Positions 1 through 64,000 of a stretch of DNA of 64,000 bases are shown here, piece after piece. The stretch lies in NCBI GenBank assembly GCA_004431415.1, contig QPMI01000015.1, positions 62,001 to 126,000 of the forward strand. Reading direction: 5' to 3'. A program made the position numbers and the translations under genes. The stretch is from Cyanophora paradoxa CCMP329. Lineage: Eukaryota; Plantae; Glaucophyta. How positions within the stretch are numbered: position 1 is the stretch's first letter; every line of letters begins with the position of its first letter. The notes under the pieces were generated by a model. The model saw nothing but the letters and a program-made list of their open reading frames with translations. It did no database searches and was not told the origin of the DNA.

Positions 1-3000
1 ATGACGTCGCTCGCTTCGATCTTCGTAGCCGCGCGCGGACTGTTAGATCTAGATATTCGATCTGCTCAGAAATATACATGCTCTTCTTTACCTTGACCCG
101 TCGCTTGCATCCAGAGGACGCCACAATTACGGTGTGCGCGCCGAAGAACGTCGTGTTTGCGCCTTCGGCTGGGGTCCGAACGCTGACAGATGCTCCCTCG
201 CACGTTCCCAGGGCAACGCTCAGGTCTAAAAGGAATTCTTTCGTTCCCTGTGCTTTTACCACAATGCGATTCGGCCATCCTGAGATGGAAGGATCTGCAA
301 CCAGAGCCCATTATTAGCCTATGCATATGGTCGCCTTAAAGCTTGCATCCCACATCGCGCACTGTCGCTGACGACGATCTTGAGCGGGAGGGTCTCCGAA
401 ATCCCATCTGGATCTGCGGCGGACACGGAACATGTAGCAATTCCAGTGGTGTTTGCTGCAGGCTGGAAGCCGATTTCGCGGAGGAGTCCGCCAGTCGTGT
501 CAACAGTTATGTTGACAATCGGGGCCTTAGCCCCGCCGCCTGAGCTGTCGGCACTGCAGATCCCCGACAATGCCACCGACTGCACATCCGAGTTGTCGTT
601 TGCAAGACGGACAGCCGAAGCGAGCGGTTTGTTCACGTAAACATCCAGCTCGGTAGACGGAGCAAAAAGGTGGACTTGCGGTCCCCGCACGACCAGCACT
701 GGAATCGCGAGCGATGTAGCAAATCCACTGCCCGAATCAGACGCGTTCACTAAGAGCACAGTGGAGCTTGTAGTGGAAGTCACAATCGTTCCAGAGATCA
801 GCAGCTTGATTGCAGAGAGTCCGCCGGCACCGCTTGAGCTCGATTCCGCACTCGATCCGCTGACAGAGTCTGACATAACATAGACAGAACCCGTCGAGGT
901 GCCTATATTTGGTATAACAGCAGTGCTGGCCGGCGATGCATGTCCGTTCAGATCGCGCAGGAATCCGTACGGCACAGAGATATCGCATCCGACGGATAGC
1001 GGAACGGTAGGTGGGGACTGGGAGAGTTTGAGGACAAACTTTCGGGGCGTGCACTTCAAAGCCGGAGCTGCGCGTTGCTCTTTCGTCAAAGGCTCGCAAG
1101 GATTTGCACATTCAGGTCCGACGCACGCATCGTCACTCGAACACTGATTGATGATGAAGATTCGAATCCCTCGGCGTCCCTCACTTTTACTTCCAAGAAA
1201 GCGACACCCACCTTACTTTGATTGGAAGAAGAATGCACTGCAAAGACCTGGCAAGGCCAGCCTCCCGCAGCGCGAGCGCCTGGGCACTCTCGCGATCCCA
1301 GCTTGCGACCACTTATCAAGGTCACATCGGAGGATCCGGAGCTGATAATGACATCCCAGACCGGAGCGGCTGACCTCGAACCAGCAACGTTTTCGATTCG
1401 CGCAAAGCATTCGAAAAAGTATGCGGATGCTGGTTGCATAGCAATGTTGGAGACATTGCAGATGATGCCGGGGGCTGCGATTTTCGAAATTCGCGATCAC
1501 ATCGCGCTCGGCAAGCGGCGGCAAAACGACGATCATATTCATCAGCGCACCTGTATTAACGACAAACGGTAAACTTAGAACTGTCGAGTAGTTCTCCTGG
1601 TCTACTACAGTCGTCGTCAGCGTTCCAGAACCTCGAGCCCCGGCTGTTGGCGTGAGAGAAATACTAAGACTGTTCGAACTGAAGGTCGGTTTGATGCTTG
1701 CAGCACTGATCACTTGCTCGTTGGATGAAATCCACACCCGGATTGCAGGTTCCTTGTTGTCCGCAAGAATAGAGCAATCGATACTGAAGCTTGTCTGGTT
1801 CACCAAAGGCAGAAGCTTTGGTGCAGGGCATGAGATAATCGGCGCTACCGCAAGAGCCGTATGAGCCAGGGTATATAAAGCACAACACATGCTCCAGTGT
1901 GGATGGCAAATTAAATACCTCGGGGAATCTGAAGACTCAGTTGCGCAGACGCCGCCCCCCCATCCTTGTCTTGGACCATCACGTCAAGCATTACGGCGCC
2001 GTAGGTTTTGGCCGGGATGGTCAAGTCGATCTTGAATGTTCCGATTTTAATTTGCTCTGTAGTCGAACTAGGTGCAAAGTTTTGGACGGATACGGAACTG
2101 GGATACACGATCTGCTTGTCGCACGTTCCAGTGCAGCTGCACACTGTTGGCCCAATAGGCTTCATGCAAGTATATGCTTCGACTCCGACTGGCATATTTG
2201 AGCAAAAGCCAAAAACGCAAAACTGCTTATAGACGATGCGAGTGCAGGTAGTCGGGACCAGAGACGGGCCGCATGTTTCTTTCCCGCAGGAACTGCAAGG
2301 AGGAGTGTACGAGCATCGTCCATCCGATTCGCACCCATTGTCTCGAACGTACCCTGTTGCGAAGCTATATTGATCAATGCGCGCGGGTTCGTTGCACCCT
2401 GTGTAACACCAATTGCAAGCGGTACGATTGCGCACCAAGCGGGCATGGACTGTAGCATGTGCCGCGCTGAAAGCCGTTCAACGTGTAGGGGCATGACAGA
2501 TAGTCCGTGCCAGCGTCAGCGCAGTTGAGCACGCAAGCTCTCGCATTGTTCGGATCTTGCGTCGTGTAGCGAGGACACGCAGAAGTCGCAACTCTGGTGC
2601 CATCCACAATGCTAGTGAGTGCTGCAATGCCGCGTTGAATGTTCCCATACCCAGCGGTGGTGTTGGAGACAGAGAGACTGCGCACGCGTAAATTATATAA
2701 TTACGATAAACTTAATACATTGTTAGACTGAAAACCCTTCAAGCGATTTGCGAACCTTAAGCGATCGCGAATATCGGCGATGGTCGATGATACGGTGTTT
2801 GCGAGAATCACAGTGCATGCAAACGCCGCAGACTTCGTTGCCGGGGCATTCGTGAAATCGCTGGCCCTGTACTTGAGACCTTGTCCGGGATTGCAAGTTA
2901 TGGTAGGAGCTGATCGTGATGCGAATTCAGCATATGGTCATGAGCCGGGGTAAAATAGTTGACCAAAATCAAAGCGCACGTTCAGCGACGGAAACTCTGA

Positions 3001-6000
3001 AGGTTTTATAAACGGAGAATTGGCGATAGTCCGACAATTTCAGTGTTATTAGTGCAAAATCGGCGACGGAGGGGTTCAGAACAGTGCATTGGATGGTCAA
3101 TGCAAAGTTCGTCGGCCCAGAACCGCTGATGCTAACGATACAATTGGAAGCACGCGCAACAGTTTCTCTAGAGGAGACGAGAGTCCTCTGCAGATTGCTG
3201 GGTAGCTGTCCCGCCTCGACCAACAACTTACAGCTTATTAGCGGAGCCACGGTAGGGGCGGTGGATGTGGTTTTCGGAACAAACACCGAATCCCCGCAGT
3301 CACTCAGAGCCGGGCCTGCAGGCGGATTCGAATTAAATCTTTGATTTCAAGCAGCTGAACTGGGTGAGCTTTAAAGAAAAGCGCATGGTCTCACTCTCGC
3401 CAACGTGAACGGTGAACGATGTCTCAGATCGAAAGCCCTCGTAATCTACCGCTGCTAGTCGAACTACACAAGAACCCGGTGACGTTGTCTGAGATGACCG
3501 CAAAACGGATACAGTTCTAATGGAGGCGCTTCCATCTACTTTGAATGTTTCTGCGCTCCAGTGATGTCAGAATAGCAAATTAATTATATATAAAATGATC
3601 ATTTGCAATGACTCAGTGAGCTCGAGCATGCTTACCATCTGCAAGTAGTGAACATGCGACTGCAGAATCCTGGACTCTGGATACGATTGCTTGGGAGGCC
3701 ACACCCGTATAAACAGCCAGGGAACATTGGGCCTCAGCTCTTTGACTCTGGCCTGGCCGCAAATCGATCGTCACTTGGGATGGGCATCGCAGCTCAGGGG
3801 CTGCGATGGCAAGGGAGAGACGTGAGATGTAGATTTAGTTTTACAGATACGCCTGCAATTTTTGAAAACGCACGTCTGGAAACAATAAGTCGGATTGTCA
3901 CAGCTTTCGAGTACCCGGCCACGTCTCGGACTTTTAGTGTAAGAGCGACCTCTCCAGTCAATCCCGGACTATACATGTGCCGGAAAGATACTAAATATTG
4001 AGATTGTCTTGACTCGCGTCTAGTCGTGATCAGGCCTTGAGGGAGCATAGCAGAATCGTTCGAAGACACCTCAAAAGAGCTCTGTTGCATGGGGGGTAGT
4101 CTCAATATGATTGTTAAGAATGCATGCGCAGCTGCGCATGCCAGCTTCGTATGACACTATAGCTAGTCTTCTCTCACCTGTTCGAAATCTCCATTGGTGA
4201 TAGTCACTGTGCAAACAATTGTGGTGCTTTCGGTAGCAGTAACAACCCGAAGAACTTTGGTGGAATTGCACTGGACTGATGGAACTGTGGAAATCCGGAA
4301 ACTTAAAATGTGAGCATTTCAATTGGAATAATCGTTTGAGCACTTCAATGGGAAAAACACGCACAAACTGATGCTCGAGCCACAATCTGGAAAACTGTGA
4401 CGAAACCCTCTGCGTCTTTCGCTTCGATGTACAACTGGGCAGAGCCTGCTTTCAAAGCTCTGATAACAGAGACTTGAAAAGTGCCGTCGGAGCTTGTAAG
4501 GGATCCACTCAGACCCGCAACAGCTATATCCGACTTCTGAACCACAGATAGATCTCCCGAATTCGCGGAGAATATTGCCTGCGCCGGAATCACTTATAAT
4601 TCACGGTATGCGCGGGATGCGATATTTAGATCGATACGACGGGCGTACATCTTTGACGGATCCAGCAAATACTCTTATGTTGCAAGTAAGAGTTGACGGC
4701 GAAGCTCCAGGTGAAAGATCTACTCTCATTTCTAATGCACCGCATGTGACCTCCGGGCCTGAGCATGGGGACACGAGTGGAATATTAATTATTTATATTT
4801 ATAATTAACGAGCAGTTGCAATTGCGCATCATCTACAAAAAGCATGCGGACCTTTTGACACAACGATTCGATACTGCCGCTCCCAGAAAGTAATTTTGGG
4901 TGGAGGCCCGCGATACTCCACGCTTGCGAGTCCCACGCCAATAAAATTGCTGTTTGGGATTACAAGCAGCTCCGAGGTTGCAGCGTCGAAGGTAATCTGA
5001 GAGCTTGCGGCGAGTGCCGGAGTGCGCCAAATGACGTTCAGCGCCGGACGATTCGAGTCTTCATCCTCGGGGAAAGGGCCTGAGGCATCCGCAATAGCAA
5101 AGACAGGGGTCTCCGATCGCGAGTCGGAAATGTTAAGTGGGAGTCGGATCAGCTGGCTGCCTTGCGCGGCAAGCACCTTCCTCTCTGAAACGATATTAAT
5201 CTTAAGCTTGTTCGTGCAGCGACAAGATTTCGCTAAAGAGGAATTGGCATACCTGCACCTCCCTGCAGCCACTCAAATCTCCAGTCTTTGATTTTCATCC
5301 TCGGGATGAAGTCCAGAAAGTCATTTTCCCACTTCAATCCAATAGAGATAGGGTCTAACTCTATTTCGATTCCAGCCTCCACGCTCAGATATGGCTTCCA
5401 ATAGATTGCTAACGCCAAGGACGTTTTGTACCCTCTGCGAGAATATGAAGCTTAGTTTGGAAAACAATCAGTCTTAAACATCGAAACCAAATTAAAGTGT
5501 TAGCACGCACGGCACATTATCGACCGAGAGATCAAATGAAGGAATTACGCCAACACCGAGCGATAAAGATGCAAATTCCATCAATGAAAGTTCGACTCCG
5601 AAACCGTTGCCGACACCCAAGCTGATGTCTTTCCGGGGGGCGGCCGTCAGCTATTTCGTTGTATCTAAAGACGGAATTACACTAACCAGCTCCAAGAAGG
5701 AAGAGAGGGTCTACTTGATCCATTGGTTTTGGCGTGAATTCGGCTATTTTCTGTCTCCGGCCTCGCGGTTAATTTTAAATTGACATTACATATACTTTGA
5801 GCCACTGTGTTACCTACCTCGAGACCCTTAGACCACGTATAGTCAAAGCCAGCCCGCATGGTTCCAGCGAAAGCCCCTCCCACCTGTCACAGAGATTGAA
5901 ACATCACGTACAGTAAATTAAATGTGAGCAGCTGCAGCTCGATCTTCATATAACTAGCCTGTACCTTGATTTTGCCGAGAATGCTTCCAGAGAGCTCGAA

Positions 6001-8720
6001 CGAGAGATCATAGGAGAAGCTCAATCCTATTTTACCGAGCGGCGTGAAGTAGGTTAGGCTGCAGCGAACAGTCATGACCAGGTCATGATCAGTCATGGTC
6101 GGCTGCAGTCAGTTCTTAATCGCAGTTGAAGTAGTCTGCGCTAACCCAGGGATCGGAAGCGGGATGGGAACGGAAAAGGTCGCTTTCAACTGTGCATCGA
6201 GATCGAGCTGTCGCGAATTCGAGGTTTGATTAAGATAGAAAATTCAGGAATATGTACATGTACATATATGTATAGCTTTAAAAAATTAGTTTACCTCAAA
6301 AATAGAGGAGAGAGCGACGGAAGCTCCCATGACAAACTTCGCCCGCCCCTTGAACTTGACCAACGACGTCGTTCGAAAATAAACATCCCGAGTCTTTACA
6401 GGAGACCGCGTGCAAGTCACGCCCACATCGCTGAAGCCCGACGGACAGCCCCCACAGAATCTGCGCAGATAATTTCATCGAACGTGCGGATAACGATCAG
6501 GTAGGCTGGTGAGCTCAAACGTACGGGTCCCAGACGCAAAAACGCCAGGCACAACGATTGCAACCCGGCTTGCGGACGAACTCAGGGGCCCTCCAGCACG
6601 TTGCGGGGCCTGGACTCTGTTGAACGAAGGATCAGTCCGTTTCGGCAGAATTGGCTGCGAGGGAAAACAATCACCCATCCCGGACCGCAGTCTTGAGAAC
6701 AGAAAGCCTCGAAACCTGAGTACCCAGTCTTGCATGTTTCATAGCACATCGCTTTCAGAGCTGCCCGCACACGTGGTCGAATCAGCTCTCGTGAGCTTCA
6801 GCTTTTTGAATTACGACGGCCCAGCTCACCACTTTGCTCAAGCCCAGCCTCACAACCCAGGCTCAATTCGATGGCCACGTCTATGTACGGATTGAGATAC
6901 AAGAAGCAGTTGTGACAGTGAAGCCTGCTTTTAATGTCCTCTTGCAAACACCCCGTCTTGTCTTTGTATTCTGCACAGGCTGAAATAGGCTTATCCATCC
7001 ACGCTGGTCCCTCCTGTTTACGCAGCTCCCGAGTGAATACATTGTACGGAGAAGGCTTTTTCGATGTTTCGTGGAGAAGTTTCGATGCCTCGCTCGCTTG
7101 GCCGGTGGCTTTATCTGCACAGCATCGCCGCGAGCAGAATGCCAGTCAAAACATATATATATAATGTCAGTCAAACAATTTAGGGTGGTAATTAAATGTG
7201 CGCGCACTGTAGTTCCAATTAATCTCGAAGCCCGCAGAATAGGCCATATTCAGTTTTCTAGCATGGAATCGCGGATTCAATGACGCGTAGGCGGTCTGAG
7301 ATGTAGCTGGGTCTGGGCCTTCCGTGAAGTATTTGATAATGCCGTCGGAGTACATCTCCTGCGCGTGCACGTGCACGGGTGTTTGAGTCGAACTGTTGGC
7401 GTATCTCGGAATATTAACCCTCCGTTATCGCACCAGGACAGATACCCCTCGAACGCTCAGGGTGACGCTCGTGTTGGACTTGGCTAGTACCCGATCTACA
7501 CGATACTGGAACGGGGCGAGCTCGAGCTCGCCAGAATCGTCCCCTGTAGGCGGCGCCGGCGCGCAGCTCCATCTGCCAGCCCCAACGAGGGTCCAGCCAA
7601 CCGAGACTGGAATCGCATCTGCATCGTGGGAAATGGAAAAGCTGAGCGTTATTGTTCCTCGGGTGCCGGGCTTCAGCTGGTCTTCGAATGTGGCCCCGGT
7701 CTTGAGAGGGCGCTTAGCGGCTGGATCACGGAAGATCTCACAAGTGACCGAGGCTAATCCGACAGTGGAGATAAATGAGTCGCTGTCCAGATCGACGATC
7801 AGCGGCACCGGCTCCGCGTTGTAAGCGAGAAAAGATCTGATCAAGTTTAAATTTCAGCCCCGGATGACCAACGTTAATGCACATGGAAGGCTCGAACCGC
7901 TTTCCGTCCGCGTCGGCGGTAATCTCAATGCCGTTCATGGTGAGATCTGAGTTGGACATTGCCCACGCCGCGAGCACATCGTTCAGATCGACGTCCGGAC
8001 GAGCATCCTCCCTGGATCCGGACTCCTTGGCGCTGCGGCCGCCTGCAGCTGCAGCTGGCTCTTCGTGGCCGGTGGTCCCGTCCGCCGTGCGGTTGAGCGA
8101 CTCATCTACATAACGACGATACCGGCGGGCGAGCTCACGCTGCCCTGGCGGCGCGTTATCGGCCCACCACGCTGCCAGGTAGCCTTCGACTGGCGACCCA
8201 ACGAAGATGCTCATATCAATATCCTTCTGCCCCGGCGCTCCGTTCTTCGAATCGGAGCTGCCAGTGGCTCCGTTCTTCGAATTACCGCTCGGCTTGGAAG
8301 GAGGAAGCTTGAGGTCGCGATCGCCCCCACCTTTACCATGTGCATCGATATCGGCCGCGGCTGCGGTAGCATGCGCAGCTGACTGCTGCCTGGATCTTGC
8401 TGCGTACGCAGCTGCAGCTTTGCCTCCGGCCTCCGATAAAATCGAAGAACCGGGTGCGTAAGTCAGGCGAGGCAGCCGCGCAGGGGCGGCAGGCGTCCAG
8501 GCCGTTTTCAGCGTCTCAATCGTTTCACCTGCGATCGTTTCTCCAAAGTTTAAAGAGGGCGCTTGGCGCGCGGCGCGCTGCGCTCGAGATATGTCGGCGA
8601 ACCGTCGAAGGCTGGCGTCTGCAACCCAGCATGATTATATGCATGCGCAACTTGAGCGCAAAACATGCATATGGCTGACAGGAGGATGACTGCAAATGGC
8701 TTTGCGGGCATAGTGTACAT
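1..8720 (-). CDS. Large multi-exon gene, probably a secreted/surface protein with tandem Ig/cadherin-like beta repeats and Cys-rich modules; 3' end runs off the left edge; exon boundaries approximate
   Basis: Candidate signal peptide MYTMPAKPFAVILLSAICMFCAQVAHA (ATG 8720 or 8711). Collinear minus-strand ORF pieces repeat a pattern like G.A.L...V.D.EG.......V.V (319-1089, 1213-1890, 3794-4105, 4345-4593). Cys-rich pieces such as CYETCKTGYSG..CSQDC and CYSPCP. Short GT-AG introns, e.g. ~297-362. Confidence 0.6.
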
Positions 8721-9259
8721 GTTTGCAGCTCTGTATCTATCTATAGATGTCGCATGCGCATGGACTCGCTGCAGCTGTACACGTGCTCGTGAGACCGCTG
8801 CAGAACTGCGTCTGCTCGGCAGCGCTGGCGCCCCCCGCAGCTTGCTTTCAGACGTTGACATAAACGACTTGCCGCCGGGGCCGGTCAATGTATTAATGTT
8901 GCCGGTGTGCGCGTACGCGCGCATCGTAGCTGCAGCCTGCATCTGCCGACACTCGGCGAGCACGCGCAAATTTAGATCTAGATCCCCGATGATTTTAGAG
9001 TCCCCACGGTCCGGTCGTAGACTCGCAGAGTCGGCGAACTGCGCAGTGCGCACTGCCACTGATGCCGCAGTGCGCAATACTAGTATGCGGCATGCCGCAG
9101 TGCCATGATCATGAGCCGGACCGCAGTGATATGTCGGTACCGAATTATGTCGGTTCGGACATGATCTAACGACATAATTTGAGACCGTCATAAAACGGGT
9201 ACAGAGGCGGTAATTGTTGGGGGTACTGTATGGGCCGATTGGGCAGCCGCTGAGCAGGG

Positions 9260-9328
9260 AATTAACGCGGTACCAAATTAACGCGGTGAGACCAAATTTC
9301 CGCGCGTTAATTTGGCACCGCGTTAATT
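9260..9328. repeat. Inverted repeat/hairpin (26-bp arms, 1 mismatch, 17-nt loop), probably part of a dispersed repeat with a related copy near 37820-38045
   Basis: AATTAACGCGGTACCAAATTAACGCG at 9260-9285 versus CGCGTTAATTTGGCACCGCGTTAATT at 9303-9328. A similar CCGCGTTAATT...GTGCCC run occurs at ~37964-38005. Confidence 0.6.
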
Positions 9329-9587
9329 AAGTGCCCGCGGTATTTACGTGCCCACAGACCGGCCCACAGCTGCAGGCTCCACGTGCACTGTGCACATGTA
9401 TAGTACAGGCTCCACTGTAGCCTCTACGTATACAGGCTCCACAGGACCACAGCTAGCGCTAGCCTAGTAGCTAGAGGCTGGACCACACTGCCACTGTCTG
9501 CCAGCCTCTCAGGGCCTGTGCGGCTGTGCCACTGGGCCAGGCTGGCAGAGGCTGCAGCTGCACAGTGTCACGGTGTCACCACATGTA

Positions 9588-9833
9588 CTGTAAAACGAGA
9601 AATGTCCGGCAGTACTTAATATTCGGCGCTATTCGGCATAGCCTCGCGGTGCCGAATACTTGAAACTGCCAGAATTATGCAGATGTATGGCAGAAAGGGG
9701 ATCAATGTACCCGCCGCCTAGGCGGACTGTCCGTGTTGCCGAAAATATGATGTCGACGAACCACAATTTCGGCGCATTTTTCGGGTTTTGCCGAAATAAA
9801 GTGACGCCGGATCGGACATTTCTCGTTTTACAG
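9588..9833. mobile_element. Tc1/mariner-type MITE (246 bp)
   Basis: 21-bp TIRs CTGTAAAACGAGAAATGTCCG / CGGACATTTCTCGTTTTACAG, flanked by TA on both sides (9586-87, 9834-35); no recognisable coding capacity. Confidence 0.85.
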
Positions 9834-10822
9834 TACAGGCCTAGGCAGCCTGAGGCAGGTGACCGGGACCGTGACGTCGACCCCGCAGACTGGCCGCAGT
9901 GGCCGCACAGTGCCGCTGCACTGCCCGGCAGCCGCACTGCACTGCACTAGTACTGCGGCAGCTGCTCAGGCCCTCAGGGCCCACAGCCTCAGACACTGAC
10001 CAGCTGCCATCGTGGCACTGCCTGCCAGCTGGGCCTCGGCGGCGCCTCGCCGCCTCGGGCTGGCGCCTCAGCGCCGACTCTCGCCGCCAAGTCACTGAGT
10101 CAGCGGCCCTCATGATCATGCCGGTGAGTCATGAGAGTCTGATGATGAGACTCATGAGTCATGACTCATCATGGCATCATTGGCATGATCAGGCCGGGAC
10201 AGGCCCTCAGGCTGCCCGGTTGCATGATCTTGAATCATCCCGGGACTCATGGCCGCCGCATTGGCCGGGAGTCCGACTCGGCGACGGTCCGATGAATATG
10301 ATCAGTAAATGACAGTCATCAATGCTAATCATCCGATGATCTTTGCATAAGTTCTGTGTTCGAATTCGCTGTCGCGAATCGCCGCCGAATCGGCGCAGAT
10401 AATTCGCCACAAGTTCCGAGTTCGCATTGCATCAATTTGCATGCAAGTTGTTTTCGCAACTGAATTTGAAAGTTCATATCAAGGCCTCAATGGCCGAAAA
10501 GGAAACAATCTACGTACCCCAAATCCATCATTATGAAGCCATATAATTTCACAGAGATTATTTTGTTTTGGTGAATTACCGGAAACAGTCTCTAGACACC
10601 ATGCAGCACTATATATATATATATAATTTCATATAGATCCCTTCTTTAAGAATCAAAATAGAAGATATATATTCAACATGCATGAAGTTGTTTTATAAAA
10701 TAAAACATTTTTCTAGAGACGTGGCCGGTCATTCACAATACCAATTCTTAGAAGATTTCAGCTTGCCAAAGTTGAAACGTTAAATAACACATCATAATTT
10801 GCTGAGACGCTTGACTCTGAGA

Positions 10823-11191
10823 TAGGGCACTGGCCGGCGGGTCTAGAAGCTTGCACCGGGGCTGGCCCAAAATTCCGAAAGCTTGCACCGGGGCTGGCCC
10901 TAGCGGCTTGGCGGCTCCAAAATTTCGGCTGGCTTGCCAGCGGCTTGCCAGTTACTATGGTACCGGTGGCCAGCGCGGCTTGGTCTGGCTTGGTGCAGCT
11001 CGCGCGAACTTCACCTATGCTTCGTTCGCCGGCTCGATTGCGAGCCCCGGGCTTGCTGTCTTGGCTGACAAGCCGGGGAAAACCGGCAAAACCCCTGGGC
11101 TGGCAAGCCGGGGTTTCGGCTGCCTAGCCCAGGCGCCCCCCGCCCAAATTGGCCGGCTAGCTAGCCGGCTTGGCCGCCGGCCAGTGCCCTA
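10823..11191. mobile_element. hAT-type non-autonomous element (369 bp)
   Basis: 18-bp TIRs TAGGGCACTGGCCGGCGG / CCGCCGGCCAGTGCCCTA and an 8-bp TSD CTCTGAGA at 10815-10822 and 11192-11199; TAGGG ends plus an 8-bp TSD typify hAT. Confidence 0.88.
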
Positions 11192-11427
11192 CTCTGAGAC
11201 GCTTGACTCTTGACTCACTGCCAACGTCACGCCGATCAAGGTCGAGGGTCTGACGACTTCAACGGCTCGACGGGTTTTCCGATTCATTCCGATCGCGATT
11301 CTTATAAATTCACGATGAAACCATGCAATTATAATTAGCTCGCGATTAAACACAGGAGAGGTCGCGACAGGTATCGATATCAATTACGAGCACAGATCCG
11401 CCAGATTTTAATTCTGACTATCTTATT

Positions 11428-12120
11428 TTACGGTGGGGCGCGAGCCTCGCGGAGCCCCTCGGGCCCCGACAGCTCGAATTTATTGCCAGGCACCAAGCTG
11501 ATCAGATGCTCACGCATTCTTGTCCACGACGTCATATCGAATTCACCGCCCGCCGCCTTCGACGCCATAGCACCCAGCACCGTCGCTGAGAATGCTCCAG
11601 TCAAAGCATCACTTGCTGAGCGCTGCAGCGAAGACATTGCGAGCTCCGCTACTATCTTGTCCGGCTCCAAAAATTTCGGCGGCTGAATAAAAGTTGCCAG
11701 GCGCTCCAGCGATACGATCCACGATAGAACGCCAGTATTTGTTAACGCCGGAATTCGCTCCTTGAATTCTTTCAGCTCGCGGTGACGTGTGTGCATGTCC
11801 AGGTTGCTCTTCAGCGCCTCCAGCGCAGCGTCAGCTGCCGCCGCAGCTGGTTGCTGGCCCCCGATCGCGACTGGCGCCCCAGCCGCCGCTGGTGCGACCG
11901 GCGCCACTGGCGCGACCGGCGCTGGCCCCGGAGCTGGCGCTGGCATCGCGTTTGCCGCCGGAGCGGCCGCCGCCGCGGCCGCGGGCACGGCTGCTGCATG
12001 CGCAGCTGCAGCCGCCGCCCCGGGCCCGCCACTGCTCTGGCTGCCGCCCCCGGATCCGCCACTAGCGCCCGCGCCTCCGGATCCGGATCCGGATCCGCCG
12101 CTTCGCGTATTTGGAGCCAT
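11428..12120 (-). CDS. 230-aa ORF, possibly a truncated gag-like protein of a retroelement
   Basis: Starts MAPNTRS, then a G/A/P low-complexity tract and a helical region ending WTRMREHLI; lies downstream of a candidate LTR/PBS. Confidence 0.4.
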   Translation of the reverse strand: MAPNTRSGGSGSGSGGAGASGGSGGGSQSSGGPGAAAAAAHAAAVPAAAAAAAPAANAMPAPAPGPAPVAPVAPVAPAAAGAPVAIGGQQPAAAAADAALEALKSNLDMHTRHRELKEFKERIPALTNTGVLSWIVSLERLATFIQPPKFLEPDKIVAELAMSSLQRSASDALTGAFSATVLGAMASKAAGGEFDMTSWTRMREHLISLVPGNKFELSGPEGLREARAPP

Positions 12121-12678
12121 CCCGAACTCTAGACACGTCCGCCGCAGCAGAATTCCGCAGCGAACCGCCGAGCAGGTCCGCCCCCGGCGATCCGACTAGT
12201 TCTAGATCTAGCGCTAGCTCTAGCGCTTCCAATTCCTCGCCCGCGCGCCGCGGCGCGCGATATCGATGATCGACGTCGACGGCGCCCCGGAGCCCGAGCC
12301 CGAGCCTCCGAGGCTCGGAGCTAGCTATAGCGCGCCCGGCGGCCCCCGCGAGCTCGGCGTCGAGTCGGCGAGCTCGGCGCCCGTCGGCCGGCGATGCCAC
12401 GCCTGTAGAGCTCGAGTGCGCTCGCGCCGCAGAATCCGATCCGGCCTAGGCCTGAGATGCGAACGCTGCGTCGAGCGGGCCCGGATCCGGATCAGACACT
12501 GGTCGCGGGACTCGCGGCGCAGACGTACGCGCGCGCGTGCGCATGCCGGGGCGCCGGCACGGCTGCTAGAGCGCTAGCCTAGTAGCTAGCCCCGGCAGAG
12601 CGACCATATACGCATCTTTTAAAGCGACGCGTAGCGCTGGCGCGCGGTAGCGTCCGCTCACCCGCGCAGCAGGTAGCG

Positions 12679-13310
12679 CCAAGTTGATAGTAGGAGTCGC
12701 GAACATGCGCAAAGGCTCTGGTCAGTACGCAGCGACTTCCGCATGCGCAGCAGCTATGCGCATCGCGACGCAGAGGTCGGCCAGCTAGCTTTGAAGAGCT
12801 AGCTGAAAGTTTTGAGCAGCCCCCACGTATTAAGCGTCTGGTTAAATCCGGGCAAGGCCCAGATATAGTCTAGGGGTTTGTAACCAGAGGCCTAATAACA
12901 GAGTAATTACAGACCTGGATCTCTGATCCCTGACGATGTTCCCTTAATGCTTAGCCCGCCCCTGATGTGCTCCCAAGTTGCAGATGCAAAATGGCAGAGT
13001 TTCGCTGCTAGTATTTCGAGGCTGTGCGCCTCACAAAGAATGACAACTTTGGCAGGTCAGCGGCTACTTATACTAGCCCGCGTTGCAAACTAGCAAGTAT
13101 TTTCTAGGACTTTCACGGTTCTAGGATCCCGATTGGGTTCCGACTTGGGTTCCGAACCCCAACAACCGCTGCACCGAAAATCATTCGGCTGCGCCCGAAA
13201 GTCACCAAGCCAAGTCGCGACCGGCCACGCCTAGCCGGCTCCCGGCCCGCGGCCCGCGACCACGCCCGGCCAAGCTCTAGCCAGACTTGGTCTTGCCATC
13301 GCCCGCGACA
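12679..13310 (-). mobile_element. Candidate 5' LTR (12685-13310) plus primer-binding site of a truncated LTR retrotransposon
   Basis: Minus strand begins TGTCGCG at 13310 and ends ...CTATCA at 12685, followed 3 nt later by TGGCGCTACC (PBS-like). No second LTR or pol found in the window. Confidence 0.3.
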
Positions 13311-13865
13311 CCCGGTAACTCGGCGGTAAGGTAATCGGAGCCTACGGTGGAGTATAAAAGGGCCACTGACTTGCCGCGCGCGTCAGTTGGGTCCGGGGAA
13401 GGGCATGTAACCGCGGCGTATCCGAAGATCTAGATGCAGAGAGCAGGGACTTAAGCATAAGCTTAAGCTTAAGAAGGCGCGCGGTGCACGTGGGCGGGCG
13501 AGCCGCCGGGCCGGCTCCGAGGCTGGCCATGCCAGGCGAGCTGTCCTCGCGATCGAGGCGAGCTGTCCTCTAGAGGTAGGTAGGCCTCAGTGCCTAGCTA
13601 TATAGAGCGCGGGCCCCGGGGGCGGGGGATGGCTCGCAGATTGAACCTTGTATGGACGTGCTCGACCTCCTGCGCATGCCCCGCGCGCGGTCGTCGCGCG
13701 CGTGAGGCGTGGCGGGTGCACGAGTGCGCATGTGCTGCGGGTGCGTCACGGCCGCGGCGTGGCGCGGAGGCGCGCGCGCGGCGCCTAGGCCTAGGCCTAG
13801 GGGCTGGCGCGGCCGGCGCCTAGCTATAGGCCTCCGCGCGATCTGGGCGCGGGCGCGGGGACGCT

Positions 13866-14158
13866 ACACATAGAGAAACGCGGCGTTTAAACCCTCGGCT
13901 TATCTTAATTGATCTTGTTTATATCTCTCGTATAATTTATATCAATCAATCGATAATCTGTGTGAAATCTATCGAATTCTTTAATATTTTGAATTTTGTG
14001 TAATTTATTGATAATTTATTGATGTTCTATTGTAAATTTATCTTAATTTCGATTTGTCTTACTTAAATCAATCTTGAATTTGTATAAGTTTCCGAATAAT
14101 ATAACTGGATCTTAATTAGATCTTGCCTCCGGTTTAAACGCCGCGTTTCTCTATGTGT
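13866..14158. repeat. 293-bp terminal unit bounded by perfect 28-bp inverted repeats (mirrored at 36182-36474)
   Basis: ACACATAGAGAAACGCGGCGTTTAAACC at 13866-13893 and its reverse complement at 14131-14158, enclosing a very AT-rich core. Confidence 0.92.
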
Positions 14159-14304
14159 GATTTTAACGCAATAAACGCGATTAATATGTATTTTATGCAA
14201 ATTCGATATAATCTCGATTGACGGAACATAAATTTGTGATATAATCACGATTGAAGTAGTCCACCGCCCATTCTATCGTAAAACGCAAAAATTCACACAG
14301 AGTT

Positions 14305-14850
14305 GCATTATGTCCAATTAAACAATCGATGAGATTGCGGCGTATTTTGTTGGAAGAGATGGTTACTGCATTATGTCCAATTAAACAATCGATGAAATAT
14401 CGGATGAAAATAATTCACTCGTTACGGCATTATGTCCAATTAAACAATCGTTGAGATTGCGGGAAACAAAAATGACCCCAGAGTTGCATTATGTCCAATT
14501 AAACAATCGATGAAATATCGGATGAAAATAATTCACTCGTTACTGCATTATGTCCAATTAAACAATCGATGAGATTGCGGCGTATTTTGTTGGAAGGGAT
14601 GGTTACTGCATTATGTCCAATTAAACAATCGATGAGATTGCGGTTCGATTTTTACTGTATCAAAAATGACCCCAGAGTTGCATTACGTCCAATTAAACAA
14701 TCGATGAGATTGCGGTTCGATTTTTACTGTATCAAAAATGACCCCAGAGTTGCATTATGTCCAATTAAACAATCGATGAGATTGGATTCTGTTTTTTACT
14801 GTATCAAAATTGTGTTTCAAGTGTAACATGTCCAATTAAACAGTCGATAA
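14305..14850 (+). repeat. Interspaced direct-repeat array in the left TIR: 8 copies plus 1 degenerate copy of GCATTATGTCCAATTAAACAATCGATGA
   Basis: Copies start at 14305, 14368, 14427, 14486, 14545, 14608, 14680, 14752 (degenerate ~14823); spacers 35, 31, 31, 31, 35, 44, 44, ~43 bp. Confidence 0.92.
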
Positions 14851-14855
14851 TCAAT

Positions 14856-14927
14856 GTGTAACAGGTGAATCCCAACGTGTAACAGGTGAATCCCAACGTG
14901 TAACAGGTGTAACAGGTAAATCCCAAC
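14856..14927 (+). repeat. Tandem 21-bp GTGTAACAGGTGAATCCCAAC iterons at the inner TIR edge
   Basis: Copies at 14856 and 14877, plus a variant at 14898-14927; the same motif forms the arms of the internal hairpins. Confidence 0.85.
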
Positions 14928-14945
14928 GTATGTTATAAATATACA

Positions 14946-15677
14946 ATGCCGCCGAAACGTAGAGGTGTTCCCGCTGGTGCTATGTCATATTCCGGCGGTG
15001 AAAGTCATGGATCTCTCAACACTACACCGATGAAATTCAACGGAATGAGCGAAGTGAAACCATCGCAACAGGAAGAAGACCCCTTAAATGCGGCGTATGA
15101 AGAAGCGCCCGGTGATAAAGCGCCGCAAACCTCCCAAAGTGAGCAACTGAACATTTCACCGGAAGTCTCGAAGATGAAGGCGGTCGGTGAAGGTGCGCGC
15201 CGGATTATCGGTGCTGCCGATGATCGTGAACTTGGTCTAAAAGATCTTTCACTCGCTCGCAAGGGTGAAGGTGTTTCCAAAGAATCCGACAAAGTAATTC
15301 AATCGATGGCTGGTGAAGTTACTTACAAGGTTGCGCCAACTCAAAACATCCACCGAATCCCGAAAGCGCAATGGGATGAGATGACCGCTAAATTAAAGGA
15401 TCTCGAAGCGAAATCAAGCGCTCTGGAACAGTATGTAACCGAGAAGAAGGAGAGATCGAAAATCAAGGAAATGCTGCGCAAAGAAGTATTCCGAATGGGT
15501 ATTACCGGTCTTCCCGATAAGCAGTTTATTGGTAAGAAGGAGACTCAAATTGATGAACAAGCGGTAGATGAGTTGAAGACAAAGACCCAAAAGGGAACAG
15601 TTGAACCTGGCGCAACCAAAGCGGAAGTCGACAAAGGTGTAGCTCCCACAGCATACAAGCGGAGAGTTTGGCTTTAA
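14946..15677 (+). CDS. Element hypothetical protein, 243 aa (basic N-terminus, predicted coiled coil)
   Basis: Clean ATG ORF just inside the TIR; MPPKRR start is NLS-like; K/E-rich helical stretch. Confidence 0.75.
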   Translation: MPPKRRGVPAGAMSYSGGESHGSLNTTPMKFNGMSEVKPSQQEEDPLNAAYEEAPGDKAPQTSQSEQLNISPEVSKMKAVGEGARRIIGAADDRELGLKDLSLARKGEGVSKESDKVIQSMAGEVTYKVAPTQNIHRIPKAQWDEMTAKLKDLEAKSSALEQYVTEKKERSKIKEMLRKEVFRMGITGLPDKQFIGKKETQIDEQAVDELKTKTQKGTVEPGATKAEVDKGVAPTAYKRRVWL

Positions 15678-15703
15678 TTATATATTGTTTAAAGAGGGAA
15701 TCA

Positions 15704-15922
15704 ATGGAGTTTCTGAAAAAGATCATTGAGATGTTTGAGATGCATTGCGTAACCGATTGTCACAATGACTGCTGCGATACGAAATTCGAAATGGATTTCT
15801 CAGATGGTGGAAGCGATGGAGGGCGAAGGCAATCGCAAGATTCGATAACAACTGAGACAGTCACCGTTACGGAAACTGAGACTGTCCGTCGCCGATCGTT
15901 TTCGCATAACGATCATAAATAA
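15704..15922 (+). CDS. Element small Cys-rich hypothetical protein (72 aa from ATG 15704)
   Basis: MEFLKKII...HCVTDCHNDCCD; packed tightly after the previous ORF. Confidence 0.6.
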   Translation: MEFLKKIIEMFEMHCVTDCHNDCCDTKFEMDFSDGGSDGGRRQSQDSITTETVTVTETETVRRRSFSHNDHK

Positions 15923-16127
15923 TATCTTTGGTTATGGTATCGAATGCTCGAAGAGATCTACGCCATCATACTATCGAAACGACAGATTTACGCCGTTAAA
16001 TCTGCAATTGAAGAACGTAGACACCAACTGGCTTTGGTCACCAAAAAATGACACCATAAACTACTTAAAGACGTAACGCATAATACAGAGTGGTAAAAGA
16101 TTTTCTCAACTATATATAAAGTGGAAC

Positions 16128-16364
16128 ATGGCGACTGTAATTCATATAACCGAAGACATGATTAGTGTTATCGAATTCGGCGAAGAAGAAGAGGAGACCC
16201 GCGCCAATTACAAGATGAGAGATGCTCTCAGGAAGCGAACGCTCTACAACGAAGACCCGGTTTATCGGGAGTATAAGAAGGCGCAATCGCTCGCTTCATA
16301 TTATCGTCGTAAGGAGCGGGAGGGAATTGAAAACAAGTCGCGGGGACGTCCACGAAAGTATTAA
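16128..16364 (+). CDS. Small basic protein with C-terminal AT-hook, likely DNA-binding
   Basis: Ends SRGRPRKY (RGRP AT-hook core); preceded by TATATATA. Confidence 0.7.
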   Translation: MATVIHITEDMISVIEFGEEEEETRANYKMRDALRKRTLYNEDPVYREYKKAQSLASYYRRKEREGIENKSRGRPRKY

Positions 16365-16570
16365 GGGAAATCCCCATTTGACCGCTGAACCCAATTACTC
16401 ATTTTTCGAGCGGTCTATCGATATGCTTCGATAGATCCGTTACCATCTCCCGATTGCCGTTTTTGGTAATTGGCGAGATATCAAGCACTTAAAGGTTAGC
16501 CGCCAAAAAATGACAGGAATCCGGAGAAACTCTTTTCTCTATCATAGATAAGACACCCCCGATTATCGAG

Positions 16571-18392
16571 ATGAACGCTGCCGCCAAGAAATCCCTGAAA
16601 CGCCTTGTTGATTGGCTTCGTGAAGACGATGTCCGGTCTGAGAATATCGTAATCCCCGTCGATCCCGATACCAAAAAACCCCTCTTCGCCCATAAAGACG
16701 GATCGTGGACTTGGGATAAATTCGATGAAGCCCTGAAATCCGGTAAGTATACTGCTTGGGGCATTCTCGCTCGCAACATCGTGGTTATCGACTTCGACCA
16801 AGAGGAGGATTTCGCCAAATTCGAGGAGGAATATCCCGATGATTTCGGTGGTGTCAATCCTCTTGCTAAAACCAAAAAAGGATATCATGTTTACTTCTCT
16901 CGTCCTGCTGACTTCGATACTGTTAAGCTCTGGGATAAAGCGGGTGCTTTCAAAGGTTATCCTAAGATTGACTGTAAGACAGTTGCATCCACTGGAACGG
17001 CTGGTTTGATTAACGTTTCCCCAAGCCCCGGTAAAACTTGGATCAGAGAACCATGGGCGGAAGGCTGTGAGTTGATCGAACCGAGTGCTGAACTCCAAAA
17101 GTGGATGATTGAAAACTACCTTTTTCCGAAAGGCGGACACTCTTCTATTGATAGGAGCATTGAAGAGGATTTGCAGAAACACATTCTCCGGAAACTTGAA
17201 GAATTCGGTTTCATCTTACCCACAATCATTAATGAGACCGAGAAGGGTTACAGTTACGGAATCTGGGAGATGGATGAGACCGGGAAACGAATCTATCTGT
17301 GTTTGAGTTGCAGGGTTTGCCCGGCTTATCTTCAACGTGCTGTGCAATTCGCTCAGAGAGCGCTTCGTGATGAAGAGAATCGTGCGTCTTTGGAGGAGAG
17401 ATCACAGGTTCTTCTTGGTATCGCAAAGAAACTCAAACAGACTAATTACCGAACTTCTCTTCTGTCTGATCTCACAGTTCTGATGAACGATAAGACATTC
17501 TTCGAGAGACTTGATACTGTTACCAATGTGATTGGATTCACAAATGGCGTGTTTGATCTGAATTCTATGACTTTCCGAAGGGGACTCCCAGAAGACATGA
17601 TCAGTAAGACTGTTGGTTATGATTATTGCCCCGAGGTGGATTCTGTGAAAGTCGCCAAGATCCTTTCCATCTACTCTGACATCATCGAAGAGGAAATTGA
17701 GCGCAATTTCGTGATGGGTTCGATCGCTTTCTCTCTGAGTGGTCGCACAGATATTCAAAAGTTAGATCAAAGAGATTACAGGTGGTAACGAGATGAAGGT
17801 TCGCGCCCTGTTCAAAGATCCTGTTACCTACATTCCTATGGGTCAAATCTTCTTATCGACGAATGAGAACCTGGGGATGAGTAAACCCGATGCTGCGATT
17901 TACCGGCGACTCTCTTACTATCGTTTCTCTTGTGTCTTCAAGCCCAACCCTCAACCTGGTGAGAAGAAAGCGGATACTTCGCTTATGTCCATCATGAATG
18001 ACGACGAATACAAGATGGCTCAAATGTCGATCTTCTTGGACATGTGGAAGAAACAGGATCTTGCACAGCTGCTGATGAATCCGCCACAGTCTATCATCGA
18101 TCAGGGACTTGAATACTTTAATGATAACGATAAAATCGGGGAATGGCTCCGCAGCACTTATGAGAAGACCGGAAGCCGAAATGATTTCATTTCGAGTGAA
18201 TCTATCATTGCTGGCTATCGTTCTGTTGATGATAAAACCGATGCCACGAGTATTGGAAAGCGAGTCCGCGAAGTCTTTAATGTGAAGTCTGAAACTGTTC
18301 GAGAAAGAGGTCAGGTGAAGCGTGGTTACTTCGGACTGAAAAAAAAGATTATGATTCAGGACGACGACGACGACGTAGAGGCTCCCAACTAA
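16571..18392 (+). pseudogene. Prim-Pol primase / D5-like SF3 helicase, split into 16571-17788 and ~17766-18392, with the Walker A/B region missing
   Basis: Prim-Pol motifs VVIDFD and GYHVYF; D5_N-type IGFTNGVFDL...GLPEDMISKTVGYDY. The second frame reads IKEITGGNEMKVRALF...LSTN...AIYRRL. No GxxxxGK[ST] lies between SLSGRTDIQK and IKEITGG. Confidence 0.82.
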
Positions 18393-18459
18393 TTACAACA
18401 AAACATACTATTCTTACTGATAATTCATACTTTTTTTATAACCTTACTGAAAACAGTAA

Positions 18460-18551
18460 GTGTAACAGGTGTAACAGGTAAATCCCAAACTTTGCTCCTA
18501 GGGAGGTGAAAATCCGAAAACTTTGGGATTTACCTGTTACACCCGTTACAC
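18460..18551. promoter_or_regulatory. GTGTAACAG hairpin 1 (30-bp arms, 32-nt loop): candidate replication origin or 3'-end signal
   Basis: GTGTAACAGGTGTAACAGGTAAATCCCAAA ... TTTGGGATTTACCTGTTACACCCGTTACAC, 68 bp downstream of the helicase ORF; the structure is clear, the function is inferred. Confidence 0.7.
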
Positions 18552-18611
18552 CGAATAAAAAATAAAAAATTGACTGGTGATTTAAAAATTGAACGTGTGT
18601 CTCAGTTGAAA

Positions 18612-18770
18612 ATGAATAACGTCAAAATGAACCAATCAATTGTGGAAGGTGATTTGGAAGAGGTTGCAAAGTTCATAAAGTATAATTGTGGTATCAATAA
18701 CAGGCGGAAGAGAAACTATGTTACTATATATATTCCAAAGGAAACAACGGTGAGAATCATTAGAACTTAA
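18612..18770 (+). CDS. Small hypothetical protein (52 aa)
   Basis: ATG ORF filling the gap between hairpin 1 and pPolB. Confidence 0.4.
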   Translation: MNNVKMNQSIVEGDLEEVAKFIKYNCGINNRRKRNYVTIYIPKETTVRIIRT

Positions 18771-18812
18771 TGCGTTCAAACTCCAAAATAAAAATGTTCC
18801 TTTATAGCAAAG

Positions 18813-21800
18813 ATGCCCCGCCAAACGAACAGACTGATCAAAGAAAAGAAAAATGAAATACTTGGATTGTTAGGAACTCTCTTAGTTACCGGTGAGATAA
18901 CCGAAGCGGAATTCGATAGAGAAGCCACCATCTTAGATAGACGACCGCGATTAGGACAACTCACTGAGATTGCAAATGACCTCTACAATCGCATGCAGAG
19001 GATGGAGGAGTTCATGGATGAAGGACAGAGATTAGGAGCAATTGACCCGGACATTGAAGATGGTCAAGCAATGAATCAAGCGTATTCGTGGTTGACCTAT
19101 CGCGCCCGAAACGAAGTTGTCGTGGATGCTATCGAATTCCTCGAAAGAATCGCACCAAGTCTACCGCAACGCATTAGAACCCGCTTAGATCAACTGAGAG
19201 CGGTTAAAGTCCGTCTTACTTTCGTTTGCAAATTCACCAAAGTAGGTAATCCGCGCATCTATATCACCAAATTCATTTACAGCGATTATTTCGTAATTAC
19301 CCGATCCCGCAACATAGACACAGAAGTTCGCAAAGCGTTACAGAAAATGCAAGAGGAAATGACGCAAGTGGATAGTTACCGTTTGGAGAAGATCGAAATA
19401 CTTAGAGGCATTATCATGTCTTATGCACCTGTGGGTGGTTGTTATTTCGCAACTCCGGAATGGATCGCATCCAAGAAGGCAACAGTGAATGTTAAGAATA
19501 TTGACGGTCAAGATTGCTTCAAGTATGCGATTTTGGCTTACCTGCATCGAAAGGACATTAACAAACACAAGAGCAATGAACCAAGCCAATACCGCCGATG
19601 GTTAAATGAACTCAATTTCGATGGTATTCAGTTTCCCATTGCATGTGATGCTGAGGTAATCGATCGTTTCGAAGAACTAAACCCCGATCTATCTATTAAC
19701 ATTTACGGAGCCGATAACGCCAAAGAGTGTTTCTTTCCTCTCCATCAATCAAGTAACCCAAGGAGAAAGACCAAGATAAACCTTTTACTTATCGAAAACA
19801 CCGAAGATGATCGGGGACACTACATCACTATCATGTCTTTTAGTCGTCTTCTGAAAACTACGTTTGATAAAGCATGTGATGGTCGCATTTATTACTGTGA
19901 AACCTGCCTGTCACGTTTTAGAACTCAGGAGAAATTAGACCTGCATGTTGAATCGAATCGCTGCATTGATTGGAGGGAGAGCAAAGGCAAATGCCCGAAG
20001 GCGGGAAGCGTAATTGAATTCGGTCTGCAACATCTACGTAAAACTGTGTGGCTTCCTGTGATCTGTTATGTTAAAGTTGAAGATCATTCAGTTGCTATCG
20101 ATGCTCAGAGGAGTAAACGTGAGATTAAAGCGGTTTCACTGAGAGTGGTAATGGGAGAAGAAGTGAGAGCATACCATTTCGAGGGAACCGATCCACTTGG
20201 TTCTCTCTTTGCTACTCTCCAAGATATCAGACCCGAAATCGTTGAGACGCTGTTTAGAAACATTCCCATGCATCCACTCACAGATGATCAGAAGGCGGAA
20301 TACAAGGTAACAAAACACTGTTACATTTGCTCTCAGAGATTCACCCACGAAAACTTCCCGGTTCGCGATCATTGCCACCAATCCGGCGATTTCATCGGAA
20401 AGGCATGCCGAAACTGTAACCTCCACAGGCGCATCTCAAAACAAACCAAAGTAGCTATCGTGGTCGATCACATGGATGAATGCGGGCATGGAATATTCCG
20501 CAAAATCGCCCAACAAGACGATAAACTACGTGTTGAGATTCTAAGCAAGAATTTCGATCAATACCTATCGCTTCAATGGGGCATGTGGAAGTTCATCGAT
20601 GCTTCCCATTTTATGGATTTCCAATCTGTTGATGTCGGCGATTTAATGAGAAAGTTTGAAGCATTCCGCAAATTGGCGTTTTCTCAATATGGATTGGATC
20701 CTGCACATTATGTTAGCGCACCGGGTCTCTCTTGGGACGCTATGCTCAAACATACGAAAGTTAAGATTGAACTAATCGATGATGTAGAGAAATACGAATT
20801 TGTTGAGAGAGCCATTCGCGGTGGATTTGCAACCATGCCCACACGATACGCAAAGGTAGAAAACCCCGACGATCATATAGTATTGTTGGATGCGAATAAT
20901 CTTTATGGGTATGCACTCAGTCAACCACTACCTATCGGAGATTATCGATGGGAAGACATCACAGAGGCACTTAAAGAGGTAGAGGGACGAAGCGCATTTA
21001 TTGAAGTTGATCTTGAATACCCCACAAACCTTGAAGATCATTACGATTTCCCACTGATCGTGAATAAAGAAGTGATCACCACTGAGATGCTTGGTGATTA
21101 TCAACGAAACCTATTAGATCTGACGGGCGAAAAGATCAGCAAAGACCCCAAACTTACGGCGACATTTACTCCCAAGAATAAATACGTGATTGCTCGACCT
21201 CTTCTTAATTACATCGTTAAGAAGGGTGTCGTTTTAAAAAAGATACATAAAGTTCTCTCATTCGCTACTTCCCCATTCATGAAATCATATATTGGTCTGA
21301 ATACTCTACTCAGGCACAAATCTACTAACCATTTCGAAAGCGACTTCTTTAAACTCATGAACAATGCGATTTATGGTAAATGCTTGGAATCTTGCAGGGG
21401 TCGCTCAACTGTCAAGATCGCTAACAGTGAGAAACTCTGTAAGAAATACGCAGCAAGTCCGCTTATCAAGGCGACCAATGTATTAAACGAAAATGCCGTT
21501 GCCTTTGAGATGTATTCGAAGCATGTTAATTTAGATAAGCCCGTAGCAATTGGCGCTTTTGTATTGGATTTCGCGAAACTCCATAATTATCGGTTCTTCT
21601 ATGATGTGGTAAGGAAGAAGTGGGAAACAGCTAAACTACTGTTCCACGATACAGATTCGTTCTGTCTGTTCCTGAAAACGGATAATCTAAACGAAGATAT
21701 GAAAGAGATAGGTGAGTTTCTCGATAGGAGCAATTACGATAAATCCCATCCTCTCGTGAGTATCAAAAACCGCATGGTTCCCGGTAAATATAAGAATGAG

Positions 21801-22094
21801 TTTCCAAACGCAAAGATCATGGAGTATGTGGGTCTGAGATCGAAACTCTATGCTTTCAGAACTGAGACCAACGAAAGAGTAAAGATGTCGGGGACTTCCT
21901 CGAAAGAGGTTCATTTTGACGATTTTAAGAGATGTCTGTTCGAAGGCATCATAAAAACAGTATCAGTAACAAACAAGCGAAGGCAAGACCACAACTTATA
22001 TGACTTGGAGAGCAGAAGGGTCGCTCTAAACCAACTCGATAGCAAACGGAAGATATCAGCCGACGGCATTCACAGCATTCCATTTGGTCTTTAA
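18813..22094 (+). CDS. polB: Protein-primed family B DNA polymerase (Polinton type) with vOTU-like protease, Zn finger and endonuclease VII-like insert
   Basis: Motif A LDANNLYG, motif B KLMNNAIYGK, motif C FHDTDS. Also DCFKYAILAYLH...GHY (Cys/His dyad), YCETC...H, and CYIC...VRDHCH...ACRNCNL. Confidence 0.96.
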   Translation: MPRQTNRLIKEKKNEILGLLGTLLVTGEITEAEFDREATILDRRPRLGQLTEIANDLYNRMQRMEEFMDEGQRLGAIDPDIEDGQAMNQAYSWLTYRARNEVVVDAIEFLERIAPSLPQRIRTRLDQLRAVKVRLTFVCKFTKVGNPRIYITKFIYSDYFVITRSRNIDTEVRKALQKMQEEMTQVDSYRLEKIEILRGIIMSYAPVGGCYFATPEWIASKKATVNVKNIDGQDCFKYAILAYLHRKDINKHKSNEPSQYRRWLNELNFDGIQFPIACDAEVIDRFEELNPDLSINIYGADNAKECFFPLHQSSNPRRKTKINLLLIENTEDDRGHYITIMSFSRLLKTTFDKACDGRIYYCETCLSRFRTQEKLDLHVESNRCIDWRESKGKCPKAGSVIEFGLQHLRKTVWLPVICYVKVEDHSVAIDAQRSKREIKAVSLRVVMGEEVRAYHFEGTDPLGSLFATLQDIRPEIVETLFRNIPMHPLTDDQKAEYKVTKHCYICSQRFTHENFPVRDHCHQSGDFIGKACRNCNLHRRISKQTKVAIVVDHMDECGHGIFRKIAQQDDKLRVEILSKNFDQYLSLQWGMWKFIDASHFMDFQSVDVGDLMRKFEAFRKLAFSQYGLDPAHYVSAPGLSWDAMLKHTKVKIELIDDVEKYEFVERAIRGGFATMPTRYAKVENPDDHIVLLDANNLYGYALSQPLPIGDYRWEDITEALKEVEGRSAFIEVDLEYPTNLEDHYDFPLIVNKEVITTEMLGDYQRNLLDLTGEKISKDPKLTATFTPKNKYVIARPLLNYIVKKGVVLKKIHKVLSFATSPFMKSYIGLNTLLRHKSTNHFESDFFKLMNNAIYGKCLESCRGRSTVKIANSEKLCKKYAASPLIKATNVLNENAVAFEMYSKHVNLDKPVAIGAFVLDFAKLHNYRFFYDVVRKKWETAKLLFHDTDSFCLFLKTDNLNEDMKEIGEFLDRSNYDKSHPLVSIKNRMVPGKYKNEFPNAKIMEYVGLRSKLYAFRTETNERVKMSGTSSKEVHFDDFKRCLFEGIIKTVSVTNKRRQDHNLYDLESRRVALNQLDSKRKISADGIHSIPFGL

Positions 22095-22279
22095 TATACT
22101 TGCTCAATACTTCTCTTTTTATTTTTTCGATCTCCAAGTAGCAGTAAACCACGGATCAGATGCAGCAACCATATGCACCTTAAACCGGGGTCGTTTGGAT
22201 CGATCGCAAAGTAGTTTGGTTTTGGGTGTTCTGTCCAAACCGGCTCGTCCATTATTAATATATTGAAAATAAAGTAAAG

Positions 22280-23578
22280 ATGCCCTCAGCACAGATAGGA
22301 TTGCGACCCGTCCCTAAAATTGTAAAGAAGAGCATGAAAGAAGACCAAGGGAACATGCTACCAATCACTATTCCGGTCGAAGAGAAGAACACACGAATCT
22401 TGAAGAAGTCTGAGATGGTTAAAGAACTGATCCCGGAGGCATTACCTACTGAGACTGTAACGAAAGAATCAAAGATCGCGAAGAAGTTTTACGATCCGCG
22501 CACAGGTTACAAGGGTTTCGGAGCAATGAGAAAGGAACTACCAGAGGAGGATTACAAGAAGATGAGAGAATGGTATGATAAACAGGAAGTCGTTCAGATA
22601 AACGCACCGACCCTTTCAAGAAAGAGAGACCCGATGATTCCAATTCGGCAACCTCTCGATACTTACGTAATCGATCTGCTCTTTTTCCCTGCATACAAGA
22701 ACCAAAACGACGGTTACGATACGTTCATGTCCGCGATGGAATCTACCTTACGCACGGGTTACATCATTCCGATGAGAGATAAGAGTGCTCTTACGGCGCT
22801 TGCGGCGTTTGAGCAGCTACAAAGAAGAGTTCCGCGACCTATCGCTCGCGTTCAGAGTGACAGCGGAAGCGAATTCACAAATACGATGTTCACGAATTAC
22901 CTTGCTAAGAAGTTCATAGACCATCAGATAAGTGATGTCGCAGATCATCGAAGCCAAGGTAGAATCGAAGCATTTAACAAGCAGATCAAACGATTGATCA
23001 CCAACTATTGCATAGCAAACAACACAGCGAGATTCTTTGATGTTTTGGGAGACATTGAGTATAACTATAACCATACCATCCACTCGGCAACCAAGAGGAA
23101 ACCCGCAGAAACCACAGATGAGCATTATAGAGAAATCATAGGTTTAGAAGATGAGAAGTTTAAGAAGTCGATGGCTTACTTAGACGGTATTCAAAAGGGC
23201 ATGTTTGTGCGGGTGAGAATAGAAAAGAATCCATTCGCTAAACAGGGTGTCAATTGGTCGCGGATCGTTTATACTGTCGAGGGTAGGGAGGGTTTTAAGT
23301 TTCGGTTACGAAATCCGAATGGTGAAATGGTCGATGGGAGGTTTGCTTTCCACGAACTGTTACCTATCAAAGGTGTAGAGTATCATGAGGCACCCACAGG
23401 TGATGCATTAGAACAAGCCAAAGAAGAAGCGCGGGTGGATTCAGCGATACGTAAGGAAGGCATCGAAAAAGCGGATGATGTCCCAGAAGAACCGCTTTTA
23501 CAAGCCAGATTAAAGAAAAAAAGTAAAATTACAAGGGAGTTAAAGAAACTTACAATTAATGGAACTGAAAAGCTCTAA
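22280..23578 (+). CDS. Retroviral-like (rve) DDE integrase
   Basis: Catalytic triad in YVIDLLF / VQSDSGSEF / GRIEAFN; YNHTIHSAT and FAKQGVNWS motifs typical of Polinton integrases; consistent with the 6-bp TSD. Confidence 0.95.
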   Translation: MPSAQIGLRPVPKIVKKSMKEDQGNMLPITIPVEEKNTRILKKSEMVKELIPEALPTETVTKESKIAKKFYDPRTGYKGFGAMRKELPEEDYKKMREWYDKQEVVQINAPTLSRKRDPMIPIRQPLDTYVIDLLFFPAYKNQNDGYDTFMSAMESTLRTGYIIPMRDKSALTALAAFEQLQRRVPRPIARVQSDSGSEFTNTMFTNYLAKKFIDHQISDVADHRSQGRIEAFNKQIKRLITNYCIANNTARFFDVLGDIEYNYNHTIHSATKRKPAETTDEHYREIIGLEDEKFKKSMAYLDGIQKGMFVRVRIEKNPFAKQGVNWSRIVYTVEGREGFKFRLRNPNGEMVDGRFAFHELLPIKGVEYHEAPTGDALEQAKEEARVDSAIRKEGIEKADDVPEEPLLQARLKKKSKITRELKKLTINGTEKL

Positions 23579-25113
23579 TTTCTAATAAATGCGCCCGTTA
23601 CATCGACTCTCATAGTCGGAGCATTTATATATATTAATGGATAAATACGTATATATCGTGTTCTCAATGGATAACCTATGTAAAATACATCGTTTACCGA
23701 CAGCGGGAACCCCATAGCATATGATACATCCCCAGAGTTATTAGCATTATTTATATTCTCACATACAAACATTCTATTTACACCCTCATATTTGATAAAT
23801 GACCATGTTATACCATCTTGCGATGTCGCAACATTGAAAGTCTTAATAAACGCAGTTGTTATACCTGACCCATAAGCAATTATAGAAGCGATTTCAAATG
23901 TATATGGAAAGGCTATTTGCAGATATTCAGTAGGCGTTTCCCATACTCCGTTAATTGCGGACGCATTCGCTTCCCATCCAGTTAATGATGGGCGGGCTTT
24001 AAATGCCTCTTTTCCGAATTTTGCAGAAGAAGCGGTAAACGCATTATCTGACAGAAGATACCAATTAGCATCGATGGGAGGTATGTTATTAAGAGTGGAT
24101 GACACATATGATCTGACAGGGTTCTTAATCTCATAATTTGTTACAAGTAACTCACATAGTCGATTTATCATGGCGTCATTTGCTTCTATATACGTTTCAG
24201 TCGCCGCTATCATGTCCGGAATCTTAGAAGTATCATCGAGGGAGTTTAAGATATCTTTCGGAAGCGGCACAGAGATACGGTAGTATCGCGCATATCCTTG
24301 GTCATCATTATATGGTAAAAACTCATGCATCTTTTCAAGAGCCGATAATTCACTTGCAGCCATTAGCATATTGATTAATGGACTCCCTGAGGTGGAAGCA
24401 ATCCATGATAGAATTCCCCAGGTATTCACACTTTCGTAAGAGTAACCCACATTTGGTGCGTCGGTTTCGTTAACCTCACCACATGATATGCTAATAACTA
24501 TAATATCGTCGTCGTTATCATAAATCTTTTTTGCGTGACTGTAACCACAAACACTTGGGTTATTGTTACCTGATATCGCACCATCAATTAGACACATCCC
24601 CTCGTAATCGACAGGAGCAAAATATGTAGGAGCGGCGGAAGTAGAACGTGCCGCTATTTTACTTGGTATAGTCTTGTAATCATTATCATTTGCTATAAAA
24701 ATTGGTTTCATGCTTACAGTGTCGAACGTCGTAATAACCACATCTTTTAGTGAATCTTTTATGAGAGCTTCCCCAGTCACAGAGAAAATAGCGGTTTCTA
24801 ATGGTGATACATCGTATTTAGTATTAAAAAGTGCATTCTCTATGATATTCCGTGGATTCGCAAAGATCAATGGGAGATGATATAGGTAAGTATTATGAAG
24901 GTCGGTAGCCGTTAATTTAGGTTCATCGGGAAATTCGGGATTTTTCACATTGAGACCGATAGCAATAATACCGCCTGTGGACGTTCCACTTACAAGATCG
25001 ACCAAATCAATAACGCGTTTACCTGTTCTTGTTTCTATTTCTTTTAACAACCTTGTTATGATAATACCACGTGCGCCGCCGCCGGACAATGCTAAAACTA
25101 CGCGTAAGGGCAT
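23575..25113 (-). CDS. Patatin-like phospholipase fused to a C-terminal F5/8 type C (discoidin) domain
   Basis: LSGGGARG, GTSTG, SAAPTYF and IDGA motifs; C-terminal EYLQIAF...FNVATSQDGITWS...TRYIRIYP...MRVDV. First ATG at 25113. Confidence 0.9.
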   Translation of the reverse strand: MPLRVVLALSGGGARGIIITRLLKEIETRTGKRVIDLVDLVSGTSTGGIIAIGLNVKNPEFPDEPKLTATDLHNTYLYHLPLIFANPRNIIENALFNTKYDVSPLETAIFSVTGEALIKDSLKDVVITTFDTVSMKPIFIANDNDYKTIPSKIAARSTSAAPTYFAPVDYEGMCLIDGAISGNNNPSVCGYSHAKKIYDNDDDIIVISISCGEVNETDAPNVGYSYESVNTWGILSWIASTSGSPLINMLMAASELSALEKMHEFLPYNDDQGYARYYRISVPLPKDILNSLDDTSKIPDMIAATETYIEANDAMINRLCELLVTNYEIKNPVRSYVSSTLNNIPPIDANWYLLSDNAFTASSAKFGKEAFKARPSLTGWEANASAINGVWETPTEYLQIAFPYTFEIASIIAYGSGITTAFIKTFNVATSQDGITWSFIKYEGVNRMFVCENINNANNSGDVSYAMGFPLSVNDVFYIGYPLRTRYIRIYPLIYINAPTMRVDVTGAFIRN

Positions 25114-25162
25114 CTTTACTTTATTGAAATTTAATAAATCTCTATTATTAGAGTAATCAGGG

Positions 25163-28100
25163 ATGAGTTTCAATTATCCAGCAAATTTACAAACCATAAC
25201 AGGTAGTGGTAAAGGAAACACTAAACATGTAAACTTTGATAATATCACCATTAAAGGGTCGGCGTCAATTGATCAGAGCGCCGATAAACCCAGTAAGACG
25301 CATCCCAGGATTCATGCTTTATCGCTGAATCAAACAGACCCAGAGAAAGAAGATGTAAGTATAGCTTTCAGTTTGGGGAATGTAAAAAAAAACGCGGTTG
25401 CGGAGATCAAGGCAACAAGAAGGAGACCACGGAAACTTAAAGCAAGTGGAACGCATCCCGATATTCCCACACGTTACGATAGCGGACGTTTGGTTTTTAA
25501 TGTCCAGGATGAGAAGGGAGTTCATCGTAGCGGTTTGAGAATCTATAATGAAGGATCAAACGCGATTACACAAATCCCTCAGATATTACAGGTAGCCCCC
25601 CATGGTGAAGAGAATCAGATTCGCCACACCAATAATATTTACCCAAAGGACATCGTCAACAGTTCAAACACTAATGCACTGTTTGGTTTCACTCTTCCAC
25701 CGGATACTTCCAAAGAAAAGGATTCGATCACAGTCGACAGTAGTCCCAGTCAACCAGTAGCTATACATTTACATCCTGATCTTGTCGAAATGGATCGACA
25801 TTTACTACCTTTGTTTTCAAACACAAAAGATCTTGGTATTAGAACCCGACAGTGGCGAAATATTCACGGTAGCAACGTGTATGCAAATGGCGAGAAACTT
25901 GTTAGTGAGAAAACGATAAGAGAAATATTTGAACATTACGGACCTGTTCCAGTTCCATTTCCGTTACCATGGGATCCACCAGATCTTACACCAAAAAAAC
26001 AACCCGGAAGAGAATACACAGCTGATGAAACGGTTGCGTTTGGTCAACATTTAGTTAGTTGGGAAAAAGTTTATAATAAACCAGTTTTTAAAGATTACAA
26101 ACCGCCCGCTGAGGAACTCTTAGCACCAGATATTAATGTAATCCCTCTCGAACATAAAGAATGTGAAGACGTGGAAGAATTGCCGGATGGATTTGATCCT
26201 AACCATATGTTATATGATCGTTACGAACCTTTCGATGAACAACTTTTACCAGATGGATTAAATCCACCTAACATAGATTACGAACAACCACATATACCAG
26301 ATGAAGAGTTATTACCAGACGGATTACAGCCGGGTTTTTTCGATTTTACCGTAGATTGGAGGGATATTATTAACAAACCCGAAACATTTCCACCAGATCC
26401 ACACGAACACGAATGGGAAGACATTTTAAACAAACCGGAAAGATTTCCGCCCACAGAGCATCGCCACGATTGGGAAGATCTCGATAACATACCGCCAGAG
26501 TTTCCACCAGAAGACCATAGGCATAATTGGGACGAAATCGATGAGCAACCTACTTTCGCATCGGCAGGAAATATATTAACAGATTTCCAACATGGCGTAA
26601 GTCTCTACCGAAACATAAACACACCAGAAAGATTACAATTAAACGATTATTACGTAAATCGCAGGGGAATAGATGCAGGCACCACAATGGAAGGTGAATT
26701 ATACATTCGACCACCTACAAGGGATGTAATATTACCACTTGGTGGAGGTATTGAAATAAAAGACACAAAACCGGGAATCTATCTTACCAATTACTACGCA
26801 GATGATGTCCCGATGACAGGAGGTTTATTATCTCTACCATCTGATCCAGCAAATTATGATGATAAAAACGCAGCAATCCAAATTAATGTGACTAATGTAA
26901 GCGATTTAGACGGATCAAGACCAAAATTAATATTTAGCCGTGAGCAACTCGCAGCAGAAACACTTTTAGGAGATCGTGACGATTATAAACAATGTGAGGT
27001 TGCATGGATCAAAACAAATTATAATGGTGGAGTTCCAGAGGGTCTTTTAGAAATCAATCAAAGAGCAAGCGCCAAAAACATACACAATGAAGATATATCG
27101 AGAGTGGTAACGGAAGATTACCTAACGGCTGTAATTCTCGTTAATTTCGTAACTCTTGCGATGCTTGGAAATTATGTAACAAAACCTGAACTTGCGGTGG
27201 AATTATCAAAATATCTCCCGCTTGTTGGTGGGACAATCACAGGAGATCTTACGGTTAATAGTAATATTTACAGTAGCAACATAGAGACAAGCAATTTGAA
27301 AGTAAATGGAAATCTCACAGTGACAAGCAATGTTTTTATTGGAGATAGAAATACAAAAGTCGATGTCTTTTATAACACACCATATTACCCAGTTACATCT
27401 AACACTGATCCAGCTACAACCATTCCGAAATGTCTTTTAACTATCAGACCGGATGGGCTACCTGTTAATACAAACCCCTATAATCAGTTTATCGCAAATA
27501 GGGCTACATCAGCTGTCCCATTCCTTTCAGGCATTTCTTTCCCATTTTGGGGGAGCAGTGGAACAGTTGTAGCAAACCCCAATCTCAACAATCAAAAGGT
27601 AGTAAGAAAGTCAGGTGGATATACTTTTCAACCATATATAAACTACTCTGTTACCGTGGATTGGTCGGAAGGAATGACACTTTTTTATGTTGGTAATCAC
27701 TATTCCGCAACAAATTGGCAAACAGTTCATTTAGATTTTGGTTCTCCTGATGGAACCCATAAAATAGCATTTGGGTATGGGTCATCTTTATCATTTGGCT
27801 TGTATTCATTTACGAGTAATGGGGTGAGCTACCCAGCTCCACGAGTGAATACCAATTACGCTTCCCATTCTGCTAATTATTGGGACACCACCATAACTTC
27901 TAATGCAATAACTTTCGGCATCGGTGGTCAAGATGTAGGAACATTTACAGGAACAAATTACCTTCCCCCTTCCACTTTCAATCGAATGGGAGTCGATTAT
28001 TTCATAGGTGATGTAGCCGAATACATCGTTTTCAACAGAGCCTTGTCGTTTGAGGAGAAGCAAAAAGTGAGATTCTATATTCAAGATAGGTATGGCTTCC

Positions 28101-31100
28101 CAAAAACGCAATCGCTTTATTATCCTGATAATCTCCGAATCTCCGCTGAATTTGTCCATATTCGAAATCTTATCGTTTCTTCAAATGCTGTTATTCCGAA
28201 TTATACTACATCGAATGTGGTTCAAGGTTGGATTCAGAACCACACACACACAAAAGCGCAAATTATAGATTTTGCACACAATCATTTATGGGAGCATATA
28301 ACTGATAAACCTTTAACCTTCCCACCAACTACACACACTCATGATTATTCACAAATAACGAATAGTAATCACACTCACACTAAATCAGAGATTATAGATT
28401 TCGCCCACACACATTTATGGGAGCATATCACAAATCCTCCGTTAACCTTCCCACCTGATTCACATACTCATGATTACTCAACAATAACCAATAGCAACCA
28501 CAGACACCCATGGAATGAAATAGATGAAAAACCACGTTTTGCATCAACAGGTGATTTAGTAAATGGTGATGGATTTTATGGGGTTAGTTTCTATCAGAGT
28601 GATACCATCGCTGAAAGATTACAATTAAGTGAATACTATTTACACCGAAAAGGAATTGAAGCAGGCACCACAATGGATGGCGAATTATATATTAAACAAC
28701 CAACAAGAACAACATTAGTAGCAGCAGGTGGTGATGCATTGATAGACACCAAACCAGGTATATTTTTAACAAGTTATTATAATGCGGATATCCCGTTAAC
28801 ATCAGGATTACCACCGCTACCATCTGATCCAGTGGGTTATAGTCATAAAGACGCCATTTTACAAGTGAATGTAACAGATGTAAGCGCAACCGATGGATCA
28901 AGACCCAAAATAATATTTAGCCGTTCAAAATTCAATTACGCACCTCTTGCGGGACAACCAAAAGATGATTTCGGGAAATGTGAGATGGCGTGGATTAAAA
29001 CATTAGCAGGTGGCGCCTTAGAAGTTAATCAGAGAATGGCGGCGAAAAACTTACACAATGAGAACCTTTCGGGTGTGGTCACGGATGATTACATGCAAAG
29101 TAAAAACTATGTGGATGATACACATACTCATACCAAAGATCAGATCACAGATTTTGCCCATACTCACACCAAAGATCAGATCACAGATTTTGCGCATACT
29201 CACACAAAAGATCAGATCACAGATTTTGCGCATACTCACACAAAAGATCAGATCACAGATTTTGCCCACACTCACACCAAAGATCAGATCACAGATTTTG
29301 CGCATACTCACACCAAAGATCAGATCACAGATTTTGCCCATACTCACACAAAAGACCAAATTACAGACTTTGCGCATACTCACACAAAAGATCAGATCAC
29401 AGATTTTGCCCATACTCACACAAAAGATCAGATCACAGATTTTGCCCATACTCACACAAAAGATCAAATAACAGATTTCGCCCATTCTCATTTATGGGAG
29501 CATATCACAAATCCTCCATTAACCTTTCCTCCGGATTCACACACTCATGATTACTTGCCTCTCACAGGAGGAACAATTTCATCAAATCTTACGATTTCAT
29601 CCAATTTGAATGTTATAGAAAAAATTCAAATTGGAGACAAAAATACAAACATTGATGTATACTATGACGCACCCTATTATCCTGTTACTTCCAACACTGA
29701 CCCCGCCAAAACCACACCGAAATGCCTTTTAACAATGAGAATGGATGGGCTTCCTGTTAATACAAATCCTCAGTCACAGTTCATCCCCAATAGGGCAACA
29801 TCAGCTGTTCCGTTTATTTCAGGGATAACATTCCCATTTTTCGGGAGCAGTGGTGCTGTCGTAGCAAATCCTTTATTCAACAACCAAAAAGTAGTAAGAA
29901 AGTCAGGTGGATATACTGCCTCGGCATTCATTAACTATAATGTATCCGTTGATTGGTCAGAGGGCATGACACTGTTCTATGTAGGTAGTCACTACTCTGC
30001 ACCAAATTGGCAAACAGTTCATTTAGATTTTGGTTCTCCTGATGGAACCCATAAAATAGAGTTTGGGTATGGATCGTCATTATCATTTGGTTTGTATTCA
30101 TTCACAAGTAATGGAGTGGGTTACACAGCCCCACGAGTGAACACCAATTATGCTTCCCATTCAGCTAATTATTGGGACACCACCATAACTTCAAACAGCA
30201 TAACCTTTGGAATCAGAGGACAAGATGTAGGAACCTTTACAGGAACAAATTACCTTCCACCTTCAACTTTCAGTAGGATGGGTGTTAACTATTTCATAGG
30301 TGATATAGCCGAATACATCATTTTCAATAGAGCATTAACGTTTGAAGAGAAGCAAAGGGTGAGATACTATATTCAGGATTATTATGGCTTCCCAAAAACT
30401 CAATCTCTCTATTATCCTGAGAATCTACGCATTTCTTCGGACTTTGTTCATATTAGAAACTTAATAGTAAGTTCAAATGCTACCATTCCAAACTACACAA
30501 CATCCAATGTGGTGCAGGGATGGATACAAAACCACACTCATGCTTGGTCGAATATCACAGATAGACCTTCAATATTCCCACCTACAACCCATGAGCATAC
30601 ATGGGATGAGATCAATAACCAACCTGAATTCTCAAAGGTCGAACCTGTGAATATGGGGGTTTCCCTTTATAAATCCTGCAATATTGCGGAAAGAACTATT
30701 TTGAATGAGCATTATGTTCACCTCAAAGGGGCTGATGCGGGCAGTGCAATGACAGGACCTCTATTTGTCCGAAGCTTGCCTCAATTCCGAGTGCAAGATA
30801 TGGCGTATGTTAACCCGGGTGACACTTTCCCGAATATCTATGTGACAAGCTATTACAAAAACGATATTCCAAAGGATGGGTTCGGTGTTCCTCCAATCCT
30901 GCGGGTTATCAAGACTTCTCAGCAGCTGTCCATGTGAATGTGACAGATGTAAGCAGCTTGGATGGATCAAGACCTAAGATAGTTTTCACTCGGGATAAAC
31001 TCAATTATATTCCACTTGTTGGGCAACCAACTGATAATTACAGTAAAGCTGAGATCGCTTGGATTAAAACGCTATCAGGTGGGGCTATTGAAGCCAATCA

Positions 31101-32502
31101 GAGAATGGCGGCTAAAAACCTGCACAACGAGACCCTTTCAGGTGTGGTCACAGACGATTACCTGCAAAGCAAAAATTATATAGATGAAACCGAATTGGGT
31201 GTTGCACTTCAAACTCACAGTCATGCATGGAACAATATCACAGATAAACCTTTAACATTCCCTCCTGCAACCCATACTCATGCTTGGTCAAATATCACAG
31301 ATAGACCTAATCTTGCAACTGTTGCAACGACAGGAAATTACGATGATCTGATAAATAAACCAACATACACATCCCCTATCAACTTTGATGCCACAAATGG
31401 TCTTTCAACAGATCGCACAGGCGATTGGAGATTTTTCACATTTATATCTCCTTACTCAGGAGCAAACACATGGGCTTCTGGTGATGAAGATTGTAGTGGC
31501 TACAAGATGTTATGGACTGTCCCTGCGGGAATGAAAACATGCTATATCTTCTATGTGTGTCTATATAATAGCAGATACTTCGATGTTGTGGGAGTTTATC
31601 CATCAACGAATTCTTATACACTTTCGAGAGTAAATGCTTATTCTCCTGGTATTGACCCAAGTGTAGAGTATAGGCAATATGTCGGAGTGAATTGTGAAGG
31701 GCTGAGTAAAGTGGGTGTTCAAGGGCGAATAGGAAGGATTTACCTTGTGGGTCTTGTAGGTTGGAGCAAGAACCCCACTGTATCCTCACATAGCGGCTTC
31801 TTGCATTGGGATAACATTTATGGGAAACCAACAGCTTCTACAACTGTCGGACCTCACTCTCACACTAAATCAGATATCACCGACTTTGCCCATACTCACA
31901 CAAAGGCAAATATTACAGATTTCGCCCATACTCATACTAAATCAGAAATCACAGATCTCCCAAGTTTAGACCCATTCACAGCCAATACAATCACTGCAAA
32001 TAATACTATGTATGTAGGATCAGGTCAAATAGTAGCCCCTGCATCGCCTACAAATGAGGAAACTTGGTTCTTCCACAATTCAGCAAACTTTTATGATAAA
32101 ACCCTACTCTGTCGCGGAAATGCTTATGCAAGAGCATTTTATGCAATGAATGCGGGAACCACGAATACAATTAGCCAACTTCCAACTTGGTATGATATAG
32201 AAAGACGATTTAAGTCAGGAAAATTTCAAGCTTACAGTGGTGTTATAAGCGCAGGTCAGAGAACACAGCATGCACAGGTTTTGAATTGGGATCCTGCTTT
32301 TTACACTAAGACACCTGTTGTAACTGCCACACTTGAAGGAACTCCTGCAACAAACCCCGGGGATGTAGATTTTAGAATTGGAATCTCAAACTCCACATCT
32401 ACCTATACAACAATTTATGTGACATTCATAGCATCCCCTACTCTATCTGAAAGCCGAAGTATCACTTGCACAATCCATTGGACAGCATATGGAGTCCCAT
32501 AA
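25163..32502 (+). CDS. Giant fibre/adhesin-like protein (~2450 aa if joined), split by a -1 frameshift near 30890 into 25163-30937 and ~30890-32502
   Basis: Numerous HxH repeats and YLPL.GGTI motifs, an NTKDLG...W motif, two LamG-like domains (FIGD.AEYI.FNRAL), three copies of a GVS.Y...DGSRPK module, and a C-terminal TPVVTAT...HWTAYG lectin/fibre-tip-like domain. Homology to the other module copies continues across the frame change (SNPAGYQDFSAAVHVNVTDVS). Confidence 0.8.
29123..29482 (+). repeat. 10 x 36-bp coding tandem repeat (HTHTKDQITDFA)
   Basis: Ten identical peptide units with synonymous codon variation. Confidence 0.95.
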
Positions 32503-32551
32503 TAAATGCATATTTCGCATTATTTTTCTTTCCTTCTTAGTAAAAGAAGCA

Positions 32552-33394
32552 ATGGGTGAATACAATCGTGTGCAATTACCCGTTTACGCATTGGGTGCGC
32601 CCGCCGTTCACTTTCGACAACACGAAGTAGCCGACGAAATCCGCGGTGTGGAATCTACGGAGCGGGCTAATTCCGCGAATGCATTTGATAAAAACAGTAT
32701 GATACGTGTGAAAGAACTACGCGCCGATAAGAATTCGGGAGTGGTTAAAACGACTCAGCTTCTTGTAACAAATGCGAATTTCAACGCGGGTATCGGGCAA
32801 CCTGACGCATGGGGTGTGGATATTAGAACGTTAGATTTTGACGGAGAACGTGCCGCCGCTGTTGTCCGATCGGGAGGCGCTGTTATTGGTGGCGGTTGTC
32901 GTGTGTCGGGTATGCTTGCATCCTCCGCTTCTGTCACCGATATTCCCGATACTCTACCTGAGCATGCGGACAATCCGCAACGAATCCGTATGTATACTCC
33001 ATGTGGAGATTATCCATATGTGTTTGGAATGGTTAGAGTTGCGGTAGATAACGTAAATGCAACACAACCCGATGGAATTATGGGAAATTGGTTATTACCT
33101 AATATTGCTATTCCTAAATCTATTGAGTCTATATGTCGTTCACAAAATGGAATTATCGGACCGGCTTATACTTTCTTTGTTCAAGGAATCGGACGCGGTA
33201 GAGGTTGGGTGGAATTCGACAACCAGAACCCCGCTACGTTTAATGTTTGGACAACAGAAGTAGGAGGTTACGATATTCTCATTTTCGGAATGCGAACAGA
33301 TCCAGCCGCTGTGGCGGCTACACGTGGTCTCAATCCTGATAACAACCTAAATAACTTCTACGATGATCCGTTCCCAGGAGATCCCACACCATAA
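32552..33394 (+). CDS. Hypothetical protein, 280 aa, paralogue of the next gene
   Basis: RVKELRADKNSGVVKTTQLLVTNANFNA shared with 33414-34259; first ATG clear of the fibre gene is 32552. Confidence 0.8.
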   Translation: MGEYNRVQLPVYALGAPAVHFRQHEVADEIRGVESTERANSANAFDKNSMIRVKELRADKNSGVVKTTQLLVTNANFNAGIGQPDAWGVDIRTLDFDGERAAAVVRSGGAVIGGGCRVSGMLASSASVTDIPDTLPEHADNPQRIRMYTPCGDYPYVFGMVRVAVDNVNATQPDGIMGNWLLPNIAIPKSIESICRSQNGIIGPAYTFFVQGIGRGRGWVEFDNQNPATFNVWTTEVGGYDILIFGMRTDPAAVAATRGLNPDNNLNNFYDDPFPGDPTP

Positions 33395-33413
33395 TTATGT
33401 TTTAATATATTAA

Positions 33414-34259
33414 ATGGCGGCGCCCGCTCCACCTGAACGCATCTTAACAGCGCAACTATCATTAGCCGCGCCGGCAAATCACGTATTACAACATGCCGTT
33501 ATCGATAATGTCGATGGTTTAGAATCTACGGAACTTGCACCTACTCTCAATACTTTTGGTGATACACACAAATTGCGACTGAAAGAGTTGAGATGTGACA
33601 AAAATAACGGCATTGTGAAAACTACGAAACTCCTTGTAACAAATGCAAACTTTAACGCTTTTTATGGAGATCCAGATAGTTATAATGATGATAACAAGGT
33701 AACAAACTTTGCTTATGAATCGAGAAACGGAGCAATTAAATGTAGATCGGGTGGCGCATATATCGGGGACGGACTAAGAGTTGGTGGTATCATTGGAGCG
33801 CCTCTTTTGGTGAATGATCAACCAAACCCCGATGATGCGAACACAAGAATAAGGACGTATTGCCCAGGCATGAATGAACCTTACCTAATTAAAATCTATA
33901 CAATCGTTATTAGTTTACAAACGGCGGTAGCCGATGTTTTAGAACCCTTAGGAAATCATTATAGATATAGAGACACGATACCAGAGGACATTTACGCATT
34001 ATGTAGAAGAACCGACGGAGCAAGACCGCGCCTTACGATACACATTATCCCCATAGATAATTTCGGTCAAGCGTTTCACTCAATACCTCTTTTAGATACG
34101 CAAGACAACCAATTTATAATAAGAGCGACACAACTTGGAAATTATAGAGTCATTATGTATGCCGAAAGAAACGACGCAATCGCAACGGCTAACCGATTCG
34201 GTCAATATCTTAATACCAATCTATACAATCCAATCGGCGGCAGTGATCCGCTACCATAA
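33414..34259 (+). CDS. Hypothetical protein, 281 aa, paralogue of the previous gene (possible virion/fibre-associated)
   Basis: RLKELRCDKNNGIVKTTKLLVTNANFNA; beta-rich C-terminus GNYRVIMYAERND parallels GYDILIFGMRTD. Confidence 0.8.
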   Translation: MAAPAPPERILTAQLSLAAPANHVLQHAVIDNVDGLESTELAPTLNTFGDTHKLRLKELRCDKNNGIVKTTKLLVTNANFNAFYGDPDSYNDDNKVTNFAYESRNGAIKCRSGGAYIGDGLRVGGIIGAPLLVNDQPNPDDANTRIRTYCPGMNEPYLIKIYTIVISLQTAVADVLEPLGNHYRYRDTIPEDIYALCRRTDGARPRLTIHIIPIDNFGQAFHSIPLLDTQDNQFIIRATQLGNYRVIMYAERNDAIATANRFGQYLNTNLYNPIGGSDPLP

Positions 34260-34280
34260 ATCTACGGTATATATAGAGGA

Positions 34281-34520
34281 ATGGATGAAAAAACAAAACG
34301 ATTTATTGAGTCTGCGATTATGGTTCATGGACTTGATAAATTCGATTACACCGAAACTGTCTATAAGAAGGCACAAGAGAAGGTATCCGTGAGATGCCTA
34401 CAATGTAATAAAGTCTTTCAGACCTACGGATTTAATCACATTAAGGGATCGGGTTGCCGACAGTGTTCCAAGAAACATTCTCATGCATACAGAAAAAGAC
34501 TACATGGGGAATCGTTATAG
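34281..34520 (+). CDS. Stand-alone zinc-ribbon protein (DUF723-like, normally associated with viral homing endonucleases)
   Basis: FI.SA..VHG.DKFDY....Y.....KV...C..C...F......H..G.GC..C pattern. Confidence 0.8.
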   Translation: MDEKTKRFIESAIMVHGLDKFDYTETVYKKAQEKVSVRCLQCNKVFQTYGFNHIKGSGCRQCSKKHSHAYRKRLHGESL

Positions 34521-34738
34521 AAGAGAAACCGATTATGTTATATTTTGATTAAAGTTTCGAAAGAGAAATGAGCATCTTTCCGCATTTACCTTTGGTTATT
34601 ATGCAAGTATCGAAGCAATTCGGACACGTCTTATGATAATGGAGCATTATGATATCGACCAACTCAAACGGAAATACTTTTGCTAAGATCGTTCGCATCC
34701 TACCAATTTCGTTTTTAATTTTTCTATATAATTCATAA

Positions 34739-35137
34739 ATGAATCATCGCGGTTTCCATGTTATGTTAGATTACAAGTTCAATCATCCATTGATGGTGGG
34801 ATTGGACAACATAGACACCACAACGAAGTGGTTAATGCAATTTTTTCAATCTATTATTCAAGAACAAGGTATCCGAGTTGTTCACAAGCATTGCGAGATT
34901 TTCGATGGTGGTGTTTCGCCACCGGGTTTTGCGATGGTATTACTTCTCGATGAGAGCCATTTAACCGCTCATTGTTATTCGGATCAAGGAATGTTAGCGA
35001 TTGATGTATTCACTTGCGGAACAGAAGCGCAAAGTAAGACCTCCGTAATATCTAAATTGATAGATGAGAGAATAACAGAGATCTTTTCAGGGTTGGAGAA
35101 AGCGGAGAAGCAGATAGCAGCGCGATTTCCGAGTTAA
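34739..35137 (+). CDS. speD: Prokaryotic-type (class 1B) pyruvoyl-dependent S-adenosylmethionine decarboxylase proenzyme
   Basis: GFHVMLD N-terminus; G...VLLLDESHLTAHCY (E-S self-cleavage site); AIDVFTCG; 132 aa. Confidence 0.9.
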   Translation: MNHRGFHVMLDYKFNHPLMVGLDNIDTTTKWLMQFFQSIIQEQGIRVVHKHCEIFDGGVSPPGFAMVLLLDESHLTAHCYSDQGMLAIDVFTCGTEAQSKTSVISKLIDERITEIFSGLEKAEKQIAARFPS

Positions 35138-35187
35138 TCACACTGTGATTTTGAAGAAATATAACATGTATTATTGAATATCGTCAT

Positions 35188-35442
35188 GTGTAACAGGTGT
35201 AACAGGTAAATCCCAAACTTCGCTCCTAGGAGGTGAAAAATCCAAAACTTTGGGATTTACCTGTTACACCCGTTACACCTTGGGATTCACCTGTTACATC
35301 TATCAAACAAAGCATTAATATATTCGATTCCTTACATTGATTATAGTGTCATGTAACAGGTGTAACAGGTGTTTCCCAAACTTTCCTCCTAGGGAGGCCA
35401 AAAATCCAAAACTTTGGGATTTACCTGTTACACCTGTTACAC
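35188..35442. promoter_or_regulatory. GTGTAACAG hairpins 2 (35188-35278) and 3 (35352-35442, overlapping the right TIR edge)
   Basis: Near-identical arms and loop (CTCCTAGG.AGG) to 18460-18551. Confidence 0.7.
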
Positions 35443-36474
35443 GTTGGGATTCACCTGTTACACGTTGGGATTCACCTGTTACACATTGATTATCGACTGT
35501 TTAATTGGACATGTTACACTTGAAACACAATTTTGATACAGTAAAAAACAGAATCCAATCTCATCGATTGTTTAATTGGACATAATGCAACTCTGGGGTC
35601 ATTTTTGATACAGTAAAAATCGAACCGCAATCTCATCGATTGTTTAATTGGACGTAATGCAACTCTGGGGTCATTTTTGATACAGTAAAAATCGAACCGC
35701 AATCTCATCGATTGTTTAATTGGACATAATGCAGTAACCATCCCTTCCAACAAAATACGCCGCAATCTCATCGATTGTTTAATTGGACATAATGCAGTAA
35801 CGAGTGAATTATTTTCATCCGATATTTCATCGATTGTTTAATTGGACATAATGCAACTCTGGGGTCATTTTTGTTTCCCGCAATCTCAACGATTGTTTAA
35901 TTGGACATAATGCCGTAACGAGTGAATTATTTTCATCCGATATTTCATCGATTGTTTAATTGGACATAATGCAGTAACCATCTCTTCCAACAAAATACGC
36001 CGCAATCTCATCGATTGTTTAATTGGACATAATGCAACTCTGTGTGAATTTTTGCGTTTTACGATAGAATGGGCGGTGGACTACTTCAATCGTGATTATA
36101 TCACAAATTTATGTTCCGTCAATCGAGATTATATCGAATTTGCATAAAATACATATTAATCGCGTTTATTGCGTTAAAATCACACATAGAGAAACGCGGC
36201 GTTTAAACCGGAGGCAAGATCTAATTAAGATCCAGTTATATTATTCGGAAACTTATAAAAATTCAAGATTGATTTAAGTAAGACAAATCGAAATTAAGAT
36301 AAATTTACAATAGAACATCAATAAATTATCAATAAATTACACAAAATTCAAAATATTAAAGAATTCGATAGATTTCACACAGATTATCGATTGATTGATA
36401 TAAATTATACGAGAGATATAAACAAGATCAATTAAGATAAGCCGAGGGTTTAAACGCCGCGTTTCTCTATGTGT
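35414..36474 (-). repeat. Right terminal inverted repeat (1061 bp)
   Basis: Mirror of 13866-14926; mirrored ORFs 14569-14826 and 35514-35771 translate identically. Confidence 0.96.
35490..36035 (-). repeat. Mirror copy of the interspaced repeat array in the right TIR
   Basis: TCATCGATTGTTTAATTGGACATAATGC repeated with the same spacers in reverse order. Confidence 0.92.
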
Positions 36475-39036
36475 GACGCTGCTCAAGCTCACGCTCCGCT
36501 CAGAAAGCGGCCGGAGGGTCCGTAAGGGCGCTTGCGCAGCGGGCCAGCTCATGATCATGATCAGCGGCTGCAGCAAGCATGCGCATCGCGCGCGCGGGGG
36601 GGGTCTGCGTCGCGCGCGCGCGGGGGCTCTTCGTCGCGCGGCGCGCGCGCCGCGCGGGCGTCGGCTCGTTGCAAGTGGCATAGCCGGCCAAGTGCGGCCG
36701 GCTTGCGGCCGTCTTGTGCAATTGCGTCGGGGCGTGCGCGGTTGGCGCGGCTAGCCGCTGAGCCACAGCAAACTGCCGCGCGCGCGAGAGGCGTAACCAT
36801 TGTTGAGCCGAGCCGAGCTGCGGCGCCCGGGGGAGAAAGCGGCCGGGGGGTACTTTAAGAGGTTTCTCAGGGTAAGTTCGCACTCTCCAATGTGATTGGC
36901 TAGCGCGCGCGGCGTCCTCCCTCGCGACCGCGCTCGTGCCCGGCCTCGTTCCTGCAGAACGGAATGTCAAGCATGATGCAAGCATTGACCTCGAACTGGT
37001 CTGGCCCGTATATCTGCTCCCTGTGCGTCGCTGGACCCATTTTTGTCCCGGGTGTTGGTGCCTGTTCCTGGATCACCCTTTGGTCGGACGGGACCGGGAG
37101 ACACGGTTTCGGGGTCCCCTGGGGATGGGCTTTCAGGGTGTACCGCGCGGCCCGGGTTTTGAGGAGGTCGGGGAAACGCGATTTGGGGTAGGGTTAACGT
37201 TGGGCCCAAAGGAGAGGGACAGGGGAAGTGTTTTACCCTTCCCCAAATATTGAAAGATAACAAGTTAATAATAAATGAAAGATATAGCAGACACTCGCAG
37301 ATCTAGAGGGATCTAGAAGATATTAATATTCGAGTATTCCGCCAGATCTAGATATATTCACGCTCTCAGAATCGAATATAGAAAGGGGCCCGGGGGCCCG
37401 CGGCCGGGGGCTGACCGTACCCGGCTGACCGTCAGACCTGTCTCAGAGTCTTAGAGCTCGAGTCTTACCGGGTAGGGCTGTCGATGTCTTTGCCCGAAGT
37501 CGACGTCGCGTGGCGAAATCAAGACGCTGGTTGAATAATTTTGAATAATTTTAATTTCGCGGAACAAATACGTACTGGCCATTATAATTACGTATACATT
37601 GTTTTTGGTGAATTACCGACCACAGCCTCTAGTCTACTCCAGCACTGTGGGGGCGTGTACAGGCAAGGTAGGGCAGGATCGTATGATATTCTGGAACGGG
37701 CGGGATTCGAAGGCGTGATTCTCATCGCAGGGCGATTCGAACACGGGAGGCATGGATCAGACAGCGTGTATGATAACGTATACATGGAAGCTATACCGTG
37801 TAACACAAAAATATGGCTGACAGATTTATGTCGTTATAAAACTTGGCCCTTCTGTTGGTGCAATATGCATATGGCGGCCCCAAATTATGTCGTCATGAAA
37901 TTTTCAGGCTTGTGTGGGGCAGCACATTGTATGGGGCGACTCACTGAGCCTCAAAAGGTTACACCGCGTTAATTTATGCCGCAGTAATTTAGTGCCCGAC
38001 GGACCGGCGACGGTGGTAGCATTTGCCGCAGTAATTTAGGACCATACTGCCAGGCCTATAGGCTGCCCACTGGGCCAGGCGTCGCGCGCACTGCGGCACT
38101 GCAGGCGGCCGCGGCCCAGCCGGGGCCAGTGGCCTGGCACTGGCACCCGCACTGCTCAGCGGCTGCCAGTCTGCTGGCAGTGCTGGCACTGGCTGGCAGT
38201 GGGCCACGCCGTGACTCACTGAGTCAGTGACTACCGTAGTACGGCCCAGTCTACGGCCGCAGACTACGGGTACTAGCCTAGTAGCTGCAAATGGCATCAC
38301 TGAGTCACTGCCGGCGAGTCTCAGAGTCTGCCGCATCAGATTATATATATATAGATTCAGATATCGATGCAGATCTAGACTGCAGTGCGGCCAGTGCCCG
38401 CTTATGCAGCATATATATATGATAACCTTTGAACGCTAGCTCACTGAGTCATGATCATGATCAGCCTCAGCCTAGCGCTAGCTGGCAGCGGCTGCAGCTT
38501 CAGGCTTCAGCGCGCTGACAGCTGCCTGCAGCGACTGCATGCATATGCCGCAGTGCGCAGGCTGCGCAGCCTACCTGGTAGGCCTAGGCCTGGGGACCCC
38601 GATCCTCCAGAATAGATCTAGATCTGCACTGTCTGACCGGTACCAAGCATATGGTTGCAACTGGTACTGCATGCGCAGCTGCAGCCGGCGATGAAGGGGT
38701 CGTCTCCCGCTGGCGACGAAGGCGTCGTCTCGAGCTAGCACTGCATGCGCAGGTTCGAATTCGCATGCACTCACATTTATGTATAGCTGGAGTGAACAAG
38801 CTTGATCATGACCATGAGTCGTTCGAATTCGAACGTACGCGTGCAGAGCCTCGGCGCGGCGTTGACGACGACGACGCTTGCTGCATCTGATCATGATCAA
38901 GTGAATCGTAGTACATGTACATGTCCATGTATATGCATGCGTATGCATATGCACAAGCTTAAGCGCGGTATACGTACCGCGGCCGGTGCGTCCGGAATAT
39001 CGATCGTGCATGTGTACATATCAACGTGTATATATA

Positions 39037-39896
39037 TGCTTCCTGCAGAAGTCGACATATCCCAATACGGGTGGACGCACACAGCCTCCAAAATTCCCAT
39101 TTTCGGCATCTTCTTCATTCCCTTCGTCCCCACAAAAACCAGCCGCTTCCTCAGCCGCATTCCAATCATCAACATTGTGGCCGAGTACACGTTCTACCTT
39201 CCGAGCGTTAGGGCGCTGAGTAAAGTGGTAGAGATCCTGGGCATCACGTCCGCCCTCATCATCGGTGCAGCAACCGGCTTGGCCAGCTCTGTCGACATTG
39301 ACGAGCTTCGGACGGCGGACGAGCGATTCACCAGCCCCCCTTACTTTGAGACTACGGCCTGGGTCTACGACATGCGCCCTTCAACCTACCTCGCCAACTG
39401 CTTGACTACTTCATTTTTCTGCTCTCTTGCTGTTTTGATCTGCTCGAGTGTTATTCTGTTCTTCATTTCCAACCTTGGAACAGAAAATGATGACCAGCCA
39501 GTTCCGAGGTCGTGGTATACTCCAATGATTCCTGTTTTGCTCTCCAACGTTGCTTTGTTTATTCTTTCTATAATTTTAGCTTCACTCGCTTTTAGTACGC
39601 TTTTGATCATCAAGTTCCCCGACTATGATGTAGAGGGCACGGGGCAGGTCCACTTCACACTGTCTTCCGTCAAAGGCTTCAATGTTCTCATTGCCTCGTA
39701 CATATTTCCGATAATGCTCGCGTTTCTTTTAATTATCGTTTCCCAGGCCGTCTTCTTGCACCGGCTTGGTCTCAGAGATCCAGAAGATCTAGAGAAAGAT
39801 GAGGCGCCGAAAGACATCAATTGCGACGATCTAGATTGCCAACGCCCCAGCTGCAGGCCTGTAGATCTAGATAGTATCAAGCCACCGTCACTTTGA
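39037..39896 (+). CDS. Multi-pass membrane protein of unknown function (5' end uncertain; there may be upstream exons)
   Basis: Long ORF (38802-39896) with about 4-5 hydrophobic segments; uninterrupted and lower in GC than its neighbours. Confidence 0.65.
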
Positions 39897-40057
39897 AAAT
39901 GCGCGTACTATATATACAGTCGAATTCTTTATTTTCCAATCGAATTCTTTATATACGTACGCACTTTTTGCACACTATATATATGCTCATTTGCACGCGG
40001 CCGCGGAGTGAACCCAAAATTAGCCTATAATTAACGAGAACCGGGCTCCATAATTAA

Positions 40058-43000
40058 CTACAACATGTCAGAGTCGACGTCGCTGCCGCCGGAGCTGCTC
40101 TCTGCCTGCGCCTGCGGCGGATGCTGCTGCGGCGGCGGCCGAGGAGGATCGAAGGCGGGGGCCGCTCTCGCGCCAGGCCCGCCGGCCACGTCGGGCCCGC
40201 GGGCCCAGGTGGCCTTGACCGGCGCCTGCGACGGGGCGGCGCCGGCGGCAGCAGCTGCTGCTGCAGGCCGTCGCGGCGCCGGCCGCCCGCCGCGCCGCAG
40301 GATCGACGAGAGGGAGAAGGGCGGATGCACCGAAGGATGCGCCGACGGGCCCGACAGCAGGAGCGCGCGGAGGCGCCCCGGGGCCGCCTCGACGGGGGAG
40401 AGCCCCGCGGCGTCCGGGGGACCCTCGAGGGACGCCCCCGCTGCGACCATCGCCCGCGCGCTCTCGGCCCGCCCCCGCTGCGCATTCCTCAGAGAAGGGG
40501 CGCAAGGACGGAAAGGTCAGGAAGGAGCGGGGACCTGGCAGGCGACGTGGAGCGGGGTGCGCCCCGCCGCGTCGCGGGCGGCGAGGGCGCCTGGCGCCCG
40601 CGCGCTCGCGAGCATCGCATCCAGCAGGACGCTCTTGTGCTTACCCCGCGCCGCCACGTGCAGCTGCGGGGCGCGCGGGGGCGGGGAGCGCAAGTCAGCC
40701 TCGCAGTACAGCGACAGAGCAATAACCTCCAGTAAGAGAAATATTAATGGAGCGAGCTCGAGGGCGCTGGCGGCCGCGCGCGTACGCGGGCGGATCGGAC
40801 GGACCGCCGTTCGGCCGGCGGGGTCCTGCGCGGACAGGTCCGACGCGGCGACGAGCTCCGCCGCCGCCCCGCGACGGCCTCGCGCGCCGCCGCCCGGTCG
40901 GAGGGCGCCGCGGCCGGCCGCGACCACGGGCGGCGCGCGGCGAGCTCCATCAGCGGCGTCGCGCCGGCCGCGTCCCGCACGCGCGCCGCCTGCGCACGAC
41001 GGCAATTGCAATCAGCTATCGTCCCGCGTCTTAGGCCTCGATGCCCGCGCGCGTTCCCGAAGCGGCGCCTCATACAATCCGTACTGAAACCTTATAATTA
41101 TAGCTAAGAAGAGATTGAAGGAGAGGGAGCGGAGCGCACGGCCGGGCACTTGGCGAGGAGGGCGCGGAGGAGGCGGGCGGCGGACTCCGCTCCGCCGCCG
41201 CCTTCGGCGTTGCCGGCGCCTAACTCCCGCAGGGCGTGCAGGGCGCAACGGCCGTCCGCGTCCTGCGGCGCGCGCGCCGCGAGCGGGTCAGAGCAGAGCG
41301 ATCTGAACGGCTCAGAGCGCCGCTCAGATCTGAGCCGTGCGCGTGCACGCGCCTGAGCGGCGGGGTCCGAGTAGGGGAGGAGGGCCAGGGCCGCGTCGTG
41401 CCTCCGGCGGCACGCGATCGCGAGCGGCGTGCGGCCTGCGAAGGTGTTAAGGAGGAGTAGGCTTTAGGAGGGGGGCCGAGCTCGAGGGACCGATCGGGTC
41501 GCGGCGGGCGGCGGCGGCCGCGGCCGCCGCGGGCTCCGGGAGGAGGGCCAGGAGGTCGCCTACACCCCAGACCGTGGGCACCGCCGCCGCCTTGAGTAAA
41601 GAGAGAGAGAGAGAGATCAAAAGTCAAAGGAGAAAACCAAATGGAGTAGCGGGGTACGGGTGCGAACGTAGTGGAGGACGCTGTACCCCAGGTCGTCCGC
41701 GGGCTCCAGCGGGGCCCCCCGGGCCACGAAGGCAGCCGCCGCGGCACGCGTCTTCGGGTGCCACTCCCCCTGCGAATCGAATCTCAAGTCGAACTTGGCT
41801 CGACTACGGTACGTATTTGAATACGTACCGGGAGGCTTGCGCGGGCGGCGTCGCCAGGGGAGGGGCGGAGGAGGGCGAAGAAGGGTGAGGGCAGGCCGGG
41901 CGGGGCGGGGCGCCAGTCGGCCCCCGCCTCCAGCAGCGCCACGACCGCGCCGGTGGCCCGCGCCTCGCAGGCGACGTACAGCGCAGTCCTGCACGAGGGC
42001 CCCTTCATGATTAGCCGGGATGAAAAGACTCATAGATGAGCAGCGCATTCATAAATCACTAAATTTATCCGCCGAGATTGATCATTGCATTGACCAGACG
42101 ATCAAGCTTAAGGATGCCGTTTCTTTTAGATTAGCGAGTGCATCGATTTCATCATCACCTGCCGGAGTGGTCCTGGGCGTCGATGGGGGCGCTCGGGGCG
42201 CCGCCAGCGGCCGCCCGGGGCGCGAGCAGGGCGGAGACGAAGGACGGGTCGGCCTGCGCGGCGGCGGCGTGGAGCGCCGTGGCCCCCTCGTCGTCCCTCG
42301 CCGCCGCGTCGACCTCGGCCCGCTCTGCAAACGAAGTGTTCGGACGAGGCGAACGCGGAGCGCGCCGCGAACGAAGCGTTTGGATATGCACGTACCCAGG
42401 AGGGCCTTCAGCACGGGGAGGCCCCCCGGGTTGCGGGCGGCGAGGTGGAGGGGGGTACGCCCGCCCGGCCCGGGAGAGCGCAGGTCCGCCCCGGGGGCGC
42501 CCACCAGCGGCCCCGCGACCTCCGTGGCGGGGTTGTCCCTCTCCAGCAGGCGCTCCAAGGGGGTACGGCCCTCGCGATCTGCGGATTTTCACGCGTAGGT
42601 ACGACGAGACAGAAGGAGGAGAAGAAGAAGAGCTGTACCCCGGAGATTCACGGCGCGGGGGCACGCCGCCACGATGGCCCGAACGGCATCGGCCGCGGCC
42701 GTGGGGGCGTGAGGGGGGCCCCGGAGCAGCGCGCCGAGGAGGGGCCGCCCCTCGCCGTCCTGCGGCCCCGGCTCGGGCTCGTCATCGATCGCGAACCGAA
42801 TTCGAAGCGAAGGCCGAAGGCGTCGTCGTGTGAAAGGCTAAAAATAGCGCACGGGGATGCAAGGGTCGGCCCCGAGGGACAGGAGCGCCTGGAGCGCGCC
42901 GAGGGCGGCGGGACCCCATGTCTTCGTTCCCGCCAAAACCTGCGCTATTTTTAGATTGGATTGGATCTATTTTTAGCGCAGCGGACCTGGAGGGGGGTAG

Positions 43001-43753
43001 CGGTGGGGCCTTCGGAGAGGTACGCGCCGGCCTTCTGAGGGGAGAGCGCCCGCGCGTTCGCGGCGCCGGCGAGGCCCCAGCCCCGGAACAGCTGCGCCAG
43101 CCGCCCGATCGTGAGGGTCCCAGTGGGAAGAAGGGCCTTAGTTGGACTAAGACGCGCGCGCGACCTCGGCAATGTCGCTCGGGAGCGGTTGCGCGTTCGG
43201 CTTCGCGCAGTTGGCAGCGACGAGGTGCAGCGCCGTGGAGCCCGGGGGGTACAGCGGCGTCAGCGTCGGGCTGCCGTCCGCCGAGTGTAAGCGCAGTTGC
43301 GGGGGGGTACATGTATATCAAGGGATCAGCGTACATGTCCGTTCCCAGCCCCATTGGGTAGGGCGCGCCCTGCGGTCGGAATCGGTCCCAGCCACCCATG
43401 AGAGAGAAGCTAAAAATAGCCTTTAAGCTGAAGCGCGCACCCAGGGGTCCGGCTGGCGTCGCCAGGCGCCGGGCAGGCACGCGGCGCGGGGGTCGGCCCC
43501 CCGGGCCGCGAGGCGGCGGGCCAGGTCCCAGTGGCGCTCGCCCGGGGCGGTCCCGTTGGCGGCCTGGAGGAACGGGGTGAGGCCGCACGGGTCCCGCCCC
43601 TCGAGCCCCGCGCAGGGGACGCCCGCCGGCCTCCCCGGTCCAGCGCGCCCTCCTAAGGGGGAGACGTTAGGGGGGGGGGGGGGGGGGGGGGAGGGGGAGG
43701 AGGAGGGGAGGGCGCACGCGGGCGGCCTCCGAGGGGACCCCCGCGCGGGCCAA
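40058..43753 (-). CDS. Multi-exon ankyrin-repeat coding region
   Basis: Motifs GLTPFLQAA, GRTPLHLAARN, GATALHAAA, RTALYVAC...LLEAGAD, GYSVLHY and GRTPLHVAC in successive minus-strand exons; stop after DVDSDML. Confidence 0.8.
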
Positions 43754-43797
43754 CTGCAGCGGATCCGGACGCAGTTCAAAGCTCAGCGGCCGGCAGT

Positions 43798-43960
43798 TCA
43801 AAGTTTACGCTTAAAAATCGCTCCTAGAACTCTCATGCTATATTTGAAGGGAGTGCCGACCTCTGCATAGAAATTTCCGTCGACGATGAGGAGGCCCGGC
43901 CGCGCGCGCCGCAGCTGCTCTCGCAGCGACCTTCCTCCTCCTCCTCCTCCTCCTCCCCCC

Positions 43961-44001
<41 letters not shown>

Positions 44002-45677
44002 GCCGCCGCCGAACATGCCGCCGCCGCCGCCAAAGCCGCCGGCCCCGACCGGAGCCCCGAAGAGGCCGCCCGGGGCGGCAGCGTTGCCGGCGGCCGCCGG
44101 ACCCCCGCCGAGAAGCCCCGGGACCGGCGGCGCGTCGTTCCCGACGATCGTTACCCCGCCTCCGCCGCCGACGATCGCTCCGAACTGGAGCCCGCCCGGA
44201 TTCGGAGCCCCAAAGAGCCCGGCGTGGGCCCCGCCGCCGTCCTCCGCTGCCCCAAAGGGACTACCGCCCGCCGCCCCAAAGGGACTACCGCCCGTCGCCC
44301 CGAAGCCGCCCCCGCCTGCCGCCCCGAAGCCACCCCCGCCTGCGGCCCCGAAAACGGCGCCGTCGGCTGCTCCGAAGCCGCCCCCGCCTGCCGCCCCGAA
44401 GCCGCCCCCGCCTGCCGCTCCGAATACGCCTCCGTCGGCTGCTCCGAAGGCGGCCACGCCTGCAGCTGGGTTCCCAAAGACGCCGTCGTCGTCGGCTGCT
44501 CCGAAAGCTCCGCCGCCTGCGGCGCCGAAGCCGCCGCCTGCCACTCCGAAGTCGACGCCGCCTCCACCGAACAGGCCGCCTCCCCCTGCGTCGTCCGGCG
44601 GCTGCAGGGCGTCAGCTTGGGCGCAGCGTCTGCAGGGGCTGATGGGACATGCAGGCACCAGGTACAGCTGTGCGAGCTTGGGCGCGGCGTCGAGGAGCGC
44701 CTGCGCGAACCCGCCCAGGTCGCCCTGCCGCGCGACGACACCCGTCACGTCCAGCGCGATCAGCTCGGGGAGGCTGGGGGTACAGCATCAGAGAAGGGGG
44801 GGGCGGGGGCGACGACATGGGGAGGGAGGCCGGGCGCACTGAATCCCTTCGAAGGCCGCCTTCAGGCACTCGGGGCCGCCGATCACAGTGGCGCTGCGCG
44901 GCGCGGGTCAGCCTTCGCCAGTGTTTTGAATGCTGCTGGATGAGCGCACGCGAGGTAAATGTGCTGCACGGACGCGCGGCAGGCCTGAATGCAGGCCCGC
45001 AGGACCCTGTAGCCTATCTTGAGGCCGGAGAGGTTGAGGAGGCGGAGGCGGGGCAGGGGAGGTAGAGGCTCCTCGAAGTCCCCGAGGCGCGACCCTCGCA
45101 GCGGGCGGAAGAACGCCGCGGAGAGGTGAGTGAGCTCGTTTGTATGCGAGAGGATCTGCCGTCCGACAGGCGCGCTTCAGAAAGAGCGCGGCGGCGGCCG
45201 CGCGGCAGATCTAGACTCGGGCTCGCCTTGTAGATGTGGCGCTCGGAGAGCTGATGGAGCCCGCTGAAGCAGAGGCGGCGGATGTGGCGACTCATCTTGA
45301 GGCATGCGCCGACGGCCAGGCTGGGCGGGTCCCGGTCCTGAGAGGTCCGCGCGAGCGCGATCCGGATCCCGGAACGAATTCGAAGGTTAGCGCGGGGAAG
45401 AAGGGGAATCCTGGGTTTTGGAAAGCGATCATACCGATAAGATGGGTTCCTCGAAGAGCGACGGATGCCAGCAGGCGGCGCGCAGCTGCCTGGCGGCCGC
45501 GCCCAGGTTGCACAGCGCTCTGAGCCCGTCCGCCGCGACGAAGCGCGCCACGATAACCAGCACCTCATCTGCAATTCGAATGAGCGAATAAGTAGGTTCG
45601 GTGCATCCGCGACACGAACCTGGCACTGACAGGAGACCGGCCTCTGCAGCGTTGAGCTGCGCTGCTGCAGCTTCCAT
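43798..45677 (-). CDS. F-box/LRR-like protein with a Gly/Ala-rich FG-repeat tract; may be spliced to the ankyrin region
   Basis: MEAAAAQL...LLSVP|DEVLVIVARFV...LCNLGAAARQLRAACWHPSLF (F-box-like); 24-bp repeats encoding GGGFGAA and a poly-Gly (GCC)n tract at ~43930-44570. Confidence 0.6.
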
Positions 45678-45789
45678 TTCGTCGACCAGAGCCAGCGCTG
45701 GCGTGCGCCCAACGCGTTTGAAACGCCCGCTGGCACCGCTACGGCGCTGCTGCGGCCGCTGCGGCGCTGCCGGCTGAAGGGGTACGGAG

Positions 45790-46920
45790 ACCCAACGCAT
45801 CATGTTCTCGGTCGCCGGCGCCGTGAGCCAGCCCCTGAGCGTCCGCTCCGCGGCGCCGCCGGACCGTGGTGCCACCTGCACCGCGAGCCAGCACCAGCGG
45901 GCCAAACGCGCCGCCGAAGCCGCCGCGCGCAGCTGGCTCGGCAGCCCCGCGCAGCTCTCGCGGTCGGCCTGCATGGCAACCCGTGGCAGTTCGTTTGGTG
46001 GCAACGGCGCGCGCACGGCGCGTGCTGGCGGCAGGCGAGATCGTGCGGCCGGCGATTCGCGCTTCGCAGCCTATCGAATCGCAGGTCGCGCCCGCTCGCG
46101 GGTCGCATTTCCAGGGCTCGTGCGAGTGTGCTTGCCGTTTGTGTGGGAAACAGAGCCATTGCGGCGGCACCGCCTTAGTGGCCGCCGGCACGCACCAGCT
46201 GCGGCCCGGCCTCTCGATCCAGCGGGTGCGCCCGTCTCGTAGTCGCCGCGGCTTGCGCTTCTAACGCCTTTGGACAGGTCCGCAAGGCAAGCTGCGGGCG
46301 GGAGCGGTCGGGGCGTCCACGGGGGCCGGTCCCTGAGCTCGGGCGCGCGGGCGTGGCGGGCGGGCGGGCGGGACCCATGCGGCCGCCCCGCGCTCATGAC
46401 GGCTGCTAAGTGATTCCCCTCGTGCACTCCGGTGCGCTTGCAGCCCGCACCGCGGCCTCCCGTCCTCCCCCGCCGCCGCTGACGTTTGCCCGGCCAGCAT
46501 TTTCCATGTACCCCTCCACGCTGACCCCCGCGGGGACCCGCCGGCCTCGGCATCAGACTCGTCTTGTCGCCCCCGTTCCAACGAGGTGCGACACGCCGGG
46601 GCGCGGCGGGGTAGAATAGGGTACCCCCCTCGGCCCCCCACGCCGACCTTCGCCCCAGGACGCCGTTGAACTTCCCCCCGCCCCTCTCGAGTGTGGCGAA
46701 TCCGATGGTGCGCCTCTCGCGGGCCGCCGGCGCGCGCTCGACGAGATCTCACCCACCCAGTCCGACGGTCCTTCGCTCAGGTACCCCCGAGCTTTTGGGG
46801 CCGGCGCCTGCGCCGTCGGAGCGCGGCCGGCCACCTTTAGCGCGGCGTTGGACTTCGCCGCCTTTGGCGCGTGCGGCCTGCTGGCGGCATCCGTGGTCCG
46901 TCTTCTCGCTGCTCTCCGGT
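45790..46920 (+). repeat. Segmental duplicate A: orphan SufE transit-peptide sequence plus ~850 bp shared with ~49430-50500
   Basis: GCCGCCGCGCGCAGCTGGCTCGGCAGCCCCGCGCAGCTCTCG occurs near 45920, 49545 and 53180; downstream 46050-46900 aligns by eye with 49660-50480. Confidence 0.85.
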
Positions 46921-47235
46921 CCGCGGGGGCCTCCCGGAGTCCCCGGTGGCGCCTCGCCCCCCCCTCCTCCTTCGCCGCCCTCCTCCGCCGGCCCCCGCCG
47001 GCCCGCCCGGCCGCACCCCGCCTCCCCGAGGCCAGCAAGGCCAGGGACACGTATTGCGGTCGGAATCGAAGGCTTCGTGACAGGAGGCCGATAGTGCAGG
47101 CATCTAGATCTAGATCTGACAAGAATCTAGATCTTGGGACAGAGAAGTAGATCAGGCTAGAGCTAAACAAAAAGCTAAAAGATGAGAGCCGCCGCATTGG
47201 ACAAGAACAAGCTTAAGAACGAGAATTAGAAGTAG

Positions 47236-49309
47236 CTATTGCGCTACAGATTCAAAATAAATCCCCGAATAGCTGACGCGCGACGGCGAGATGCCGAGGG
47301 CCTGCGCCAGCGACGCCTTTGCCCGCTCGGCGTCTCGGGCCACGGACTCCTGCGGCTTGGACCGGTACTCCCTGGCCAGAAAGAAGTCGACCTGCTGCAC
47401 CATCAGCCCACGCCAGCGGGTCAGGGCCGGCGGGAAAACCCGCAGATCTCGAGCGCAGCCGGCGAAGGCGGAGAGGCGATCGAGCAGGCCGCCCTCCAGA
47501 GCCGCCTCGCCCACGACGGTCCAGAAAAAGAGGTCGCGCGGTGGGGCGGCAGCAAGCTTAAGCGCCGCGGCGGCCTCCGCGAGGTGCGGGGACGCCGGGT
47601 CGACCCCCATCCGGAGCGAGAGGACGCGCCCGCGGGCCGCGCGGGCCAGCGCCGCGAACGCTTCGAGAGCCAGAGGGGGTGGCAACCCGTTTAGATCTGC
47701 CTCGCCCTCAGACGGGGTAGGGGCGGGGCGGGGTGGAGCGGGCAAAGGCGCACAGACGCTCAGCTCCAGGCCGGGAAGGGAAGGCGACCGCTCGAGGGCA
47801 GTCGCAAGGCCGTAGAATACTTGGATCGCCGTAGAATGGCTCAGCTTGCCTGCCCCGCGCGCGTTCTTAGACGGGGCGGGGCGGGGCGGAGCGCGGCGCG
47901 GAGCCTACCGAAGTTCAGCGCGAGGTAGGCGAGGGACGGAGACCGCTCGAGGGCAGCCGCGAGGCCGGCGAGGCGGGCGGCGAGCGACGCGGAGCCGGCA
48001 TCATTCTCAGGGCCAACAAGCTTGAACAGTGGCCCCAGGCTTCGGAGCGCCGGGCAGGACCCCAGAGCAGCCAGATCGTCCTCTCCCACATCCGGGTCCA
48101 GCTGCGGCGCGGGCGGGAGAATTGAGGCGGGACGCACGGGCGGGCGGGGGCGGAACAGGGCGGGCGGGCGGACTTGGAAGTAAAGGGCTGTGAGACGCTC
48201 GAGGGCTGCGAGGCGCGGTAGGGCGCGCAGAGCGGCCCCGGAGAGCGGACAGCCGGGCCGCCCCTGAAACCACAGCCTGCTCGTTGTCAGGCGAGGAAAG
48301 GGAAACGAGACTTCAATTGCGTGCGCACTCTTTGAGGGAACGCGCCGCGGGGCCGGAGGCGAGGCCCTCGAGCAGAGATTCGATGGCCAGACGCTCTGGT
48401 ACATCAGAATTGGTTTCTCCCACGTGTAGAACCTCCAGGGAACGCAGGGCGGCTAGTTTTCCAGCGGCCTCAACGCTAAGATAACCGGCTTCGACCTGCC
48501 GTGAGGAGGAGAAGTTCTTAGCACACACCACGAGCGAGAACGCGCGCGAGGGCGCGGAGGGGAGCGCGGACCCGCTTGAGGCGCGGGAGGCAACGGGCGA
48601 TCGCGCCCGCCGCCTGCCCGTCGACGCACCAGTAGGCTGGGATGGAGAGGTTCTCCAAGTTGGGGAAAGGGCGGAGAAGAGGCTCCAGGTGGGGAAGCTT
48701 GCCGAAGCCTGCATGCGCTGAAGAAGCCGCGTTTATGTACCGAAGGCTTAAGCTGCGGAGCGCGGGACAGACGGAGGAGCCCCGCGGCACGAGGGCGCCG
48801 AGCACTTCGCTGAAGTAGAAGCTCTCGAGCTCGTCGGCGCCGCCGCTGACGAAAAAGCGGTGGAAGACGACGCGTACGTCGTCGAGCGCGCCGCTCGCCA
48901 TCACGAACGCCTCCACGAGAGAGCAAGCGATCTGGTTCCAGCTCGCCATCTTCTTTACATCTGATCCTTCGGGCTCTCGCATCTCCAGGCACAGCGACGC
49001 GCCGCGAGAGACGTGTATCCACCGCCCGCTCGAGTTCGCTCCGCGGTTCTCGCCGTCAGCTTCGATCAAAAGACGCTCGAGGCACTTTGCGCCCTCCACA
49101 CTGGACGCGCTGACGACCACCCGGCTCCAGAGCACAGCCTCGGCCGCCGCGCGCCAGCGCTTGCAGACCGCACGCGCGGCGGCTGCTGCTTGCAGGCCGA
49201 TGCTCTCAAAGATTTGAGAGAGGAGCGCGTCCGGCAGCTGGTCAAATGGCGACGACTGTGCCGTGGCGGCCAAGTCGAGCGCCAGCGTCTCTCCCTCGCT
49301 CGCCGGCAT
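47236..49309 (-). CDS. F-box/LRR-like protein, paralogue B (multi-exon)
   Basis: SPFDQLPDALLSQIFESIGLQAAAAARAVCKRWR F-box; LRR-like CPALRSLSL and FPNLENLSI. Confidence 0.8.
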
Positions 49310-49429
49310 CGCGTGCGCAGAACCGATCGCCGCACGCGCTGAACGCGACACTACAAGTCTGCAACTGCGACGGAGGCTGGCGGAGCAAGCGCAGCAGCTT
49401 CAAGCGCAGCTTGAAGCGCTGGCTGCTGG

Positions 49430-50500
49430 GGTACGCAGATCCAAACGCATCATGTTCCAGGTCGCCGCGAGCCGCTCCGCGGCGCCGTCGTCCCACGGTG
49501 CCACGAGCCAGCCCCAACGACCCAAATGCAAGCGCGCCGCCGCAGCCGCCGCGCGCAGCTGGCTCGGCAGCCCCGCGCAGCTCTCGTGGTCGGCCTGCGT
49601 GGCGGCCCATGGTCCAGTTCGTTCGGTGGCACCGGCGCGCGCACATGTCGTCGCGGCGGGCGATTCGCGCTTCGCAAGTCACGCCTGCTCGCAGGTCGCG
49701 TTTCCAGGGTCGTGCGAGTACGCTTGCTGTTTTGACGGGACAGAGCCGTTGCGGCGACACCGCCTCAGCGGCCGCCGGCACGCGTCAGGTGCGGCCCGGC
49801 CTCAAGATCTAACGGGTGCGCCCGTCCCGTAGTCGCCGCGGCGTGCGCTTCTGACGCCTTTGGAGAGGTCCGGAAGGCAAGCTGCGGGCGGGAGCGGTCG
49901 GGGCGTCCACGGGGGCCGGTCCCTGAGCTCGAGCGGGCGCCGGCGTGGCGGGCGGGCGGGACCTATGCGGCCGCCGCGCGCTCATGACAGCTGCTCAGCG
50001 GCTTTCCTCGTGCACACCGGTGCGCTTGCAGCCTGCCCCACCGCCACCCGTTCTCCCCTGCCGTCGCTGACGCCCGCCCGGCCAGCGTTTTCGGTGTACC
50101 CCTCCACGGCGGCCCCGCAGGGACCCGCCGGCCTCGCCGTCGGACTCGCCGTGTCGCCCCCGTTCCAAAGAGGTGCGGCACGCCGGGGCGCGGCGTGATA
50201 AGATAGGGTACCCCCCCTCGCCCCCGACGCCGACCTTCGCCCCAGGACCCCGTTAAACTTCCCCCCGCCCCTCTCGAGCGTGGCGAATCCGATGGTGCGC
50301 CTCTCGCGGGCCGCCGGCGCGCGCTCGACAAGATCTCACGCACCCCGCCGGCCCTTCGCTCAGGTACCCCCGAGCTTTTGGGGCCGGCGCCTGCGCCGTC
50401 GGAGCGCGGCCGGCCACCTTTAGCGCGGCGTTGGACTTCGCCGCCATAGGCGCGTGCGGCCTGCTGGCGGCATCCGTAGTACGTGTTCTCGCTCCGCTCA
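49430..50500 (+). repeat. Segmental duplicate B: orphan SufE transit-peptide sequence (ATG 49452) plus shared downstream block
   Basis: MFQVAASRSAAP...ARSWLGSPAQLSWSACVAAHGPVRSVAPAR nearly matches the SufE N-terminus, then diverges. Confidence 0.85.
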
Positions 50501-51032
50501 GCCGGGCCAGTCCGCGGCCACGGGGGCTTCCCCCTCCTCCTCCCCCCCCTCCCCCTCCGTGCCGCTTGGAGACCGCCCGGCTGGCCCCGAGCTGCCCCCG
50601 CCGGTCCTTCCTCGACCTGGCGCCCGGTTAGGTATGTGCCTCCGCCCTCCGCCCTTTGGGGCCGCCTGGCCGCAACGAGTGGCTCCCACCCCCCCGGCCC
50701 TCCCCCGACCTGCCGCCCGGCCGCACGACCCCCGCCGGCCTCCTCTTCCGCCCCGCGGCTCCGGTCGCTCCTCCGATCCCGCTTCGAGGCCGCCTGGCCG
50801 CCCCCGCCCCCGCGTGGCCCTGCTGGCCCTCCCCCAGCCTGGCGCCCGGCGGCCACCCCGGCTGTCCCCCGCGCGCCTGCCCTTCCATCAGGCTTGTGTA
50901 CACGTATTAACATTGTATAATCCGAAGGCTTTTTCGCAGGGCATCTGCCAAGTAGAGCTACGGAGACCCGAGAAGACAGAGACGACTCAGGGGCAGGGGA
51001 GCTGCCTCGGGCAGAGGCACAGTACTAGTCGC

Positions 51033-52940
51033 CTACCCCCCAAGTACCTCGCTGTACCTCGCAACTGCCGACGGCATTATCCCCATGAACCTGACGCACG
51101 ACGCGGGGATGCCGAGGGCCCCCCTCAGCGAGGCCGTCACCCGCTCAGTGTCTCGATGCGTCGACTCCTGCGGCTTGGACCGGAACTCCCTGGCCAGGCC
51201 GAAATTAACCTGCTGCAACATCAGCCCACGCTAGCTTTAGCGGGACAGAGCTGGCAGGCCGGGCGGACCTGCAGGTCCTGGGCGCAGCCGGCGAAGGCGG
51301 AGAAGCGATCGAGCAGGCCGCCCTCCAGAGCCGCCTCACTCACGACGGTCGAAAAGGAGAGGCGGCGGAGCGGGGCGGCGACCAGCGCCGCGGCGGCCCC
51401 CGCGAGGTGCGGGGACGCCGGGTCGACTGTCATCCGGAGAGAGAGGCGCCCGCGGGCCGCGCGGGCCAGCCTCTCGAACGCCGCAAGAGCCGGTTCAGGC
51501 GGCAATCGCGCTGCCGCGTCCTTAGGATCTGAAGATGTGGAGTGCGAAAGAGGGCCGCGCACTGAGGGCCAACACGAGGTCAGCGAGGGATGGAGACCGC
51601 TCAAGGGCAGCCGCGAGGCCGGCGAGGCGGGCGGCGAGCGACGCGGATGCCGCAACGTCCATGGGCGATAGGAAGATCTTGTCCAGGCTCCTGAGCGCCG
51701 GGCACGACCCCAGAGCGGCGAGCTCGTCCTCCCCCACACTGGAATCGAGCTGCGGGCCGGGGAGAAGGGGATCGAGGCGGGTCGAGGCGGGTCGCGCGGG
51801 CGGGGGCGGGCTCGGGGCGGGGGCGGGCGAACCGTGAAGCGGGCCGCGAAGCGCTCGAGGGCGGTGAGGCGCGGTAGGGCGCGCAGATCGGCACGGGAGA
51901 GCGGACCGTCGCACACGTACAGCCTGCGGGGTGTCAGGCGCTGGTATATTAACGGGGAGCAAGATTGAAAGCGTTCGCACTCCTTGAGAGAACGCGCGGC
52001 GGGGCCGGAGGCGAGGCCCTCGAGCAGAAGTGTTGTGTCCTGCGGTTGATTGCGGAGCGTTCTGTTCACGCGCAGAACCTCCAAGGAGGGAAGGGCGGCC
52101 AGGTTCCCAGCGATACCGCTGTGCACATAGCCGATATCGACCTGCCGTGCGACGTTCGTTGTTGGCCTCGCGATCGCAGAACGCGAGCGGGCGCGCGAGG
52201 GCGCGGAGCGGAGGGGAGGCGCGGACCCGCTTGAGGCGCGGGAGGCACTGGGCGATGACGTCGGCTGAGGGCCCGTCGACGACCCAGCAGGTCAAGGAGA
52301 GACTCTCCAGGTTTGGGAAGGGGCGCAGGACGGGCTCGAGCTGGGGAAGGACGACAGCCACGAAGACGGCGACGGATCCGGGCGTGCTGGTCTCATGGGA
52401 GAAGCTGCGGAGCGCCGGACAGGCGGAGGAGCCCGGCGGCACGAGGGCGCCCAGCAGACCGCCGAAGTCGGGGACGCCCAATTCGAGACCACGTATGACG
52501 ACGTCGCCGAGGCCGCCGCTCGCCGACGTGAACGCCGCCACGAGCGAGGCAGCGACCTGGAAGCAGCCGCTCGGGTACAAGCTCCAAACCAAACCTTGAT
52601 AATGCTGATCACCCATGCTTGCTCCCTTGAACTGCACGCGCAGCGACGCGCCGGGAGCCACGCGAATCCATCGCCCGCCCTCGCCATCCGCTTTAACCAG
52701 AAGACGCTCGAGGCGATTCAATTTCGCTTCGCTGGACGCGCTGACGTCCACCCGGTTCCAGAGAACGGCCTCGGCCGCCGCGCGCCAGCGCTTGCAGACG
52801 GCTCGCGCGGCGGCCGCTGCTTGCAGGCCGTTGACCTCGAGGATATGTGAGAGGAGCGCTTCGGGCAGCCGGTCGAATGGCGACGACCTCGCCGCGGCGG
52901 TCAAGTCGGGCGCCGGCGCCTCTCCCCCGCTCGCCGGCAT
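51033..52940 (-). CDS. F-box/LRR-like protein, paralogue C (multi-exon), head-to-head with SufE
   Basis: SPFDRLPEALLSHILEVNGLQAAAAARAVCKRWR; collinear similarity to paralogue B through EAALEGGLLDR.SAFAGCA. Confidence 0.8.
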
Positions 52941-53069
52941 CGCGTGCGCAGAACCGATCGCCTCACGCGCTGAACGCGACACAACAAGCCTGCAAATGCG
53001 AGCGAGGCTGGCGGGAGCAAGCGCAGCAGCTTGAAGCGCTTTGCTGGGGTACGCAGAATCAACCGCATC

Positions 53070-54342
53070 ATGTTCCAGGTCGCCTTGAGCCAGCCCCTGA
53101 GTGTCCGCTCTGCGGCGCCGTCGGCCCGCGGCGCCATCTGCACCGCGAGCAAGCCCCAGCGGCCCAAGCGCGCCGCGGCAGCCGCCGCGCGCAGCTGGCT
53201 CGGCAGCCCCGCGCAGCTCTCGTGGTCGGCCTGCGTGGCGGCCCATGGTCCAGTTCGTTCGGTGGCACCGGCGCGCGTGCCGCGCGTGTTGGCGGCGGGC
53301 GAGGTCGTCGCGGCGGGCGGCATGAATCTCACGCCCCAGCTGGAGACGATCGTGGAGTCGTTCCAGATGGTCCCGGACCCGAAGATGCGGTACCGGCAGC
53401 TTCTTTTCTTCGCGAAGGAGCTCGCTGGGTGCCCCGAGGAGGTCAAGAAGGAGGAGAACAAGGTCATCGGCTGCGTCTCGCAGGTGTGGATCGTCGGCTC
53501 GCTCGACGCCGAGGGGAACGTGAGCTACGTCGGCGACTCCGACTCGGAGCTGACGAAGGGCCTCGCTGCGCTCCTCATCCGCGGCCTGAGCGGCAACAAG
53601 CCGGCCGACATCCTCCGCGTCAGCCCGGAGTTCGTCAAGGAGCTGGGCCTGAACCAGAGCCTGACGCCATCCCGCAACAACGGCTTCCTGAACATGCTCA
53701 AGCGCATGCAGCGCATCGCGGTCGAGCTCGCGGCCGGCGACGGCGGCTCCAGCAGCGGCGGCGCGGGGGCGGCGGCGGCGGCGGAGCCCGCGCCGCAGGC
53801 GGCCCAGGAGGAGGAGCAGGACGACGGCACCGTCTACTCGGCGATCCGCCGGAAGGCCCGCCCCGCCCCGCTTCGCCCGCCCCGCCCCGCTGTGCCCCGC
53901 AGCGAGCGCCGCTGACGCGCGCGGCGCGCAGCTCACGGCGGCGCTGAAGCCCGCCAAGCTCGTGATCCATGACGAGAGCGCGCAGCACGCGGGGCACGCC
54001 GGCGCCCGCGGCTACAACGGCGAGAGCCACTTCCGGTGAGCCGCGCCGCCGCTCGCAGCTAGCCCTCTGGGGCGCCGCTCGAAGTGGGCGCTGAGCGCGT
54101 CTCAGGGTCGAGGTCGTCTCTGCCGAGTTCGAGGGCAAGAACGCCGTGGCGCGGCAGCGGATGGTCTACCAGGTACGCTCGGCGGAGGATGCTTAAGATG
54201 GATGATTAGGGGTTCAAGATAGAAGATCTAAGGATTCTCGCCCTCGAATCTCACCCTCTTGCGCCAGGTCCTCGCGGACGAGATGCGGGAGCGGATCCAC
54301 GCCCTCGCCCTCTCCACCAAGACCCCCGCCGAAGCTGCGTAG
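53070..54342 (+). CDS. sufE: Plastid-type SufE-BolA fusion with transit peptide; exons 53070-53855, 53932-54035, 54106-54172, 54268-54342
   Basis: SufE motifs VIGCVSQVW, DSDSELTKGL and LTPSRNNGF; spliced BolA DESAQHAGH...ESHFRVEVVSAEFEG...RQRMVY...IHAL; exon phases are consistent; intron 1 is GC-AG. Confidence 0.93.
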
Positions 54343-54562
54343 TCCCGGGTACAGCGAGAGCCTCGGGCTCGGCTTGGTCACGAGCTTGAGCTTCAAGGCT
54401 TCGACTCTGATTCAGTGAATAATAACATAGCACATGATACGTTTCTGCATGGGACCTTACTGCCTGTCGGGGAGAGAGGGAAGCGGGCCCGGGGGCTGTA
54501 CATGGGCCGGGGGGTACCGGAGAGAAAGGAGGAGGAAGGCTAGGGGCCGGGCGGCTAGGCGG

Positions 54563-55793
54563 CTAGGCGGCGACGGACTGGGGCCGGGGGAGAGAGTCGG
54601 CGGGGTCCACGATGACGTACCCGTCGGCGTCTACGGGCAGCGGGGCCGCCTGGGCAGCGCCCCTCTGGAGGGCGTGGCCCCGGCCCGCTCGCGGGGCGGG
54701 CGCCAGGACGCCCTTGAGGCCCGCGGGAGAGCTCGAGGCCGCCCCGTTCTGGAGCTCCGAGGCGGAGGGGGAGAAGAGGGGGACGGGTACGCCCGAGACG
54801 AGCGCGCCCTCCACCGCCGCCTTCGCGATCTGCGTACCCGGCTCAGGGGGGTACTCGCGTCGCGTCGGGGCCGGAGGGGTACGCGCCTTCTGCACGATGA
54901 GGGGCTGGAACCCGGCGACGAGATTCTGGAACCAGAGGGGGATCCAACCTGATGGGGGGTACACAATCAGATAACGCGCGAGGGGGGTACTAGGTATCCT
55001 CGCACCCTTGAAGTCGGCGTGGGAGATGAAAGTGACTGCGGAGACGGAGCCGAAGGGTTTGATCACGAAGCCAGTCTGGAAGACCTCCGCACGTACGACG
55101 CCCTGCGCGAGCCGCGGCGCTCAGCGGCGCGATGGCGCGGACGAGCGCGGGCGAGGCGGGCGGCGGGTCCGACCTCTTCCTCGGGCACCAGGTGGTCCGC
55201 CTCATCGGGCGGCAGGCTCTTGCAGAAGATGACGTACGTGTCGCTTTCGGGGTAGTGCCGGTACGTCTGCAGCGTCACCTGCGCCGCGCCTTCAGCGGCG
55301 CTCAAAGCGGCGCGCTCGGTCCGCGAAACGAACCATATCTCGTGCTGCAACGGGGAAGCGGCCGGCGTACTTCGTGTAGACGTAGCGCGTGTGCGGATCG
55401 ACCGTCTTCACGACCGAGGCCTCCTCCAGATTGCGGGACCATTCTTTCCACCGCGTCGGCTGCCACGCAATCGGAAAGACTGCGCGGGGACGAGTCGAGG
55501 CCGGCCGCGCGGGGCGAAGCGGCGCGGCGGCCGCAGGGCGTCTAAATTCATGTCACCGCGCCGCGGCCGCGCGGCGGCGGCGGCGTGGCGAGTGCGTGAG
55601 GACGGCGCGAGGCTCAATTACCTCGCTCGGGGCACGCCTGGGCGACGCCGACGCCGCGCACGCATGTGAGTGAGCTGGATTGCTCCTCGACGTCTATTCT
55701 TCTGGACGTGAGGACGCCCCGGCGCTCCCCGGTCTCCTGCCACGCCGTCGCGTCCTCCGCCAGCCTCCTGAACCGCTCGATCTCGCCCTCCAT
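54563..55793 (-). CDS. START (StAR-related lipid transfer) domain protein, multi-exon
   Basis: WQETGERRGV, FPVAARD, YVIFCKS, GVVRAEVFQTGFVIKP, VTFISHADFKG|GWIPLWFQN motifs. Confidence 0.82.
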
Positions 55794-55938
55794 TGCAGCG
55801 CCGCGCTGTCCGCTGCTCGTTGTGCGACAGGTAGTTGAGCGCCTCGACTTTTTTTTGCACCGGGGTAGAGGCGTGCCGGCGCGAACCACCTCGCTCGAGG
55901 GTAGATCGCGAGGTTCCTCGGACGCCGCGAGCGCGGCC

Positions 55939-58900
55939 ATGGACCTCGAGGTTGCGATTCGGACAGTGCTGGGGGCGCCGCACTGGTCGCCGCAGCTCGT
56001 GCACCAGGCCTTGAAGGAGCTGCGATCGCTCGCACTCCCCGGCGGCACATTCCTCATCCGGAGCTGCGAACCCCAGCTCTTCCCGGCCCTCGAAGCGCTC
56101 CTGCACGACACGCGCTTCGCGGGGCGCGCCGATGCCGCGGCGGCGCTGGGGACCTGTGGCGCGGCGCTCCAGTACGAGAGCTACCGATTCGTGGCGTGGC
56201 TCGTGGAGGCCACGAAGCGCTCGCCGTTCGCACGCAATCTCTACCTCGCCGCCCTGCGCGAGGTGCGCTCTCCCGCCCCAGCCCGCCCCGACGAGCGCGC
56301 CGCGGCTCACGCCCATCCGCGCCGCGCGCCAGTTCATCGAGGTGTGCGACGAGCGGTGGATGCAGCCGCAGCTCGGCACGCTCAGCGCGGCGATCGACGG
56401 GATGCTCGGCGAGTTCGAGGAGTACGAGCTCCTCCCGAGCCTCTTCGCCTGCCTGCGGGGCCTGGCCGCCCGCTTCCCCGCCCGCGTCGCCGAGCGGCTG
56501 GACGCCCACTGCGAGCTGCTCTTCTCGTGGCTCCTGGACCCGCGCACGCCGCCCCGCCTCGCCCGCGGGGTACTGGACGGCCTCCCCTCCCTCGGGCGCT
56601 CCGTCTGGGGCGAGCACGTGCAGTACGCGTCGGCCCTCGCCGCCCGCCTCCTCTCCGATCTCGAGGCCTCCGCCGCCCCGCCCGCCCGCCGCGCCCCGGG
56701 CTCCGCCTCTGGCCCGAACGCCTCGCCGACCCCCCCCGGGGCCCCGCCCGATGCTCGGGACCTCGCCCCGGCCCACATTCTCATGCGCGCCGTCGCGAGC
56801 CTCGCGGCGGCCGTCGGGCCGGCCCTCCTGCTGCCCGTGCGGGGCGGCGATCCCGCCCTCCTCCCCCGGGCCGTCGAGGCCGTCCGCCGCGCCGCCGCCG
56901 CCCCCGCCACCCGCGACCGCGACGCCCCTTCCGAAGGTCCGCTCCGCGCCGCTCGACTCGCGAAGCTACGCCTCGCTTCGGCTGACGGGGGCGCAGCGGG
57001 CCGGGCGCTGGCGGCCCTGGCCGAGGCCCTGGGCCCCGCGTTCGCCCCGCAGTACCCCACGGCCGCCGCCTGCCTCCTCGCGCCCCTCTCCGAACCGGCG
57101 GCGGCTTTGGCGGCCTCCTCCTCCTCCGGCGGCCTGCCCGCCTCCACCTCCGCCTCCTCCGCCTCGGCGCCCCACCCCGCTGTGCTGGCCTCGCCCTCGG
57201 GGGCCGGCGGGCCCCTCGACGGCGCCCGCGCCGCCGCCGCCCTCGACCTCCACTTACGGGTACGAAAATCCCTCTCCGCTCCGCTCCGTTCTTTCTGTCT
57301 GTTCCGACCCGCCCTGCAGGTCCTGAGGGCGCTGGGCCCGGCGCTTCCCGAGGCGGCGGCCTCCTCCCTCCTGGGCCCCGCCTCGCCCCTGTGGCCCCTC
57401 TGCAGCCACCCGCAGCCCCGCATCGTCTCCGCCGCCCGCGCCACCGCCTCGGCCCTCGCCGCCAGCGGCTCGCCCGAGGCCGCCCCGCGCGCCGCGGCGC
57501 TCCTGGCCGCCCGCGCCTGCTCCCCTTCGGCCCCGGATCCCGAACGCCTCGTCGCACTCGCCGCCCTCGCCGCTTCCTCTGCCCCGGACGGCCAGGCCGC
57601 CGCCGCCGGCCCCTCGCCGCCGCCGCCGCCCGCCTCGCGGCCCTCGCCTCCGGCGCCCCCGACGCACCGGAAGGTTCCGCTACCCCCGCCGCTCCCTCAT
57701 CATCCTCCGAGCCGCAGGGCTCCTCTACCCCACGCGCCGTCGCCCCCCTTCGCCCCGCGGGTCCCCGCGGGCTCCTCGGAGCCGCCTCCCCCGCCCCGGC
57801 GCCCTCACTCCCCGCCTCCCCGCCCCCCCGCCCCGCCGCGTCCCCCTCCCGCAGCCCTACCCCCGCCGCTCCTCCCCCCCCGTCTTCCCCCCCCGCGAGC
57901 GCGGCGGTCCGCCTGGCCTCTCTTCGCGTCCTCCTCCTATCCCTGTACCCCGCCGCGTCCCGCGCCTGCTCCCAGGACCCCGAGGCGGCTTCCGCCCTCG
58001 CGCGCGCCGCGGAGGGCGCCGCCGCCGCCGCCCTCGCCGCCTCCGCCTCCTCCGCGGCCAAGCTCACGGCTCTTCAGTTTCTCGAGGGCCCTTCCTCCGC
58101 GCCGGCGGCGCCGGCCCCGCTCCTCGCCGCCGCCGCCCGCCTCGCCTCGTCGGACCCGGAGGCATCCGTCCGCGCCCGCGCCGCATCCCTCCTCGCCGCC
58201 CTCGCCGCCCGCGGCGCCCTCCCGCCCCGCCTCGCCTCCCGCGCCGCCCGCGCCGCGCTCCTCGGGTGCGATTTTGTTCGCCCTTCCCGTACCCCCCTTC
58301 TTCGCCGAACTTCGTGCGCAGGCTCCTGGACTCGGACGCGGCGGCGCGCTCGGCGAACGAAGCGCTCCTCGCGGCGCTGGCGGCGTGCGCGGCCGCCGCG
58401 CTCGCCTCGCCGCGGCCCGGCGGGCCGACGGGGAAGGGCCCTGGTGGCGCCGCCCCCTCCTGGCCCTCCCGTGGGCCCAGCCCCTTCGCCCCGCCTACGT
58501 CCACCGCGCCCTCGCCGCCCTCCGCCCCGCCTCCGCCTCGGCCTCCGCCGCCGCCTCTGCTCCGTCTCTCGTCTCGGCCCTCTACCGTCCCTACCGCTCC
58601 GCCCGCGCCCTCGCCGCCGCCGCCGCCGCGTCGCCCCGGCCGAGGGCCCCGCCCTCTCGGCCCTCGGCCCCGCGGGGCGCGCCTCGCGCGACGCGGGGGA
58701 GTTCTGGGCCTCCTGGGAGCTCGCGCGCGCGCTCGTCGCCAACCGCCTGCGTACCCCCGCACGGCGGCGCGCCCGGGGCCGGCCCGGCGGAGACGCTCGA
58801 GGCGCTGGAACGGGCCCTGGCGGCCCTGGCCGAGGGCAGCGCCCACGCAGAGGGGGGGGAGGCCGCGCAGCAGCAGCCTGTACCCTCCTCGCCCTCGCCC

Positions 58901-61900
58901 CCGCCCCCGCCTTCGCCCGAGGAGGAGGAGGCGCCGGCGGGCCCCGGGGCCCCCGCGCCGCTGGAGGCGGCCAGCGAGGCGGCGCTGCGGGGCCGGCGCC
59001 TGCTGCAGGCCCTCGACGCCCTCGAGAAGCAGGCGCGTGAAGCGTACCCCTCCCCTCGCGAGCGAGCGAGCGAGCGAGCCCTTCCCTCCTTCCGTCGTGT
59101 AGATAGAATCCATCAGACGTTGCTCACGCTGCTCACGCCCGCCTCCACCCTCAGATTAGATTGTTAGAGTGTTAGAGTGTGAGATTAGACGGGGAGAGAT
59201 CGTTCCCCTTGCGCCGCTCGCTCACGCCCGCCCTCTCCGCCCCCGCAGGTGTACAACGCGTGCGAGGGGAGCTTCTTCCTGGCGCCGGCGCCCGCCTCTG
59301 CTGTCCAGTTCTTCCGCTCCAACCGCAAGGTGACAGGGGCCACACATCTTAGGCTTCCGGTAGAGATATAGGCGATAAGAGTGATGAGGCGATAAGAGCT
59401 CTAGCATACAAGCATAGGAGCTCTAGGAGCTCTAGGCAAAGGACACCCAGTGCTAGGTAAAGGTAAGGGTGATAAGGCGATAAGAGCTTCCGCTCCAACC
59501 GTAAGGTGATAGGAGCTACACATATCTCCTTTTATGTTTGTTACTATTGGACCTTCACGATGACATCTTTTGATCTTCGTTTAAATTTGATCTGCCGCTC
59601 TGATTAGGCTTCCGGCTAGCTTGGAGAGCGCTTGGCCCATGAGCTCAAACCTTGCAATGTCCAGCTCTACATTCGAAGTCTAGCTCTCGCGTCCAGCCTA
59701 CGTCTTGCGCTCTAGACCTGTTTCTTCTCTTCTGACTCTCGCCTGCCCCCCTCAGGTCTGCGACGACTGGTTCGCGCGGATGCGCCCGCACGCGCTGGCG
59801 GCCGCGGCGTCCGCCGGCGCCCACGCGCACGCGGCGCGGCACGGCGCCCTCCGCGCCGCCGCCGCCCTAGCCTCCCTGCGCCGCTCGGCCTCGGCCGACC
59901 CCGCCGCCTCCTCGCGGGCCCTGCTCGAGGTCGAGGCCGTCCTTCTCCAGGCGCGCCCTTTACATCTCTCCAAAGCCTCTCTTCTCTTCTCCCTTCTCTC
60001 TTCTCAACGCGAGCGCAGCTGGGCCCCGCGCTGGTCGCCCTCAGGGAACCCGACGCCCTCCGGGGCCTCGCGGCGGCCCTCTCGGCGGCTTCGGCGGCCT
60101 CGTCGGCTTCCTCCTCCTCTTCTTCGACCCCTTCTGCGGAGGCGCTGGAGGCGGTGCTGCGGGGCATGGCGATGCAGGCGGACGCGCGCCACGAGGACGC
60201 CGCGGGGGCCTTTTTAGAGTGCGCTCATTTGATCCTTGTTATCCTTCCTATATTATCCTTCCCCCTCTATCTTCTATCTTTCTTTATCGTGTTCTTCTAG
60301 TGAGCCCTTGCTCTCGCTCTCTAGTGACGCCGCGGGGGCCTTTTTAGAGTGCGCTCATTTGATCCTTGTTATCCTTCCTGTATTATCCTTCTTCTTCTAT
60401 CTTCTATCTTTCTTTATCGTATCTTTCGATCTAATCTTAGCGGCCGCGGGGGCATTCCTCGAGTGAACCTTCGCTCTCATCCTCCTTATCTCTATCTGCT
60501 GTTCTCTCTATCTTCTCCCTTCTATCCTCTACTCACTCTCCGCAGGATCGTCGCCTCGGCCGCGGGCCCCGGATCCGCCTCCGACCCCGCCTCCGCCTCT
60601 GGCCCCGGTGCGGGCGCGGGCGCGGGGACGGTGCGGGCGGCGGTGGACGGCCTCACGGAGTGCTACCTCGCCCTCGCCGACTGGGAGTCCATGGACCAGG
60701 CGCGGCCCCTCCCAAGCTCTGCCTAGCTCCGCCTTGTGTTCCGCCTAGCTTCGCCAGCTTAGATCCGCTCAGAATTACGACCAGGCGCGGTCAGCCCCCC
60801 AGCTCAAACTCGCTTAGTCCTCTAGTTGGCTCTCAGCCTAAATTCACTCCGCCACCAGGCGCGGCCCCTCCCAAGCTCTGCCTAGCTCCGCCTAGCTCTG
60901 CCAGCTTAGATCCGCTTTGAGCTTCGATCCGCTTCCCCTCCCGCTCAGCCAGAGTTGGCTTCCAGCTTAGATTCGTTCAGCCTCCAGCCCTCCGGCTCCC
61001 TCGCTCACTCTCTCTGCCTTCCGCAGGCGCTGGCGGCCCTCTCGCAGTGGCGCGCGGACCACGAGCGGCGCGGGACGCCCCTACGCTCCGCCCTGCAGGT
61101 CCGCATGCGCGCGCCGAAACTTCGTGAAACTTCAGCGTGAAACTGACAGTTTCCCTCGCCCTCGACAGTCGGTGGACTTCAGCGGGATCCGCGCCCTCTC
61201 GCGCTTCGACTACGGGGACCTCCCGGGGGCCCTCTCGTACCTCTCGGGCCCCGCGGGGGGGCCGGGGGCCCCCGCCCGCCCCGCCGCCCCCGCGCCCCGC
61301 GCCGAGCGGCTCCTCCTTCGGTCCCTCGCGGCCCCCGCCGGCCCCGAGCGGGCCCGGCTGCTGGAGGAGGCCCGCGGCGTGCTGCGCGCCGCCCTCGCCG
61401 CCGCCGCCGCCGACTGCCCCCGCGAGGCGCCCCCGCTCCTCGTCCAGCTCCACTGCGCCGCCGCCGCCTCCGCCGCCTCCGCCGCCGCGCAGGGCCCCGC
61501 CGCCGGCTCCGCCGGCCACTCCTCCGCCCCTTCCGCCTCCGTACCCGGCGGCTCGTCCCCCGTCGAGGAGCTCCTGGCGGGAGGGGTACTGGACGCCGGC
61601 CTCGGGAACGCCCTCCTGCGGGCCGCCGCCTCCTCCACGGCGCCCACGCCGAGCCGCTGAGGGCGGACGCCCTCGCGGCCGCCCGCGCCGCCCGCAAGGC
61701 CGGCAACGCTCGCCTCGCGGCCCGCCTCCTCGCCGGCCCCGCCGCCGGCTCGCTGGCCGCAGCGTACGAGTCGGCGCTGGGCGCCCGCGGGGCCGACCCG
61801 CTCGACGCCGCCCGGCGCTTGGCGAGGGCGCTGAGGCCGTACGCGACGGGCCGCCCCCGCTGGACGCGGAGGAGGGCCGCGTGGCCGCCAAGTGCGCCGC

Positions 61901-64000
61901 CAAGCTCGCGCTCTGGGCGGCCGAGGACCCCTCGGGGGCCGTCCTCGCCGCGGCGCGACCGACGGCGTCGGCGCTGCGCGGCGGCTCGGCAGCCACGGCC
62001 GAGGCGTACGCGTGGCAGCAGCTGGAGGCGGGGACGCGGCTGGCGCCCGAGTGGCCTGGGGCCTGGCACCGCCTCGCGGCCTGGGCGGACCGCTGCGCGG
62101 CGGGGGCGCTCGAGGGCTCCGCCCCGGCGCTGGCCCCCGACGAGGAATCTCGGCTCGCGGCGCTGCTGGCGGAGGCGGGGCCGAGCACCCGCCGCCGGCC
62201 GCCGCCCTCCTCGCCCTGGGCGAGCTGGGCGAGCCGGCGGGGGACGAGGCGGCGGTCCGGCGGGCCCTCCGTGGGCCCCGGCGCCCCTCGCCGCCGGCCT
62301 CGCCGCCCTCCGCTCCGACCTGCGCGCCCGCCTCGCCGCCCCGCTCCGCGCCGCCGTCGCCGCCCACGCCCGCTTCCTCTCGCTCCCGGCGGGGGCGCCC
62401 CCTCGGCCCCGCCCCGCCGCACCGCCGCCGCCCTGCGGCTGCTCCGCGCCCTCGCGGCGTACGCCCCGCTGGACGCGGGCACACGCGAGGCCCTGGCCGC
62501 GGCGCTACCGGCCGTCCCCGCCGCCGCCTGGCTCCCCGTCCTCCCGCAGCTCTTCTCCGCCGCGGGCCACCGCGACCCCTTCGTCCGCGACCAGGTACCC
62601 CCCCGCTTCTCTCCTTTCTTTCTTAAGCTTACGGCTTAAGCTTGTTAAGCTTTCTTAAGCTTCTCTCCTTTCTTTCTTCATCTTTCTCACTTCCCTCCCG
62701 CCAGGTCCGGGCGCTGCTGCGGAGCGTGGCGGGGGCGGCCCCCGGAGCGGCCCTCTTCCCCGCCCTCGTCGCCGCCCGCCCCCCGGCCCCCTCCTCGGAC
62801 CCCTCGGAGGACTCCGCCGCGGACTCGACGGCACTGGCCGCCTCGGCCGCCGCCTCTGAGGTGCGCGCCTCCAGGCCGCAGGCTGCAGGCTGCGGGCTCG
62901 TGGGCGGGCTGCAGGCGCCTTCGGTTCTAGGCGCAAGCGAGAGAATATAAGCCCGCCTAGCTTTCACTCCGAGCTTTCACTCCTAGCCTTTCCTAGAGAT
63001 TCTCGCGCTCCTTCTTCTCATTTCTCACCGCCTTCGTCCCTCCCGGCAGGTGGTGGAGCAGCTGCGGCGGGAGGCGCCGCGGCTGGCCTCGGAGGGCGCG
63101 GCGCTGGTGGCCGAGGCGCAGCGGCTCGCCGTCCTGTGGGACGAGGCCTGGCTCCAGGCCCTCTCCGAGGCGAGTCAAATAACTAGGCTAGCAGAACTAG
63201 GCTAAGGACCGAAGACCCGACCGGATTGGATTAGAGGGACGCGATAAGAATCTAAAATCTAGAATCTAGCCTCCACGCCCTCTCCGAGGCCTGGCTCCAG
63301 GCCCTCTCCGAGGCAAGCGAGGGACCCGAGAAGCTTGAGAACTAGGCTTAAGAGCTTAAGCTCAAGAACCTTAGCAAAACGAATCTTAGCAGATGTGGGC
63401 TGCGAATCTAGCAGCCCTCCTCTTCCTCCTCCTAACTCCGAACCCAAGAGGCTGCTAGCAGAGCTCAGACCTCATACCTCCTCCTTCTAACTCCTAACCC
63501 AAGCAGAACTAGGCTAATCATCCAGCAGCCTTTTTTCCCCCTGGATCTCTAATAATAATAAAGAGGATCCCTACCCCTCCCTCCTCTTCCTCCTCCGCGG
63601 CTGACGGGGCGCGAGCAGGTGCAGGCGGAGGTGGCGCCGCGGGTGCGCACTATCGCCGACGAGGCCGCCCGCCTCCAGGTGCCCCCCCGCCCCGCCCCGC
63701 CCCGCCCGGCTTCCCGGACGATCGTAGAAGACGTGAAGCCGAAGACGAAGTCCCCCGAAGAGCGTAGAAGATACATAAGGCCTCCCCGCCTCCTCCCCGC
63801 CCCGCCCGCGTTCCCGCTTAGAGCCCCGCCCGCGCCCGCCCGCCCGCCCCTTTCTGAGCGGCGGCAGGCCAACACGGCCCTCTCGGAGGCGGACAAGCGG
63901 CGGCTCCTGGCGGCCAAGTACGAGGCCGTCATGCGGCCCGCCCTCGCCCCCCTCGAGCGCGCCGTGGCCGCCACCTTCGGGGCGCGCGGGGCGGGCGCCC
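55939..64000 (+). CDS. SMG1: SMG1 PI3K-related kinase (NMD), 5' part; multi-exon; continues past the window
   Basis: Spliced motifs LLQALDALEKQ|VYNACEG, FFRSNRK|VCDDWFARMR, WLPVLPQLFS..H.D.FVR.QV and LVAEAQRLAVLWDEAW match SMG1 N-terminal/FAT signatures; some frame breaks in extreme-GC exons. Confidence 0.88.

What the first reader, a model, noticed from the sequence alone, without database searches (positions are those of the whole stretch)
13866..36474. Complete Polinton-like element with entry/adhesion genes but no recognisable capsid module: candidate helper-dependent satellite or new element class
Seen: both ends intact (TSD, 1061-bp TIRs), pPolB and integrase full length, and about half the element spent on a fibre-like protein, two paralogous beta-rich proteins and a lipase-lectin fusion. 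Known: Polintons and Polinton-like viruses normally carry a double jelly-roll major capsid, penton and A32/FtsK packaging ATPase, and often an adenain protease. I see no Walker A motif in any ORF, and no unassigned ORF is large enough for a typical double jelly-roll capsid. Inference: the element may replicate and integrate on its own but borrow capsids from a helper while supplying its own receptor-binding and membrane-breaching proteins. Alternatively it is an internally deleted copy.
Basis: partly seen in the sequence, partly recalled or inferred. Interest (0 to 1): 0.85.

Follow-up and report, generated by a model that had tools for sequence, protein, structure and literature searches.

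The report
Capsid-less algal provirus keeps its spikes
A 22.6-kb virus-like element integrated in what is likely a freshwater alga's genome has its own polymerase, integrase and predicted attachment spikes but no recognisable capsid or packaging gene, has multi-copy sisters, and likely travels in shells borrowed from other resident viruses; loss of the capsid genes from this copy alone is not excluded.

Summary
Observation confirmed: 6-bp target-site duplication, 1061-bp TIRs, pPolB, rve integrase, 47% entry genes, and no capsid, penton, ATPase or protease detected. No unassigned ORF exceeds 301 aa and no gap exceeds 420 bp.

Corrections: this copy is damaged. Its primase-helicase lacks about 300 and 215 bases that sister contigs carry, probably including the Walker A, and the fibre has a private frameshift. 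The pPolB has lost its exonuclease, as has a 44%-identical relative. ORF9/ORF10 share an N-terminal domain with C1q-headed proteins, so they are likely trimeric spikes, not pentons.

Short-read contigs run at 5-19x single-copy depth. They bridge 3 of 13 gene junctions without extra genes; the rest are untested. ORF9/10 differences are mostly synonymous (13 of 15).

The likely host, Cyanophora paradoxa, has 366 published capsid genes, and glaucophyte PLVs carry the same lipase, AdoMetDC and integrase families. Best reading: a helper-packaged, capsid-less PLV lineage (0.5); rival: simple deletion derivative (0.3). Capsid-less Polintons are known, so this is a variant, not a new class. The scan noted other capsid-less and capsid-coding elements in this genome, but no look-alike of this one.

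The parts
13860..13865 (.). left target-site duplication (6 bp)
   Evidence: identical hexamer at 36475-36480
13866..14926 (+). left TIR, 1061 bp; holds 59-72-bp iterated repeats
   Evidence: one mismatch to the right TIR
13866..14158 (.). terminal 293-nt imperfect palindrome closed by a perfect 28-bp stem (mirror copy at 36182-36474)
   Evidence: predicted fold -45.3 kcal/mol; the terminal 28-mer recurs inverted, ending at 14158
14946..15677 (+). ORF1, 243 aa, highly charged, no family; possibly a core or DNA-binding protein (inference)
   Evidence: no Pfam/PHROG/NCBIfam/Atlas hit; 65% full-length relative P0003; 32% charged
15704..16364 (+). two small ORFs (72 aa at 15704, 78 aa at 16128); the second ends in an AT-hook-like RGRP (recalled motif)
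   Evidence: no Pfam hit
16571..18392 (+). AEP primase-polymerase / D5-like SF3 helicase, broken in this copy by deletions at about 17254 and 17763
   Evidence: Prim-Pol, D5_N; PHROG primases; sister contigs carry about 301 and 215 more bases (tables 5 and 8)
18461..18551 (.). about 92-bp palindromic repeat block after the helicase; copies at 35189-35279 and 35352-35483, half-site at 14857-14926; candidate origin or terminator
18813..22094 (+). protein-primed PolB, 1093 aa; polymerase motifs A-C readable, exonuclease I/II motifs lost and about 95 residues absent
   Evidence: phrog_1907; alignment with 7 IMG/VR pPolBs; same loss in P0014, 44% identity over 100%
22280..23578 (+). rve integrase, 432 aa; D-D-E residues readable in the sequence
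   Evidence: PF00665 E 4e-4, below cut-off; phrog_956 E 1e-11
23575..25113 (-). patatin phospholipase fused to an F5/8 (discoidin) domain, 512 aa; GGGxRG, GTSTG and DG motifs present
   Evidence: PF01734 E 4e-23, PF00754 E 1.5e-5
25163..32502 (+). giant fibre gene (about 2,445 codons) with phage-tail repeats, a 12-residue tandem array and a 0.9-kb internal duplication; one-base frameshift near 30889 in this copy
   Evidence: PHROG tail and tail-fibre families, best E 7e-27; PTR; frameshift absent from contigs of 4 of 4 runs
32552..33394 (+). ORF9, predicted spike protein (280 aa from the second ATG; frame opens at 32489)
   Evidence: 37% identical to ORF10; N-terminal domain shared with C1q-bearing proteins
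33414..34259 (+). ORF10, predicted homotrimeric spike protein, 281 aa
   Evidence: borderline trimer model, score 0.33 vs best control 0.00, pLDDT 36-42
34281..34520 (+). small zinc-finger / homing-endonuclease-type domain ORF; sister contigs carry one more base at 34492
   Evidence: DUF4379; phrog_4605, phrog_681; table 4
34739..35137 (+). S-adenosylmethionine decarboxylase, 132 aa, ESH motif present
   Evidence: PF02675 E 1e-12; TIGR03330
35414..36474 (-). right TIR
36475..36480 (.). right target-site duplication

Best explanation
This is a damaged copy of a multi-copy Polinton-like element that has no recognisable capsid, penton or packaging-ATPase gene and is likely packaged in trans in the capsids of other Polinton-like viruses resident in the same alga, which it would decorate with its own predicted spikes, fibre and lipase. 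Shown: intact ends with a 6-bp TSD, the gene list, no room for a capsid gene, sister contigs at 5-19x single-copy depth, and private lesions in this copy's helicase and fibre. Inferred: intact sisters excise and copy a linear genome with the exonuclease-less pPolB plus the AEP-SF3 helicase, then insert with the rve integrase. On co-activation with a capsid-coding PLV they borrow MCP, penton and ATPase. ORF9/ORF10 trimers dock on the borrowed vertex through an N-terminal domain also found in other proteins annotated in the same host species, and fibre plus patatin-discoidin mediate binding and membrane breach. This copy would need a helicase from a sister as well.
For: No MCP, penton, ATPase or protease hit from Pfam, PHROG or NCBIfam. 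None from profiles built on IMG/VR Polintons against all six frames (best E 0.25) or by hhalign (probability at most 1.3%). Unassigned ORFs are at most 301 aa and gaps at most 420 bp, whereas the six C. paradoxa MCP entries listed in PMC10120064 Table S2 are 308-465 aa, three of them 413-465. The ORF9/10 N-terminal 120 residues recur in front of C1q heads (P0004, P0005 above cut-off; P0008 below) or other C-termini. Two such relatives (P0007, with a 5-member cluster, and P0008) are named C. paradoxa in EukProt. The trimer model passes at 0.33 vs best control 0.00 (mark reached by 21 of 30 solved pairs and 0 of 23 single chains; runs agree in at least 42% of contacts; pLDDT at least 36), with like residues of 53-76 and 99-129 touching across copies. 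18 long contigs lie at 4.6-19x the depth of a single-copy flank, and three junctions are bridged at 13-19x with no extra gene. Listed differences from sisters are synonymous in 19 of 29 entry-gene sites and 13 of 15 in ORF9/10, against 23% expected (p = 8e-4 at 35%). A helper pool is published: 366 MCP genes in C. paradoxa. Among 156 glaucophyte elements there are 139 A32-ATPase, 97 penton, 89 lipase, 85 rve, 66 AdoMetDC and 49 pPolB hits (PMC12220804 Table S6).
Against: Only 3 of 13 junctions are shown fully bridged; the contig tables were cut to 32 of 5,838 and 32 of 4,973 rows. This copy has private deletions, so a private loss of a capsid block is possible. About 23 kb plus a roughly 5-kb module matches the 28-kb PLVs that earlier, unchecked notes describe in this genome. 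The synonymous excess comes from ORF9/10 only (fibre 4 of 10, patatin 2 of 4), rests on the best-supported 80 of 1,759 variant rows, and could predate capsid loss. Both AlphaFold2 monomer models failed (pLDDT 31 and 33), so no fold search excludes a jelly roll. My capsid profiles missed 2 of 6 of their own members, and C. paradoxa MCPs are divergent (2 of 156 hit by the HMMs in Table S6). The trimer pass is borderline, low in pLDDT and outside the tool's two-copy calibration; on eukaryotes only 1 of 7 proteins without an older solved relative passed. No particle, expression or helper has been observed, and the host name is not independently tested.
Confidence: 0.5

Rival explanations
1. Simple deletion derivative: most sisters with these TIRs are ordinary capsid-coding PLVs of about 28 kb, and this copy (or a small recent clade) lost the MCP-penton-ATPase block; the entry genes are just what was left.
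For: The copy has at least two private deletions and two private one-base losses. 10 of 13 junctions are not shown fully bridged. The cargo matches capsid-ascertained glaucophyte PLVs. Loose ends inside the TIR point to other subfamilies sharing the termini. TIR/TSD-retaining elements without structural genes are reported in Halocafeteria.
Against: No joint with extra letters and no paired loose ends at an intergenic site among the listed rows, while the 215-base helicase loss was listed. No capsid or ATPase remnant in any frame. Several unbridged junctions look native: overlapping integrase/patatin stops, a 49-bp divergent promoter that shares a 15-nt motif with the integrase leader, and gaps of 19-21 bp.
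Confidence: 0.3
2. Capsid-less and never packaged: the family amplified inside the nucleus as a self-synthesising transposon, and the entry genes are vestiges now decaying.
For: Polintons that lack MCP, ATPase and protease together are known (9 elements, PMC4028283), and a transposon-like lifestyle is proposed for such elements. The fibre is frameshifted here and shows no synonymous excess in the few listed sites (4 of 10).
Against: 10.5 kb of entry genes stay open in sister contigs where visible. ORF9/10 differences are 13 of 15 synonymous. Relatives of ORF1, ORF10 and the exonuclease-less pPolB at 44-65% identity occur in other public assemblies, which suggests a long-lived lineage moving between hosts, although their gene content is unknown.
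Confidence: 0.12
3. The element has an unrecognised coat (ORF9/ORF10 or ORF1 forming an unconventional virion), or rides inside a giant virus as transpovirons do.
For: ORF9/10 have penton-like length and composition and no confident fold. PgVV was first reported as capsid-less and later shown to have an MCP. ORF1 is conserved at 65% over its whole length without any family.
Against: The ORF9/10 N-domain pairs with swappable C1q-type heads and models as an intertwined trimer. ORF1 is 32% charged with 14% V/I/F/Y/W against 21-28% in the jelly-roll candidates. There is no packaging ATPase, and no giant virus of this host was examined.
Confidence: 0.08

Closest known systems
Glaucophyte (Cyanophora paradoxa) Polinton-like viruses, PMC10120064 and PMC12220804
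   Same: rve integrase, pPolB, D5/AEP primase-helicase, lipase (discoidin occurs in 11 glaucophyte PLVs, alone, paired or fused to patatin), phage-tail-repeat fibre, AdoMetDC, no maturation protease (0 hits among 156)
   Different: Those elements were collected by their MCP genes and mostly carry an A32 ATPase (139 hits among 156) and a penton (97); none is found here. Their sequences could not be compared directly.
Polintons/Mavericks, including those lacking MCP, ATPase and protease (PMC4028283, PMC8097293)
   Same: Long TIRs, 6-bp TSD, AC-type dinucleotide end, pPolB about 35% identical over its best segment to adintovirus-type PolBs, rve integrase
   Different: Exonuclease lost, separate AEP-SF3 helicase, 293-nt terminal palindrome, and 47% of the length in entry genes without a capsid. 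The passages I read on capsid-less Polintons do not mention retained fibres.
Halocafeteria seosinensis endogenous PLV/virophage fragments with TIRs and TSDs but no structural genes (10.64898/2026.07.28.741278)
   Same: Retained TIR/TSD, terminal palindromes in some subtypes, proposed dependence on complete copies
   Different: Described as fragments lacking most core genes, with palindromes mostly in non-pPolB elements. The element here keeps replication, integration and entry modules and is multi-copy.
Mavirus (virophage), as described in PMC11161782
   Same: pPolB without most of the exonuclease paired with a separate SF3 helicase gene; rve integrase and a lipase gene (these two recalled)
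   Different: Mavirus encodes MCP, penton, ATPase and protease (recalled). The pPolB here has Polinton-type nearest relatives, so the exonuclease loss is likely independent.
Transpovirons
   Same: Capsid-less linear DNA with TIRs carried by another virus (recalled; PMC11161782 passage for the helicase)
   Different: Transpovirons use a Tlr1-like pPolB-SF1 helicase fusion and, from recall, have no integrase or fibres; this element has AEP-SF3, rve and its own spikes.

Membership tests
Polinton/Maverick | long terminal inverted repeats | tested here: met
   1061 bp, one mismatch
Polinton/Maverick | 6-bp target-site duplication | tested here: met
   criterion from PMC8097293 passage
Polinton/Maverick | protein-primed PolB | tested here: met
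   exonuclease degenerate
Polinton/Maverick | rve integrase | tested here: met
   (below Pfam cut-off)
Polinton/Maverick and PLV | [quoted passage not shown] | tested here: not met
   no unassigned ORF above 301 aa, no gap above 420 bp; no profile hit; profiles missed 2 of 6 own members
Polinton/Maverick and PLV | single jelly-roll penton | tested here: inconclusive
   no profile hit; ORF9/10 look like spikes, but monomer models failed and no fold search was possible
Polinton/Maverick and PLV | A32/FtsK packaging ATPase | tested here: not met
   no coding Walker A; ATPase profile best E 0.25, while it recovers 8 of 8 left-out members at E <= 3e-5
Polinton/Maverick | Ulp1/adenain maturation protease | tested here: not met
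   absence is normal for glaucophyte PLVs (0 hits among 156)
Helper-dependent satellite of resident PLVs | capsid-less gene order shared by independent copies | tested here: inconclusive
   3 of 13 junctions bridged at 13-19x; others not shown in truncated tables
Helper-dependent satellite of resident PLVs | genome found inside helper capsids | not testable with these tools
   needs particle purification
Transpoviron | Tlr1-like pPolB-SF1 helicase fusion | tested here: not met
   separate pPolB and AEP-SF3
Transpoviron | carried by a giant virus | not testable with these tools
   no host genome or virus isolate held
Virophage (mavirus-like) | virophage MCP, penton, ATPase and protease | tested here: not met
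   no virophage-specific profiles were available, so this rests on ORF sizes and general libraries

The most novel reading that the evidence does not exclude
An old, self-replicating and self-integrating satellite lineage of Polinton-like viruses that has given up the capsid but keeps and selects its own receptor-binding spikes, fibre and lipase, re-arming a helper's shell through a shared docking domain. It would be a eukaryotic counterpart of capsid-pirating phage satellites, invisible to all surveys that find such elements by their capsid gene.
Probability: 0.3. Interest if true: 0.8.

Novelty: new variant of a known kind. Interest (0 to 1): 0.52.

Why it matters
Surveys of integrated Polinton-like viruses start from the capsid gene (PMC10120064 passages), so capsid-less but otherwise complete families are uncounted. 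If this family is packaged in trans and brings its own entry proteins, it adds a fourth layer of parasitism (host, giant virus, PLV, PLV satellite). It would also give a tractable test, in a cultured alga, of whether integrated Polinton-like elements make and share particles. If it is a deletion derivative, it is an ordinary step in the known virus-to-transposon continuum.

Tried and rejected
No whole genome is held, so sister copies and a helper could not be read directly.

Structure: AlphaFold2 on ORF9 alone and on ORF10 with a 9-row alignment gave pLDDT 31 and 33; no fold search was run on these models. ESM Atlas gave only sub-0.9 leads for ORF9 (unnamed phage proteins, 0.86-0.87) and nothing for ORF1. 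PDB sequence searches with the spike alignment and two fibre pieces found nothing useful, nor did GenBank phages with ORF10.

Related loci: IMG/VR scans with patatin, integrase, spike alignment, pPolB pair, ORF1, primase and the terminal 20-mer found no relative (7 of 8 scans). The eighth gave 8 ordinary Polinton-type contigs at 30-37% pPolB identity, each with a Walker A ORF; MCP, penton and protease labels on them are my assignments by size, position and recall. JGI metagenome scans gave nothing for the spikes and five distant, short or degraded pPolB loci.

Expression: no RNA holder was listed for 31200-35200, which is no evidence on expression.

Earlier findings: look-ups by sequence, relatives or words found no look-alike.

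Dropped rows: 14 variant rows at 30385-30460 were left out of the synonymous count because they lie in the fibre's internal duplication and may be paralogous; with them the count is 31 of 43.

Rejected: a sequencing artefact or one-off insertion (multi-copy in 4 of 4 runs); a capsid gene hidden by frameshifts (no gap large enough); 'new class' (published precedents).
Full report
OBSERVATION. The element runs from 13866 to 36474 (22,609 bp, GC 0.41 against 0.55 and 0.69 in the flanks). The same hexamer flanks both ends, and the TIRs are 1061 bp with one mismatch. Each TIR starts with an AC dinucleotide repeat, and its first 293 nt form an imperfect palindrome closed by a perfect 28-bp stem. The listed genes cover 18,794 of the 20,487 bp between the TIRs, and the largest gap is 420 bp. 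In order: ORF1 (243 aa), two small ORFs, an AEP/D5 primase-helicase in pieces, pPolB (1093 aa), rve integrase (432 aa), patatin-F5/8 on the minus strand (512 aa), a giant fibre, ORF9, ORF10, a small zinc-finger ORF and AdoMet decarboxylase. Patatin, fibre, ORF9 and ORF10 fill 10,568 bp (47%).

NO CAPSID MODULE IN THIS COPY. Pfam (16 proteins), PHROGs and NCBIfam gave no capsid, penton, packaging ATPase or protease. The one Walker A-like string in six frames is non-coding. I built profiles from ORFs of IMG/VR Polinton-type contigs fetched with the pPolB (the labels are my assignments). Against all six frames the best E-values were 0.25 (ATPase), 0.68 (MCP), 2.3 (penton) and 0.51 (protease). hhalign of ORF9/10, ORF1 and the fibre's first 470 residues gave at most 1.3% probability. 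Leave-one-out recovered 8 of 8 ATPases and 5 of 5 proteases but only 4 of 6 MCPs and 4 of 6 pentons clearly. The capsid profiles are therefore weak for divergent families, and the stronger argument is size: nothing unassigned exceeds 301 aa.

ORF9 AND ORF10 ARE LIKELY SPIKES. They are 37% identical. A profile search of 1.84 billion representatives returned 6 proteins, of which five match only the first 120-135 positions. P0004 and P0005 carry a C1q domain behind that stretch, and P0008 a weaker one; C1q heads are trimeric (recalled). P0007 (5-member cluster) and P0008 are named Cyanophora paradoxa in EukProt. Three copies of ORF10 passed the complex test narrowly: score 0.33, best of 3 controls 0.00. 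The mark was reached by 21 of 30 solved pairs and 0 of 23 single chains (eukaryotes 17 of 29, and 1 of 7 without an older relative). The runs agree in at least 42% of contacts, pLDDT is 36-42, the calibration held two copies only, and my alignment was not used. Contacts join like residues in 53-76 and 99-129, as in an intertwined shaft. Both AlphaFold2 monomer models failed, so a jelly roll is not excluded by structure.

THE COPY IS DAMAGED; THE FAMILY IS MULTI-COPY. 20 of 24 listed runs hold part of the stretch, 19 of them at half the words or more and all from one organism code. A host flank (37985-40000) lies on one contig per run without differences, at depths 58, 78, 38 and 19. Eighteen long contigs on the element lie at 4.6-19 times that; the tool warns that depth is no copy number, so I read this as 'about ten or more'. 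Sister contigs carry about 301 more bases at 17254 and 215 more at 17763, and one more base at 30889 and at 34492. The second helicase gap matches about 78 missing profile positions in the P-loop region. The absent Walker A is thus probably a private lesion, and this copy cannot make a whole helicase or fibre. Of the 13 intergenic junctions, 3 are bridged by listed contigs at 13-19x with no added gene: ORF1 to the next ORF, pPolB to integrase, and ORF9 to ORF10. About five are partly covered, and the rest do not appear in tables cut to 32 of 5,838 and 32 of 4,973 rows. No listed joint or pair of loose ends marks a missing block at an intergenic site, but 556 and 747 loose ends were not shown. 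Of the 80 displayed single-base differences (of 1,759), 68 fall in ORFs. After dropping 14 that lie in the fibre's internal duplication, entry genes have 19 synonymous of 29 (ORF9/10 13 of 15, fibre 4 of 10, patatin 2 of 4). pPolB has 9 of 13 and integrase 8 of 9, against 23% expected by chance.

REPLICATION. Against 7 IMG/VR pPolBs the enzyme keeps the vOTU-region Cys/His and polymerase motifs A-C (motif names recalled), but has lost the exonuclease I and II motifs and about 95 residues. P0014, the best of 1,135 hits (44% identity, 100% coverage; the next listed hits cover under 50%), has the same loss, so this is a lineage trait. PMC11161782 (passages) notes that exonuclease loss goes with gain of a helicase in mavirus and PLVs; the AEP-SF3 here fits that rule. 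A 92-bp palindromic repeat block follows the helicase and recurs twice near the right end and as a half-site in the left TIR. An earlier unchecked note (e1-10595310) describes such blocks in two other viruses of this genome and reads them as origins; I did not test that.

HOST AND HELPER. Earlier notes name the host as C. paradoxa and describe 28-28.5-kb PLVs with palindromic ends, sibling viruses sharing a capsid gene, and other capsid-less elements in this genome (unchecked). PMC10120064 (passages and supplement rows) lists 366 MCP genes in two clusters for C. paradoxa, found by MCP search. PMC12220804 (passages, section 13 part 1, Table S6) reports discoidin alone, paired or fused to patatin in Rhizaria and glaucophyte PLVs (n = 11 for the latter), and a PTR-PTR-H-lectin fibre in one C. 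paradoxa PLV. For 156 glaucophyte elements it gives 139 A32 ATPase, 97 penton, 89 lipase, 85 rve, 66 AdoMetDC, 49 pPolB, 40 D5_N and 0 protease hits. The cargo is therefore ordinary for this host's PLVs; only the missing morphogenesis block is unusual.

MECHANISM. Best reading (0.5): intact sisters replicate and integrate with their own enzymes and are packaged by capsid-coding PLVs of the same nucleus, adding their own spikes, fibre and lipase. The ends, gene content, multi-copy state and lesions are shown; trans-packaging, docking and entry are inferred. Rivals: deletion derivative of capsid-coding sisters (0.3), unpackaged transposon with vestigial entry genes (0.12), unrecognised coat or giant-virus carriage (0.08).

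LITERATURE. Six full-text searches were read as listings. Precedents for capsid loss: PMC4028283 (passages; nine Polintons without MCP, protease and ATPase) and 10.64898/2026.07.28.741278 (passages and section 5; TIR/TSD-retaining fragments that may depend on complete copies, and terminal palindromes). I also read passages of PMC8097293, PMC6431247, 10.64898/2026.10.13.758929 and 10.64898/2026.06.19.733378. In these searches and passages I saw no description of a capsid-less Polinton-like family that keeps a large entry module. The bioRxiv supplements (for example the Halocafeteria element table) and the figshare annotations of PMC10120064 were not seen and could hold one.

VERDICT. Real feature; a new variant of a known kind; interest 0.52. 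The satellite reading would merit 0.8 if long-read copies and particles confirm it (probability 0.3 for the full claim of an old, selected, re-arming satellite).

Noticed in passing
window 13963, 14250-14340, 14715 and mirror sites 36000-36377: Contigs diverge from the TIR after its first 100-470 bases (loose ends), suggesting other subfamilies that share the termini; these are candidate helpers or capsid-coding sisters.
   Followed up: no
window 22268-22282 (+) and 25111-25125 (-): An identical 15-nt AT-rich motif ends in the start codon of both the integrase and the patatin gene; a similar leader precedes pPolB. Possible shared promoter class.
   Followed up: partly
window 13300-13865 and 36475-38300: Both flanks are very high-depth host repeats, so the element sits inside another repeat; a gag-like low-complexity ORF at 11428-12120 (-) has no Pfam hit (the label is my impression).
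   Followed up: partly
window 45779-53319: Host tandem triplication with about 3.6-kb period and 73-91% identity, carrying F-box genes.
   Followed up: no
window 52974-53915: SufE-domain gene (PF02657, E 3e-39).
   Followed up: no
window 55600-64000: Very GC-rich (up to 0.83) gene in many pieces that reads like an SMG1-type PI3K-related kinase (recalled impression; the one frame tested had no Pfam hit).
   Followed up: no
P0007, P0010-P0013, P0008: Six proteins named C. paradoxa fall in the two clusters whose representatives share the ORF9/10 N-terminal domain with different heads; their loci could reveal the helper's capsid type.
   Followed up: partly
L010 10001-13163: A frameshifted Polinton-type pPolB among retroelement-like remnants in a 34.5-kb metagenome contig.
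   Followed up: no
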